Part shown: positions 1-64,000 of the stretch, piece after piece
Position numbering within the stretch: the stretch's first letter is position 1
Layout: each line of letters opens with the position of its first letter
Origin: Candidatus Thorarchaeota archaeon
Lineage (GTDB): Archaea; Asgardarchaeota; Thorarchaeia; Thorarchaeales; Thorarchaeaceae
Direction of reading: 5' to 3'
Assembly: GCA_011364905.1 (NCBI GenBank)
Contig: RDNZ01000008.1
Location: 1-64,000 of the forward strand
DNA: 64,000 bases
Translations under genes and position numbers: made by a program
Notes under the pieces: model-generated
The model's input: the letters and a program-made list of their open reading frames with translations, nothing else
What the model was told of the DNA's origin: nothing
Database searches by the model: none

Positions 1-1440
1 TTTCATTCTCCAAGACGCCTCCCAGATCACCTGGCATCGGTGTATCGACCAATTCCCGGCACCTCAGACGACAGCGTAAGGAGTATGCTGGAGTGCCAAA
101 CAGACGGGGAGGTATACATTGGAGACCTACAGGTTGGCGAAACTACTCTCGATGTACCAATCAAGATTCCCTCGAAGTTTCTGCCTATGCATGTGGGCAT
201 CTTTGGCTCTACAGGAGCTGGAAAGAGCAATCTGATGATGGTACTCATCAAGTCAGTCATTGACAATAACTTGAATACATTCAGAAATCCAAGAGATGAC
301 TCGCAAAAAGTGTCTGCTTTCTGCATTGATCCTCATGATGAGTTTGCAAAGGGTGTTGACAAATATGGAATTCAGCATATCGTTGATGACATGAGTGCTT
401 CAACACGAAAAGAGGTCATTGGAGACTTCTACTATCTTACCACGCATAAGAAAGCCACGACCAGGGACATTCGGAAATACGCTCAGGAAATCAGAATCCT
501 CTGGTCTGAGATTCAGCCGCGAGATCTGTACTCAATACGTGAGTTCACTGCAGAGATGACTTCATTCATCGACTCTCAATATTCTAAACATGACGAGGAT
601 TGGATAACTTCAATTCTTAATATGAATGAGGATGATGCTGATACTGCAAATGTTCAGAAAGGTACACTTAGGGCTGTGAAACGTAGACTCAACTTCCTCA
701 AAAGGTCACCAATCTATATTGAAACTGGAAACTCGATTCTTGGAGATATTTTCGTAGCAATGGAAACTGGAAGAATCCTTGTCGTGAATACAAGCCTAAT
801 GAGTGACAGGGAGCAATTCCTCCTTACAACTGTAGTCACGCGAACATTGTCTGATATGAGACGAGCTCTCAAGAGCAGCGGAAATCTAGGCGATTTCGAG
901 CGTCAAGGCCAAATGAGACTGCCCCAATCATTCTTCAAGAGGGTGAAATCTAAGGCACGAGCTTTCTATGGTTATGGCGGAGTTGCTGACGATACACCCG
1001 TACAGGATCCCAAACTACTTCCTGTGATTCAAGTGACTGTTGAGGAAGCACCATCAATTCTCAATCCTGAGTTGATGCGTGGTCAATCTGTATTCAAAGA
1101 CATTTCACGCCAAGGCCGGAAGTTCAACATCGGTTTGCTTGTTGTGAGCCAGCAGGTAAGCGTTCTTGACAATGTCATTCTAAGTCAAATGAACACGGAG
1201 ATTAATCTAAGGTTAGGCAATGAACGTGAGATTCGTGCTTGTATTGAGAACGCGAGTGTAAATATCTCAGGTTTTGAAAATGAGTTTCGGGTCATGTCAA
1301 GAGGAGAAGCTATAGTAACCCAGTCGTATAGAGAGCTTCCACTGCCAGTAAAAATTCCTCTATTTGATGATATTTATGAACGAGATAGACCCAGTTACAA
1401 AGACAAGGATTCAAAGAAAAGCGAAGAACACATTCTCTGA
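1..1440 (+). CDS. herA: HerA-family bipolar DNA helicase/ATPase (5' end outside window)
   Basis: Frame is open from base 1 (FHSPRRLPDHLASVYRP). Walker A GSTGAGKS, IDPHDE, Walker B VTVEEAP, QGRKFNIGL-SQQ motif. Directly upstream of mre11-rad50. Confidence 0.9.
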   Translation, partial: FHSPRRLPDHLASVYRPIPGTSDDSVRSMLECQTDGEVYIGDLQVGETTLDVPIKIPSKFLPMHVGIFGSTGAGKSNLMMVLIKSVIDNNLNTFRNPRDDSQKVSAFCIDPHDEFAKGVDKYGIQHIVDDMSASTRKEVIGDFYYLTTHKKATTRDIRKYAQEIRILWSEIQPRDLYSIREFTAEMTSFIDSQYSKHDEDWITSILNMNEDDADTANVQKGTLRAVKRRLNFLKRSPIYIETGNSILGDIFVAMETGRILVVNTSLMSDREQFLLTTVVTRTLSDMRRALKSSGNLGDFERQGQMRLPQSFFKRVKSKARAFYGYGGVADDTPVQDPKLLPVIQVTVEEAPSILNPELMRGQSVFKDISRQGRKFNIGLLVVSQQVSVLDNVILSQMNTEINLRLGNEREIRACIENASVNISGFENEFRVMSRGEAIVTQSYRELPLPVKIPLFDDIYERDRPSYKDKDSKKSEEHIL

Positions 1441-1450
1441 GGATAGGTAA

Positions 1451-2761
1451 ATGAAAGCAAGAATCGCTCATATCTCAGATACTCACCTCGGCACACGACC
1501 TAGAGATGGTGTAAAACCCAATGTTTGGGGAGAGGAGATGCGGTCTCAACTCCTTGAGAATGACTTCTATGAGCGTTTCCGAGAGATCTTTGAAGCAATC
1601 GCACAGATTGACCCGCCAGTTGACCTCGTTGTTCACTCTGGCGATTTGTACAACTCCCCGTGGGAGGGCAATCCTTCACAGCCTCCTGTTGTCGCGCAAG
1701 AGACCGCTATTACTGTCCTTCAAAACTTCATAGAGAAAACAGGAATTCCGGTTCTCATTATAGAGGGTAATCACGGGTTGTATAGACTGCTGGAGGTCTC
1801 TCTCCTAGACAGTCTGAAACTTGCTGTACCAGGTCTCGATGTTGCGACACAGCAAGACTTGAAACACGCTGTGAGAGATGAAGAGCCACTTGTTTACTCC
1901 TATGAGAAATTGGATGTCTACTGTTTTCCTTTCATGGATGCTGCTGTTCTTAGGTCTGCAAACCTGACTGACCGTTTTGATGACTGGATCACCACCCACC
2001 AAAGTCGTGTGAGAACAAGACCCTCAATAGCCGTAGCTCATGGTATGGAGATTGACCAGAGTTTGTTCAAGAGCATCTTTGCAATGGACTATGACTACAT
2101 AGCATTGGGACACGACCATCATCAGCATCAACAATCAAAGAAAGCATGGTATGCGGGGGCTCCCGAACGATGGAGATTCGACGAAACTCGTCATGACAAG
2201 GGGTTTCTTGTGGTTGATGTTGAAGCTGGGTCAGAGCCAGTGGTGTCGCCACATATTCTTGAATACAAAAGAATTGTAGTCAACGAAATGATTACGATTG
2301 ATGTTGATGACACGGTTGAATCAGTTTCAGACAAGGTGCTGGCGCTATTTGATGATAAGGGGCTCAAGGCACCATGGGATCCTGAAACTGCTGCGCGAGT
2401 CCGTCTTGTTTTTGAAGGGAAAGCAACACGCGTGAACTCCTTCGATTTAGGGATTGCTCTTGAGGCTCTAAGAATAAAGATTCTATCAACGGAATCGGAA
2501 TACAATGTTGTACAGTTCTTTTGGAATGTTCGTCAATCGGTCGATGAAGAATTTGTTGCGGCTTCATACCCTGAGATTGAGTCAGAATACCTCATCCAGG
2601 ATCCAGAAGAAGACTTCCGCGCCTATCTTGAAACTCTAGAGATTGACAAGACAATGAATACCGACTTGCTCACAAAAATCGCTGTTCGTTCGCTTGAACA
2701 CGCAGTGGGAAAAAAGCAGGGTCGACTGAACACCGAATCAATCAGGATGGATGACGAATGA
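1451..2761 (+). CDS. mre11: Mre11/SbcD double-strand-break repair nuclease
   Basis: Phosphoesterase motifs HISDTHLG, HSGDLY, GNH, AHG, LGHDH. ATGA overlap with rad50. Confidence 0.92.
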   Translation: MKARIAHISDTHLGTRPRDGVKPNVWGEEMRSQLLENDFYERFREIFEAIAQIDPPVDLVVHSGDLYNSPWEGNPSQPPVVAQETAITVLQNFIEKTGIPVLIIEGNHGLYRLLEVSLLDSLKLAVPGLDVATQQDLKHAVRDEEPLVYSYEKLDVYCFPFMDAAVLRSANLTDRFDDWITTHQSRVRTRPSIAVAHGMEIDQSLFKSIFAMDYDYIALGHDHHQHQQSKKAWYAGAPERWRFDETRHDKGFLVVDVEAGSEPVVSPHILEYKRIVVNEMITIDVDDTVESVSDKVLALFDDKGLKAPWDPETAARVRLVFEGKATRVNSFDLGIALEALRIKILSTESEYNVVQFFWNVRQSVDEEFVAASYPEIESEYLIQDPEEDFRAYLETLEIDKTMNTDLLTKIAVRSLEHAVGKKQGRLNTESIRMDDE

Positions 2762-4836
2762 AGATTCTCCAGTTGAAGATTCGCAGCTTCAAGCCATTCA
2801 GCAATCTCATGTTACCAAATGGTGATTCCATTCTTCCCGAAGGACTCATCCTGATACGAGGTCCAAACTCTACAGGAAAGTCTTCTCTCTTCGAAGCCAT
2901 TCTATGGGGCCTGTGGGGCGCAGATTCGGTTGACCTCACCAATGATGAACTCATTAACTTCAGGTCGACATCTTGCCAGGTAGTCCTTACGTTCGAAGTT
3001 GCGGGGGCTCAATACAAAATCGATCGGTCTTACGATCCTGCAAACGGAATGGCTGTTGTGCTGTTCTTAAAACGAGAAGGTGCATGGAAACGTATCGCCG
3101 ACAAAAGCAAATCTGTCAGCTCAAAACTTGATGAGATTCTAAGCCTTGAACTCAGGCAGGCATTGAACACCTTACTGGTCCGACAAGGAGAGGTTGCAGT
3201 AATTGCTAATGCCACTCCATCTGTCTTGAGAGACCTATTGGTCAAAGTCTATGACATCAATCTCCTCAACCAAATGTCAAGTCATCTTGAAAGCCTTGAG
3301 AAAGATGTTGAATCGAGAATCAATGCACTTGAAACTGACTACGTCAAGCCTGACCAGATTGAATCAGAGATTAAAGAATGTGACACTCGAATTGAACGAT
3401 TCAAAACCAGCTTGGATGAAAAACGGAAGGAGGTCAAATCTGGAGAAAAGCTTCTCCAGGGAATGCCTGATACAGCTTCATTGAGGACTATTCATGAGCT
3501 TCTTACAAAAATAGATCAACTGCATCGCGAAGTTGAATTGAAACAGGAAGCCCTGAAAGAGGATCTTTTGCAAGCCGGAGTCGTTGATGCTAGTGCAAGT
3601 ATTCTGAATGCTCGATTGGATGCACTTGAGAAGGGAAAGAAGCGTATTGACCGAGAGCGGATTGATCTCAAGAGTAAGGTACAATCCATTGATCGCGAAA
3701 TCGGGTTGATAGTCGGTACAAGACACGACCTCGAAGAAAAGATTCGCACCCTAAAGGAAGTGGGCACTGATGAAACCGTTGAATGTCCAACATGTTCGAA
3801 ACCTCTGTCTTTAGAGGACAGAACTAGACTAATCTCCGAGTATGAAAAAACAATCAAGGGAGGAACTGTCAAAAGAAAGGAGCTTGAAGATACTCAAAGG
3901 AAACTGAATTCCACGAGCATTGATCTGGAAGACCAGCTCTCTAGAATGTCGAAGAGTGAAGACGCTGCAAAGAGGGTAAGCCAAGGACAAAAGAGAGTCG
4001 ACCAATCTAAAGAAGAAGCAGATGCAGTAGATGAAGAACTCGCGAACGCGTTAAAACGACATGGAATCAAAGACATCAACATCCTACTGAAGAAGTACAA
4101 TATGGCGAACGTTTTAGATCTGCAGAGGAAAGTTGGCAATTTAGAGACAAATTTGAAAGCTCTACAGGATAGTATGCTCGAAGGAGAAGAGAATATTCAG
4201 AGCGAACAAGATAGAATCACAGAACTCAAAGGCAAGAAAGCGGAAATGGAAAAGGTCGGAGCTGAGATTGCAGAACTCGAGAACATGAATGAACACGCCA
4301 AATATGTTCGGAGACGACTTGTCAATGGCTTTGTCGCTGATTACGTGTTTCAGAAACGTCTGCTTGGTATCATCAGAGGGGCCACCAATCCATACGTAAA
4401 GGCCTTCACCAATGGCCAATACACAGCAATTGATTTGGAACCAACACCTGCGAAAGGTCGTTCCGGTGCTGGTTTGGTCCTTCGAATCTGGGATGAGCGG
4501 GATCAAGCATGGAAAAAGACATCTCAATTAAGTTATGGTGACAGGACCGCTATTAGCCTCGCACTTAGGTTGGGAATCAGCCGCACGATGAGCAGTATTC
4601 GTCCACTCAAAGACAGTCCTGTGGTGACACCTCGGGTCCGTTCTGTACTTCTCGATGAGCCCCTCGGAGGACTGGACCGGAGCAGACGTGAGGCTGTTGT
4701 AAGGAACCTCATTAATGACCAAAGTTTTGAACAGATTCTCCTCATAACCCACACCGATGTCCAAGGTTGGGAGGGAGTTCCTGTCATCGATGTTTCAAAA
4801 ACTGGGACATCCAGCAATGCAGTCCTCGAAATGTGA
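2758..4836 (+). CDS. rad50: Rad50/SbcC ATPase
   Basis: Walker A GPNSTGKSS, Q-loop VRQGE, central CPTC zinc hook between coiled coils, signature LSYGD, Walker B VLLDEP, H-switch ITH. Confidence 0.92.
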   Translation: MKILQLKIRSFKPFSNLMLPNGDSILPEGLILIRGPNSTGKSSLFEAILWGLWGADSVDLTNDELINFRSTSCQVVLTFEVAGAQYKIDRSYDPANGMAVVLFLKREGAWKRIADKSKSVSSKLDEILSLELRQALNTLLVRQGEVAVIANATPSVLRDLLVKVYDINLLNQMSSHLESLEKDVESRINALETDYVKPDQIESEIKECDTRIERFKTSLDEKRKEVKSGEKLLQGMPDTASLRTIHELLTKIDQLHREVELKQEALKEDLLQAGVVDASASILNARLDALEKGKKRIDRERIDLKSKVQSIDREIGLIVGTRHDLEEKIRTLKEVGTDETVECPTCSKPLSLEDRTRLISEYEKTIKGGTVKRKELEDTQRKLNSTSIDLEDQLSRMSKSEDAAKRVSQGQKRVDQSKEEADAVDEELANALKRHGIKDINILLKKYNMANVLDLQRKVGNLETNLKALQDSMLEGEENIQSEQDRITELKGKKAEMEKVGAEIAELENMNEHAKYVRRRLVNGFVADYVFQKRLLGIIRGATNPYVKAFTNGQYTAIDLEPTPAKGRSGAGLVLRIWDERDQAWKKTSQLSYGDRTAISLALRLGISRTMSSIRPLKDSPVVTPRVRSVLLDEPLGGLDRSRREAVVRNLINDQSFEQILLITHTDVQGWEGVPVIDVSKTGTSSNAVLEM

Positions 4837-4890
4837 ACGACGCACAGCGTTGGAACATATATTAATCAGTGAATAACCTTCGATGTCATT

Positions 4891-7197
4891 ATGTGTCCCC
4901 TCGAGAATAGCCGCAAGCGTTTTCGACTCTTTGAGCGTAAAGTCGACAGATGGCTTCTTCGAGTGGGTCAAAAGGTTGCTAGATCACTAATAGAGAATCG
5001 ATTGCTCATTTGTGTACTCTTGATTGGATTCATTGTCTGGGCAATCGTCTTCAACACCGCAGTCATTGACTATACGAACTCCAGTGCTTGGACTTCTCGA
5101 ACGGCTTGGCTAGGCCCATTTCCTGGACCTGGCACGGTTCAGGTATTTGGATATACAATCCCGTATCAAATTGAAGGATACAGTGACTATTCTTTCTACT
5201 ATGTTCACTGGGGATACAACTCTCTCTATGGAGTCATGCCCTATTCTCCCGATTACGGCGTATTGACGCTGGATGGTATAACAAATAAGAATGGGGCTTT
5301 CCTGTTTCCTCCTTTCACCTCCTACTTTTACGCCGCAGGAATTGCTCTTGGTAATTTAATGGGCTGGGAGAACTGGGGGATTGGTCTCCTGATTGCGGCC
5401 CTTGGATATTTGACGGCTCTACCTGTCTATGGGATTGCCAAGGAGTTGTCATCTAACAGACGTGTAGGAGAAGCGGCAGCCTTGACATACTTGCTAAATC
5501 CTTTGATGCTTTACCATACTGATTTTCTGTGGTTTAATCCAGCTCCATTCGTCTTCTTTTTCTTCGCTGGATTTTATATGCTGGTTCGTGGACATCGGCT
5601 TTCAGGAACCCTACTCATAGTGTCTGCGGCGTTGTTCAAACAGACTGCTTGGTTTCTAGGGATTCCTCTTGTTGTGTATCTCTTGGTTAAACCACGGGTG
5701 AGGAGGACCGCAAATGATGATGAAACAGAGTCGAGTACAAAGGGTATCGATGAAGACAAGAAAGAGCGCAGTTTTGGCGAGAAGATCACCTATTTCCTAC
5801 AGCCTTTCGCCGATTATTTTGATTTCAGGAATTTCTTGATCAGCGTTGTTGTAGTACTCATCTTTGTGGGGGCAGTCATGCTTCCATACTTAATTGCTCA
5901 GCCGGGTTTCTGGAACTACTGGCGACTCGCACTAGGTTCATTCTCTTTTGAAGGCAATTACACCGACCCGCCACCTTACAATGTCCCGATGAGAATACAG
6001 GTTTTGGCCATTATTGCAGGAAAACCTGAGCTTGCAAAACTGCTTGATACAATCATTGTTTCTGGTGGTCCGCTTGGATTCGGAGTTGTACTGTGTGCTG
6101 GAATGATGGTGCTCAAGGACAAGTTTATTGGAGAAGAGAAGTTGTACTTCCGTCGCATTCTGTTTATGACTCTCCTCCTGCTCTTGATTGTCACGATATT
6201 GGGTCCAAGAGGAGTTTTCAAGTACTACTTCGTTATGCTAATGCCATTCTTCTCCATATTCTCTTCAGCAAGAATGATTAGAGGAACAGAAGAACACATA
6301 CCCTTCTCAGCATCGATGGTGTGGTTACCAATCACCTTTACGCTTTTGATATTAATTCCTGATCGAAATATCTACTTGGCTTACGTTCTTCTCATCTTCT
6401 TTGGGTATCTTCTAGCTCCACTTTTTGACAGACTATACCATATCGCTAAGTCCCCGTTCAGATACATCCGGAAACAGACTCGGAAGATGAGTAACATCGT
6501 CTGGACTCCCTTAACAGCTGAGGAAGACCTTACTCACTTTTCCAGAAGGCGGTCGCTTGCAAACATCGGCGTTCAAGTATTTACTCTTGGACTTGGATTA
6601 AGTCTCATCTTGTTTGGATGGTGGAGTGTACAAATGGCAATTGCTGTAGACATTGTCACTGGCCTCGAAGTGATTCTCTTTTTCAGCGCAGCTTTTGTAA
6701 TGGGATTCCAACTTTTATCAATCGCCTTGAGTTTTGGTTTAGAGAGTGAACTAAGGCTGACTTACTTGAATAGTAGGCTACATGAATTCTCCTTACTTGC
6801 AGCAGTAATACTCTGGGTTTACAACATTCTTACGTACTTTCAAAGTTGGCCAATCGATATAGCTCCTGAAAGGCAGTTGCTTGTTCTGTCAAGTGTCTTT
6901 GTTTCAATCTGGACAGCATCCCTATTAGTGGATCAGAGTAACAAAACCAGGATACTAACTGATGGTATGCTGCTTGGCGGATTAGGGGTAAGCCTATTTA
7001 TTTGGCATGCTTTGAGTAACCCCAACATCTTCTTCCTTGGAGGCATAGGATTCATTGCTATTGTGGTCCATCTTCTATTTGTCCTAGTCCATTATTCTGA
7101 TAGGAACATCGTGGATCAGTTGAGAGAAGAGCGGGCTACACAGCTTGCAGACGCAAGTTCAGATTTCAGTCAAAAAGGCGGAATGGCTAGTGAGTGA
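4891..7197 (+). CDS. GT-C fold multi-pass membrane glycosyltransferase (GT87/PIG-M-like) with extra C-terminal TM block
   Basis: Many TM helices. Luminal EGYSDYxxYY loop, G..PY, FPP, LLNP, FKQ and KYY motifs typical of lipid-phosphate-sugar-dependent GT-C enzymes. Confidence 0.7.
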   Translation: MCPLENSRKRFRLFERKVDRWLLRVGQKVARSLIENRLLICVLLIGFIVWAIVFNTAVIDYTNSSAWTSRTAWLGPFPGPGTVQVFGYTIPYQIEGYSDYSFYYVHWGYNSLYGVMPYSPDYGVLTLDGITNKNGAFLFPPFTSYFYAAGIALGNLMGWENWGIGLLIAALGYLTALPVYGIAKELSSNRRVGEAAALTYLLNPLMLYHTDFLWFNPAPFVFFFFAGFYMLVRGHRLSGTLLIVSAALFKQTAWFLGIPLVVYLLVKPRVRRTANDDETESSTKGIDEDKKERSFGEKITYFLQPFADYFDFRNFLISVVVVLIFVGAVMLPYLIAQPGFWNYWRLALGSFSFEGNYTDPPPYNVPMRIQVLAIIAGKPELAKLLDTIIVSGGPLGFGVVLCAGMMVLKDKFIGEEKLYFRRILFMTLLLLLIVTILGPRGVFKYYFVMLMPFFSIFSSARMIRGTEEHIPFSASMVWLPITFTLLILIPDRNIYLAYVLLIFFGYLLAPLFDRLYHIAKSPFRYIRKQTRKMSNIVWTPLTAEEDLTHFSRRRSLANIGVQVFTLGLGLSLILFGWWSVQMAIAVDIVTGLEVILFFSAAFVMGFQLLSIALSFGLESELRLTYLNSRLHEFSLLAAVILWVYNILTYFQSWPIDIAPERQLLVLSSVFVSIWTASLLVDQSNKTRILTDGMLLGGLGVSLFIWHALSNPNIFFLGGIGFIAIVVHLLFVLVHYSDRNIVDQLREERATQLADASSDFSQKGGMASE

Positions 7198-8656
7198 GAC
7201 GCGCAGTGATTTTTCCTCCCGGTTGAAGGGTTTTCTCCGCTCAAACACAGTGCTAGTTGCGATTGTGTCAGTTGCTGCAGCTGTTTGGATCGTGGTGTTT
7301 TGTCAAGCTGTGTCTGACTACATCTTGATGCAGACATGGACTGGCACGGGGCAGTTCAACCTCTTTGGCTTTACAGTTCATGTGCAGTTTGAAGGTTGGG
7401 CTGACTATACATACTACTATCGGACTTGGGGGAATCAGTTTCTCAGCGGATACACACCATACACAAACCTCTTCGATTATCCGACACCTGATCATTATTC
7501 CCCTTACTTTTTCCCTCCACTTTACGTGTATTTATGCGCCTTGGGAAACCTTCTCCCGTTTGGCCCCTTTGGAATCGCAGTTCTACTCTGTCTTTTTGGC
7601 TTTGCCACTGCATTCCCGATTTATGGGATTGCCAACTATTTGTCGCAAAATAAGCATGTGGGGGAAATTGCTACTGCGACATACCTCTTGAATCCATTGA
7701 TCCTATTTCACGTGACTTATGACTGGTTGAATCCTGCGCCTTTCGTGTTCTTTATGATGTTGTCCTTCTATCTCATCATGAAACAACGACGTCTATCCGG
7801 AACTCTGGCCATGGTAACTGCAGCTCTTTTCAAACAGACTGCTTTCTTCCTAGCGCTCCCATTGATTGCTTATCTCATCAGAGTGCCTCCCTCGAAGGAA
7901 ATACCCAATTTAGAAGACGCAGAAACCAAGGATGCTGATGAAATGGTTCCAGCAGACCAACTTGATGTTCGAGGTTTTCTCAAGTTGTCGATGATTGTCA
8001 TCGTGTTTGTTGTCGCCCTCTCTATTCCATATATTCTGGATTTTGGAAACTATGCATTTCACATCTTTCTCAAACCCGGATCAGTTTTCTTGAAGGATGT
8101 CACGACTCTTCCCCCTTCAAATTCACCAATTACTTTCGCAGTGTTCTTGATGGTCCTTGGCGCACCAAAGGTATTGATTCAGCTCGTGAACATAGCGACA
8201 TCATACTCCCTACTCCTGCTCATTGGGGTTGTCTTTCTATTTATACCGATGCTTCTTGAAGCGAAAGATGACCGAAATCTTCCAAGCTATTGGCGCAGGA
8301 TGCTTTTTCTCACACTATTGCTGATGTTAACAGTCCATATCTTCTCGCCCCGAGGAATCTACAAGTACTACCTTGTTGCCCTCATACCTTTCTTCTCGAT
8401 TTTATCCTGCGAAAGAATGGTCTCTCGTGGTGTAGGGGAAATTTCTGCGTCACTCTCAATGATCATCAATCCACTTCTAATCACTTTGATAATTCTCATG
8501 CCCAGTCGTCTTGTATACGTTGGCCTCCTTCTCATGGTGCTGGCTGCCTACGTCGCTCACGAGCCGTTTGGTTTAATCTACAGCCTCATCGAGGAGCCGC
8601 TTTCTCATCTACGAATGCGAATCAAATCTGGAAGGTTTTCAAAAGGCCCCCTGTAA
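7190..8656 (+). CDS. GT-C fold membrane glycosyltransferase, tandem paralog of upstream gene
   Basis: Same motifs (EGWADYTYYY, GYTPY, FPP, YLLNP, NPAPFVFF, ALFKQTA, PRG.YKYY). Likely GTG start at 7190 overlapping the upstream stop. Confidence 0.72.
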   Translation: MSETRSDFSSRLKGFLRSNTVLVAIVSVAAAVWIVVFCQAVSDYILMQTWTGTGQFNLFGFTVHVQFEGWADYTYYYRTWGNQFLSGYTPYTNLFDYPTPDHYSPYFFPPLYVYLCALGNLLPFGPFGIAVLLCLFGFATAFPIYGIANYLSQNKHVGEIATATYLLNPLILFHVTYDWLNPAPFVFFMMLSFYLIMKQRRLSGTLAMVTAALFKQTAFFLALPLIAYLIRVPPSKEIPNLEDAETKDADEMVPADQLDVRGFLKLSMIVIVFVVALSIPYILDFGNYAFHIFLKPGSVFLKDVTTLPPSNSPITFAVFLMVLGAPKVLIQLVNIATSYSLLLLIGVVFLFIPMLLEAKDDRNLPSYWRRMLFLTLLLMLTVHIFSPRGIYKYYLVALIPFFSILSCERMVSRGVGEISASLSMIINPLLITLIILMPSRLVYVGLLLMVLAAYVAHEPFGLIYSLIEEPLSHLRMRIKSGRFSKGPL

Positions 8657-8661
8657 TAGCT

Positions 8662-9852
8662 TCATGATTGCTCTACCAGGGACTCTAGTTCTTTCTCCTT
8701 ACCATCAATTCTCGCTTTGAGAGTTTCAATCTGGTCTTCTAGCTTTGCTACTTGTTCGTTGTATGTTTCATCAGGCATTGCTCCCGATGTGTGTCTTTGT
8801 TCAATATGCCTGCGTAATTCCTCAACAGATTTCATTTCCTTCTTGAGGGCTTTCAGGTCTCCTTGTAAGGAAGATGTCCTGCTTTCATCTGCTGTCTTAA
8901 ACTGTTTAGCCGGTATCATTACACCCAGTTGTTGTTGTGTCTTTTCAGCGAAATCTTGGAATTGGTTACGCAGCATCTCGATGTTATTGTCGACATTAGT
9001 GACCTCTTCCTGCACCTTTGCAATGTCCTTCTGCAGATCAAATACGGCATTGACGAGGCGTTTCAAAGTCTTCTCAAATTCCGCTTCTACCATTGATTCT
9101 TCTGCAGGTTTTTCTACTTCTTTTCCTTTCCTCTCAGCTTTCTCCTGCTCCTTGACGATTGCACTGGGCTTAGCCATCAGGAGTTCTCCCGTTAGCCATT
9201 TGAAAGAACTCAGAGCGAATCTTGCATTACCCTTATGCTTTAGACCGCCTCCCCTTCTAAAGACCTCATAGCTGCCGATACACATGACTTTGCCTTTACC
9301 AATCTCTGCAATGGCCACAATTGGGGCTTTTCCTGGTTCTGCTGTGGCCGACGTAGTAGCCAGTGCTTGAGCTTTCCCCGAAATCTTAAGACTACACGCG
9401 GACGGAATAAGGAGGTCTGCGACATCCTCTGTTGCAGGATGAGCAACAACATCCGTGATGATCGGCATAGTTGGGAGTCCTGCATTGCTTCGTTCGTCCT
9501 TCACAGCTGTATTCTCGAATGTTATCCCAAATTCGCCAGATATTTTCGACATATTATTCATGAGTCCGCGGTCCCCTCCAGAGAGAGAGAGGAGCAACAA
9601 ACTACCGCCTTCTTGCACATATTTCTGAAGAACATCAATCTCTGCTGGTCTTACCTTTGAACTGTTGGGGCAACCAAAAACAAGAACATCTACATCTTTG
9701 AGATTCTTGGCTAGAATCATGAACTCGGTATATGCTTCCACATCGAAATCATTGTCACGAAGCATTTGTCCGAGTTCAGAGTATGTACTCTCTAGTCTAC
9801 CACGTTCATTCTGGGTCTGGTCAAAGAGGATTTTCTTTCTCCTTCCGCTCAA
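8662..9852 (-). CDS. GIFT (IFT52/GldG/DUF4350-like) domain + coiled coil + C-terminal helical hairpin protein
   Basis: N-terminal KILFD..., L+DVDVLVFG.P, EIDVLQKYV.EGG, GG...NNM...EFGI, GKV..IGS..F, F.WL pattern. Heptad-rich C-terminal third. No signal peptide. Confidence 0.7.
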   Translation of the reverse strand: MSGRRKKILFDQTQNERGRLESTYSELGQMLRDNDFDVEAYTEFMILAKNLKDVDVLVFGCPNSSKVRPAEIDVLQKYVQEGGSLLLLSLSGGDRGLMNNMSKISGEFGITFENTAVKDERSNAGLPTMPIITDVVAHPATEDVADLLIPSACSLKISGKAQALATTSATAEPGKAPIVAIAEIGKGKVMCIGSYEVFRRGGGLKHKGNARFALSSFKWLTGELLMAKPSAIVKEQEKAERKGKEVEKPAEESMVEAEFEKTLKRLVNAVFDLQKDIAKVQEEVTNVDNNIEMLRNQFQDFAEKTQQQLGVMIPAKQFKTADESRTSSLQGDLKALKKEMKSVEELRRHIEQRHTSGAMPDETYNEQVAKLEDQIETLKARIDGKEKELESLVEQS

Positions 9853-9970
9853 CTGAATACACCCATATCAACCGTTTCTCGTCAATTCAGGAAAGAAGCG
9901 TTAATAGTACTTCCGTAGATGAGCTCATTCATTCGAATGTTTTATCTCAGTGTAGTGTAACAAAGACAGT

Positions 9971-10399
9971 ATGAGCGAGGAGAACTGCATCTTCTGCAAA
10001 ATAATCCGTGGTGAGATACCAGCCTCAGTTGTCTTTGAAGATGACCATTGTCTTGCATTTATGGATGTGTTTCCCATTTCTGAGGGGCACTGTCTCTTGA
10101 TTCCAAAGAAGCATTTCGTAAACATGTTTGATGTAGATCCTGAGGTAGTCGCGCATCTAGCCAAGAGACTTTCAGATTTGTCAAAAAGAGTGCAAAAGGC
10201 TACAGGTGCACAAGGAGTTCTCAATATTGTAGCCAACGGTGAAGGCGCTGGTCAGGATGTTTTCCATCTTCATCTCCATGCAATTCCACGCAACAAGAAT
10301 TCACCCTTCGGATTCAGATTTCCCCCTAATTATCGGGACTCTATGGCTCCGAGAGAAGTCTTGGACCAAATTGCTGACAAGATTCGTAACGCGGTCTAA
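9971..10399 (+). CDS. HIT-family (histidine triad) nucleotide hydrolase
   Basis: CIFCKI N-terminus, GH.LLIPKKH, GQDVFHLHLHAIPR triad. Confidence 0.93.
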   Translation: MSEENCIFCKIIRGEIPASVVFEDDHCLAFMDVFPISEGHCLLIPKKHFVNMFDVDPEVVAHLAKRLSDLSKRVQKATGAQGVLNIVANGEGAGQDVFHLHLHAIPRNKNSPFGFRFPPNYRDSMAPREVLDQIADKIRNAV

Positions 10400-10830
10400 T
10401 CAATTTGGAGCAGATTCAAGCCGGTAACATCATCACGGGCCCTTATCAGTTCAATCTTGGTTTCAATAATGACAAGCTCGATAGTGACGGAAACTTCGCA
10501 TCCCGCCATCAGATGTCCACCCCAACATTTGCCATTTTCGTCAGCCACGACCATGTGAGCATGAATAACCAAGTCCCCTTCATGCGTGGAGATGTCACCA
10601 ATGCATGAAACCACTTCGACATCCTGGTTAACTGTGAAATCTTTGTAAGTTGACGATTCCCTATGGAAATAGCCGAGTTTTGCCTTTGAAACAGCTCCTA
10701 TCAAGCTCAACTGGCCCGACCTGACACCATTCTCTCTGGCAACAGTTTCGATAGATGTCAAAATGTCTTCTCCAGGTTCCATCCGTGCGAAAATTACATT
10801 CTTGATTTCAGTCTGAATTGAGCGCACCAT
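10396..10830 (-). CDS. PPC/DUF296 domain protein
   Basis: RMEPGEDI, IGAV, EVVSCIGDI, HAHMVVAD, GGHL. True start is likely the ATG at 10830, since the longer ORF overlaps polB. Confidence 0.88.
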   Translation of the reverse strand: MVRSIQTEIKNVIFARMEPGEDILTSIETVARENGVRSGQLSLIGAVSKAKLGYFHRESSTYKDFTVNQDVEVVSCIGDISTHEGDLVIHAHMVVADENGKCWGGHLMAGCEVSVTIELVIIETKIELIRARDDVTGLNLLQID

Positions 10831-10922
10831 GACTTCTTTGAACGCTATACTCTCTAATGAAGGACTCGCATGATAGGAAGTGCTTATCAGTGATACGCAG
10901 TCCACATAGACAGTGAAAGGTA

Positions 10923-13748
10923 TTGACCAAGGATGAACAACCAGCAGATGAGAGTCAGTCTTCTCTAGAGGACTTCTTCTCTGAATCAGAAGAAGCGGTA
11001 GAGGCCATAGAAGACCCGCCATCTGAGGTCAGTACCAAGTCATCAGACAAGCAGAACAAATCCCAGAAAAAACATGGGAATCCCGGGGATGACTCTGGTG
11101 AAGGTGATGAAGATGAGGAAGACTCCTCATTGGATGTTTCAATTGCGGACAGTGGAACTCCTACAAACTTGTCACCATCTTTTCTTTTATCCATCGACTA
11201 TTCTGGTCCACACAACAAGGCAATGGCTCGACTCTACAATCCCAACGACAAGAAAGTCTACTTCTGGTTTGACAACACAGGCCATAAGCCATACTGCTAT
11301 ACTGACTGGCCAAAACAAGTTGTTGAATCCAGCGTCAAAAGAAAGAAGGGATTTCTTCGTGCAGAAACGGTTGAGTTACACGATTTACTGAAAGACCAAC
11401 CAGTTAAGATGACAAAAGTCATTGGTGATAATCCCTTGGCTATTGGAGGCAGCTCAGACTCCATTAGAGAAGTATTGGTTGAAAAAATCAGTGATCCACT
11501 TGACCCTAATAGGAAGATAAAATCGAGTCATGCTTGGGAGGCAGCAATCCGCTATCAATTGTGCTATACCTATGATCGGAAACTTGTTCCTGGCTTGATG
11601 TACAAGATAGAAAATGGCAATCTTAATCCTTGTCCGCCAAATGTGGATGCTAAGACGCTTAAGGAGTTCAAAAAAACTATACAAGATGAAGAGAGTCTCG
11701 AATCAATCATCACAGAGTACTCACCAATGTTCTTTACGGAAGTTCCAGATATTAAACGGCTCGCGGTGGATATCGAGGTGTATAGCCCGGTTGTGAACCG
11801 TATTCCCGATGCTCGTACCACAGATTATCCTGTGACTGCAATTGGACTTTCCGACAATGAAGGATTCAACAAATGCTTTGTATTGAAGAGGGAAGGTTAC
11901 TCTGAGGGCAAGAAGAGTAAGGAGTTTCCAAAGGAGCTAGAGATAGTATATTTCGAAGAAGAAGGTGAGATGCTCGGAGAGGCGTTCAAAATCATTGATG
12001 AATATCCGATTGTTCTCACTTTCGTAGGTGATACATTTGATCTGAAGTATCTCCATAACCGTGCAAAACGACTGAGACTCGACATGAACAATTGCCCGAT
12101 AAAATTGAGAGGAAATCAGGATCCGCGACGGGAAAGAGCTAGCTTGGACCATGGCATCCATGTTGATATGTACAAATTCTTCACGAATCCGTCCATCAAA
12201 ATCTATGCTCTCTCAGGAGCCTACCAACGAGAAAACCTAGATACAATAGCTCAGGGTATACTTGGTATTGGAAAATTAGAACTGAGTGACAACATCTCTG
12301 ACTTGTCATATTTCGAGCTTGCCCACTATTGCTGGCTGGATGCGAATCTTGTCATGAGGTTCACGCAGTTTGAAGACAATCTCCTGATGCGTTTGATTGT
12401 TCTATTGATGCGTATCTCTCGAATGTCTATGGGTGACGTGACCAGATTCTATATCTCCTCATGGATTCAATCTTTATTCCGGCAAGAACATCGCTCTCAT
12501 AACTATTTGATTCCCCGACGTGTTGATATAGACAGCATGAAGACAGCTAGTGCACAGATTGAGGCGACTATCGATGGCAAGGGTTTCAAGGGTGCTATCG
12601 TAATCGAACCCGTAGCTGGTGTTCACTTCAATGCCACAGTGCTTGACTTTGCTAGCCTGTATCCGACCATCATGAAGACGCACAACATCAGTTATGAAAC
12701 TGTAGACTGCCCTCATGAAGTGTGCAAGAATGGTACAGGGAATCAAGTTCCAGAAACCGAACACTGGACCTGCACGCTCAAGCGAGGAATGATCAGTCAA
12801 ACAATAGGGTTCTTCAGAGACACTCGCGTCAAGTGGTTTAAGCCCAAAGCAAAGGATAAAACATTGGATGAAAAAACCCGCAACTGGTATTCTGTTGTTG
12901 AGAAAGCTCTCAAGGTGTTTGTTAATGCATCATATGGTGTTACTGGTGCACAACACTTTGAACTGTTCTGTATGCCCGCTGCTGAGAGTGTAACCGCATA
13001 TGGTCGAGACGCGATTATCAGAACAAAGAAGAAAGCTGAATCCATGGGAATTCGAGTTCTTTATGGGGACACTGACTCCGTATTCCTTGACAATCCGAAT
13101 GAAGAACAACAGAAAGAACTAGTACGTTGGTCTCGGTCAGAACTAGGCATTGATCTTGAGGTTGAAAAGAGCTACAAGTATGTAGCACTATCGGACCGCA
13201 AAAAGAACTACATTGGTGTCTATAAAGATGGTACAGTCGAGGTCAAAGGGCTTAGTGGAAAGAAACGAAATACTCCAGACTTCGCTCAAGAAGCTTTTCG
13301 AAAGATGTTGGAAGTCCTTAGTAGAGTTGATGATGCTGAAGGTTTCGATGCTGCGAAGGAAGAGATTCGTGAGATTGTTAACCATGTTATTGATAGATTG
13401 GAAGGAGAATCAGAACCGTATAGCCCGGAAGACTTGGCTTTCAGAATTCAAATGACTAAACCCCTTCACTCCTATGATACTAACATCCCCCACATACGTG
13501 CTGCTAGAATGCTTGTAGAGAAAACACAAGATCCAACAAAAGCATTGCCTGGGACTATTGTATCATTTATCAAGACAAAGGGGCAGGAAACTGTCCTACC
13601 AGTTGAGCTTGCAAAAGAAGGAAGCTACTGGATTGATAAGGACGCGTACATTGATATTTTGAAGAGTGTGTTTGAACAGGTTCTTGATTCCGTTGGCCTT
13701 GACTTCGATGAATTTCTTGGTTTCACAACTCTGGACCAGTTCTTGTGA
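10923..13748 (+). CDS. polB1: Family B DNA polymerase, PolB1 type
   Basis: ExoI DIEV, ExoII FVGDTFDLKYL, ExoIII YCWLDA; DFASLYP, KVFVNASYG, YGDTDS; KGLSGKKRNTP and the CPHEVC..HWTC insert characteristic of B1. Confidence 0.93.
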   Translation: MTKDEQPADESQSSLEDFFSESEEAVEAIEDPPSEVSTKSSDKQNKSQKKHGNPGDDSGEGDEDEEDSSLDVSIADSGTPTNLSPSFLLSIDYSGPHNKAMARLYNPNDKKVYFWFDNTGHKPYCYTDWPKQVVESSVKRKKGFLRAETVELHDLLKDQPVKMTKVIGDNPLAIGGSSDSIREVLVEKISDPLDPNRKIKSSHAWEAAIRYQLCYTYDRKLVPGLMYKIENGNLNPCPPNVDAKTLKEFKKTIQDEESLESIITEYSPMFFTEVPDIKRLAVDIEVYSPVVNRIPDARTTDYPVTAIGLSDNEGFNKCFVLKREGYSEGKKSKEFPKELEIVYFEEEGEMLGEAFKIIDEYPIVLTFVGDTFDLKYLHNRAKRLRLDMNNCPIKLRGNQDPRRERASLDHGIHVDMYKFFTNPSIKIYALSGAYQRENLDTIAQGILGIGKLELSDNISDLSYFELAHYCWLDANLVMRFTQFEDNLLMRLIVLLMRISRMSMGDVTRFYISSWIQSLFRQEHRSHNYLIPRRVDIDSMKTASAQIEATIDGKGFKGAIVIEPVAGVHFNATVLDFASLYPTIMKTHNISYETVDCPHEVCKNGTGNQVPETEHWTCTLKRGMISQTIGFFRDTRVKWFKPKAKDKTLDEKTRNWYSVVEKALKVFVNASYGVTGAQHFELFCMPAAESVTAYGRDAIIRTKKKAESMGIRVLYGDTDSVFLDNPNEEQQKELVRWSRSELGIDLEVEKSYKYVALSDRKKNYIGVYKDGTVEVKGLSGKKRNTPDFAQEAFRKMLEVLSRVDDAEGFDAAKEEIREIVNHVIDRLEGESEPYSPEDLAFRIQMTKPLHSYDTNIPHIRAARMLVEKTQDPTKALPGTIVSFIKTKGQETVLPVELAKEGSYWIDKDAYIDILKSVFEQVLDSVGLDFDEFLGFTTLDQFL

Positions 13749-13772
13749 TAGAAGAATTGACAGAGGGTCTGA

Positions 13773-13787
13773 ATAAGAAATTCTTAT
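13773..13787. promoter_or_regulatory. 7-1-7 palindrome ATAAGAA-A-TTCTTAT overlapping a TATA-like box
   Basis: Perfect inverted repeat in the polB1/hypothetical intergenic region. Confidence 0.3.
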
Positions 13788-13884
13788 AGCGGTGACATGA
13801 TACACGCAAGAGGACTGAGAGCCATCCTTACACCGATTTCGACGGGGTACAAAGATAATGAAGATAAATTATCGTGAATTCTTC

Positions 13885-14892
13885 ATGCAGAAGATGCTTA
13901 TTTTGTTCAAACCTGAGGACATAGAACTGTCTGCAAAGGAGTTCATTTCTACATATGCATCCTACATGCAAGAGGTCGGAATAGTGGGCAAGGGTCCGGA
14001 TGGTTATGCTTTGTATCCTAGCAAAACTGCACCGGTCAAACAGGAGTACACTGAATTTTTCGCTGAATGGGTTCAGCTCAATGATGCATTAAGCATCCAC
14101 GGCGTTGTGGGGATGGACTTCTATACTGATGGATGGTTTGCACGAGATCCAAAATACCAGACGATGAACGATAAGTCTTTGAAAATGGAGCATCAAATTT
14201 GTCCTAATCGAGAGGAGTTTTGGCAATACGGAGCCGAGATAGTCAAGGAGATTGGCTCTTACCCAATCAATGAGATTCTCCTTTTTGGAACCGGTTTCAT
14301 TCGTGATCACTTTTGTTTCTGCGAACGCTGCAGGAATGAATTTGCACCACTAGTTGATCAAGAGCCAGACCGTCTTAGCTATGCCCTTGTGTCGGAAAAC
14401 GAGGAGTATCATGAGAAATGGCATCAATTTCGCAGTGAGAAGGTGCATCAAGGACTTCAATATCTCCAAGACGCCGCATCTGAATCAGATGAAGCTACAG
14501 GAAGAGAACATCCTCTCAGACTCTCTGTTGAAGTTCTAATTGACCCTGAAACTGGTCTTGCAGAGGGGGCTCGCAATGAGTACGGATATGACTACTCCAA
14601 GATTGGCGAAATTACAAAGAATGTGCTCATTAACTTGTTTCCATGGTCGCCTATTCTCCCGGAGAAAGGAAGTGCAGAATATAGCGAACTTGTGGAATCA
14701 CTCTACTTTGTGAATGAATTCACAAGAAGAGGTGGGAGAGCATCTCTATTCCGATGGGGTGTGACTACCACAGAGCAACTACATGAGTTGAAGGCTCTAG
14801 GGAAAGATGTAGGTATAGATCGAATAGTGGGTACTTTTCACTATCCATCAGACTACTCCCGCAGGCGCGAAAGCGCGATTGGAAACTACTAG
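13885..14892 (+). CDS. Hypothetical TIM-barrel glycoside-hydrolase-like protein with CxCxxC insert
   Basis: ICPNRE, HFCFCERCR..F and W..FR...V resemble GHL10/DUF187/GH42-like families. Start at 13885 or 13858. Confidence 0.5.
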   Translation: MQKMLILFKPEDIELSAKEFISTYASYMQEVGIVGKGPDGYALYPSKTAPVKQEYTEFFAEWVQLNDALSIHGVVGMDFYTDGWFARDPKYQTMNDKSLKMEHQICPNREEFWQYGAEIVKEIGSYPINEILLFGTGFIRDHFCFCERCRNEFAPLVDQEPDRLSYALVSENEEYHEKWHQFRSEKVHQGLQYLQDAASESDEATGREHPLRLSVEVLIDPETGLAEGARNEYGYDYSKIGEITKNVLINLFPWSPILPEKGSAEYSELVESLYFVNEFTRRGGRASLFRWGVTTTEQLHELKALGKDVGIDRIVGTFHYPSDYSRRRESAIGNY

Positions 14893-14895
14893 CAA

Positions 14896-15729
14896 TCACT
14901 GTCTTGCGCTACAGTATGGGCAAACTCGGTTATCAGAACGTATGCTTCTTCCACACGAGAAGCAGAAACTATATCCATCGTTTTCTTTTCGAGCATCATC
15001 TACAAATGGGCTTAGTTCGCCTTGTGAGAACAGAGATCCAATACCTTCGATTGACTCATCGGGTTGGTTGTTACAGACTTTGCGGTCCTCTTCTTGATTA
15101 AAGATGCGACTATCTCCTTGATAGTGGTAGGAATCTGAGGATTGCCTTGATTCAGGCCTTTCATCCCGCCACATTCCAGAACGATCACGGTATTGTGCAG
15201 TAACTGACTGCATTGTTTGATCGAGTGATTCGAAGTCCTGTCTATAGTCGTCAGAGCCATACCCGGGGTCCCGAGCTGGACGATTGGCTACACGATCACT
15301 AGAAGCTTGTTTTTCCCAGCTTGGATCCAGATTTGATAATCCTCTCGCGGTTTCGACGAATCTGATGTGAGAGTCGCTTTTTAGGTGTTCATACTCATCC
15401 AGTGTGAGGCCAAGGATTTCCAACGCGCGATCCCTTTCAGCACATCTCTTTGACAATGGACAGCAGTATGCAAGACTGCCATGACATAGTGATGCCATTG
15501 CCCGATCCTGACGCGACTTGAAGATTGGTGTGATGCGTTTGCTCCCGAGAACAAGTGAGTCCCCAACGGTCCTTAGCTCAGAATATCCACTCTGGGCTAG
15601 AGCTTCAATGATCTCTCTGGCGGGATATGCCCGCCCTTCAATGATGATGTGTCCTTCTGTCTTGTCAAGTCGAACAGGTCGCTCGCTGTCCTTGTTACCA
15701 TCATAGCTAGAATATCTCGTGTTACCCAC
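14896..15729 (-). CDS. Cys-rich protein: methanogenesis-marker-9-like motif, low-complexity linker, C-terminal zinc ribbon
   Basis: CHGSLAYCCPLSKRCAERDRALEILGLTLDEYEHLK; C-terminal CFSCG...CPYC. Confidence 0.6.
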   Translation of the reverse strand: MGNTRYSSYDGNKDSERPVRLDKTEGHIIIEGRAYPAREIIEALAQSGYSELRTVGDSLVLGSKRITPIFKSRQDRAMASLCHGSLAYCCPLSKRCAERDRALEILGLTLDEYEHLKSDSHIRFVETARGLSNLDPSWEKQASSDRVANRPARDPGYGSDDYRQDFESLDQTMQSVTAQYRDRSGMWRDERPESRQSSDSYHYQGDSRIFNQEEDRKVCNNQPDESIEGIGSLFSQGELSPFVDDARKENDGYSFCFSCGRSIRSDNRVCPYCSARQ

Positions 15730-15870
15730 CTCTCAGAATACTGAATAGATGTCATATTGTCATGTCCTCTGAACAATACAGGTGTATGTATTATCTGGGT
15801 CTGACGCGGGATAGTTATATACTCGCGAAGCATTATCAACGTCCAGCGACCCTTTGGAGGACAAAAAGAA

Positions 15871-16242
15871 ATGGGACTAAAAGCTGAAGGTGCCGCTCAG
15901 GGATATACTGTCCTTGGAGGCATTGTGCTTCTGGTTTATGCTTTCGAACGTATCTATCAAGCCATGATAGGTCCAGGAATTGACACTCTAGATGGAATCA
16001 TAGAAGTTCTTCTTGCCATTGTACTCATCGTCATGGTGGCTCTAGCATTTGATGCCTGCGGATTCATATCTTGGAAGGTCCACAAGTCTGGGGCGCTCTT
16101 AAGCCTCTTTGGACTTATTATCATCTTGATCGTTTCCTATCCAGCCATAACAATTAACCCAATCGCTTGGCTCCGAAGTCTATACACCCTTGCGGGTCTC
16201 ATGATTCTATTGGGCGGACTCCTCCTCGTATTCAGAAAGTAG
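15871..16242 (+). CDS. Small 4-TM membrane protein
   Basis: Four hydrophobic Gly-rich helices; GGAGG upstream. Confidence 0.75.
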   Translation: MGLKAEGAAQGYTVLGGIVLLVYAFERIYQAMIGPGIDTLDGIIEVLLAIVLIVMVALAFDACGFISWKVHKSGALLSLFGLIIILIVSYPAITINPIAWLRSLYTLAGLMILLGGLLLVFRK

Positions 16243-16324
16243 GTCTTTCACCTCGCTCACATCGGTAATTAGATAATGGGGATATAATCCTCAACGAACG
16301 TTCACTTCACAGAAGGTGAATGAT

Positions 16325-17671
16325 ATGGACGACAAACACACTCAGATCTTGAAGGAGCTCGGGTTTACGATTGACAAAAGCATGATGACCAATGAATATT
16401 GGAAGAAACGAGCGGCGGAAGCACTTGCTCTTACTACTCAAGACCGTGATGTATATGGATGCCTTGACCATACAGTAGGTGAGGGCGTCCAGCTGTTCGA
16501 TGTTGAAGGGACAGAATATCTTGATGTCACCGGAGGTGTCGCTGTTAGAGCACTTGGCCTCAGAAACAAATCCCTCCTCGAATTCGAAGAACGTATTTTG
16601 GATGTTGTCCACGAACTGCCAGGTATGGACTTTGATGCTATACCTCAAACTCTCTTGGCTGAACGCGTTATGGGAATTACACCTGGCAATCATAAGAAAC
16701 AGGTTGCATTCACAACGTCCGGAGGTCGAGCTGTAGAAGGATGTTTGAAGTCTGCATTGGACCTGTCAAACAAACGAAGAGTTGTTGCTTTCAGACCTGC
16801 TTTTCATGGTCGAACCGGATATGCTCTTGCACTCACAGCATCGAATTCCAGACACAAATCAGGATTTCCACAAGGATTGGATGTAATCAGGGTTCCATAT
16901 CCCTATTGCTACAGATGTCCTTACAACACTAACGCAGAGGATTGTAGTCTTGAGTGTGTTGAAGAACTCAGATACGCATTACAAGTGGAGGGAAATGACA
17001 TTGCAATCACAGTGATGGAACCAATATGCGGCGAGGGGGGTCTCATTGTGCCTCCATCTAAGGCAGTTCAAGGCATCTATGACCTAACGCGTGAAGTCGG
17101 AGCCTACTTCATGTCTGATGAGGTTCAAGCCGGAATGGGCCGAACAGGCAAATGGTGTGCGATCGAGAATCATGGTGTTGTTCCTGATTATGTTTCAATG
17201 GGCAAAGCCATTGGTGGTGGTTATCCAATGGGCGCCTCAATAGGGCCCTCACCCATGTTCTCAGGGATTGCACGTCATTCCGAAACTTTCTCTGCAGAGC
17301 CAAAGATGTCACTCCTTTCCCTATGGGTCATCAAAACACTAGAAGATGGTGAATATCTCCGAAAGAATAGAGAGAATGGTGAATATCTCATGAAACGTCT
17401 GAATGAACTGAGGGACAGACATGAGGTTGTTGGAGATATCAGAGGAATTGGTCTTATGATTGGAGTCGAATTCGTCAAAGACAAGAAATCCAAAGAAAAA
17501 GATCCAAAGCTTCGGAATAGTATTGTGAAAAACGCGGTCCAAGTGCAAAAAATGTGGATGCTTGGTGCAGGACAAAATGTGATCCGTTTCACTCCAAGCT
17601 ATATCATCTCAAGGGACAATATCGATGATGCCGTAGACCGTCTTGATAGAGCAATCAAAGCTTCTGTCTAG
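16325..17671 (+). CDS. Class III PLP-dependent aminotransferase (4-aminobutyrate/acetylornithine-type)
   Basis: FHGRT, EPI.GEGG, DEVQAGMGRTG, PLP lysine in MGKAIGGG, RGIGLMIGVE. GGTGA precedes the ATG at 16325. Confidence 0.92.
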   Translation: MDDKHTQILKELGFTIDKSMMTNEYWKKRAAEALALTTQDRDVYGCLDHTVGEGVQLFDVEGTEYLDVTGGVAVRALGLRNKSLLEFEERILDVVHELPGMDFDAIPQTLLAERVMGITPGNHKKQVAFTTSGGRAVEGCLKSALDLSNKRRVVAFRPAFHGRTGYALALTASNSRHKSGFPQGLDVIRVPYPYCYRCPYNTNAEDCSLECVEELRYALQVEGNDIAITVMEPICGEGGLIVPPSKAVQGIYDLTREVGAYFMSDEVQAGMGRTGKWCAIENHGVVPDYVSMGKAIGGGYPMGASIGPSPMFSGIARHSETFSAEPKMSLLSLWVIKTLEDGEYLRKNRENGEYLMKRLNELRDRHEVVGDIRGIGLMIGVEFVKDKKSKEKDPKLRNSIVKNAVQVQKMWMLGAGQNVIRFTPSYIISRDNIDDAVDRLDRAIKASV

Positions 17672-17675
17672 TACA

Positions 17676-17689
17676 GAAAAAAGAAGAAG
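17676..17689 (-). terminator. Oligo-T tract, possible archaeal terminator of the 17731-18063 gene
   Basis: CTTCTTCTTTTTTC on the minus strand between convergent genes. Confidence 0.3.
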
Positions 17690-17730
17690 ACCCATCTCTA
17701 GTCCAAAGACAAGAGATGAGTGCTCTACGT

Positions 17731-18063
17731 TTACAGTAGCCAGAGAATTGAGCCAATGATGACGAGTATGCCACCAATGTCGCTTGCGAACAGAACCATC
17801 AGGATACCAACAATGAGTACGACGATGAATTTGTTCGTCTTTCCAAAGTCTAAAGCTTTAATCTTGAGGAAACCGCTGTTCACTAATGCGATAAGTGAGA
17901 ATATGATCGCAAGAATGCCCAAGACAATCGCGTTAAGGTATCCTCCTAGTGGATTGAAAAACATGAAACCCCCACCTGGGATTAGAAGTAGGATTCCTTG
18001 GATTAAGCCGATAAGAGCACCAATGAGAACCAATAGGTCTCCAATTTGCTTCAGATTCGCCAT
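17731..18063 (-). CDS. Small 4-TM membrane protein
   Basis: Four hydrophobic helices with GG motifs; AGGAG plus A-rich leader upstream. Confidence 0.78.
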   Translation of the reverse strand: MANLKQIGDLLVLIGALIGLIQGILLLIPGGGFMFFNPLGGYLNAIVLGILAIIFSLIALVNSGFLKIKALDFGKTNKFIVVLIVGILMVLFASDIGGILVIIGSILWLL

Positions 18064-18146
18064 TTTTTCTTTTTTCTCCTTCTACGTATACACCCCTCAA
18101 AAGGGCTTAGAGACGCACATCTGCACAGTATTTAATGTTATCGACT

Positions 18147-18166
18147 AAATTAACAAACGTTAATTT
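18147..18166. promoter_or_regulatory. 8-4-8 inverted repeat AAATTAAC-aaac-GTTAATTT, putative operator
   Basis: Perfect palindrome in the divergent intergenic region between the membrane-protein gene and the methyltransferase. Confidence 0.4.
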
Positions 18167-18216
18167 GTAATGTGAACCTATAAGGGTGGGATTTTGTTAA
18201 AGCGTACTGGATATGA

Positions 18217-19563
18217 TTGCAAAAGGCGGTTAGAAAAGTGAATACTTCAACTCCAAATGATATGCATGATAGCTCTTCTCAAGAGTTGGAGTTTGAAGGG
18301 GGTATCAATCCTAGAATCGACATCCCCAATGGTGGTGAGATTCTTATTATAAGCAATGACCAGTCCTATCTGACGCATGGGATCCACAAGTTTCCAGCTA
18401 AGTTCTTTCCTGAACTGCCCCGTTATCTAATCCAGAAATATTCAGTTGCTGGTGAAACAGTTCTCGATCCAATGTGTGGGAGCGGGACCGTGGTCTTAGA
18501 GGCCATTTTAAACAATCGGATTGGAATCGGGATTGATATAGACCCAATCGCGAGATTGATTACAAAAGTAAAGACCACTACTATTGATCCTGGATTTCTA
18601 ATCAAATCAGCAAGAAACCTTGTCAAACAGATCCATGAACTTGATAGTCTGCCTGATTATCAGCCTTCGATACCTGAATTTCACTATCGAGAGAACTGGT
18701 TTCGTTCGTATGTGTTGCGCGAGTTGGCAATAATCACTGAGAGTATTGATAATCTATTCTTGCCAAAGCAAAACGATACCATGTTTCACGACATCCGTGA
18801 CTTCTGCCGAGTTGTACTTTCTTCTATCATTAGAGATGTTTCTAATGCGGATCCACATTGCACACGCACGGTTCTTAGAAAGAAAGTGGTGAAGAATATT
18901 CGCCCTGGTGATACGCTTAAGAAATTCTCCGAAACCATCTTTCGTCAGTGTGACTCAATGTGTGAGTTTTTTGATGTCTCTCAAGCACTAACCTTCAAAG
19001 ACGTGCGGCTCCCAGATAGGAATGCGCTCAAAACTGGATTGGACAGTGACACCATCGACCTGATAATAACTTCGCCTCCATACATCAATGCTGTGGATTA
19101 CCCTCGAACACACCAGTTAGAGATGTACTGGCTAGGTCTTCTAGGGGATGGTCCACTTTCCCGCTTGAAACGGACTTACATTGGAACTGAGACTGTTTAC
19201 AAGGAAGAGTATGAACATCTAAAGACCACTGGTTATGAAACCCTGGACCCAATACTTGAGGAGATATACGAGAAAGACCCTCGACGATCCTTCATCGTTT
19301 TCAAATTCTTTGATGATATGAAGTCCCAGCTTGAAGAGATGTACAGGATACTCAAGCCAGGGGGCCATTATTGTATCACAATTGGCAGTAATCAAATTCG
19401 TGGAGTGGAAGTCCGTTCAGACCGGATTCTCGCTGAAATTGCTACTGCAGGAATGGGATTCGAGCAGGAAAACACTTTCTTCTCGAAACTCATTCGTCAC
19501 TTTATCAGAATTCCTCGACCTGAACGGATGCTGGGCGAGTGGATTTTAATCTTGAGAAAGTGA
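18217..19563 (+). CDS. Orphan DNA amino-methyltransferase (N4-cytosine/N6-adenine type, motif I before SPPY)
   Basis: THGIHKFPAKF, VLDPMCGSGT (SAM binding), ITSPPY catalytic motif, EMYRILKPGG. Confidence 0.85.
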   Translation: MQKAVRKVNTSTPNDMHDSSSQELEFEGGINPRIDIPNGGEILIISNDQSYLTHGIHKFPAKFFPELPRYLIQKYSVAGETVLDPMCGSGTVVLEAILNNRIGIGIDIDPIARLITKVKTTTIDPGFLIKSARNLVKQIHELDSLPDYQPSIPEFHYRENWFRSYVLRELAIITESIDNLFLPKQNDTMFHDIRDFCRVVLSSIIRDVSNADPHCTRTVLRKKVVKNIRPGDTLKKFSETIFRQCDSMCEFFDVSQALTFKDVRLPDRNALKTGLDSDTIDLIITSPPYINAVDYPRTHQLEMYWLGLLGDGPLSRLKRTYIGTETVYKEEYEHLKTTGYETLDPILEEIYEKDPRRSFIVFKFFDDMKSQLEEMYRILKPGGHYCITIGSNQIRGVEVRSDRILAEIATAGMGFEQENTFFSKLIRHFIRIPRPERMLGEWILILRK

Positions 19564-19600
19564 TTCCGATTCTGAACGGTACTCGCGTTTCCTTTCCGCA

Positions 19601-22600
19601 TCATTTCTTAGCATCAAGATCCGCGTCGATACTTTTCAGGAGTTCATCAATTAGGGCACTAGGAAGATTCTTCGCTTGTTTCAGAATTGATGCGATTTCC
19701 TCTTGTGGTAAACCTCTTTGTTCAAGTTGTTCACGGAGATTTTCAATCTCAAGATCGCTCAATCGGTCCTCGAACTCCACCTCTTTAATTGGCACTTCAA
19801 GCTCTGTGTCTTCGATCGATTCGAGAAACGCCTGAATCTTCTCTCTCGGAGCTGTTTTTGCTTCCTCAATTATGGCGTCAATTTCCTGTTTCGGAACTTT
19901 CTTCCGGACCAATTCGGCGCGTAGGTCCTCTCGTTCCTTGTCTGATAACGTATCGACTTTCTTTCTGGGTTTTTTCTTGGTTTTTGTTTCTGGCTTTTTG
20001 AAGAACTCAAGAGCAAGTTCTCTTGGCAGCTCTCTGGCCTGCTCCATAATCGAATCTATTTCACGTTCACTTGCCTTTCGCTTGATCAACTCAGAACGAA
20101 GATCCTCTAACTCCTTTTCAGATAGATGTTCTACTTCTCCTTCTTCTATTTCTGGTTTCTTCCTAGGTGTGAAACCTTCCAGCAGCATCTGAACTACATC
20201 CTTCGGTAGATCTCTGGCTTGAGTGACGAATGACTCGATCTCATGAGATGGAATGCCACGTTTCTCTAGCTGCTCTGCCATTTCTGCTAATTCTATTTCA
20301 CGTAGTCGATGTTCAAAATCGAGACCAGTTTCCTCCTCTTCTGAGACCTCTGTATCTTCTTCGAGATCTTCATAGAGATCTGGTTTGGCTACGGTTGCAG
20401 CTCCCCCAATCCTCTTTCTTCTTTCTTCCACGACCTCGTCCATGACCTGCTCTACAGACTTGTTTTGAACCCCTGCAACCCTAATTGCCTCTTGCCCAAT
20501 TACCTCTCTCACAAAGCTAGTTTGTTGACTCATTTTCATCTTTGCAATCTCAAACTTGAAGTCGTCAAGCTCTTGTTGAGTCATTCCAGTGAGAATTGCA
20601 AGGTCAATAATCAGTTCATCTATTTCGGGGACTTCTATAATGATGGACTCTGCTGGTAGTTGAGAAGCTTTTCTCTTTATTCCAATTGGCTCATTCAATT
20701 CATTGAATAGTTCTGCAACGATGGCTTGTCTTGACCGCATACCCTTCGCTGGTTTTGGCACCTTATTCCTGCGTAGTCGTCGGACCTGACCACTGATTAT
20801 TCTAATTATCTTCGGCACCCTCAAAATCCTTACCCACAGGACACCGAAAAGAATCATGAAGATGATAAATGCACCACCAACTGTCATTACGAACCGTTGC
20901 GTAAGTTGTTCACTTGATGGGCTGACAGAGATCGAAAGCGCCACGTCATCAGCAACATAGTATGTCTTGTTGAAGTGAATTGTCACATCTGCAACACCAG
21001 TTCTATCCGTTGCTGTGACACGGAACAGATAGTAACCCTGGCGACTTTCATCCGGACCAAGATACTCGACCTTGGCAAATAGGGGTCCTTTATTATCTAT
21101 AGTAATCATGGCCTCAGTAATGCCCTCTGAAGGATGTCCTGGCCACGCGTCTGAATAATAGATCGAGAAAGTAGTGTTCATTCCCCAATGAAGCGATATC
21201 ACTTCTGGTCCCATGACCTCAAGATTCGTTTGAATCTCGATGATTTGAATATCGAAGTCAAATACTGCTGTAGTACGGTTTTCGAGAGCGAGTTGAATGT
21301 GAAACGATATCGTTAGATCCAAATCCCAGTCAAGTGTGTTAAAGACAAATGTGTAATTACCAAATCCTTGATCGGATAAAGTGAGTGGTTCTTCATAGAC
21401 ACCCCTTCCACTATAGAACGAACCATTGAAGATTCCATCAGGAATTCCCATTGCAGCGTAGGTGTCATTGTACAATAGTGTGATAGTTAGTATGTCTCCA
21501 TATGGGACTTGTAGATGTGCCCATGAGTCTCCGATTTGATATAATTCTGGTAGAAGAATTGAGATGTCAGTGGGGACTGGGGCAATATGAATTCTAATCG
21601 TTGTTTCCACATTATCATAGTTTGCCTTTCGGAATTCCATCGCAATGGTGTATGTACCTGGTCTCAATGTTGCTGTATCTATTGGGATGCCATAGACTCC
21701 TTCGCCAAGATAGGATGCACTGCCAACTCCTCCTGCCCAGGAGAACGTGAATGTATCTGCCTCCATGCCCTGGGCATGATAACTATCATAGTATGTAACA
21801 TTGACCAGCCCTGCCCATCCCCAATCAAATTCACCGGTTCCCGGTTGTATAATAATTGCCTCTAGATTCTTCACGAATATTGATGTGGAATTGTCTGCTC
21901 TCTCATAATCATCACTTGGTGCATTAGCAGAAATGATGAAGGTGTGCAGTCCAGTAATGTCTATGCTCGTATTGAAGTCATAGTAATAATATCCTGGTCC
22001 TCCTATTGATGCCCCATTCGTGAGTGTCCCATTTTTGGCGAGTTCTGGCGAGTTCCATGTCACAAAAAGCCCATCCAAACCTGTAGAAAATGGATATGAC
22101 GCGTTAAGGGCTGGAGCAAGAACATATACTCCAATTCTGACGACATCAGACCAATTGATAGGGTTGGATTCGTAAGCTGCAGTGATATTGTCGAACCAAA
22201 CGACCATCTGAATCTTTGATATCGCCATAATCAGCGTTGTCGATGCATCCGCGTAGTTTTGTTTTCCAGCATTCACATGAATCTGGTAACTTCCGAAACC
22301 AGCAGATCCAGTTGATATAAGAAATCTGTAGTATCCTGGTCTGCTTGGTATTTCTGTCAATGTGAGGTTGCCCTCATAATCCCACCACGCTGATACATAT
22401 GCTTCAGTCACAAGACTGTCATCAAGAGAGTCTCCAATATACACAATTACTTCTTCAGCATCTCCCTGGGAAACTGTGAAGACATAATTATTACCTTCTG
22501 GAATGACTTCCATGGGTCTTGGCAGTAACCTGAAAACTAGCTGCTCTGTAGCATCAATGTAGTTTGGTGCACTGCCTTTGATTACAACGATTATTGTATC

Positions 22601-25600
22601 AGATACTGTGCCAGAGCTAGTATCCAGAATTGCAGTGTAATTGCCGGGTACACCGGATGGGATGAATGGACCAACTCCACCATCCCAGTCAAATGTGATA
22701 GTTGCTAATGATACTGTCTGATTCCTCAATGTGTCATTCAAAGATGCGAAAATTGTGAGAGGTTCACCCCAATATACCTCATTTGTAGACCTTGGTCCAC
22801 TCCAGGCTATAATTAGGTTGGATGGGACTGCAAGGAGATTAATATCAACTTTCAACGTATTAATCGAATAATGCAAGAGATTTGCGCCCACAGTCAAAAT
22901 TTGCGAGCCATAGTTCAAATTGACTGTCTGAAGTGTCAGGTTATAGCTACCATTTCCAAGGTCATCATATGAGTTTGAGTCACTCCAAGTGAGATCGAGA
23001 GTGGCTCCAGCAAGTGGGCTATCGTTGTCATCAGAGTCAACAAGGTATATCATGACCGATGTGGCATAGCCTGCATAGTTTGCAGGAGCAACATCTGCTG
23101 AAAGTCCTGCAACTCTGTTCCTTAATCCAAACACTACAGCTGTCTGAGCGGTTTGATATTGAGACATAGCAATTGTCACATTTACTGTTTTCAGACCTGC
23201 ACTTATCGAATCCATCATGCTCAGAATAATGTTATATTGTCCACCACCTAATGCTTGGACAGTCCATGAGGATGGTTCCAGTCCTGATGGCTCGTATCTG
23301 ACTATTATCTGCCCTTCTGCTCCGTTTATTGGGACTGCATGGTCAGTATCATTGAATTGTATCACAAAAGAAACATCTTCATAAAATGCAACAACTGAGG
23401 GCGATGGCAATCCACTTGAAACAGATGTTTGAATTGCACGGACCACCCCATGTACCTCTGGTGAGCTGATATTTACATAAAATGGACTTACCAAAGCACT
23501 CCATTGTACTTCAATTGAGAATGTGAAAACGCCAATGCTTCCTAAAGAGGATGTGCTGATAAGAATTTCATACTTTCCCGAATCAATGCCTGTTCCCATT
23601 TGTACCCAATAGTCCAGTCCCTCAGCAAGACCCGGTACTTCAACACAATCGAGAACTATAGTTGCACCCTCTATTCCGTTTCTTTTCCTAAGATCAGTGT
23701 AGATCAAGTTTATACTCATTAGGTCTCCAATTGGCGTTTCTTCAATTTGACTTAACTCGACAGTTCCCACTCTGCCAACAGTGTTAACAAAGATTGAGAC
23801 TGCGTCATCCTTGTAATAAGGTGCTCCGCCAGTCCAACCAACCTGAATTGTTATGTTCCAGCTACTTACCAGGTTTGCAGCTATCACAGTAGAATTGATT
23901 TGTAGTCGAAATATTGAGCCAATTGGCTGAACCACATACTCACCAGATGCAAGAAGGATTCCTCCGCTGAATATCGTGATATCATTGAGAGAAACTAGCA
24001 CTCTTGCGCCCGTCGATATATCGACAAACGTAAAGTCCAATGTCACGTTATCAAGGTACCATGTCTGACCTGGTGGAAATACAATCTCAACATTTGATGG
24101 TCGCTCAGTGACAGGAATGTTGATTGCACGTAGTGCTTCGTTGTAGTAAGGCGATCCCGCAGACCAGTTGGCTGTAACCTGTATTGTTTTCACTCCTGGA
24201 ATTCCAAGAACTGATGTATCTATTGAGATTAGGTATTGACCTGGGCTATTCTCATTGATTATATAGTCGATGGATGGCTCAAGTAGTACCACTCCATAAT
24301 GGAGATAGATTGTTCCACCTGATATGCCTAAGGAGGTTGATGCATCCTTATACAGAATAGTGAAGTTTGCATAGTCCTGGTAAAGAGTTTGAGATGGTGA
24401 TGAAATCAAATCCAGACTTGTGTCGCGCTCCTTCATCTCGAAAGGCACAAGTATATCGTTCCAATCATAGAACGGTGCAGCAAATTCAGAACTGAAGTTC
24501 AACCAAAGATGATAGGTGCGTCCCAACTCGAGTGGTTGGTTATAGGTTTCAACTGTGAGGAGATAGTTCTGGTGTGAGGGTCTCCAGGAACAAGTGAATA
24601 GCCAATCTGTTCCATTAAGAATCTCTAGAGCTACTATAATTCCAGTATCGTTTCCTATCGGCAAAAAGGTGTCGAGGTCTTGATAATGCAAGACTATGCT
24701 GAAAGAGTTCTCATAAGGAACTGATGCAACAGGTTCCGCAGTCAACAGGGTGGATCGTGGACTGACAGTAAGGCTCTTTGTTCCACTTCTGCTCTGATAA
24801 TAAAACTGCTCAGATGAAGCTTCCACTCTCAATGAATAGAGTCCCGGTTGGCTGAAATACGATGTGTTCAGGTCCACACGATATTCTCCCGAACCTAAAT
24901 CTGTAACCTGAATATAATTGGAGGGAATCAAATCTACTCCAACATATACCTCAATCGTGGTGTTAAGAACTGCCTTGGAGGTTGAACCAGCAATATCAGT
25001 GTACGAAACAGTGAATGAAACATTGTTGCCGTATGGTGTGGCGGGAGGTGTAGGATAGGTCAGAATTGTCTGACGTTCCACTATCGTTATGCCGATGTTT
25101 CGTCCTGTTACGTTCGAATAGAATGGCAATCCACTCCAAGCAAGATTCAGTACTAGTGTTCTTGCTCCCAGTGGAGCTCCCAATTGACTTGTGTTGAATG
25201 AAACTTCATACAATCCTTCTAGGGAACTATAGGTCAGTGTGAAATCTGGTACATTTAGTGAAATCGTCATAACTGCGGGGTTGTAATCTATAGGGCTGGA
25301 TAAGCCTCCAGTCGTATCTTCATAAGTGAATGAGAATGTTGCATTTTCGCCAAAGGGCACATTGGTCGGAGGGATGACGGAGAGCGACGCAGTCCTAGGA
25401 AGGACTCTCACAGAAATCAAGTCAGTCCTGTTTGTGTAGAATGGAACCACACCAGCGGACCAGTTTATGAAAACTCTCATTGAAAAGATTCCAGTTCCTC
25501 CAACTATTGAATTGTTGAATCCGATTGAATACTCTCCTTTCCTGTTGACACTGTCTATCTCCCAAATGTCCACTATGGATAAATCAACGGAAGCGCCGAC

Positions 25601-28600
25601 AAACTCAACATTGATGAAGACGTTGGATGTGTCATTCGTAATTCCACCTGTAGATGGGCTAGAATACAGGAATGTATAGACCATATAATCAAGGCAAGGA
25701 GAGGGAAGAGCAGCTTCAATCAATGTTAGTTCAGTATCTGCTCCCAAAATTTCAACTACAATGGACAGGTATCTGTTCTCATACTTCTGAATACTTCCAG
25801 TCCAGTTGAAATAGACTCTAAGTTGTTGAATCCCAATGCCTCCAAACTGTGAGGCTGCAATCGATATAGTGTAATATCCATCGCCCCTGATTGAGTCATT
25901 ACCCCAATTAACCACCAACTGGTGAGTTGTATTCCAGACTGTGCATAGGACATCAGAAGAGGCAATTCCTTGTAAATGATCGCGATCACCATAGTAGACA
26001 GAAACATTGATTGTCCCATCCGAAGTCGTGTCCTCCACTGGTGACAAAAGTCGTAATTCTGTTGTTATTGTTCGAACGACGACCGTGACATTGAATGTAG
26101 CTGCTTCATATTCTGGCCCAGCTGCGAAGTCAAAGACTAGAAGATAAGATGTCAATGCATCGCTGTCATAGGTATGAATTGTGATACTATATCGATTAGC
26201 CACCCAAACGATGTCAAAATGAGCCGGTGTCCAACTGCAGTTGTGATTCAGAGTGAAGATTGGTAGGTTATGATCCATATCAGTATAATCGACATAGAAA
26301 GTTCGAGAGTCACCCACAGGTATTTCCAGCGCACTAATAGTAGCAGTGGCATAAGTTCTAATTTGTCGTATCTGAATGTCAATAGATATGGTCTTGTTCT
26401 CATAGGTTAATGCAGAAGCCTCAAAAGTCACACTATATGTTCCAATACCCCAAGAGGACGTGTTGAGCGTTACCCGATATCTTCCACTACTTATCAGTTG
26501 TTGACCGAGAATATCTGCTCCTGTCACATAAACAGTTGCTGTGTCAATTCCAATGCCTCTATCCAAATCAACAAACTCCAAGGTGACAATCGCATTTGTA
26601 CTGTAGGATATTGTAAGAAGGGGATAATCTGGAGAAGTCAAATCACTTTGAGCTTGCGTGAATTGAAAACTAATGATAGGCGTTTGTGTGTTGGAGTAGT
26701 TCTCTGATATTCCAAAGACTAGGAAAACCCGTATACCATAGGCGCCTCCCGCGAAATATAAGTGATCGAGAGTTAATACGTAAGTTCCTGAAGGTTGAGC
26801 TGAGAATGTTTTGATGGTGTAGACAGTCCCATTCTTATCCCTGATGATGAAGTGACTCTGTAAAAGACCATTCACGGGTGTATCGTCATATATTGAACTT
26901 GAGTCATTTACAGTCACATGAGTCGTTATCTCGAAGTCATCTCCGATTGGAAAAACATCAATGTCATCCCAAGAGAGGACAACGGCTAGCTTCTGGATCC
27001 TCAACAGTATCGACGTCGTCCCATCATAGAAGTACCTCGGAGAAGTTGTAGCGAGGATTGTAATGTCAATTACATAGGTGCCTAATGTCCAATCCTGAGA
27101 GTCGATGAGGACCTGAAGTGAACCAAAAGATGCAGACCCACCAGCCCACTCAGCCAAAACGCTAGACAGATTTCCTGATATTGCGGCATTTCCAGCGTCA
27201 CGGTCTAGTAATTGAAGAGTGACGGTGGCATTGGACCCCATGGATATAGTGCCATCATAGGAAGCCACTACGGTTGTCCTATGCGGTCTTACAGTTACTG
27301 CCACTGTGATTTGGGCTGGTTGATAATTAGTCCCATCGATTGTGAAATTGAACAAATAAACTCCAACGTCATAGGAATCAACTTCGATTTGGACCGAGTA
27401 TCTCCCATCAAGAAGGTCTGCGTATTGGAACACTCCATCACCAAGTAGTGTTCCTCCAATTATCCCCGCATCACTGTGATCAGTATCCAGCCAATTGAGT
27501 GTGATACTCGCATTACGTCCCCAAGGTACGCTGACTGGATTTACCTCGATCTGAACGAGGTCTGTCTTTATCTCCCTATAGCGGAATACAACATCAACTG
27601 AACTTCCTATCACAAAGCTTTGAGCTGGAACTGCATTTATTGTATAGCAATGTGTTCCGAAGCTCGAGCCTGTTGAAACCAGGCTGACAAGATACGTACC
27701 GTTGTTATAGTCTGTAACACCATTAATCGTACCATTTGATGTGAAAGATGCCCCATCGTAACCCGCTCTGGTAATTGCATCTTCAAGCTCCACTTTGACA
27801 CTAAAGTCATCACCATAGGGCGTTGAGGGGGGTGTCTTGAAAGATAGAATAGTGTTGCGTGAAAGTTCCAAATCAAAGAAAGTTGTTGCATCTATCAGGT
27901 ACTGATGGCTCGAAACGATATTGATTCTCCAATTTCCAGGTTGATTGAGGTCCGAGGTGTTGAGAGTCTTCCCATAGATGCCGTTACCATAGTCTTCCAA
28001 TTGAATCTGTGTTTCGGCTCCCGAGATACTCCAGTTCATTGCAACTTTAGAGCCCGCCACATCTTGGGAAGTTTCAGTATTTGTCAGTTGAACTTCGACT
28101 TTGAGAAGATCTCCTGCAGTCCGTACTGCCACACCATCTCCAACTGCGTCTGTGGGTGATAATAGACTAAGTGACGATGCATGTTTGACGGTGAACAATC
28201 TGCTATACCTTCCAACGCGTTCTGGACTTGAATCAGCTGTGTTATTGAAATCGACATGAACCTCCCAGAGCCCATTTGGCCATGCACTTGTCACACTTAT
28301 TCCAGTCCATTCAAACTGACCACTTCCATCCTGAGTAAGATCATCTGTGCTGTAAAAGAGCTGACCACTTGAATCAATCAAAGAAAGCCGCATTGCGGAC
28401 CCAGGAATCATCGTAGCAGTTCCTCGGAATTTTGCAGAGTCTCCAATTTGCAGTGCTACAGAGTTTCCATATGCCCCCGCATTCGCGCCACACTCAAGAT
28501 TTGTGATCTCATTGGAGGATGAGAACATAAATGTCCAAACTCCGTACACGTCAAGCACTGAAGAGGGCACCATGACCTGTAAGCTTGTAGCAGTGACGTA

Positions 28601-31546
28601 GAAGAGTCTGTCCTGACCGAGTGAATCGGTCACACTTGAAAGAGTCCAATCTGAAGGTTTCATAAGTGTGAAATTCAGTGTACTCACACCTGGCGGGGGG
28701 CTAACTAAGACATTAGCTGTCCATGATGCATCAGTGTCATTATTCACACTGAACGAAGAACCATATTCAAAGTTTGCATCGAGAGTTGAGTCAGAATGAG
28801 TCACATTGATTTTTAGTCTTGGAAGAATCTCAACAACTGAGTCTGAACTCGTGGCAAAGAGCAGTTTTGCCTTTTCTCCGAACTGCGTTGTCTGCTCAAT
28901 ACCTTTAGTCAGGAATCCTGAAGGATCATATTGGTTTGCATATTCTGTCTGAATCCAACCAGCCGATTTGTAACCATTGATTACTCTAAACTCATCAATG
29001 CCTCCTCGAAACGGAGTGCCTCCTCCTATTGTACCAATGACGAACATATTGCTATCGCTACGCAAAGAACCTCCAGTTCCCAAGGTGTTATCATTAAACG
29101 AGTCCAAAAGCACACCATCTACAAAGCTATAGCCCCGGTACCGCCCATCCCCGCTGCTCTCATATTTAAAGACCACATAGTTCCAAGCTTGTCTCTTGAC
29201 GAGCACACCTTGGAAAGCATCGTAGCCGTTGAAATGAACATCAACTTGGAAATTGGCATATCCAGGGACTCCAACATCGAATGTACGCGCCAGACTCATA
29301 GAAGTACCCTTATCGAATACTCTCCATTCGTTTGACCAGAACTCGGTATCAGTGGAGAAATTAAAGTAGATCCAGAATGAGAATTGCCAATCAGACCAGC
29401 CATCAAAGATGCTCTGACCGTCAACAAAGGAAATGTAGTTGCTCCCTACATTCTCGCTGTATCTGGCACCATCAATCATCCCGTTCGGCATATAGCTCGT
29501 TAAAGTTGGTTCTCCGCCGTGACCATTGATGCTTGAATCCATCAAGTACGCTGCAGTGCCTGACTGTTCAGAGAGATGCCAGATACTTTCGTATCCTTGC
29601 CAAATATTGGCTGAATTCTCTATTCTTTGAGGTTCAGGTGTTCCATATTGCATGCTGATTACGGTGTCCTCAGTTGCAGACAAATAGGGGACTTGAACCC
29701 ACGCAATCAGGTGCGCGTGTGTACCATTGTAATTCGGGTCAAATACTTCGACTTGATAGTCCAATGTTTCTGAGCCTGATACAAATCTAATGTCATCACC
29801 ATCTGATCGAGCATGGCTTTTAAGATCGGCATCAAGAATGTCGACAAGAACAGGGAAGTTTTCAAGGTCCGCGCTGACCTTTGTATGGTCTATTGTCAGT
29901 TCTTTACTGTACTGTTGTACTGATATTGTGTCTTCTTCCTGAGGTATCATAAAGTCAACATAGAGTCTTGCGAGGTTTCCTCCTCCATATGACCAAGTTC
30001 CCTTTATCGTGTTGTAGTCGCGATAGTTATCTGAGAACATGTAGCCAATCATTAAACCAATGTAGTTGCCACTAGACCATCCCGAACGGGAAACCACTGC
30101 TTGGACAAGTGATGAAATGTCCGGTGACGCATATCGATAGTCAGCCGTCCAGTAATTTGGTGCCCAGTCAATGCTGTTCTCAATCCAGGGATACTGAACC
30201 TCCAAAGGATTAGCGCCAGTGGCAAATGGTGCCATATTGTCAGCTGCAGCCACCCATACTTTGAACGTGTTGTCATCCCCATCCGAACTATACTCACCTA
30301 GAGCCTCAATTTCCAATCTCGCAGATGTAATTACAGCTCCTCTTGGGATGTTTAATGGAAACTGCATTCCAGTTTGATACTTAATCACATCAGTCCAAGC
30401 TGTGCCACTTGAACTGTAGACTCCCACCTCTGGAGTTCCTGTAACACTTATTCCGGTATCAGAGCGACTGACACAGTCTCTGTTTGCCCCATCTGGTACA
30501 AAGGGCATGGTACTATCTGACACGGTCCCTGTGATCACAGTCTGATTGGCATGAAGACCAACTTGTTCTGGGAAAGGCCTTACTGTGAATGTGGCCTCTA
30601 TCTCATCTATATACACGAAGTTATTAATATTGGATGGAGGTTGACCCGAAAAGTCTGTACTCAGACCAATTGACAATGGAACAGATCCCGGTACTGGAAT
30701 ACTTGAGAATACCGAGGCCGGTACATCAACAAATCCCTGCAGCCACGTGTCGGTGGTATAGCCTGTATCAAATACGCCAAACCTGGCCTCATAGTTTCCG
30801 ACCCTCACAAACAGATAAAACATGCCATTCAATGTCTGACCACTTGGTACTCTATGATAGAATGATAGTCTGCAGGAGTACACCTCTCTCCATGGCAACT
30901 GGACCTGCTGACTTAGATATATCTCCATGTTGGGATTAAGAGTCTTGGTTGTGTCAAATAGAACACTGGGTCTCCACCCCATAGAGCTCTCTCTCCCGGC
31001 TCCTGCTGATGTGTACCAATAGAGCCCTCCATGCCTAGGATGCGTTGTCGAGTCACCCTTTTTCACAAGTGACCAGCCATCAGGCAGATAGAATGTTTCT
31101 GAGTTCCATGTTGAGCCTGTTATAATGTAACGTTCTGTATGGTAGTCATCAAGAAGTCCATTTGTCAATTGGGAAATTCGCGTAGAAATGTGCTCCATTG
31201 TTCCACTTAGAGCATTTGCAGTCCAGCCTTGAGGTGTGGCGATGGGAACTGATGCTGGCGTTGATGAGTCGAGCATGACAATAGGCTGTGTGGCATTAGA
31301 GAAGACGCCGCTAAAATTGATTGGTTGTGCTGCTCCTGTTGAACTATACTCTTGAGAACCCTCGGAAGGCTCAAACCAGTAAGGCGAGTTTTTGTTAATG
31401 ACCTTTCCACTGGTCAAATCAGACTGATTTGGAGTGAAACCTGCTGGAGAGCAAAACATTAGCAGGATGATACATGGGATTATGGCTCTGGAACACACTA
31501 GCTTCCATATCTTAGCGCGTTTCTTAGGGGAAGTACCTACTATCAT
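19601..31546 (-). CDS. Giant single-pass cell-surface protein (3981 aa): signal peptide, beta-rich head, 1 DUF2341+LamG module, Ig-like stalk, TM helix, cytoplasmic tail with 4 helical repeats
   Basis: N-terminal hydrophobic segment; IDHTKV..DL.NFPVL and W+L.E / G.IDEFRV motifs; ~110-aa beta repeats; TM at ~20830-20895; acidic helical tail. Confidence 0.88.
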   Translation of the reverse strand: MIVGTSPKKRAKIWKLVCSRAIIPCIILLMFCSPAGFTPNQSDLTSGKVINKNSPYWFEPSEGSQEYSSTGAAQPINFSGVFSNATQPIVMLDSSTPASVPIATPQGWTANALSGTMEHISTRISQLTNGLLDDYHTERYIITGSTWNSETFYLPDGWSLVKKGDSTTHPRHGGLYWYTSAGAGRESSMGWRPSVLFDTTKTLNPNMEIYLSQQVQLPWREVYSCRLSFYHRVPSGQTLNGMFYLFVRVGNYEARFGVFDTGYTTDTWLQGFVDVPASVFSSIPVPGSVPLSIGLSTDFSGQPPSNINNFVYIDEIEATFTVRPFPEQVGLHANQTVITGTVSDSTMPFVPDGANRDCVSRSDTGISVTGTPEVGVYSSSGTAWTDVIKYQTGMQFPLNIPRGAVITSARLEIEALGEYSSDGDDNTFKVWVAAADNMAPFATGANPLEVQYPWIENSIDWAPNYWTADYRYASPDISSLVQAVVSRSGWSSGNYIGLMIGYMFSDNYRDYNTIKGTWSYGGGNLARLYVDFMIPQEEDTISVQQYSKELTIDHTKVSADLENFPVLVDILDADLKSHARSDGDDIRFVSGSETLDYQVEVFDPNYNGTHAHLIAWVQVPYLSATEDTVISMQYGTPEPQRIENSANIWQGYESIWHLSEQSGTAAYLMDSSINGHGGEPTLTSYMPNGMIDGARYSENVGSNYISFVDGQSIFDGWSDWQFSFWIYFNFSTDTEFWSNEWRVFDKGTSMSLARTFDVGVPGYANFQVDVHFNGYDAFQGVLVKRQAWNYVVFKYESSGDGRYRGYSFVDGVLLDSFNDNTLGTGGSLRSDSNMFVIGTIGGGTPFRGGIDEFRVINGYKSAGWIQTEYANQYDPSGFLTKGIEQTTQFGEKAKLLFATSSDSVVEILPRLKINVTHSDSTLDANFEYGSSFSVNNDTDASWTANVLVSPPPGVSTLNFTLMKPSDWTLSSVTDSLGQDRLFYVTATSLQVMVPSSVLDVYGVWTFMFSSSNEITNLECGANAGAYGNSVALQIGDSAKFRGTATMIPGSAMRLSLIDSSGQLFYSTDDLTQDGSGQFEWTGISVTSAWPNGLWEVHVDFNNTADSSPERVGRYSRLFTVKHASSLSLLSPTDAVGDGVAVRTAGDLLKVEVQLTNTETSQDVAGSKVAMNWSISGAETQIQLEDYGNGIYGKTLNTSDLNQPGNWRINIVSSHQYLIDATTFFDLELSRNTILSFKTPPSTPYGDDFSVKVELEDAITRAGYDGASFTSNGTINGVTDYNNGTYLVSLVSTGSSFGTHCYTINAVPAQSFVIGSSVDVVFRYREIKTDLVQIEVNPVSVPWGRNASITLNWLDTDHSDAGIIGGTLLGDGVFQYADLLDGRYSVQIEVDSYDVGVYLFNFTIDGTNYQPAQITVAVTVRPHRTTVVASYDGTISMGSNATVTLQLLDRDAGNAAISGNLSSVLAEWAGGSASFGSLQVLIDSQDWTLGTYVIDITILATTSPRYFYDGTTSILLRIQKLAVVLSWDDIDVFPIGDDFEITTHVTVNDSSSIYDDTPVNGLLQSHFIIRDKNGTVYTIKTFSAQPSGTYVLTLDHLYFAGGAYGIRVFLVFGISENYSNTQTPIISFQFTQAQSDLTSPDYPLLTISYSTNAIVTLEFVDLDRGIGIDTATVYVTGADILGQQLISSGRYRVTLNTSSWGIGTYSVTFEASALTYENKTISIDIQIRQIRTYATATISALEIPVGDSRTFYVDYTDMDHNLPIFTLNHNCSWTPAHFDIVWVANRYSITIHTYDSDALTSYLLVFDFAAGPEYEAATFNVTVVVRTITTELRLLSPVEDTTSDGTINVSVYYGDRDHLQGIASSDVLCTVWNTTHQLVVNWGNDSIRGDGYYTISIAASQFGGIGIQQLRVYFNWTGSIQKYENRYLSIVVEILGADTELTLIEAALPSPCLDYMVYTFLYSSPSTGGITNDTSNVFINVEFVGASVDLSIVDIWEIDSVNRKGEYSIGFNNSIVGGTGIFSMRVFINWSAGVVPFYTNRTDLISVRVLPRTASLSVIPPTNVPFGENATFSFTYEDTTGGLSSPIDYNPAVMTISLNVPDFTLTYSSLEGLYEVSFNTSQLGAPLGARTLVLNLAWSGLPFYSNVTGRNIGITIVERQTILTYPTPPATPYGNNVSFTVSYTDIAGSTSKAVLNTTIEVYVGVDLIPSNYIQVTDLGSGEYRVDLNTSYFSQPGLYSLRVEASSEQFYYQSRSGTKSLTVSPRSTLLTAEPVASVPYENSFSIVLHYQDLDTFLPIGNDTGIIVALEILNGTDWLFTCSWRPSHQNYLLTVETYNQPLELGRTYHLWLNFSSEFAAPFYDWNDILVPFEMKERDTSLDLISSPSQTLYQDYANFTILYKDASTSLGISGGTIYLHYGVVLLEPSIDYIINENSPGQYLISIDTSVLGIPGVKTIQVTANWSAGSPYYNEALRAINIPVTERPSNVEIVFPPGQTWYLDNVTLDFTFVDISTGARVLVSLNDITIFSGGILLASGEYVVQPIGSIFRLQINSTVIAANLVSSWNITIQVGWTGGAPYYKDDAVSIFVNTVGRVGTVELSQIEETPIGDLMSINLIYTDLRKRNGIEGATIVLDCVEVPGLAEGLDYWVQMGTGIDSGKYEILISTSSLGSIGVFTFSIEVQWSALVSPFYVNISSPEVHGVVRAIQTSVSSGLPSPSVVAFYEDVSFVIQFNDTDHAVPINGAEGQIIVRYEPSGLEPSSWTVQALGGGQYNIILSMMDSISAGLKTVNVTIAMSQYQTAQTAVVFGLRNRVAGLSADVAPANYAGYATSVMIYLVDSDDNDSPLAGATLDLTWSDSNSYDDLGNGSYNLTLQTVNLNYGSQILTVGANLLHYSINTLKVDINLLAVPSNLIIAWSGPRSTNEVYWGEPLTIFASLNDTLRNQTVSLATITFDWDGGVGPFIPSGVPGNYTAILDTSSGTVSDTIIVVIKGSAPNYIDATEQLVFRLLPRPMEVIPEGNNYVFTVSQGDAEEVIVYIGDSLDDSLVTEAYVSAWWDYEGNLTLTEIPSRPGYYRFLISTGSAGFGSYQIHVNAGKQNYADASTTLIMAISKIQMVVWFDNITAAYESNPINWSDVVRIGVYVLAPALNASYPFSTGLDGLFVTWNSPELAKNGTLTNGASIGGPGYYYYDFNTSIDITGLHTFIISANAPSDDYERADNSTSIFVKNLEAIIIQPGTGEFDWGWAGLVNVTYYDSYHAQGMEADTFTFSWAGGVGSASYLGEGVYGIPIDTATLRPGTYTIAMEFRKANYDNVETTIRIHIAPVPTDISILLPELYQIGDSWAHLQVPYGDILTITLLYNDTYAAMGIPDGIFNGSFYSGRGVYEEPLTLSDQGFGNYTFVFNTLDWDLDLTISFHIQLALENRTTAVFDFDIQIIEIQTNLEVMGPEVISLHWGMNTTFSIYYSDAWPGHPSEGITEAMITIDNKGPLFAKVEYLGPDESRQGYYLFRVTATDRTGVADVTIHFNKTYYVADDVALSISVSPSSEQLTQRFVMTVGGAFIIFMILFGVLWVRILRVPKIIRIISGQVRRLRRNKVPKPAKGMRSRQAIVAELFNELNEPIGIKRKASQLPAESIIIEVPEIDELIIDLAILTGMTQQELDDFKFEIAKMKMSQQTSFVREVIGQEAIRVAGVQNKSVEQVMDEVVEERRKRIGGAATVAKPDLYEDLEEDTEVSEEEETGLDFEHRLREIELAEMAEQLEKRGIPSHEIESFVTQARDLPKDVVQMLLEGFTPRKKPEIEEGEVEHLSEKELEDLRSELIKRKASEREIDSIMEQARELPRELALEFFKKPETKTKKKPRKKVDTLSDKEREDLRAELVRKKVPKQEIDAIIEEAKTAPREKIQAFLESIEDTELEVPIKEVEFEDRLSDLEIENLREQLEQRGLPQEEIASILKQAKNLPSALIDELLKSIDADLDAKK
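19610..20310 (-). repeat. Four ~45-aa cytoplasmic helical repeats (L.e.E.e.Lr..Le.rg.p..EI.si..qAr.LP...)
   Basis: RLREIELAEMAEQLEKRGIP..., HLSEKELEDLRSELIKRKAS..., TLSDKEREDLRAELVRKKVP..., RLSDLEIENLREQLEQRGLP... Confidence 0.85.
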
Positions 31547-34500
31547 TCCTCTTCACCTCCTTTCCCGAGAATGCTTCTCAGGAGCTCCTCAGCTAGACTT
31601 CTTGGAAGTTCACGTGCTTGGTCCATGATTGTTTCAAGTTCGCTGCCCTTGATTCCAACACTCTCCAGTTTCTTGCGAATCTGTTTCAACTCATCTTCAT
31701 CCAACATCTCTGCTGATTCGACTTCTTCAAATTCCACTGGTTCTGGAATAGCTTCTTCAGGCTCTTCCACTTCTGGTGGAATGATCCTTTCTTCAAGTGG
31801 CTTGGATTCCACCACTACTTCAATCTCTTCTCCAGCCAGAACAGCACGCGCCTTAGCGGCGGTTTCCTCCAAAATTACCTCCATCGGTTTTCGTTCTAAT
31901 CGTGCCTGTTTGATGGCCTCTTGGTTGATTACCTCTTTGACAAAACTCACCTGTTCACTCAACTTCATCTTTGAAACATCAAGCTTGAAGTCTTCAAGTT
32001 CTTCAGGTGATAGCTTCGACAGGATTGATAGTTGAATGAGCAGTTCCTCAATTTCAGGAACATCACTGGCGATAGGTTCACTTGGCATACTGGATGCTAT
32101 CTTTGTGATACCAATAGGTTCTGCAATATCATTGAATAAGTTTGCAACAATCTCTTGCCTACTTAGAACGCCATCTGGAGGCTTGGGTATTTTTCCCTTA
32201 GCAATAGTTCTTACCATTTTCCTGATAGCCCGTAGCTGCTTTGGCACACTAAATAGCCTGGTCCATAGTACTGCTCCAAGCAATAATATTGCACCAATTG
32301 GAACACCGAAGAGTATTGCTTGTTCAACAAGCAAATCAAACTCAGAGGGTTCGACTGAAACTGTTACCAACGCACTGATTGAAACATAATTGTCCTTGGA
32401 TAGAATGATTGAAACTAGAGCTGTTCCTTCTGCTCTATTAGATCGCACTCTTATTTCATACCAGCCTGGTCTTGATGGATCGGACTGGTTTAGTGAAACG
32501 TCCACGAAGCGCGTATCTAGACTTGTAGCATTTATTGACGCTCCTACTATGCTCGCATTCATATGACCTTCCCAAGTGTCATAGTAAAGTACCCAGATAC
32601 TGAAGACTTGGCCATAGTTCATGGTTACGGAACTTGGATCAATATATAGCGCTGTTGGGACATCAATTATCGTGAGATGAATATCCAGTGTTGCCCTACT
32701 CCAGTTGGTAAGGTGGAAGTTTAGAATCAATCTATATGGATCTGAACTAACCGTCCATCGTGTGGTGTCAATCAGCAGACTATAGTTGCCATTTGTGATT
32801 TCTTCGATAAGGAGATTGTCTCCATCAGGAACCGAAGAACCAAGAATCACACATTTCGTTTCGGTAGCACCCATAATCCCCCGATTATACCATGTGTCAT
32901 TATAGAAAAGGGTGAGTGAGATTGTGTCTCCATAAGGTATCTGAAGATTTAGAACATCATGGTCAATCTGATTTATCGTGGGTGCGAATGCAGCTATATC
33001 TGTTGGGACTTCTTTTACATTAAGTGTGAAAACGCCTGTTCCACTCTTGTAATTGTCCATCAGAAACCTCACAGAAACAGGATAAATTCCGGGACTAACT
33101 AGGGAGGCATTTATGAATACTTGATATGTTCCATTTGCTACATACGTGGATGTACTCTCACCACCATCCCATTCCACCAGTACTGTGGCTCCAGCTATTC
33201 CTCTATCAAACAAGAGGTCCCAGTATGTGATATCAACCCAACCAGTCCACCCCCAGATTTTTGGACTCAAGTATGTTGATTCGACTGATGTTTCAATGGG
33301 TTTTATTATCAAGGTTGTAAGATTGCTAGAATACGCAAACATGCCGATATTGGGATAAGCTGTGATTCTAAGTGTGTAAGTAGAAACATCATAGTTCCAG
33401 GTTTCGAAATCGAAGTAGAAATATCCTGGTCCTTCCATTGACGTCCCATTGAGGAACTCTCCTGTAAAAGTGGTTCCCGAGAGTGACCATAGCACCGTGC
33501 AATTTGCCAAACCTGTTGAAAATGGATCAGACTCGTTCAATGAAGGTGCAAGAACATATACTCCAATTCGAATTGTATCTGACCAGTTGAAGCTTTGACC
33601 ACTGTAACTAGAGGTTAGCGCATCAAGTTGTAGAACTGTGGCTATCTGTTTGACCTTAATGCTTGCAGGGGCTACTGAACGAAGATAGTTAGTTCCACTT
33701 GCTTCTATCGTAATGGAATACTGTCCAACAAGGAAGTCGTTTGTGTCAATGAAACAGGTATAGTACCCATCTTTTGCAGGGATTGGAGATAAGCTAATGC
33801 TCTGCGGTCCTTGTAAAACCCATCTGACTGTGACAGTTGCTCCTAGTAGAGGTATGTTTCGATATGTGTTATTGACATAGACTGTCACATTTACAGGAGT
33901 GCCTTTAAACACCTCTTGTTGTGCGCTACTGATAATACTCACAGTGGTTGGCAGTTTTAGGACATTCACTATGACTTGCGAGGTATTAGTGACGTAGTTG
34001 TTGAATGTAGCTGTGATTGATATGACATAGGTCGATGCTAGCACTAGATTGCCCGTATCTACTGTGACTGTGTAATTCCCTTGGTCAGATACGATTTCAG
34101 TAAGACTACCACTCAATGTACCAAACTGGTAAGTGAGTGTTGCTCCAGATATTACAGTGCCAGCTTTAGTGTCATTGAAGATTGCCCAGAATGATATGTC
34201 ATCGCCCCAGTAGACATCTGGGATTGTCTGAGGCAGAATGAGTCCAGTTGGTATGCGTTGGATTTCAACTGGTACAGAAATATCTGAGATGAAGTAGTCA
34301 CTTCTTAATGCACCAACCATGAGTGTATAGAGACCCGCATCAAGACTAGATGTAGTGAGTGTAATGTTGTACTGGCCATTCCCAAGATTGGTATAGTATG
34401 GAGTATATCCGATGTCTGGCCAAGTGATTGATAGTGTGGCGTCACTAATGGGTGTGTTATTTGCATCTGTGTCAACAAGTTCTACGATAACAAAGGTGGT

Positions 34501-37500
34501 TTCGCTGTAGTATGGCTTCTGTGAAACCAGTTCATTCAGCTCTCCCTGCCGGAGTCTGATCTGAAATGGCACCTGCACTTGGACTGTCTGATAATCTGGT
34601 AACGCCAAGGTTATAATGAGTGCGTTGGTTACTGTTGTACCTGCATCATAACAATCCACGGTCAAATTGTATATTCCTGGTGATATCGGAGTTATGCTCC
34701 ATATGTAAGGCCCAGAAGCATTCGTCTTATATTCCACCGAGAATAGGCTCTCGGCTCCACTAATAGGAACGAAATGGTCCAAATCTTGGAGATTCAAAAT
34801 CACAGAAACATTGTCGTTTATCGGAACAGTGGATGGAACAGGTTCTTCATTTGTGAGCTGCAACTGTATTAGTCTGACAGACCCTTGGAGGAATATTGTT
34901 GTGGTGTTTCTGTAGTAAGGCGCAACTGTAGGATTCCAAAGCAAACGTAGAGAGAAGGTGAATGTGCCTATACTGCCAAGACTTGTGGTGTCAACAAAAA
35001 TTGAATAATCGCCAGAATTCCGATAAATCCAGAAATCTGTTCCTTCTGCAAGGCCACTTGGACTTAGACAGTCGAAAACTACAATTGCATCATTGATTCC
35101 TGCACCATTTGAATCATCAACATAAGTGAAGTTGAGTGTCATATTATCATATATTGGGACAGTTGGTGTTGCTCCACGGATAACGATTCCGATTCTGTTT
35201 GCCACTGTTACCCATGAGGATGCACGTCCATCTGCATAATATGGTGCAACAGTGTTATGCCAATCTATGTAGAAGGTTATGTTCTGATTGTCAATTAATC
35301 CTGCAGCTAATACTGATGAGTTGATAGAGATCTCATAGCCAGATCCGAGATATACCATAGCGAAATCATTGCTTGATAGCAAGGTTCCCTCATTGTATAT
35401 TAACAACTGATCCTTGCTAAACTGGATTGCTTTACCTGATGTTTCATCACTATATCTAATGGTAAAAGTGACATTCTCTAAGAACTTGACTTGTGTTGTT
35501 GATGATACTATCTCAGTGATTGAGTTTCTCTCTGTTACAGTAAGTGTGAGGCTCAGAGTCGAAGTTGAATAATATGGTTCGTTATCAATCCACGATGCTC
35601 CTAGTTCAAGATTAACTGATGATCCAGCTGGTCCCAGTACTGTAGTGTTGATTGAAATGTAATAGCTACCATCAAATGGACTAAGAAGTGAATAGTCTAT
35701 ACCTTCTACCAGGTTCGTTCCGCCAACTGCAAGAGTAATTGTGGCTCCAGCGATTCCGGCAGAGGACGATGAGTCTTGATAATACACAGCGAAGTCTACA
35801 CTGTCCAAGTACTGAGTAGGTTCCGGAGATTCTGTGACCTCCAAGATGGTTGCTCGCTCCTGAAGAGTAAATGAAACAAAAGCTTCGGCCGAAAGATAGA
35901 ATGGCGATGAATCCGGATAGCTAACCTGTATCCAAAGAACATACTCCTTGTTTATCTCAAGATTTTGATTATGAGTATCAATTGTGAGAAGATAGTCCTC
36001 TGGAGCCCCTCTCCAAACTGAAACAAAGAACCATGAACTTCCATTTAGAATCCAAACTGTTGTCGGTGTTGAACTGTTGCCAATTTCAGATAGAGTCAAC
36101 ACATCACTGTAATGAAACACTACCTGAAGGGAGTTGTTATATGCTGTTTCCTCAACGGGCTCTATGAGAAGGACTGTTAGTCTATATCGCAGACTAAGTG
36201 TTCGTGATGCAGTAACTATGTCATAGTAGAAATGACTTGTACTCATCGCTACTGTGATTGTGTAAGTGCCTGGCTTCGTAAAGTAGGTCGTCTTGAGTTC
36301 AACGTCATACTCTCCATTGCCAAGTGGCATGAATGAGTATTCAGTCACAGGAATTGCTCCCGACCCATTGTACAAAGTAATGAAACCATCATCAATGGTT
36401 TGTGACTGCCCCGGCGTGATGTCATTGAATGTTAAATGTAGGGTTACATTATCGCCATACGCCGTGGGACTAATTGTTGAATAATCGAACTCTGTTTCAC
36501 GGTATCTGACGCTAATGATGACATTTCTCCCTGTCAAATTAGCATAGAATGGCGCTCCAATCCAACTGACTCCTATTGTGAACTGACGCGTTCCGAGGGG
36601 GGCTCCCAGAATGCTAGTGTTGAATGAAACATGAAACTGTCTTGCAGATGTGTTGTAGGTGAGAGAGTAATCTGCCAGTCCAATAGTGACTCTCATCTGA
36701 GAACTGTTAGCAATACTATATGAGCCGCTTCCTGCAATATCATCAAATGAGAATGAAAATGTAGCATTGACTCCATAAGGAGTGCTTTCAGGTGGGACCA
36801 AATTAATCAAAGTGCTCCTCGGTATGACTCGAACTGACACCGTATCTGTCCAGTTACCATAGAATGGCTCCTGAGTTTCGGTCCAGTTCACATGTACAAC
36901 CATTGTATACACTCCTGGTTCAGCAAAAATTGTGCTGTTGAACTCAATTGTATAGTGTCCTAGATTTCCGGAATCTTCTTTGATTGAAAACAAGGAAGGA
37001 CTGAAAGACTGGCTAACAAACTCTACATAGATGAATACATTTCCTGCTGGCGCTGATACATTGGAAATGCCATTGCCACTGTATAGCTCACTATAGAAAT
37101 AGGTGTAACTCAGATTCTCTAGATATGGCGTTGGCTCAGCTGATACAATCAGTTCAAGATCAGATGCCTCGCCTACGATTCTAACAGAAGAAACTACGGA
37201 ATTATCATAGAACTTCGGAACAGGCCCTGTCCAATTGAAATATACAGTGATATCATAAATTCCAGAGGTACCTAAGTTCGTGGCTGCAAAGCTGATTATG
37301 TAATACCCATTTCCCAAAGTTGTGTCATTCTTGAAGGTAGATGAAATCCATCCCGAATCCCCATATACAGACAAGTTGACAGGAGCGTCAATTATTCCTA
37401 AATCGTTGTCCAAGTCACCACAATAGACGGAAATATTGACCATTGCATTGTAGCTTGTTGGTTCGGTAGCACTTGCGAGTCTGAACTCGGTTAGGTGTGT

Positions 37501-40500
37501 CCTTAGAATGATGCTTATGTTGATGTACCCAAATTGATAGTTGGGTCCTTTTGAAAAGTTTAGCACTACCAAGTAAGTGCCAAGACTATCTGTATCTATG
37601 CTAGGTAGCTCTATTCTATACTGGTCGCCAGTCCAACTAATACTCAATGGATAGGTCCAGTTATGATTCAGAGTCGCCCCGATTATCGCTTCATTATGTG
37701 TGATGTCCCAGTAGTCTGCGTAGAAGACAGCAGTGTCTCCCAAAGGCAAATCGATGATAGAAACAGAAGACCTTGCATATGCATATGCAATCTGCACAAG
37801 GATTTGGAACGTGAGTGTTTTTGCTTGATATCCACTTGCATCTGCAGTAATATTCACCTCGTGGGCACCAAGGTCCCATCCTTGTACGATAATCAAAACC
37901 TCGTAAGTTCCACTTCCAATGTGCTGCCATTCAATCAAAGCACCTTCCGAAGTCATGATACCCGTCGTAATGTTCTGAACATGATCAATATCAACATAGG
38001 ATAGTGTGATTGTAACATTCGTATCAAAACTAGTTGTTACACTTGGGTAATTTGAAGACGACAAGTAAGTAAGAATCGGGCGGTATGTGAATGAAACTTG
38101 AGTAGTACTACTGTCTGTGTAATTCTCTGTGGGCTGAAAGTCCACAAAGACAATGATTTCATACTGCCCTTCTAGGAACCTTGTGTTGTCAATCGTTATT
38201 TGATATCTCCCATCTCCAAGGTTCAAGAAACTCTCAAAGGTGTAAAGTCCACCTGTTTCGTTGCGAGCGCTGAAGTAGGTCTGATCAAGTCCAGCAATTG
38301 CTGTCCCGTCAATCGGACTATCCGGTTCGCTTACATTCACATGAACAAACATTACGAAGTCATTGCCATTTGGAAATGGTTCGAGAGGCTCCCAACTCAC
38401 ATACACACCCAGTTTTCGAATCTCAAGATGGATTATGATATACGAGTCCATATAGAATCTCGGGGATGCCGTGGCACTTATCGTCGCATTGATGGAGTAC
38501 GACCCCGCTGCCCAACCACTGGTATCCACCCAAAAGCCTAGCACAGAATGACTGTCACTTCCAGTTCCCCAATCCAAGCTTACTTGGGTCAGATTGCTAG
38601 GACTTACAGGAACTGAATCAAGATCTAGATCCATCCACAAGACATCAAAGTAGACATCAGTACCAACAGGTATGGTGGAGTTATAGTTCACGCTTGGCGT
38701 TGTTCTGTGTGGAAGAATCAAGATGCTTATTGTGGTCGTTGATGATTGGTAATTTTGCTTTGAGCATGTTAGGTCGAAGTAGTAAGTTCCAGGCATAAAT
38801 GAACTCACGTCGATTGTGATGAGATAATTGCCAATGCTGGTTTCATCTACCTGTATCGGAACAATTGGAGAAATTGAGATTGTGCTACTATCTACTCCAA
38901 TTCCTGCGTGGTCGATATCAAACCAGTATATACTTGTGTTCACTTGTTGCCCCCATGGAGCCTCAACTGCATCAGGACTGAGTGGAATAGTTTCAGTTGC
39001 AATAGGCCTATAATTGAATTGAACATCTATACTGCTACTCAATAGATACGTAGTACTTGGGGTTGCTATGAACCTAAATGTGTGCTCCCCACTTGAGAAC
39101 CCTGTACTATCCACTGTCACAAGGTATGTCCCATTTCCATAATCTGTAGGTATTCCTAAAATTGTCGCATTACAGGAGAGGGTTGCACCTGTCAATGGCG
39201 TGCTATCGAATTTGTCCCTCAATGTCAACCTAATCTCAAAATTGTCGCCATATGGTGTATCATTTGGAGGTTCATATGTCATGAATGTTCTGTGCGAGAG
39301 GTCTAAATAGAGGAAATCCGTTGCATCGCTATAGAATGAGTGTGATGCTTGAACATCTAACCTCCAACGGCCATAGCCGCCTAAATCGGACGTATTCAGT
39401 GTCTTGCCATATCTTCCGTCTCCATAATCATTGAGCTGAACATCCGTGGGTGTACCACTGACGCTCCAATTCATTGATACCGTTGCACCACTCACCATTG
39501 TTGAGGTCAATGTATCTTGCAGATCAAACTCAACATAGAGCTGCTCGCCGATGAGCTTGGTTGAAATTCCATCAAGTATAGCGTCTCCTGGTGCAGTGAG
39601 GCTTAAAGAAGTTCCACGTTTCACAATGAAAGTCCTATCAAATATACCTGTTCTGAGGTTTACGTCAGAATTGCTATCACTATACCTCGTGGTAGCATGC
39701 CAAACTCCTGCAGGAGCAGAGGTGTCCAAGTTGATGGACGCTGACTCTGAATATCCTATGTTTTCCTCCAATCCTATCGAATAGAAGTTGCTTGGATTGT
39801 ACTGATTGCTGAACTGCGTTTGAATCCATCCTGCTGAACGTGTGACATCCGAAACACGCACCTCGTCGATTTGGCCATCCCACTCTGCGCTCCAGGTCTT
39901 GTTCTGAGGTTGGTCACCTTGTCCAATCCAGAAGTCCTTCTCAAATGAAGAGGGTTCAATCGCATTCGTTTTTGTTAGAACATTTGGATCCTGAACTCCA
40001 TCCACATAGATTCTCATCAACGAACCATCGTAGGTTGCCACAATCTGATGCCAAGAACCTCCAGTGACATCATTGGCTCCGACAAGCTGATGAGTATCGC
40101 CGGGTAGGCTGAAGGTTGGTTTGATGGTTGAGCCTCCGCCATAATTGATGTACAAGGCATATCCATCATACCAGCCTTTGTGGTTCATTATGCCATAGAC
40201 ATGAGTATTAGGAGTGATGTCATGCTGAATCCACGCTTCAAGTGTTATCTGATATCCATCAATATCCCAAAGAGGACTGTCTCCACAGTCTATGAAATCG
40301 TAATAACCATCAAGATTATTGAATTCCTGACCAGCGCCAATCTTTCCGACTGTTTGAGTCGGAACAAACAAGCTATCCCCATCCCCACCTTGACCATCGT
40401 TCTTGTATTGGCTACTGTCTCGATACTCACCCAGTAGTCCCGTTCCACTTTCAGAGAGGTGCCAAACCCCCAGATATCCTGAATCCCAAACAGGTCCCGA

Positions 40501-43500
40501 ATCGTACACTATTGGGGCTAATGGGTTTCCATAATACATGCTAATTACGGTGTCTGTTGAACCAGACAGTACTGGCACATTTACCCAAGCCACGAGATGA
40601 GCATGAGTCAGGTTGTAGGTTTGGTCGAAAAGTTCTATCTCATGCGAGAGTGTTTTTTCGCCAATTGTGAAGGCAATGTCCCTACCGTCGGCGCGCACAT
40701 CTGTTCTTAGATCCGTATCGTATATGTCTACTAGCACGGGGAAGTTGACAAGGTTTTCCATGACGTTATCATGACTGATTGCCAAGTATTTTCTATGGTA
40801 GTACGGAAGGGTAAACCCAGCTCCCTGAAATGTTGTACTTCCCGCATACCATGTAGAGCCTGTTGGGTCCGTCAGCTCTAGAGAAATCGTAGAACCAATG
40901 GTTCCAGAACTCCAAACATGGAATTGGATATTCTCGCCAACTGCAAACTGCCCTGTGGTGGAATAGGGCCCTCCACTGGGTCCAATTTGCATGTCAAGAA
41001 CATGATTTCTATCTAGGAATTTAATCTTCCACATACCATATTCATCAATCGCAGTTGAGCCAACTATCAGTTTACCATCGAAACATGTCCAATCGGCTGC
41101 AAATGTTCTCTCGACCCCTGAGGGACTTGCAACAGAAAATGGCCACCACTCACCCTCTGGGTATGAAATCTCAAAAGAAACCGCTTCTAATTCAGGAGGC
41201 GGAGAAATCATCACATTCGCGGTCCAAATCGGCAGACTACCATTAACGATGGAAAATGATGTGCCTTGAGTAAAGTCATCAGCATAACTGAGTATCGAAG
41301 TCTGTACTCCAAGCGACAGTTCAGTTCCAACTGTGATGCTAGATTCAGAACTTGTTGTGAAGATGTATCCATTGCCACTCACCTGTTCCTCTGACTCGAT
41401 GGAGTAGAAGGAACTAGGATTGTATTGATTATTGTACTCTGTCAATATCCAACCAGAAGACCGAATAGCAGGTGAAACTTGAATTTCATCGAATCTCCCT
41501 AGAAAACGACTGGCTGAATCAAGTTGATTCCCTCCCCATAGCCAATCACCAAGACTTGCTAGTTGGGTCCATTGTGTTGGCACATTTTCTATGGCTAGAA
41601 TCAATTGTGTGCCATCCAAGTAAATCTCAACAGTTTTCGTAGAATAGTCAAGTGTGACAACGAGATGATGCCACACATTGTTTGTAAATGGATTGGTTAC
41701 AAGATTATAATCGATGTCGTTTCCGCCCCAGGGGTAGAAGAAGTTGTCACCATCAGGTTGTACCGCCCATTCAAAGCCATCGTCTTGGATGAGGGTGGGC
41801 GGAGGAGATGGGTTCAGTATGAATCGGTCGCTTGTCGTCATAATACGCTGATATCCCCCATCGGAAGAATTCACCCAGTTAATCCAGATTGAAAGAGTTC
41901 CCCCAGATTTAATGGAGTCTAAGCTGGAGCTTTCAGAAACATTGATCATGTCATCAATGCCATCCAACTCAAATCCACTGCCTATTTGACCTTGGACTAA
42001 ATCTGAACCGCTCATAGATCCTAAGGTCGCCCCATCATTATTGTAATGAGTACTGTCAAGCACTGTTCCTGCTGGACTTTGGTCTAGATGCCATACGCCA
42101 ACATAACTTCCCCATACTGCACTCGGATTTTCTTGATTCGTCAGATCTGGGTTGCCATAATACATGGTGATTGTTGTATCGATTGAAGAAGAAAGGTCTG
42201 TCTTGACCCAAGCAATAAGATGGGCATGCGTGCCATTATATGTTTGGTCGAAGTACACGATTTCGTGTGGGCACCAAGTATATCCATTCTTGAACATGAT
42301 GTCATCTCCATCAGCCTGTACATCGGTTCTTAGATCTGTGTCAAAGATGTCAATGAGCATAGGAAAATCAGTCAGGTCTTCTGCAACCATTGCGTGATCA
42401 ACAATCAAATTCTTCCTATACTTGAACTCCGCAGTATTAACATTAGGCTGATGTTCCGCCTGGGATGTCTTTTCCGGTCCAATAGTGTAGAAACTTGATG
42501 GACTATATTGGTTACTATATTCAGTCGCAATCCATTCAGGTGAAAGCGCAGTATTTGCAACACGCACTTCATCTGTGTTTGCAGTGGACCAATAGCCAAG
42601 AGTACCACCTATCTCACTGCGGAATGCGTTTATGTAGAAGGATTCCACCTCGTCAAGACTGCCATAACCTGTAATATCAATTGGAGAATTCGGATCCTCT
42701 GCTCCATCAATGTATAGTCGAAGATAGTTCCCATCTCTTATCATAGAAACAAGGTGCCACAAATTGTCCCCGTAGGTTGATGTCGAGTAGATGTTCTTCG
42801 CTACAGTATTGTCGTCAATCGCTGCCATCAACATTCCTGGACCTGATTCTATGCTAATTCGATATCTCTTAGCCATAAGTACAGCACCTTTTCCGGCAAG
42901 GGTTCCCATGTTCACACCATCATAATTGAACCACAGTGAAAATGAGAAGTCATTAGAACCCACATTTAACGAAGTATCATTCCCACAGTTAATGTAGTCC
43001 TGTGTATTGTCGAAATCAATGCTCCCATCAATCTGTCCTTCTACCTGATCGTCTGATTGAAGATTGTATCCTGTGCCATCATTCGAATTACTTGTCGAAT
43101 CATAAAGCGGTCCGGTCGGATTTTCACTAAGATGCCAGACCCCTCTGTAATTAGAGTCCCATACACCTGCGACGTTCTCTTGGTTCCCAACGACAGAGTT
43201 ACCGTAATACATTGTGATTACTGTATCAACTGATGATGAAAGGTCAGTCTTAACCCAAGCTACCAGATGTGCATGGGTGTCATTATAGGACTGCTCGAAG
43301 GACTCTATCTCATGAGGAAGGATAATTTCACCAGATTTGAATATGATATCATCACCGTCAGACTGCGCTTTCGTTCTTAGGTCAGCATCAAAGATATCTA
43401 TGAGCAATGGAAAGTCATTTAGATCTGTGCCAACCTTTGTATGATCAATGGCTATGTCCTTCTCGTAGTTGTATTGGGTGGCTTGATTGATTTCTATCCC

Positions 43501-46500
43501 AAGTGATGTTGTGGGTTCAGGACTAACGTATGGCCTTAGAAACACGTCATCCGCATAGACAGTATTGGGTTCCGTCTGAGGACTTGCCCAATAGAACACA
43601 GTACAGAACCTGTTGACACCCTCTGAGCCTAGATTTATTCCTGTTTCTTCGACTTCAAGGTTTCCATCAACCCACAGTCTTGCTTCTCCATCCGTGGTCG
43701 AGAATTTAGCTTGTATTTCTAGCATGTGCCAAGAACCCTTGGAAATTGGACTCGTAGTCCCGTAACCATATGCTTCACTCGCAATAGCGTTCCACAGGTA
43801 CAGGGACATATCGCTGTATATGGTCAGGCTTAGCTGGTTTACCCAAACTGGGGACGTATCAACGAATTGCATTATTGTGACATGATCAGTAGTCGAAAAA
43901 GTCGCAGGGAGATAGAAGTGGACTCTAGCAAACAGACTCGTCTTGTCACTGAAATCCTTCCAGATCATTGCCTGAGCTGCGGCCTGATTGTCAACCACTC
44001 CTTTTGCTGAATAGGTACCAGTATTGGCCTGCTCCGTGGTTACTGACAGCGAGTCTCCAATATCCGTGTATGAGCCATCCCAAGAGTTAAGGTCGCCACT
44101 CTCAAACCCATCATAGAATTGGAAGACGTTGGCGTGGTTGTCTGGTGGTGAAGATACCGATGGATCTCCATAGTATAAATAGTAATTATCATCAGCTGTT
44201 GAAGATGGAATGTCAGACTGAATCCTGAACCATACCTTTGTGGCTGCAGAGTCCCATGAAGAATCAGAGTCCAATACTCTGTCCAGTTCAATTAGGCTGA
44301 AACCATTCCAATACATAATCCGCATGTCATCACCATCAGCCTGTGATTTTCCTGATGCAACCAATGCTGCGTGATCGAATGTCACCGAAGTGGAGTATCC
44401 CGCCGTAACTGGCTCAGAACCAGTGGTGACAGTGATCTGTCTACTGAATTCGTAGGTTTCTCCAAGCATGGTTTCCTCCTTTACAGTATAGAATGATTCT
44501 GGATCATTCTGATTGTTGAACTCCGTAGTGATCCAGTCTGGGCTTCGATAGGAACTTGAAACTCGCACCTCATCAATGCGACCATCCCATTCCTGTATGA
44601 AGCCAGTTGAGCCGGGGTTATTGCCTATTTGGAGAACTGATGTGCCAGTCTGGGTCGTACCGCTATAGGGTGCACTATTCCGCTCAACTCCATCAACATA
44701 CAAGAGCAGTTCACTGGTTCCTGCGTTTGCCACACCGACAACATGATGCCACTTGCCATCATTCACGAGACTGATGGGTGCAGTCACGCTCTGAGTATTG
44801 TCGACATAAAATGCGAAGGTCGAACTATCCAACTTGCCTAACCAATAATTCCGATGACCCACAGCACCCCACTTGGCTACTATCACATCCGAAGTAGGAT
44901 CTGTATTGTTTGTATGTACCCATGCTTCCACCAGCATGTCTGATGATAGAACAAGTGAAGTAGAGTGTGGTGCCTCGATGCGTTCATTGGTTCCTTCTCC
45001 ATAGAACTCGGAGCATCCGTCGAATTTTCCTGTTTGAAGAGTGGGTTCAGTACCAATTGGGAGACCCACAGCGTCATTGCTATTTGAGGTACTATCATAC
45101 ACAGTGTCAGCTGGATCCTCGCTAAGATGCCACACGGCTGCAAAAGAAGTATCCCAGACACCGTGAGGATTCTCTAAACTATTCGAATTGGGATTTCCAT
45201 AATACATGGATAACACAGTATCAGAAGATGCAGAGAGATCTGTTCTCACCCAAGCAAGAAGGTGTCCATGTGTGGAATTGTATGACTGCTCGAACAGCTC
45301 AATCTCGTGAGGGAGTATCCATCCATCTTTTACAAACACAATGTCATCGCCATCAGATTGAACATCGAATCGAAGGTCTGAATCGAAGAGATCAATAAGA
45401 ACTGGAAATCCATAGAGATCCGCGGTCACCTTAGTGTGATCGATAACAATGTCTTTCTTGTACATGAAACCAAGAGGTACTTCTTGGGGAACTGTGACTT
45501 CTTGCTCAATCCCTATCGAGTAAAAGCTAGAAGGATTGTTTTGATTGTTGAACTCTGTAAGAATCCATTCTGAAGTGGTCGTAGAGCTGAGAACATGAAC
45601 TTCATCGATTTTCGCCGATAGAAACAGATTGGGTGCTCCAGCGTTGTCGTAGTTGTCACACGCCGCAATCAGAAATGGCTCAATGGAATTAATACTTCCA
45701 TATCCAGTGATGTCAACTGGCGAGGTCGGTACTTCAGATCCATCAATGTAAAGATGGAGAAGATTTCCTTCTCTCACCATGGCAGCGTAGTGCCAGAGGC
45801 CATCATTCAGCGCTGACGCCGAATAAATGCTGATTTTTCCAGGTGACGCAGAGTTGTCGTCGATTTCTGCCTTTATTGTTCCTGAACTTGTGACTGACAA
45901 CATGTATCTGTAGGCATCTGTGCCGATAGCTCCTTTATTGGCAAGAGGTGCGTCCAGATCGGATGTGGCGAACCACAAGCTCATAACAAAATCATTGTAA
46001 CCCACTGCAAGCGAGGCTGTATCTCCACAGTCTATATAGTCATTTGATCCGTCAAAGTCAATAGCATTGCCTATTAGACCCGGGACTTTGTCTTCTTCGA
46101 GCATTGTGCCGTACGTAGTCCCATCATTGTTGTTGTATGTACTGTCAATGATTTGTGGGGCTGGCTTGCCAACAGATGGACTTTCTCCGAGGTGCCACAC
46201 GCCTTGATACTGATTTCGCCAGACCTCCTCAGGACTTTCTTTGGCCCCCATGGCAGAATTTGCATAATACATTGAGATTATCGTGTCCGATACAGATGAG
46301 ATGTCTGCCCGTACCCAGGCGACTAAGTGTGCGTGTGTTGAGTTATACTGTTGGTCGAACAGTTCTAACTCATGCGGTAGACTCCTGCCATTTGATGTGA
46401 ACATTATGTCGTCGCCGTCTGGTTGGACCTTCGAATGCAGGTCTGAATCATAGATGTCAATCAACACTGGAAATCCCGTGAGGTCGGCTGCAACTTTATT

Positions 46501-49212
46501 GTGGTCAATTTTGATGTCCTTCTTATACTGGAAGTTGACTGCCTGTTCGCCAAGTGTCAGAAATAGCTGTGGATTTTTCTGATTGTTATATTGAGTTTTA
46601 ATCCATGCATCCGATCTTGCAGTATTTGAAATCCGAACCTCATCAACTATTGCATCGAGATATGACGTTCCACCTGGGTTATCGGACCTGCGGCCAATTC
46701 TAACCGGTCGAGCTGGGTCGTTCGTAGATGCTGGGATCCCGGTTGTCACCTCATCAACTAGCTCACCATTCAGGTAGAACCTGGCAAAGACTGAAGGGTA
46801 GAAGACTCCAACAACGTGGTACCATTGACCAGCATCGACCCGTTCATAACCAACAGTGTTGGTATTTACACCATCTGGGCTATACCGAAACATGACCCAC
46901 CCTGAAGGACTAATGGAAGAATCATCATCAAAACTGATGTCCCATCCTCGATAACCTGATTCGCCGGACTTGACTACAAGATAGTCATTATCTATGAAAT
47001 TCGCCTTGAACCAAGCTTCAACGGTGAATGCTCCAGTCATCTGCAATTCTGTTGGATCTCCAAAGTCTATGTAGTCATTCACGCCCTCCAGATCGATGGC
47101 ATCTCCAAAATACCCGCCGACGCTATCAGTAGAAGTCATTGTTCCATACGTCGTCCCGTCAAGATTGTGGGATGTGCTATCCACAATCTGAGGTTGATGC
47201 GGTAGATAGTCGGCTTGAGAAGAGTCCCACTGTGGTTGCGAAGGGTTGTCATTCAGATGCCAGACAGCAGAATAGCCCGAATCCCATACAGCCTCCGGAT
47301 TCTCTTGGCTTCCAAGATTCTCATCACCATAAACCATGACAATTGTTGTGTCTTCTACTGACGACAGATGAGGAGCTTTTACCCAACAAACCAGATGTGC
47401 ATTCGTTCCATCTCCCTGCTTGTCAAACAAATCCAAATCGTATGGAATAACTTGACCATTATACAGAAATGCGATATCGTCACCATCTGGTTGCGCATTA
47501 AGGTGAAGGTCCTGGTCCCATATATCTACAAGGACCGGGAAGTCTTGAAGATCCGAAACAACTTTGGTGTGGTCGATGACGATGTTCTTGCTAAAGCTGA
47601 AGCTGGGGATTGTATCAGATGCTTCTGAATCAGTGAAATCTACGAAAAGCCTGGCGAGGTCTGCTTGCGCAAATCCTGATGAGCCCTTTATTTGGTTGTA
47701 CGCATATTGCTGGTTCGAATATGCATAATCAATCATTATACAGATGTAATTGCCCCTCTGCCAACCCGGTCGTGAAACAACCTCCTGGATAAGGGATGAT
47801 ATATCCGGAGTGTCATACCTCCCATTTGCTGTCCACGTTGTAGGATGCCAATATACGCTCGTGTTCACCCAATCATACCTGTCTGGAAGAAGGGGGTACC
47901 CACTGGTGAAGGCAGCAACATTGTCTTCATCAGCTACGTAGACACGCATTCCTGGAAAACCAGTTGAGTCACTTACTGCTTCCACTCGCAGGTTCGCTGA
48001 AGTAATTGATGCTCCTTGAGGTACATACAGTGGAAACTGAAATCCAACTTGATACGCAAAGGCATCACTCCAATCGCTTCCAAAAGTCGTGGGAACATCA
48101 GCACCAACATCCAACCACCCATTATTACCGTAGCCGTCGAGATCGACTCCCCCAGACCCCCCATTTGAATCAGGGGCACTATAGCAGTCTCTGTTAATGC
48201 CATCTGGAACATATGGATTCACACTCCCTTGTGTTGAACCAGTCACGCGAGCACCATTAGCAAGAAGATCAATCTGCTCAGGAAACGGACGTACAGAGAG
48301 TCTTAGCTCTATCTCATCGATGAACACCTCATGATCTGCAGTACTGGGATTGCCATTGATATCTGTCCCAAGTCCTATATTGAAAAGTAATGCAGTCGTT
48401 ACTGGCAACGACTCAAAGTATGATGAAGGAACCGTGGCACTAGCCTGAAGCCATGTGTCCATAGGTGTACCAAGCCCAAACACGTGGTACTTTGAAACAT
48501 AGCCCTCAAGACTAGTTGTGATGAATACCTCATCATTCAGAGTAGAGGTGCTTGAAACATAATATTGAAAGCTAATTTCTGCTGAGTAGACATTCCTCCA
48601 AGGAATGGGGACCTGTTGACTCATATAGAATCCGTTGGTGGGATTGACGGTTGCCCCGCTATCTAGATTACCATCGAATCTCCAACCTGAACTCGCATCA
48701 TACCCAGCACCAGCTACGCGATTGATTTCAAAATAGCCATGCTGAGGGTGCTGGGTCCCACTGGGAACTGCGTCATTCTTCACAAATGTCCAAGCATCCG
48801 GGATAAAGAAGGGGTCGTAGTTATACTCCGGATGGTCTGTAAGAAACCAATGTTCCTCATGGTATGTATCGAGTTTTGAATTGACAAGCACATCATCGAC
48901 CCACATCGAGAGATGGTCAAGATCTGCTTCTAATCCCTCGGAACTCCAACCTAAAGGCGGATCAATGCCAACAAACGCTGTGTGCGAATAGTCAATTACA
49001 GAAGTTCCGCTTGCAACACTCAGCCCGTTGATGGTTCCAGGCAAGGGATTTCCATTCCCTGAGTTGGTGTCCTGCCAATCACTAGGGACAAAATAATCTC
49101 CTCCAGCTATGGGATTTTTATTAAATGAAAACCCATCATTGGTTATTGGACCACTTGCGAATGGGACCAAGAAGATTATAACAAATGCAAGAGCAATCCC
49201 TGCCTTTTTCAT
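31543..49212 (-). CDS. Giant single-pass cell-surface protein (5889 aa): signal peptide, head, 7 DUF2341-led modules (mostly with LamG), Ig-like stalk, TM helix, cytoplasmic tail with 1 helical repeat
   Basis: MKKAGIALAFVIIFLVPFASG signal; repeated K.I.IDH.KV..DL..FPVL and VWHL.E...IDEVRVS modules; TM at ~32260-32320; ATGA overlap with the downstream paralog. Confidence 0.88.
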   Translation of the reverse strand: MKKAGIALAFVIIFLVPFASGPITNDGFSFNKNPIAGGDYFVPSDWQDTNSGNGNPLPGTINGLSVASGTSVIDYSHTAFVGIDPPLGWSSEGLEADLDHLSMWVDDVLVNSKLDTYHEEHWFLTDHPEYNYDPFFIPDAWTFVKNDAVPSGTQHPQHGYFEINRVAGAGYDASSGWRFDGNLDSGATVNPTNGFYMSQQVPIPWRNVYSAEISFQYYVSSTSTLNDEVFITTSLEGYVSKYHVFGLGTPMDTWLQASATVPSSYFESLPVTTALLFNIGLGTDINGNPSTADHEVFIDEIELRLSVRPFPEQIDLLANGARVTGSTQGSVNPYVPDGINRDCYSAPDSNGGSGGVDLDGYGNNGWLDVGADVPTTFGSDWSDAFAYQVGFQFPLYVPQGASITSANLRVEAVSDSTGFPGMRVYVADEDNVAAFTSGYPLLPDRYDWVNTSVYWHPTTWTANGRYDTPDISSLIQEVVSRPGWQRGNYICIMIDYAYSNQQYAYNQIKGSSGFAQADLARLFVDFTDSEASDTIPSFSFSKNIVIDHTKVVSDLQDFPVLVDIWDQDLHLNAQPDGDDIAFLYNGQVIPYDLDLFDKQGDGTNAHLVCWVKAPHLSSVEDTTIVMVYGDENLGSQENPEAVWDSGYSAVWHLNDNPSQPQWDSSQADYLPHQPQIVDSTSHNLDGTTYGTMTSTDSVGGYFGDAIDLEGVNDYIDFGDPTELQMTGAFTVEAWFKANFIDNDYLVVKSGESGYRGWDISFDDDSSISPSGWVMFRYSPDGVNTNTVGYERVDAGQWYHVVGVFYPSVFARFYLNGELVDEVTTGIPASTNDPARPVRIGRRSDNPGGTSYLDAIVDEVRISNTARSDAWIKTQYNNQKNPQLFLTLGEQAVNFQYKKDIKIDHNKVAADLTGFPVLIDIYDSDLHSKVQPDGDDIMFTSNGRSLPHELELFDQQYNSTHAHLVAWVRADISSVSDTIISMYYANSAMGAKESPEEVWRNQYQGVWHLGESPSVGKPAPQIIDSTYNNNDGTTYGTMLEEDKVPGLIGNAIDFDGSNDYIDCGDTASLAVGYNDFVMSLWFATSDLDAPLANKGAIGTDAYRYMLSVTSSGTIKAEIDDNSASPGKISIYSASALNDGLWHYAAMVREGNLLHLYIDGSEVPTSPVDITGYGSINSIEPFLIAACDNYDNAGAPNLFLSAKIDEVHVLSSTTTSEWILTEFNNQNNPSSFYSIGIEQEVTVPQEVPLGFMYKKDIVIDHTKVTADLYGFPVLIDLFDSDLRFDVQSDGDDIVFVKDGWILPHEIELFEQSYNSTHGHLLAWVRTDLSASSDTVLSMYYGNPNSNSLENPHGVWDTSFAAVWHLSEDPADTVYDSTSNSNDAVGLPIGTEPTLQTGKFDGCSEFYGEGTNERIEAPHSTSLVLSSDMLVEAWVHTNNTDPTSDVIVAKWGAVGHRNYWLGKLDSSTFAFYVDNTQSVTAPISLVNDGKWHHVVGVANAGTSELLLYVDGVERNSAPYSGTTQTGTSVLQIGNNPGSTGFIQEWDGRIDEVRVSSSYRSPDWITTEFNNQNDPESFYTVKEETMLGETYEFSRQITVTTGSEPVTAGYSTSVTFDHAALVASGKSQADGDDMRIMYWNGFSLIELDRVLDSDSSWDSAATKVWFRIQSDIPSSTADDNYYLYYGDPSVSSPPDNHANVFQFYDGFESGDLNSWDGSYTDIGDSLSVTTEQANTGTYSAKGVVDNQAAAQAMIWKDFSDKTSLFARVHFYLPATFSTTDHVTIMQFVDTSPVWVNQLSLTIYSDMSLYLWNAIASEAYGYGTTSPISKGSWHMLEIQAKFSTTDGEARLWVDGNLEVEETGINLGSEGVNRFCTVFYWASPQTEPNTVYADDVFLRPYVSPEPTTSLGIEINQATQYNYEKDIAIDHTKVGTDLNDFPLLIDIFDADLRTKAQSDGDDIIFKSGEIILPHEIESFEQSYNDTHAHLVAWVKTDLSSSVDTVITMYYGNSVVGNQENVAGVWDSNYRGVWHLSENPTGPLYDSTSNSNDGTGYNLQSDDQVEGQIDGSIDFDNTQDYINCGNDTSLNVGSNDFSFSLWFNYDGVNMGTLAGKGAVLMAKRYRISIESGPGMLMAAIDDNTVAKNIYSTSTYGDNLWHLVSMIRDGNYLRLYIDGAEDPNSPIDITGYGSLDEVESFYINAFRSEIGGTLGYWSTANTDEVRVANTALSPEWIATEYSNQYSPSSFYTIGPEKTSQAEHQPNVNTAEFKYRKNLIVDHAMVAEDLTDFPMLIDIFDTDLRTDVQADGDDIMFKNGYTWCPHEIVYFDQTYNGTHAHLIAWVKTDLSSSIDTTITMYYGNPDLTNQENPSAVWGSYVGVWHLDQSPAGTVLDSTHYNNDGATLGSMSGSDLVQGQIGSGFELDGIDDMINVSESSSLDSIKSGGTLSIWINWVNSSDGGYQRIMTTSDRFILNPSPPPTLIQDDGFEWAVQPDGDNFFYPWGGNDIDYNLVTNPFTNNVWHHLVVTLDYSTKTVEIYLDGTQLILAIENVPTQWTQLASLGDWLWGGNQLDSASRFLGRFDEIQVSPAIRSSGWILTEYNNQYNPSSFYSIESEEQVSGNGYIFTTSSESSITVGTELSLGVQTSILSYADDFTQGTSFSIVNGSLPIWTANVMISPPPELEAVSFEISYPEGEWWPFSVASPSGVERTFAADWTCFDGKLIVGSTAIDEYGMWKIKFLDRNHVLDMQIGPSGGPYSTTGQFAVGENIQFHVWSSGTIGSTISLELTDPTGSTWYAGSTTFQGAGFTLPYYHRKYLAISHDNVMENLVNFPVLVDIYDTDLRTDVRADGRDIAFTIGEKTLSHEIELFDQTYNLTHAHLVAWVNVPVLSGSTDTVISMYYGNPLAPIVYDSGPVWDSGYLGVWHLSESGTGLLGEYRDSSQYKNDGQGGDGDSLFVPTQTVGKIGAGQEFNNLDGYYDFIDCGDSPLWDIDGYQITLEAWIQHDITPNTHVYGIMNHKGWYDGYALYINYGGGSTIKPTFSLPGDTHQLVGANDVTGGSWHQIVATYDGSLMRIYVDGVQDPNVLTKTNAIEPSSFEKDFWIGQGDQPQNKTWSAEWDGQIDEVRVSDVTRSAGWIQTQFSNQYNPSNFYSIGLEENIGYSESASINLDTSAPAGVWHATTRYSDSNSDVNLRTGIFDRTFIVKRGTSLSLTAPGDAILDGISTKLIGEQLYVEFDLQDTLTSTMVSGATVSMNWSVSGTPTDVQLNDYGDGRYGKTLNTSDLGGYGRWRLDVQASHSFYSDATDFLYLDLSHRTFMTYEPPNDTPYGDNFEIRLTLRDKFDSTPLTGATLSCNATILGIPTDYGNGTYLVTVDSTGFSSGEHTFRFIATPSTTYLLSSSIDVQFNYRPIATETIPLSPDAVEAPWGQQVNTSIYWFDIDHAGIGVDSSTISISPIVPIQVDETSIGNYLITIDVSSFMPGTYYFDLTCSKQNYQSSTTTISILILPHRTTPSVNYNSTIPVGTDVYFDVLWMDLDLDSVPVSPSNLTQVSLDWGTGSDSHSVLGFWVDTSGWAAGSYSINATISATASPRFYMDSYIIIHLEIRKLGVYVSWEPLEPFPNGNDFVMFVHVNVSEPDSPIDGTAIAGLDQTYFSARNETGGLYTFESFLNLGDGRYQITIDNTRFLEGQYEIIVFVDFQPTENYTDSSTTQVSFTYRPILTYLSSSNYPSVTTSFDTNVTITLSYVDIDHVQNITTGIMTSEGALIEWQHIGSGTYEVLIIVQGWDLGAHEVNITADASGYQAKTLTFQILVQIAYAYARSSVSIIDLPLGDTAVFYADYWDITHNEAIIGATLNHNWTYPLSISWTGDQYRIELPSIDTDSLGTYLVVLNFSKGPNYQFGYINISIILRTHLTEFRLASATEPTSYNAMVNISVYCGDLDNDLGIIDAPVNLSVYGDSGWISSTFKNDTTLGNGYYIISFAATNLGTSGIYDITVYFNWTGPVPKFYDNSVVSSVRIVGEASDLELIVSAEPTPYLENLSYTYFYSELYSGNGISNVSAPAGNVFIYVEFVSQSFSPSLFSIKEDSGNLGHYTIEFNSTIFAEPGVYTMVVHVNWTETQEPFYGNWTDTVSVRVIPRSTLINLVPPESTPYGVNATFSFSFDDIAGSGSYSIANSSQMRVTIGLADYSLTYNTSARQFHVSFNTSILGAPLGTRQFTIGVSWIGAPFYANLTGRNVIISVRYRETEFDYSTISPTAYGDNVTLHLTFNDITPGQSQTIDDGFITLYNGSGAIPVTEYSFMPLGNGEYDVELKTTYFTKPGTYTITVAMSTSHFYYDIVTASRTLSLRYRLTVLLIEPVEETAYNNSLQVVFHYSDVLTLSEIGNSSTPTTVWILNGSSWFFVSVWRGAPEDYLLTIDTHNQNLEINKEYVLWIQVSYPDSSPFYLSAEAFVSFTLQERATILEVTESPEPTQYLDSVDFAVYYQDSSSSAGIAGATITLAVGGTNLVEGIDYSLLSPFDGSYYISINTTVLGPAGSSVNLELGASWIDNEPYYSTSTLSLTLTVTERNSITEIVSSTTQVKFLENVTFTIRYSDETSGKAIQFSKDQLLIYNEGTLLSSNDFAMVYLGSGYEISINSSVLAAGLIDNQNITFYIDWHNTVAPYYADGRASSWVTVANRIGIVIRGATPTVPIYDNMTLNFTYVDDSNGAGINDAIVVFDCLSPSGLAEGTDFWIYRNSGDYSIFVDTTSLGSIGTFTFSLRLLWNPTVAPYYRNTTTIFLQGSVRLIQLQLTNEEPVPSTVPINDNVSVILNLQDLDHFVPISGAESLFSVEYKTNASGPYIWSITPISPGIYNLTVDCYDAGTTVTNALIITLALPDYQTVQVQVPFQIRLRQGELNELVSQKPYYSETTFVIVELVDTDANNTPISDATLSITWPDIGYTPYYTNLGNGQYNITLTTSSLDAGLYTLMVGALRSDYFISDISVPVEIQRIPTGLILPQTIPDVYWGDDISFWAIFNDTKAGTVISGATLTYQFGTLSGSLTEIVSDQGNYTVTVDTGNLVLASTYVISITATFNNYVTNTSQVIVNVLKLPTTVSIISSAQQEVFKGTPVNVTVYVNNTYRNIPLLGATVTVRWVLQGPQSISLSPIPAKDGYYTCFIDTNDFLVGQYSITIEASGTNYLRSVAPASIKVKQIATVLQLDALTSSYSGQSFNWSDTIRIGVYVLAPSLNESDPFSTGLANCTVLWSLSGTTFTGEFLNGTSMEGPGYFYFDFETWNYDVSTYTLRITAYPNIGMFAYSSNLTTLIIKPIETSVESTYLSPKIWGWTGWVDITYWDLLFDRGIAGATVLVEWDGGESTSTYVANGTYQVFINASLVSPGIYPVSVRFLMDNYKSGTGVFTLNVKEVPTDIAAFAPTINQIDHDVLNLQIPYGDTISLTLFYNDTWYNRGIMGATETKCVILGSSVPDGDNLLIEEITNGNYSLLIDTTRWTVSSDPYRLILNFHLTNWSRATLDIHLTIIDVPTALYIDPSSVTMNYGQVFSIWVLYYDTWEGHMNASIVGASINATSLDTRFVDVSLNQSDPSRPGWYEIRVRSNRAEGTALVSIILSKDNYVSISALVTVSVEPSEFDLLVEQAILFGVPIGAILLLGAVLWTRLFSVPKQLRAIRKMVRTIAKGKIPKPPDGVLSRQEIVANLFNDIAEPIGITKIASSMPSEPIASDVPEIEELLIQLSILSKLSPEELEDFKLDVSKMKLSEQVSFVKEVINQEAIKQARLERKPMEVILEETAAKARAVLAGEEIEVVVESKPLEERIIPPEVEEPEEAIPEPVEFEEVESAEMLDEDELKQIRKKLESVGIKGSELETIMDQARELPRSLAEELLRSILGKGGEEE
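39770..47600 (-). repeat. Array of ~330-350-aa DUF2341/LamG modules within the 5889-aa protein
   Basis: Module starts at about 47600, 46535, 45470, 44455 (divergent), 43475, 42425 and 40805. Confidence 0.8.
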
Positions 49213-49367
49213 ACTACCTGCTCCTAATTACTACCACTGCGATAGAACAGCATATTATCAAAATATCAAGAAATAAGATAATCTAGTATAGTTGAATACC
49301 GCTTTTTGGAAAAGAAGGCAAAAAATTGAACAACCGTGAATCTAAATGAAGACCCTTTTTGAATACT

Positions 49368-50000
49368 TCACTCCAGGACAAACTCAATCCTGTTTCTTTC
49401 AATCAACTCATTAAGAGCGGGAGGATTCAAAGGCTGAATGTCTTTTTTAATTTTTGATACTAATCTTGTTGTTTCCGGCACTAGCAACTCGCGCAGCGAT
49501 GCACATAAGAAGAGAGGGGTAATATCAAGACGTTTCAGTGGGTTTTCCAAAAGATTGAACCTTTCGAGTTTCCAACATTTGGAGATGGGAGATACATCCA
49601 GATTCACTAACCGATTCTTCTCCAGACTGAGCGTTACCAGATTCTTGCATTCAGAAATTGCAGAAAGATTGACTCTTAGAATTTGATTATGGCTCATATC
49701 AAGTTGCTCTAGATGGGTACAATAACGTAGCGAATCCAAGTTTACTATCTGTAGATTATTGTCGCTTACATTCAATTGCCGAAAGTTTGCGCAGAAAGCC
49801 AAGACAGTCAGGTCAACTGTCATTAAATGATTACCACAGAGATTCAGGTCTTCAAGATCATCAAGCTGGTCGAGTTCTGTCAGGTCGATAGCAACAATTG
49901 AGTTCTTTGAGAGATCGACTATTTTTGAGCTAGAGGAGATTTGGATTTCTTTATTGGTGCCATCTGATAGGGTGACATTAACTTCTATCACTTTCGCCAC
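49368..50000 (-). CDS. Leucine-rich repeat protein
   Basis: Tandem LxxLxLxxNxLxxVDLxxL repeats (about 6-7). Confidence 0.9.
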   Translation of the reverse strand: MAKVIEVNVTLSDGTNKEIQISSSSKIVDLSKNSIVAIDLTELDQLDDLEDLNLCGNHLMTVDLTVLAFCANFRQLNVSDNNLQIVNLDSLRYCTHLEQLDMSHNQILRVNLSAISECKNLVTLSLEKNRLVNLDVSPISKCWKLERFNLLENPLKRLDITPLFLCASLRELLVPETTRLVSKIKKDIQPLNPPALNELIERNRIEFVLE

Positions 50001-50165
50001 TCTTTGTGAAACTGGATTAGTTCACTTCGTCTTGTTAATTCTCACATTTCAATATATGGCGACTCACCTTAACTACGAATAAACTGGCACAGACTCACGA
50101 TATTCCATTCTTACTTGAGTATTTTGACATCAAAGCTTCTGTGTTCCTTGTCTTCAATGGTTTAA

Positions 50166-50183
50166 GAAAGATTTTAATATATA
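50166..50183 (+). promoter_or_regulatory. BRE/TATA-like promoter of first Ras-like gene
   Basis: GAAAGATTTTAATATATA; homologous element upstream of the paralog. Confidence 0.5.
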
Positions 50184-50248
50184 AGAATAGTAATTAATTA
50201 CACCTCATAGTGTTGATTATTATTGAGGAAGGCGTGGTTGTCGTAAAG

Positions 50249-51490
50249 ATGCAGATTCCGGGTACAAACATTGACGTAAGTCTCAAGGTCAATCGCATAT
50301 ACGTTGCAGACCCGGCTGTAAATCGAAGACTAAAATTCGCCGGTAGGTCCTTCAAAGAAATCATGGAGGAAGTACAACGATTTACCTACTTGCGAGGATT
50401 CAACGTTCCTCTCCCAATTCTAAAGTTTATTTTGAAGAGGATAGGCCTTCCTGAAGTCGATATAATTCCTGGAGAAGATGAGCTAACAAAGGAGGATCTG
50501 CTCGAACTCTCAAGAGCGTTGAATGTTCTCGATTCACTAAAGGATGAATTTCTCTCGCCAACTGGCAAAAGTGGCATTCCCGACGATATTCAAAGCACTC
50601 TAATACGTTCCTCTCCAGAGCTTGAAGACTTGAAGATGGATGTTCCAGCTCCTCAAGAAACAAGTATTTGGGATATTCCTGCAAGCGAGGAGGTCAAAGG
50701 GTTGGTCTTTTCTTTCCATGGTGAGAATATCCCAAGCACCTCCACGCCAAGAACACAATCAGCGGATGAAAACAAATCTGTGAAATTCATATGGGATGAT
50801 CCAGAGGTAGTTGCATCATTGGAAGATGTATCTCAAGATGAGAAATCAATGCCTGAGGGCGTACCCGAAATTCTCGACCTGAAAGTCCTGTTTCTTGGCG
50901 AAGAAGGAGTCGGTGTGAACAGCATTATCTTTGAGTCAAATCTGAAGCTTGGAAACGACTATTCTTCTCTTGATTTACCCCCAACTAGACCATTCACATT
51001 CAGCAACATAATTGAGCGAAACGATGCAAATGTTAGAGTTGATGCTTGGACATTTCAGAAGAGTACTGAGGCAAAAGTTCCAAAGACGGAGTTTTACACT
51101 GGATCTGGAATTGTTGTGCTGGTTTATTCGGTGGCAGAGCGATGGAGCTTCGACAGCCTTGACTTCTGGATTCGAGAAGTTTCTAACGCCTTCCTTATAC
51201 CACCACCGATAATAGTCGTCGGAAATAAAACCGATCTCCGTGATCATCCAGTCTATGATGATGATGATGAGGTTGAAGTCCCAGTTTCAACAGAAGAAGC
51301 CCGTGAGTATTGCGAAAAAGTCGCAAAGACGCTTGGGGAAAATGGACAGTCTCATCCGCTGTTCTTCATTGAAACCTCAACAATAACGGGACAAGGAATC
51401 ACCGAGCTATTGAATAAAATCATCGACTTTTGGCAAAGCAATGAGCGCCCAAGCATGCCAGCAACCGAGCAACACGCACCAACACTCTAA
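50249..51490 (+). CDS. Ras/Rab-like small-GTPase-fold protein with N-terminal extension; degenerate G1/G3 (pseudo-GTPase)
   Basis: LKVLFLGEEGVGVNS, VLVYSV...SFDSL..W, IIVVGNKTDL, FIETST.TGQGI.EL. Start placed at ATG 50249 by alignment with the paralog. Confidence 0.85.
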   Translation: MQIPGTNIDVSLKVNRIYVADPAVNRRLKFAGRSFKEIMEEVQRFTYLRGFNVPLPILKFILKRIGLPEVDIIPGEDELTKEDLLELSRALNVLDSLKDEFLSPTGKSGIPDDIQSTLIRSSPELEDLKMDVPAPQETSIWDIPASEEVKGLVFSFHGENIPSTSTPRTQSADENKSVKFIWDDPEVVASLEDVSQDEKSMPEGVPEILDLKVLFLGEEGVGVNSIIFESNLKLGNDYSSLDLPPTRPFTFSNIIERNDANVRVDAWTFQKSTEAKVPKTEFYTGSGIVVLVYSVAERWSFDSLDFWIREVSNAFLIPPPIIVVGNKTDLRDHPVYDDDDEVEVPVSTEEAREYCEKVAKTLGENGQSHPLFFIETSTITGQGITELLNKIIDFWQSNERPSMPATEQHAPTL

Positions 51491-51568
51491 AGCTGGTTTC
51501 TTCAGGCATTGAATAGATAATCGAAGACTACATTTAATTCTCTCAACAAACAACCCCGCAAGATATCA

Positions 51569-51586
51569 GAAAAGTATTTAATATGT
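51569..51586 (+). promoter_or_regulatory. BRE/TATA-like promoter of second Ras-like gene
   Basis: GAAAAGTATTTAATATGT, matching the element at 50166. Confidence 0.5.
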
Positions 51587-51635
51587 TCAAATATTACATA
51601 ATAATTACTCTTGAGAAAGATGTGGTTGCTTAGAT

Positions 51636-58960: not shown

Positions 58961-60538
58961 TCACCACAGTGCATCACGAGATTCTTTGCCGATTCGTTCC
59001 ATCTCTAGTCTAGTATGGTAGGAGTCCCTCATCAACTCTCGATATCTTCTAATGAAGTCCTCGGCCATAAGCTGACCACTTCGTAGCATGTGGACAGTAT
59101 CTCGAATTGCTGCTTCAATGGATGCTGCATCTCTTTGTAGCGAATGTAGCCTGGGATTAGTATCATAACTTGGGTGAATACTTGGTTTCTGACCATATTG
59201 GCCAACGACTCTGCCAAGCTCATCTTTGAATGATTCCGGTTTTCTGTAGTAACTATCGTAGGGGTAATGGCGAACAGGAGAAGGATTCCACCCCTCTGCT
59301 CCAGGTATTGAACCTGGTCGCATCATTGACATATCTTCCTTGTACTGAGACCTGTCATTGGTGGAGAGGAGTGAATAAACCATCCCTTCGATCTTTAATC
59401 GCACATCGCTTGTGCTGATATCGGTTTGCTCAATCTTTCTGACCCTTTGCATATCAGTTTGTATATACTTCTCAAACTTCCTAGCAATTTCAATATAGTC
59501 TGGCAAGACTTTCTTTGTCTGGTCAGCACATGTTAGTCTAATCTCCCCTTGTTTTAACTTTAAGACGAGGCGTTTTCGGAGTCGCCCATCCTCCTCAATA
59601 GATTTCAAATAGAGCAACGGGAAGTCAAAGATGGTTTCCATCTTCTTTCTGACTCTTCCAGTTTCTGCAATGAACAGCAGTCGTTTGTTTGTCATGAAAA
59701 GCATTCCAAGGGCCTTATCGTTTTTGAGAAAGTCGCTACCTGATATTTTGATATCAGGAAGGGCACACACAGGCAACTCTCCAACTGAAAGTTGACCGTG
59801 TTCATAGAACATGGTAAACTGCCCTTTGTAGTAATCGAGCCCATCAAGCTGCCTCTTGACGTCCTTGAGTGTTTCTCTTAGAGGTTCGAGGGACTCGTCA
59901 ACATTCTGTTTATAGTAGATACCCATCTCTGTTATTCTGTTCGTTATCCCCTCTATGAATGGGAATTGATTTGGATTCCATTGATTATAGTCGATGAAGT
60001 CCCTTGTTTCAGCTGCCATTCTCTTTGCTATGATCTCTGCTTGACTAGAGATTCTATTCTTAATCGCCGGCAGTTCATCCTGCATGCCTTCAATCTTCTC
60101 TTCTATCCATTTGTAGTGGAGAAAGTTAGCCATTCTTAGAGATACAAGCAGTCTCTTTGCACTCGCTAGTTTGTTTGTGAACTCTCTGAGTTTAGTATGT
60201 CCATACTGAATAGTCATTATGGCATGTCGCATATCTAGGGCAAGAGACCTTCTCCGGTCTTCCAGAAGTACGACTCTGGTAGAGTGGCACTTCGGACAGA
60301 TATCCACTGTTTTTCGTCCCTTGCTGAGTTCCTCTGATTCACATTGCGGGCATGTTTCGAACTTCTCACCGGGCACTGGTGTTCCCAGTATGTGGTGGCA
60401 CTCACTGCAAACAATGTACTCTGTGGATTTTGATTCAAGACATTCCGTACACAAGGCGGCCCCACAGTCTTCACACATATGTGTCGCTCTTCCAGATTGA
60501 CACGATTTGCATTGGCCCGTTGGAGAGTCTTTTATCAA
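58961..60538 (-). CDS. ESCRT-I Vps23/37-like protein: Zn fingers (B-box-like) + coiled coil + PH/GLUE-like domain + steadiness box
   Basis: Six CxxC pairs at the N-terminus, heptad region, GMLFMTNKRLLF PH strand, P/Y-rich linker, C-terminal IEAAIRDT..ML.SGQL..EDFIRRYREL. Confidence 0.72.
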   Translation of the reverse strand: MIKDSPTGQCKSCQSGRATHMCEDCGAALCTECLESKSTEYIVCSECHHILGTPVPGEKFETCPQCESEELSKGRKTVDICPKCHSTRVVLLEDRRRSLALDMRHAIMTIQYGHTKLREFTNKLASAKRLLVSLRMANFLHYKWIEEKIEGMQDELPAIKNRISSQAEIIAKRMAAETRDFIDYNQWNPNQFPFIEGITNRITEMGIYYKQNVDESLEPLRETLKDVKRQLDGLDYYKGQFTMFYEHGQLSVGELPVCALPDIKISGSDFLKNDKALGMLFMTNKRLLFIAETGRVRKKMETIFDFPLLYLKSIEEDGRLRKRLVLKLKQGEIRLTCADQTKKVLPDYIEIARKFEKYIQTDMQRVRKIEQTDISTSDVRLKIEGMVYSLLSTNDRSQYKEDMSMMRPGSIPGAEGWNPSPVRHYPYDSYYRKPESFKDELGRVVGQYGQKPSIHPSYDTNPRLHSLQRDAASIEAAIRDTVHMLRSGQLMAEDFIRRYRELMRDSYHTRLEMERIGKESRDALW

Positions 60539-60704
60539 GTGAGTACCTCCGGTAGTCTACTTACATCGAGGAGTTATCCAAGAATAACTCGTGTATTATT
60601 CTGGAAACATCGGGGTATCTCTGTATAAATTGCTAAAAGATTGTACACGCCATATCAGTTATATCCGACTAGAATTGCCTGACCTTAATTCACAGGCGAT
60701 ATTC

Positions 60705-62090
60705 ATGGAAGACCTAGCTCAGGCAGCCATCGATGCAGCTCTAAAAACCGGTGCAAGTTTCGCAGATGTCAGAATCGAGAATTCTACCACGACTATTATC
60801 GAACTTAACGATGGCATCACTCGACAGTCAATGGCTTCGCGGCTGAGAGGTGCTGGAATCCGTGCATTTGTCGACGGAGCATGGGCATTTGCTCAGACAA
60901 CGAACCTGACGCGTGAGGGGCTGAAAGAAACCGCCGAATCCGTCGCCAAGCTTGCTATGGCTACTCGAAACAAAGTCGACGAGAGATTTTCAATTGATGG
61001 TCCCGTTTATGAAGACAAAGTTGAACTGAACGTTAGACGCCCTTTTGAAAGCGTAACGATTGATGAGAAGATGCAATTTGTCCAATTGATTGATAATCAG
61101 GCACGTGAGTTCGACCCGAGAATCGTTTCTACGAGAACTATCTATGGCGAGTTGACCTCTGAACTATATATAGCCAATTCAATAGGAACGCGAGTTTATC
61201 TTCAAAATGCAATTCCAAGAATAATCTCAGTACCAACTGCAAAGGACGGTCCAAATCGACAACGAATCCAACAGTCCATCAGTCTTCGAAGCGGGTTCGA
61301 AGAAATGGAAACAGAGGCTGCACAGAACATTGGTGTGACAGCTGCGAAACTCGCTATCGCTCTCTTATCCTCTAAGGCCGCTGAGGGTGGGATGTATGAT
61401 GTAGTCCTTGACCCAGCTCTAAATGGTGTAGTGACTCATGAGGCGTTTGGCCATGCCACAGAAGCTGACAACTGGATCTCTCACTCGACTGTCCTTGAAG
61501 ATAAAATCAACAAGAAGGTAGGTCCTGAATATCTCAGCATAAGCGACGATCCAACACTAGATGGCAAGCGTGGGTCAACAGAGTATGATTGGGAGGGGAC
61601 CAAGACCAAGAAGCGGCATCTTGTGAAAGATGGAATTCTTACTGACCTACTTCATAGTCTAGAAACCTCAAGCCGGTTAGGTCTAGAACCTAATGGGGCG
61701 GCTCGCTCGCAGTCGTTCATGCATGTTCCACAGCCTCGAATGAGCAACACTTTCATGGAGCCAAAGGACTGGGAGGTAGATGAACTCATTGAGGATACGA
61801 AGCAGGGGATTCTTCTTTGCAGTTTCAACTACGGCTATACGCAGAGTGCAAAAGGTCAGTTCATGTTTCAAGCAAGCTATGGATATGTTATCGAAAACGG
61901 AGAGAGAGGAACTATGGTCCGAGATGTATCGCTTGCAGGAAACATCCTCGATATACTAACAAGGATTGATGCGATTGGAAAAGACTTCGAGTTGGAGGCG
62001 GGGACATGTGGAAAAGATGGGCAGAGCGTTCCTACAATGACTGGGGGTCCACATGCTAGAATCAGACAGGTGCCCGTAGGAGGAATGTAA
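60705..62090 (+). CDS. tldD: TldD metalloprotease subunit
   Basis: GASFADVR, HEAFGH metal motif, D.EG..T, PRMSNT, GTCGKDGQ.VP..GGP. Likely start at ATG 60705. Confidence 0.92.
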   Translation: MEDLAQAAIDAALKTGASFADVRIENSTTTIIELNDGITRQSMASRLRGAGIRAFVDGAWAFAQTTNLTREGLKETAESVAKLAMATRNKVDERFSIDGPVYEDKVELNVRRPFESVTIDEKMQFVQLIDNQAREFDPRIVSTRTIYGELTSELYIANSIGTRVYLQNAIPRIISVPTAKDGPNRQRIQQSISLRSGFEEMETEAAQNIGVTAAKLAIALLSSKAAEGGMYDVVLDPALNGVVTHEAFGHATEADNWISHSTVLEDKINKKVGPEYLSISDDPTLDGKRGSTEYDWEGTKTKKRHLVKDGILTDLLHSLETSSRLGLEPNGAARSQSFMHVPQPRMSNTFMEPKDWEVDELIEDTKQGILLCSFNYGYTQSAKGQFMFQASYGYVIENGERGTMVRDVSLAGNILDILTRIDAIGKDFELEAGTCGKDGQSVPTMTGGPHARIRQVPVGGM

Positions 62091-62091
62091 A

Positions 62092-63441
62092 CTGAAGGAG
62101 CAGCTCCTTGAAATTGCAGAATCTGCAGTGAGGTTGGCTGAAAAACTAGGGGCCTCGCAGGCTGAGGCTTATGTGGGTCAATCTCACGCTTTTTCCATAG
62201 AAGCTGAAAACTCCGCAATCCGAAATGCAGAGGAAACTGTTGATGCAGGGATTGGTATTCGAGCAGTCATAGACAAAAAGATAGGATTTGCGTTTGTCAC
62301 CACGCTTTCAGATGATGATGTACGTGAGGCTGTGGAAAAGTCAGTGATTCTTTCTAGAGCCTCAATACCCGATCCCGACTTTGTTAGTCTTCCGTCTGGT
62401 GACGACTCATATCAACCAGTCAATGGTCTCTATGACAAGGAAATTGCTGCTCTCTCATCTGAAGAAATCGCTGACATGATAATTAGGGTGATAGATTCTT
62501 CCAGACAGGTTCTAGAAGGCCGAAGTTATGCAATTTCTGCTGGCGTGCAGAGTTCGTTCGGAGTAAATGCAGTTGTCAATTCATTAGGAATCTCATGCTC
62601 AGAATCACGGACATCACTGTTTCTAAGTTCATCTCCAGTAGTAAAGAGTGAGGACGACCAAACAACAAGTTATGATTTTCAATTGACTAGGGACCTCAGT
62701 GAAGCGAATCCGGAGCATGTGGGCGAAAGCGGCGCTGAACGAACACTTAGTTTACTTGGTCCAAGGATTATCGAAGGGGGCGAAATGCCTGTCGTCTTCG
62801 CTCCTCTAGGAGCCGCAACTGTCATAGGGAGAGGTTTTGCTGGTGCTGTGTATGCAGAGGAGGTCCAGAAGGGCCGCTCATATGTCAGCGACGCATTTGG
62901 CGATACCATCGCTTCCGAACACCTTGAGATAGTGGACGATGCACTGTTGCCCTCTGGTTTGGGTTCAAGAACGTTTGATGCAGAAGGCTATCCATCGCAA
63001 AAGACATTGATAATAGAAAAGGGTGTATTGAAGGGACTACTTCACAACTCGTATACTGCAAACAAAGATAAAGTTCCGAATACCGGGAATGCTAGTAGGC
63101 CATCATATTCGGGTCTCCCTTCGATATCGACTTCTAACTTTATCATCAAACCAGGGAGTGGTACATTAGATGACTTGGTTTCTGAAATAGATAGGGGTGT
63201 TGTATGCAGAAACACTGCAGACCGTCCGAATATGACCACTGGTGATCTCAGCGCGATGCTATATGAGGGATTTTACATTGAAAGAGGCGAAATAAAGCAT
63301 CCACTCAAAAACACCCTTATTGGAATAAACATGCGTGACTTGCTGAAACGGGTCACCCGAGTCGGAAGTGATACAAGAACAACACTCGCAATGATCACTC
63401 CCTCGTTTGTAATTGAAAATGCCACAGTCACATCTGGCTAG
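62092..63441 (+). CDS. pmbA: PmbA/TldE subunit
   Basis: GIGIRA, FDAEG.P, TGNASR, TTGD.S. No HExxH. Follows tldD. Probable CTG start at 62092 (GTG 62128 is the alternative). Confidence 0.9.
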   Translation: MKEQLLEIAESAVRLAEKLGASQAEAYVGQSHAFSIEAENSAIRNAEETVDAGIGIRAVIDKKIGFAFVTTLSDDDVREAVEKSVILSRASIPDPDFVSLPSGDDSYQPVNGLYDKEIAALSSEEIADMIIRVIDSSRQVLEGRSYAISAGVQSSFGVNAVVNSLGISCSESRTSLFLSSSPVVKSEDDQTTSYDFQLTRDLSEANPEHVGESGAERTLSLLGPRIIEGGEMPVVFAPLGAATVIGRGFAGAVYAEEVQKGRSYVSDAFGDTIASEHLEIVDDALLPSGLGSRTFDAEGYPSQKTLIIEKGVLKGLLHNSYTANKDKVPNTGNASRPSYSGLPSISTSNFIIKPGSGTLDDLVSEIDRGVVCRNTADRPNMTTGDLSAMLYEGFYIERGEIKHPLKNTLIGINMRDLLKRVTRVGSDTRTTLAMITPSFVIENATVTSG

Positions 63442-63442
63442 T

Positions 63443-64000
63443 TTACATACGCTTTACAACCGGGATGCCCAAGACGGTCAGGCAGTTTGCCATGGTTGTT
63501 TTGAATGCTCTTACTAATGCCATTCTAGATGCCCTCACATTCGCCTCCGCCTTCAACACTGGACAAGAGTCATAGAACTTGCTGAAGAGGTTTGCAAGGC
63601 CATAGGCGTATGCCGTGAGTCTGTTTGAGGCAAAGCTTGTCCCCCACACGTTCTTCTTCAGGGATCTGGCAACCTCAAGAAGTTCCTCAGGAAAATGAGC
63701 AAGAGCTTTGACCAAAGCAAACTCCGCGTCAGACACGAGAATTTTGAGGTCGGCATCGGATGCCACATCTTCACCTGCCTTTTCTAGTATTCTCTGAGCT
63801 CTTGCATGAGAATATTGGAGATAAGGCGCTGCATCACCGTTGAAATCGAGAACCTCATTCCATCTGAAGGTGATCTGCCTATCAGGGGAAGCATTCAGCA
63901 TGAAGTATCGAATTGCTCCTACAGCTATCTGGCTGGCGACAGTGTCTTTGAATGTATCATCATCTTCTGGATTTCTCTTATCGACCTCGATTCTTGCTAG
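63443..64000 (-). CDS. argS: Arginyl-tRNA synthetase, C-terminal anticodon-binding (DALR) part; 5' end outside window
   Basis: GAIRYFML, F.W..VLDF.GD..PYLQYSHARA..IL, FSKFY..CPVL, LGI....RM C-terminus. Frame open to the window edge. Confidence 0.93.
   Translation of the reverse strand, partial: LARIEVDKRNPEDDDTFKDTVASQIAVGAIRYFMLNASPDRQITFRWNEVLDFNGDAAPYLQYSHARAQRILEKAGEDVASDADLKILVSDAEFALVKALAHFPEELLEVARSLKKNVWGTSFASNRLTAYAYGLANLFSKFYDSCPVLKAEANVRASRMALVRAFKTTMANCLTVLGIPVVKRM

What the first reader, a model, noticed from the sequence alone, without database searches (positions are those of the whole stretch)
19601..49212. Operon of two paralogous giant single-pass receptors with reciprocal architecture: candidate heterodimeric adhesion/signalling system
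Seen: 5889-aa and 3981-aa ORFs coupled by an ATGA overlap (31543-31546) and collinear from signal peptide to cytoplasmic tail. The first has 7 extracellular DUF2341-led modules and 1 cytoplasmic helical repeat, while the second has 1 module and 4 repeats. Both have abundant N-x-S/T sequons. Known: LamG/ConA domains bind glycans or proteins, and ordinary archaeal S-layer/adhesin anchors have tiny cytoplasmic tails, unlike these 240-410-aa tails. Inference: a division of labour between a ligand-binding chain and an intracellular-coupling chain, analogous (not homologous) to integrin or cadherin systems, possibly for partner-cell contact.
Basis: partly seen in the sequence, partly recalled or inferred. 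Interest (0 to 1): 0.85.

Follow-up and report, generated by a model that had tools for sequence, protein, structure and literature searches.

The report
Paired giant lectin-headed surface fibrils, Thorarchaeota
Two neighbouring, co-translated genes of an uncultured Asgard (Thorarchaeota) archaeon encode giant membrane-anchored surface fibres with sugar-binding-type heads, equal-length stalks and unusually long conserved inner tails. They sit in a conserved locus with cytoplasmic LRR and Ras-like genes, so they are a candidate contact and outside-in coupling device, but nothing yet shows the two chains bind each other.

Summary
ORFs 31543-49212(-) (5889 aa) and 19601-31546(-) (3981 aa) overlap by ATGA. 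They are collinear paralogues (36% identity) with a signal peptide, one C-terminal TM helix and tails of 238 and 405 aa.

The head is a tandem CBM-like jelly roll. DUF2341-LamG modules follow (6 canonical plus 1 divergent versus 1), then exactly 23 invasin-like Ig repeats in both chains. The tail has an unnamed juxtamembrane domain and three-helix units (1 versus 4).

The genome is Candidatus Thorarchaeota. The tail family is small: 210 hits among 1.84 billion representatives. In this genus it forms three tandem pair types with matched repeat counts (23/23, 17/17, 21/21).

Type I pairs keep the 4-nt overlap. In every locus examined, a cytoplasmic LRR gene lies directly upstream, with divergent Ras-like genes beyond it.

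Physical heterodimerisation remains untested. Relatives include singletons and one mismatched pair (35-36 versus 21 repeats), and at least the type III pair arose by its own tandem duplication.

Best reading: co-expressed lectin-type adhesion fibrils with cytoplasmic docking tails. The family is annotated only as hypothetical. Earlier notes of this scan on the same genome flagged parts of this. Interest is moderate to high.

The parts
31543..49212 (-). Gene I_up: 5889-aa giant type-I membrane protein (P0001)
49147..49212 (-). Signal-peptide-like N-terminus of I_up (aa 1 to about 22)
   Evidence: Hydrophobic segment 1-25. Sequence read.
47614..48921 (-). Head of I_up: two beta-sandwich jelly rolls (aa about 98-533), CBM-like fold
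   Evidence: AF2 model with pLDDT 76.6 and pTM 0.75. Foldseek top hit is tandem CBM22 4xup, E 1e-8. No Pfam, NCBIfam or PDB sequence hit.
39730..47601 (-). Array of DUF2341-LamG modules of I_up (aa 538-3161): 6 canonical plus 1 divergent. The last module is inserted in the pre-stalk domain.
43474..44442 (-). Divergent module (aa 1591-1913): DUF2341 plus a PF14099 polysaccharide-lyase-like ConA-fold domain
   Evidence: PF14099 scores 44.6 bits against a cutoff of 29.9.
32323..39525 (-). Stalk of I_up: 23 contiguous Ig-like repeats of about 103-110 aa (aa 3230-5630)
32260..32322 (-). TM helix of I_up (aa 5631-5651)
31546..32259 (-). Cytoplasmic tail of I_up (238 aa): JM domain, acidic linker and one three-helix unit (aa 5837-5886)
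31543..31546 (-). ATGA stop/start overlap coupling the two genes
   Evidence: It is conserved in type I and II pairs of other species.
19601..31546 (-). Gene I_dn: 3981-aa giant type-I membrane protein (P0002)
29912..31369 (-). Head of I_dn (aa about 60-545), homologous to the I_up head
28859..29917 (-). Single DUF2341-LamG module of I_dn (aa 544-896)
20888..28090 (-). Stalk of I_dn: 23 Ig-like repeats (aa 1153-3553), in register with the I_up stalk
20819..20881 (-). TM helix of I_dn (aa 3556-3576)
20411..20818 (-). Juxtamembrane helical domain of I_dn (aa 3577-3712), an unnamed domain largely confined to Thorarchaeota
19613..20305 (-). Four three-helix units of the I_dn tail (aa 3748-3978)
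49368..50000 (-). 210-aa cytoplasmic LRR protein, directly upstream on the same strand. It is syntenic with every I_up gene examined.
50210..52880 (+). Two divergent Ras/Roc-like genes (426 and 414 aa), syntenic with the type I locus

Best explanation
The two genes encode co-expressed giant N-glycosylated surface fibrils of a Thorarchaeon.

Export and anchoring. Each chain is exported by an N-terminal signal peptide. It is held in the single membrane by one C-terminal TM helix, with the N-terminus outside and the C-terminus inside.

Ectodomain. Each chain has a rod of 23 invasin-like Ig repeats. By inference this is roughly 80-100 nm if extended, at about 4 nm per Ig domain. The rod carries a lectin-type head: a tandem CBM-like jelly roll followed by DUF2341-LamG modules. 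The first chain has a species-variable multivalent array of 5-9 canonical modules. The second chain always has one.

Tails. Inside the cell each chain has a conserved juxtamembrane helical domain and three-helix units (one or four). These most likely act as docking sites for cytoplasmic partners. The best candidates are the LRR protein and the Ras-like proteins encoded in the same conserved locus.

The two chains probably work side by side at the same height as one adhesion and contact device.

Shown: gene structure, topology signals, domain and fold assignments, conservation, pairing and synteny. Inferred: glycan binding, adhesion, tail docking, and any chain-to-chain contact.
For: Architecture and topology:
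- ORFs, signal segment and TM.
- A basic stretch directly follows each TM helix (sequences). The tails hold 0-1 sequons against 70-79 outside, and composition switches from K-poor outside to E/K-rich inside.

Folds:
- The head is two jelly rolls, and the top Foldseek match is tandem CBM22 at E 1e-8.
- The modules are DUF2341 + Laminin_G_3 above Pfam cutoffs.
- The repeat profile matches invasin 5n40 at E 8.5e-5 over positions 5-101 of 105, and 4e9l at 5e-4. The Atlas neighbours are Big_3_5/MG4 clusters at 0.90-0.93.

Conservation:
- I_dn orthologues are 42-73% identical over the whole length, with a stalk gap fraction of 0.002. All complete ones have 23 repeats and a tail of about 400 aa.
- I_up orthologues vary from 5 to 9 canonical modules but always have 23 repeats, including in a second genus.

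Coupling:
- The 4-nt overlap is conserved in type I and II pairs.
- I_up and I_dn each form an orthologous clade.

Locus:
- The LRR gene is directly upstream in 10/10 I_up loci plus G238, and the Ras-like gene lies beyond it in 8/8.
- Close orthologues of both genes occur only in genomes with type I giants.

Context: a cultured Asgard archaeon lacks an S-layer and shows complex protruding surface proteins (PMC9834061).
Against: - There is no expression, localisation or binding data. All genomes are MAGs.
- The tail model finds no known fold: Foldseek gives nothing at E <= 0.001, and the best VIA Z is 5.8, which is generic. Docking is therefore conjecture.
- LRR and Ras-like synteny is limited to type I. 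Types II and III carry the same tail domains without it.
- Co-occurrence of physically linked genes is not independent evidence of function.
- The unusually uniform conservation of the stalk is atypical for adhesins, which are usually variable. It could point to a structural coat instead.
Confidence: 0.6

Rival explanations
1. Obligate integrin-like heterodimer. The two chains pair along their stalks and TM/JM regions. One chain supplies ligand valency and the other supplies cytoplasmic coupling.
For: - Type I and II pairs keep the ATGA/GTGA overlap.
- Both type I chains are present in each genome where assembly allows a check.
- Repeat counts match within pairs (23/23, 17/17, 21/21), while the family ranges from 8 to 36.
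- The type I stalks are 2488 and 2492 aa. They have 27 indels, all of 5 aa or less, and the register never drifts by more than 3 residues at 36% identity.
- The reciprocal head and tail asymmetry is conserved.
Against: - True singletons exist with wide flanks: G025 4431 aa, G100 5055 aa, G147 5022 aa, and two G010 genes.
- The G182 pair has 35-36 versus 21 repeats, with a 1.7-kb gap.
- Type III pairs have 150-200-nt spacers.
- III_up and III_dn are sisters, so at least that pair arose by its own duplication and its equal length may simply be inherited.
- No multimer prediction could be run.
Confidence: 0.3
2. Independent tandem paralogues. The two fibrils are co-expressed but act separately, for example on different ligands or at different valency. 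Pairing reflects only tandem duplication and operon inheritance.
For: - At least type III, and probably more pair types, arose by separate tandem duplications.
- Singletons and a mismatched pair exist.
- Heads differ strongly in module number.
- 4-nt overlaps are common in archaeal operons generally (established knowledge).
Against: - Both members are retained as separate orthologous clades across the genus and, for type I, in another genus.
- The stalks are locked at 23 repeats in both chains although repeat number is labile in the family.
- Tail asymmetry is conserved.
Confidence: 0.3
3. Structural envelope or canopy proteins. The giants form the main glycoprotein coat of an S-layer-less Asgard cell. 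Stalk lengths of 17, 21 and 23 repeats would set layer heights, and the tails would fix the coat to a cortical structure.
For: - The stalk is as conserved as the tail and almost free of indels.
- The stalks are heavily glycosylated.
- Three length classes occur per genome.
- The L. ossiferum envelope lacks an ordered S-layer.
Against: - Type I was not found in about 12 of 28 genomes of the genus, including one that is 97% complete, so it is not an essential coat.
- The lectin-type heads and the variable module array suggest ligand binding.
Confidence: 0.15
4. Polysaccharide capture or degradation apparatus. CBM-like and LamG modules bind detrital glycans, and the PF14099 module acts as a lyase.
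For: - The head has a CBM22-like fold.
- PF14099 Polysacc_lyase scores 44.6 bits, above its cutoff.
Against: - PF14099 shares the ConA-like fold with LamG, and its catalytic residues were not checked.
- The module is absent from I_dn and from some I_up orthologues, for example G014.
- No glycoside hydrolase or transporter genes lie in the locus.
- A 90-nm stalk and a docking tail are not needed for substrate capture.
Confidence: 0.1

Closest known systems
Giant LamG-bearing archaeal surface proteins, the 'huge proteins' class
   Same: Laminin_G_3 is reported as the commonest domain of archaeal proteins of 5000 aa or more, near the N-terminus, with function not understood (PMC11573180). Here Laminin_G_3 and DUF2341 score above Pfam cutoffs.
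   Different: Here the family is defined by a specific conserved cytoplasmic tail (JM domain plus three-helix units). It also has a fixed 23-repeat stalk, tandem translationally coupled pairs, and a conserved LRR/Ras-like neighbourhood. I found none of these described.
Invasin/intimin-type bacterial adhesins (Ig-like rod with a lectin-like tip)
   Same: A rod of tandem Ig-like (Big-type) domains carries a carbohydrate-binding-type head. The repeat profile matches invasin 5n40 at E 8.5e-5.
   Different: The polarity is opposite, with the head N-terminal and the anchor C-terminal. The anchor is a single TM helix rather than an outer-membrane beta-barrel. There are 23 repeats rather than 4-5, and a long cytoplasmic tail. 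Pfam Big/Invasin hits are sub-threshold.
Nanohaloarchaeal giant membrane-anchored proteins (SPEARE)
   Same: These are giant archaeal cell-bound proteins with LamG and Ig-like/fibronectin-like domains, proposed to mediate cell-cell contact (PMC10266531).
   Different: Those carry a VirB4/TraG-like ATPase domain and are single genes. The proteins here have no enzymatic or ATPase domain and come as paralogous pairs with a different tail.
Integrin alpha/beta and cadherin-catenin adhesion receptors (functional analogy only)
   Same: They are single-pass type-I chains with large modular ectodomains and cytoplasmic tails that recruit adaptors. The locus holds two different chains encoded together.
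   Different: No integrin or cadherin domains were detected. The chains are paralogues of each other. The tails are much longer and unrelated in sequence. Heterodimerisation is unproven.
ROCO (LRR-Roc) signalling proteins, as an analogy for the neighbouring genes
   Same: An LRR protein and Ras/Roc-family proteins are encoded together next to the receptors.
   Different: They are separate polypeptides and no COR domain was seen.

Membership tests
DUF2341 (PF10102) / Laminin_G_3 (PF13385) domain proteins | Pfam score above the gathering cutoff | tested here: met
   For P0001, DUF2341 scores 118.5 bits (cutoff 23.4) and Laminin_G_3 270.4 bits (cutoff 27.6). For P0002, DUF2341 scores 28.8 bits, above cutoff, but Laminin_G_3 scores 23.2 bits, just below its cutoff of 27.6.
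Invasin/intimin-type Ig-like repeat adhesins | Tandem Big/Ig-like beta-sandwich repeats | tested here: inconclusive
   The repeat profile hits invasin 5n40 at E 8.5e-5 and 4e9l at 5e-4. The Atlas neighbours are Big_3_5/MG4 clusters. Pfam hits (Invasin_D3, PKD, Big_6, Filamin, CarboxypepD_reg) are all below cutoff. No structure model of the stalk was made.
Invasin/intimin-type Ig-like repeat adhesins | N-terminal outer-membrane beta-barrel anchor with the head at the C-terminus | tested here: not met
   The anchor is a single C-terminal TM helix and the head is N-terminal. This is an archaeon with one membrane.
Integrin alpha/beta heterodimer | Alpha-chain beta-propeller/FG-GAP repeats and a beta-chain I-like domain | tested here: not met
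   No such Pfam families were found at E <= 0.01 in either protein.
Integrin alpha/beta heterodimer | Non-covalent heterodimer of two single-pass chains | not testable with these tools
   Structure prediction takes single chains only. The indirect evidence is mixed.
Archaeal S-layer glycoproteins | C-terminal anchor with a minimal cytoplasmic tail or PGF-CTERM sorting signal, and known S-layer domains | tested here: not met
   The tails are 238 and 405 aa with folded domains. No S-layer Pfam or NCBIfam family was hit. Lattice formation is not testable.
CBM22-like carbohydrate-binding modules (head) | Beta-jelly-roll fold matching solved CBMs | tested here: inconclusive
   Foldseek against 4xup tandem CBM22 gives E 1e-8 and probability 1.0, but TM-scores are only 0.17-0.28 over the two-domain model. 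Other jelly rolls (Cry domain III, BcsB, MAM, CBM51/61) score similarly. There is no sequence-family hit, and ligand residues were not examined.
Thorarchaeal giant-protein tail family (defined here) | TM helix, then a 'VPK..R...KGKIPKP' stretch, a JM helical domain of about 115 aa, and at least one terminal three-helix unit | tested here: met
   Alignments A1, A2 and A4. Both window proteins score E 5e-59 to 7e-64 against the A4 profile, which was built partly from these same two proteins. The AF2 model has pLDDT 82.9.

The most novel reading that the evidence does not exclude
The type I locus is a transmembrane adhesion-signalling device of an Asgard archaeon. Two length-matched giant chains would form a heteromeric lectin-headed fibril. 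Its conserved cytoplasmic JM domain and three-helix units would recruit the co-encoded LRR protein and Ras-like (pseudo)GTPases. This would couple contact with another cell or a glycan surface, about 100 nm outside, to the cell interior. It would be a prokaryotic, non-homologous counterpart of integrin or cadherin outside-in coupling in the lineage nearest to eukaryotes.
Probability: 0.25. Interest if true: 0.85.

Novelty: new variant of a known kind. Interest (0 to 1): 0.62.

Why it matters
Models of eukaryogenesis rely on intimate cell-cell contact by Asgard archaea. The molecules that make such contacts and report them to the cytoplasm are unknown.

This locus offers concrete, testable candidates:
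- surface fibrils with lectin-type heads;
- a stalk length that is unusually tightly conserved;
- a family-specific cytoplasmic tail, which ordinary archaeal surface proteins lack;
- Ras-like and LRR genes, which are Asgard 'eukaryotic signature' types, conserved next to it.

It also defines three unnamed domains for databases: the head, the JM domain and the three-helix tail unit. In addition, it shows a clear case of an evolutionarily plastic ligand array mounted on a frozen stalk.

Tried and rejected
- Pfam at E <= 1 and NCBIfam at E <= 0.1 on the tails and heads gave only chance-level hits.
- PDB sequence searches with the head, with 1000 aa of stalk, and with the tail profile gave nothing credible.
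- The tail model found no known fold. Foldseek against pdb gave no match at E <= 0.001. VIA wide gave a best Z of 5.8 to generic three-helix bundles and helical bundles, below the noise level stated for helical models. I therefore do not call the units SAP, UBA, CUE or death-domain-like, although I considered these from the sequence pattern.
- The search for related loci with alignment A1 failed because it had no conserved word. It was rerun with a single protein.
- Self-blast of the stalk gave no repeats. Lag autocorrelation, phmmer on fragments and an iterated HMM did.
- I considered that one ancestral pair was duplicated as a unit. That predicts up-clades and down-clades spanning the pair types. 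The tree instead puts III_up and III_dn as sisters and gives no up or down clade across types (I_up, I_dn and III are an unresolved trichotomy), so I did not adopt it.
- I considered the LRR/Ras-like neighbourhood as a general feature of the family. Rejected: it is specific to type I.
- Eight distant tail-motif proteins from other Asgard lineages had no Pfam domain.
- The three-helix unit and JM domain occur in no other protein of this genome, so there is no hint from other contexts.
- Literature searches for this family in Thorarchaeota found nothing specific.
Full report
OBSERVATION

The window holds two very long minus-strand ORFs: 31543-49212 (5889 aa, P0001, here I_up) and 19601-31546 (3981 aa, P0002, here I_dn). 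The stop of the first overlaps the start of the second in ATGA at 31543-31546.

blastp shows the two are collinear paralogues. Residues 3-897 align with 20-892 at 36% identity, and 3143-5878 align with 1064-3789 at 36%. The single module of I_dn matches six places in I_up.

Each protein has one N-terminal hydrophobic signal-like segment and one C-terminal TM segment. This leaves tails of 238 and 405 aa. Several features agree with an N-out/C-in topology:
- A basic stretch follows each TM helix (sequences).
- The tails hold 0 and 1 N-x-S/T sequons, against 79 and 70 outside. Expectation from composition is 60 +/- 6.6 and 35 +/- 5, and the sequons are concentrated in the stalk.
- Composition switches from K-poor outside to E/K-rich inside.

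'Seven modules' means six canonical DUF2341-LamG modules plus one divergent DUF2341 + PF14099 module.

ANATOMY

(i) Head, aa about 98-533. It has no Pfam, NCBIfam or PDB sequence match. An AF2 model built on 28 homologues (pLDDT 76.6, pTM 0.75) shows two beta-sandwich jelly rolls. The best Foldseek matches are the tandem CBM22 pair 4xup (E 1e-8) and other carbohydrate-binding or MAM-type jelly rolls.

(ii) DUF2341 + Laminin_G_3 modules of about 350 aa. The last I_up module is inserted into a pre-stalk domain of about 250 aa that is continuous in I_dn.

(iii) Stalk. An iterated HMM finds 23 contiguous repeats of about 103-110 aa in both proteins: aa 3230-5647 in I_up and 1153-3553 in I_dn. A profile of 29 repeats matches the Ig-like domains of invasin 5n40 (E 8.5e-5, positions 5-101 of 105) and 4e9l (5e-4). 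The ESM Atlas neighbours are archaeal Big_3_5/MG4/CarboxypepD_reg clusters at 0.90-0.93. The sub-threshold Pfam hits are nearly all to Ig-like or other beta-sandwich families. I read the stalk as an Ig-like rod. A length of about 80-100 nm is my inference from about 4 nm per Ig domain.

(iv) Tail. An AF2 model on 44 homologues (pLDDT 82.9) shows the TM helix, a juxtamembrane (JM) domain of six helices, and then three-helix units, four in I_dn. Neither Foldseek nor VIA-align finds a specific known fold.

WHO HAS IT

Close relatives come from MAGs titled Candidatus Thorarchaeota, including AB_25 and SMTZ1-45. Public records name the proteins 'hypothetical', 'DUF2341 domain-containing' or 'LamG-like'.

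A TM+JM profile searched against 1.84 billion representative proteins finds only 210 proteins at E <= 1e-3 and 115 at E <= 1e-30. In the best 150 listed, the match lies at or near the C-terminus of proteins that are giant or appear truncated.

Among 301 Asgard genomes, strong matches are confined to three families:
- the window's own family (73/76 genomes);
- its sister family in the same order (1/1);
- one further family (19/19).

Elsewhere only a short TM-proximal motif is found, sometimes with a terminal three-helix unit, on smaller proteins.

PAIRS

The own genome has a second tandem pair (2564 + 2559 aa, again with a 4-nt overlap, 17 + 17 repeats). It also has a third head-bearing gene that is cut by a contig end.

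In the genus, the tails fall into six orthologous groups: I_up, I_dn, II_up, II_dn, III_up and III_dn. I_up, I_dn and II_up are strongly supported clades. The other groups are weakly resolved.

Tail lengths are characteristic of each group. Measured from the start of the TM helix to the stop, they are about 270, 445, 226, 223, 280 and 290 aa.

Type I and II junctions keep the ATGA/GTGA overlap in most species. Type III pairs have spacers of 150-200 nt.

Repeat counts are equal within each pair type: 23/23, 17/17 and 21/21. Across the family the count ranges from 8 to 36.

All complete I_dn orthologues, down to 42% identity, have 23 repeats, one module and a tail of about 400 aa.

I_up orthologues have 5-9 canonical modules (5180-6555 aa) but always 23 repeats, including in another genus, G238.

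The two window stalks are 2488 and 2492 aa. They differ by 27 indels, all of 5 aa or less, and the register never drifts by more than 3 residues. Among I_dn orthologues the stalk is as conserved as the tail (0.62 versus 0.69 and 0.60) and has a gap fraction of 0.002.

LIMITS OF THE PAIR IDEA

III_up and III_dn are sister groups. Types I and III share an ancestor with a single-copy gene in the sister family, G025, which is 4431 aa with 33 repeats and no family neighbour. At least the type III pair therefore arose by its own tandem duplication, and equal repeat number may simply be inherited.

There are also exceptions to pairing:
- G100 and G147 carry 31-repeat singletons.
- G182 has a 35-36 versus 21-repeat pair separated by 1.7 kb.
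- G010, in the same genus, has two III_up-like genes with no downstream partner.

No multimer prediction was possible. I therefore rate a physical heterodimer at about 0.3, and co-expressed side-by-side function as likely.

LOCUS

A 210-aa LRR protein without signal peptide or TM lies 155 nt upstream on the same strand. Two Ras/Roc-family genes lie divergently beyond it.

The LRR gene is directly upstream of I_up in 10 of 10 other loci and in G238 (49% identity). The Ras-like gene follows in 8 of 8 loci with enough flank.

In the genus, close orthologues of the Ras-like gene occur in 15 genomes and of the LRR gene in 14. All of these genomes hold type I giants, as far as the assemblies allow a check. 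Twelve genomes, including one 97% complete, lack all of them.

Because the genes are physically linked and the genomes are related, this shows a coherent gene cluster. It is not independent functional proof. Types II and III lack this neighbourhood.

INTERPRETATION

The best-supported reading is a pair of co-expressed, glycosylated, lectin-headed adhesion and contact fibrils anchored by a family-specific cytoplasmic docking tail (confidence 0.6).

The head array is evolutionarily plastic while the stalk and tail are frozen. That fits a ligand-facing tip on a structural or spacing element of fixed height.

Rivals are an obligate heterodimer (0.3), independent paralogues (0.3), a structural coat (0.15) and polysaccharide capture or lysis (0.1).

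Context from the literature:
- A cultured Lokiarchaeon lacks an S-layer and shows complex protruding surface proteins (PMC9834061).
- Laminin_G_3 is the commonest domain of archaeal proteins of 5000 aa or more, with function 'not understood' (PMC11573180).
- Nanohaloarchaeal giant LamG/Ig proteins are proposed to act as contact devices (PMC10266531).

NOVELTY

Giant LamG/Ig surface proteins are a known but uncharacterised kind. The following appear undescribed, to the extent of my four literature searches:
- the conserved tail family;
- the head domain;
- the length-locked tandem pairs;
- the LRR/Ras-like cluster.

Earlier notes of this scan on the same genome had flagged the tail module, the module expansion, the matched stalks and the GTPase pair. 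I re-derived these independently here.

Noticed in passing
L041 (G032:C87), L042 (G026:C1), L043 (G037:C1): Smaller single-pass proteins (528-868 aa) of other Asgard families carry the TM-proximal motif (TM, then P...RKIR...KG..PKP) and sometimes a terminal three-helix unit. This suggests an older, Asgard-wide anchor module. Eight distant tail-motif representatives from the library search have no Pfam domain.
   Followed up: partly
window 39730-40800 and 28091-28858: The last DUF2341-LamG module of the large protein (aa 2804-3161) is inserted inside the pre-stalk domain of about 250 aa. That domain is uninterrupted in the small protein (aa 897-1152).
   Followed up: partly
window 43474-44442 (-): The divergent module scores above the Pfam cutoff for PF14099 Polysacc_lyase (44.6 bits against 29.9). 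Its catalytic residues were not checked, and it is absent from some I_up orthologues such as G014.
   Followed up: no
G035:C24 (L079-L081): In another Asgard family, three genes of the tail family lie in tandem at 89.5, 94.3 and 100.6 kb, with spacers of 150-200 nt.
   Followed up: no
L010:8451-10694 (-), own genome C15: A 747-aa ORF without any Pfam hit lies directly upstream of the type II pair. It is not at that position in G001. An LRR gene of about 375 aa and a gene of about 1170 aa lie about 5 kb upstream in both genomes.
   Followed up: no
window 52892-53590 (-): A 232-aa ORF next to the Ras-like genes is syntenic in G002 and G014 at 67-70% identity. It may belong to the type I cluster.
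   Followed up: no
own genome C95:47821-48375 (+): A 185-aa ORF weakly matches positions 29-79 of the JM profile (E 9.5e-5).
   Followed up: no
G010:C248 32822-36461: Two head-bearing family genes are arranged head to head in divergent orientation, rather than in tandem.
   Followed up: partly
window 18217-19563 (+): A convergent downstream gene encodes an N6/N4 DNA methylase-type protein whose methyltransferase hits are split between its two ends.
   Followed up: no
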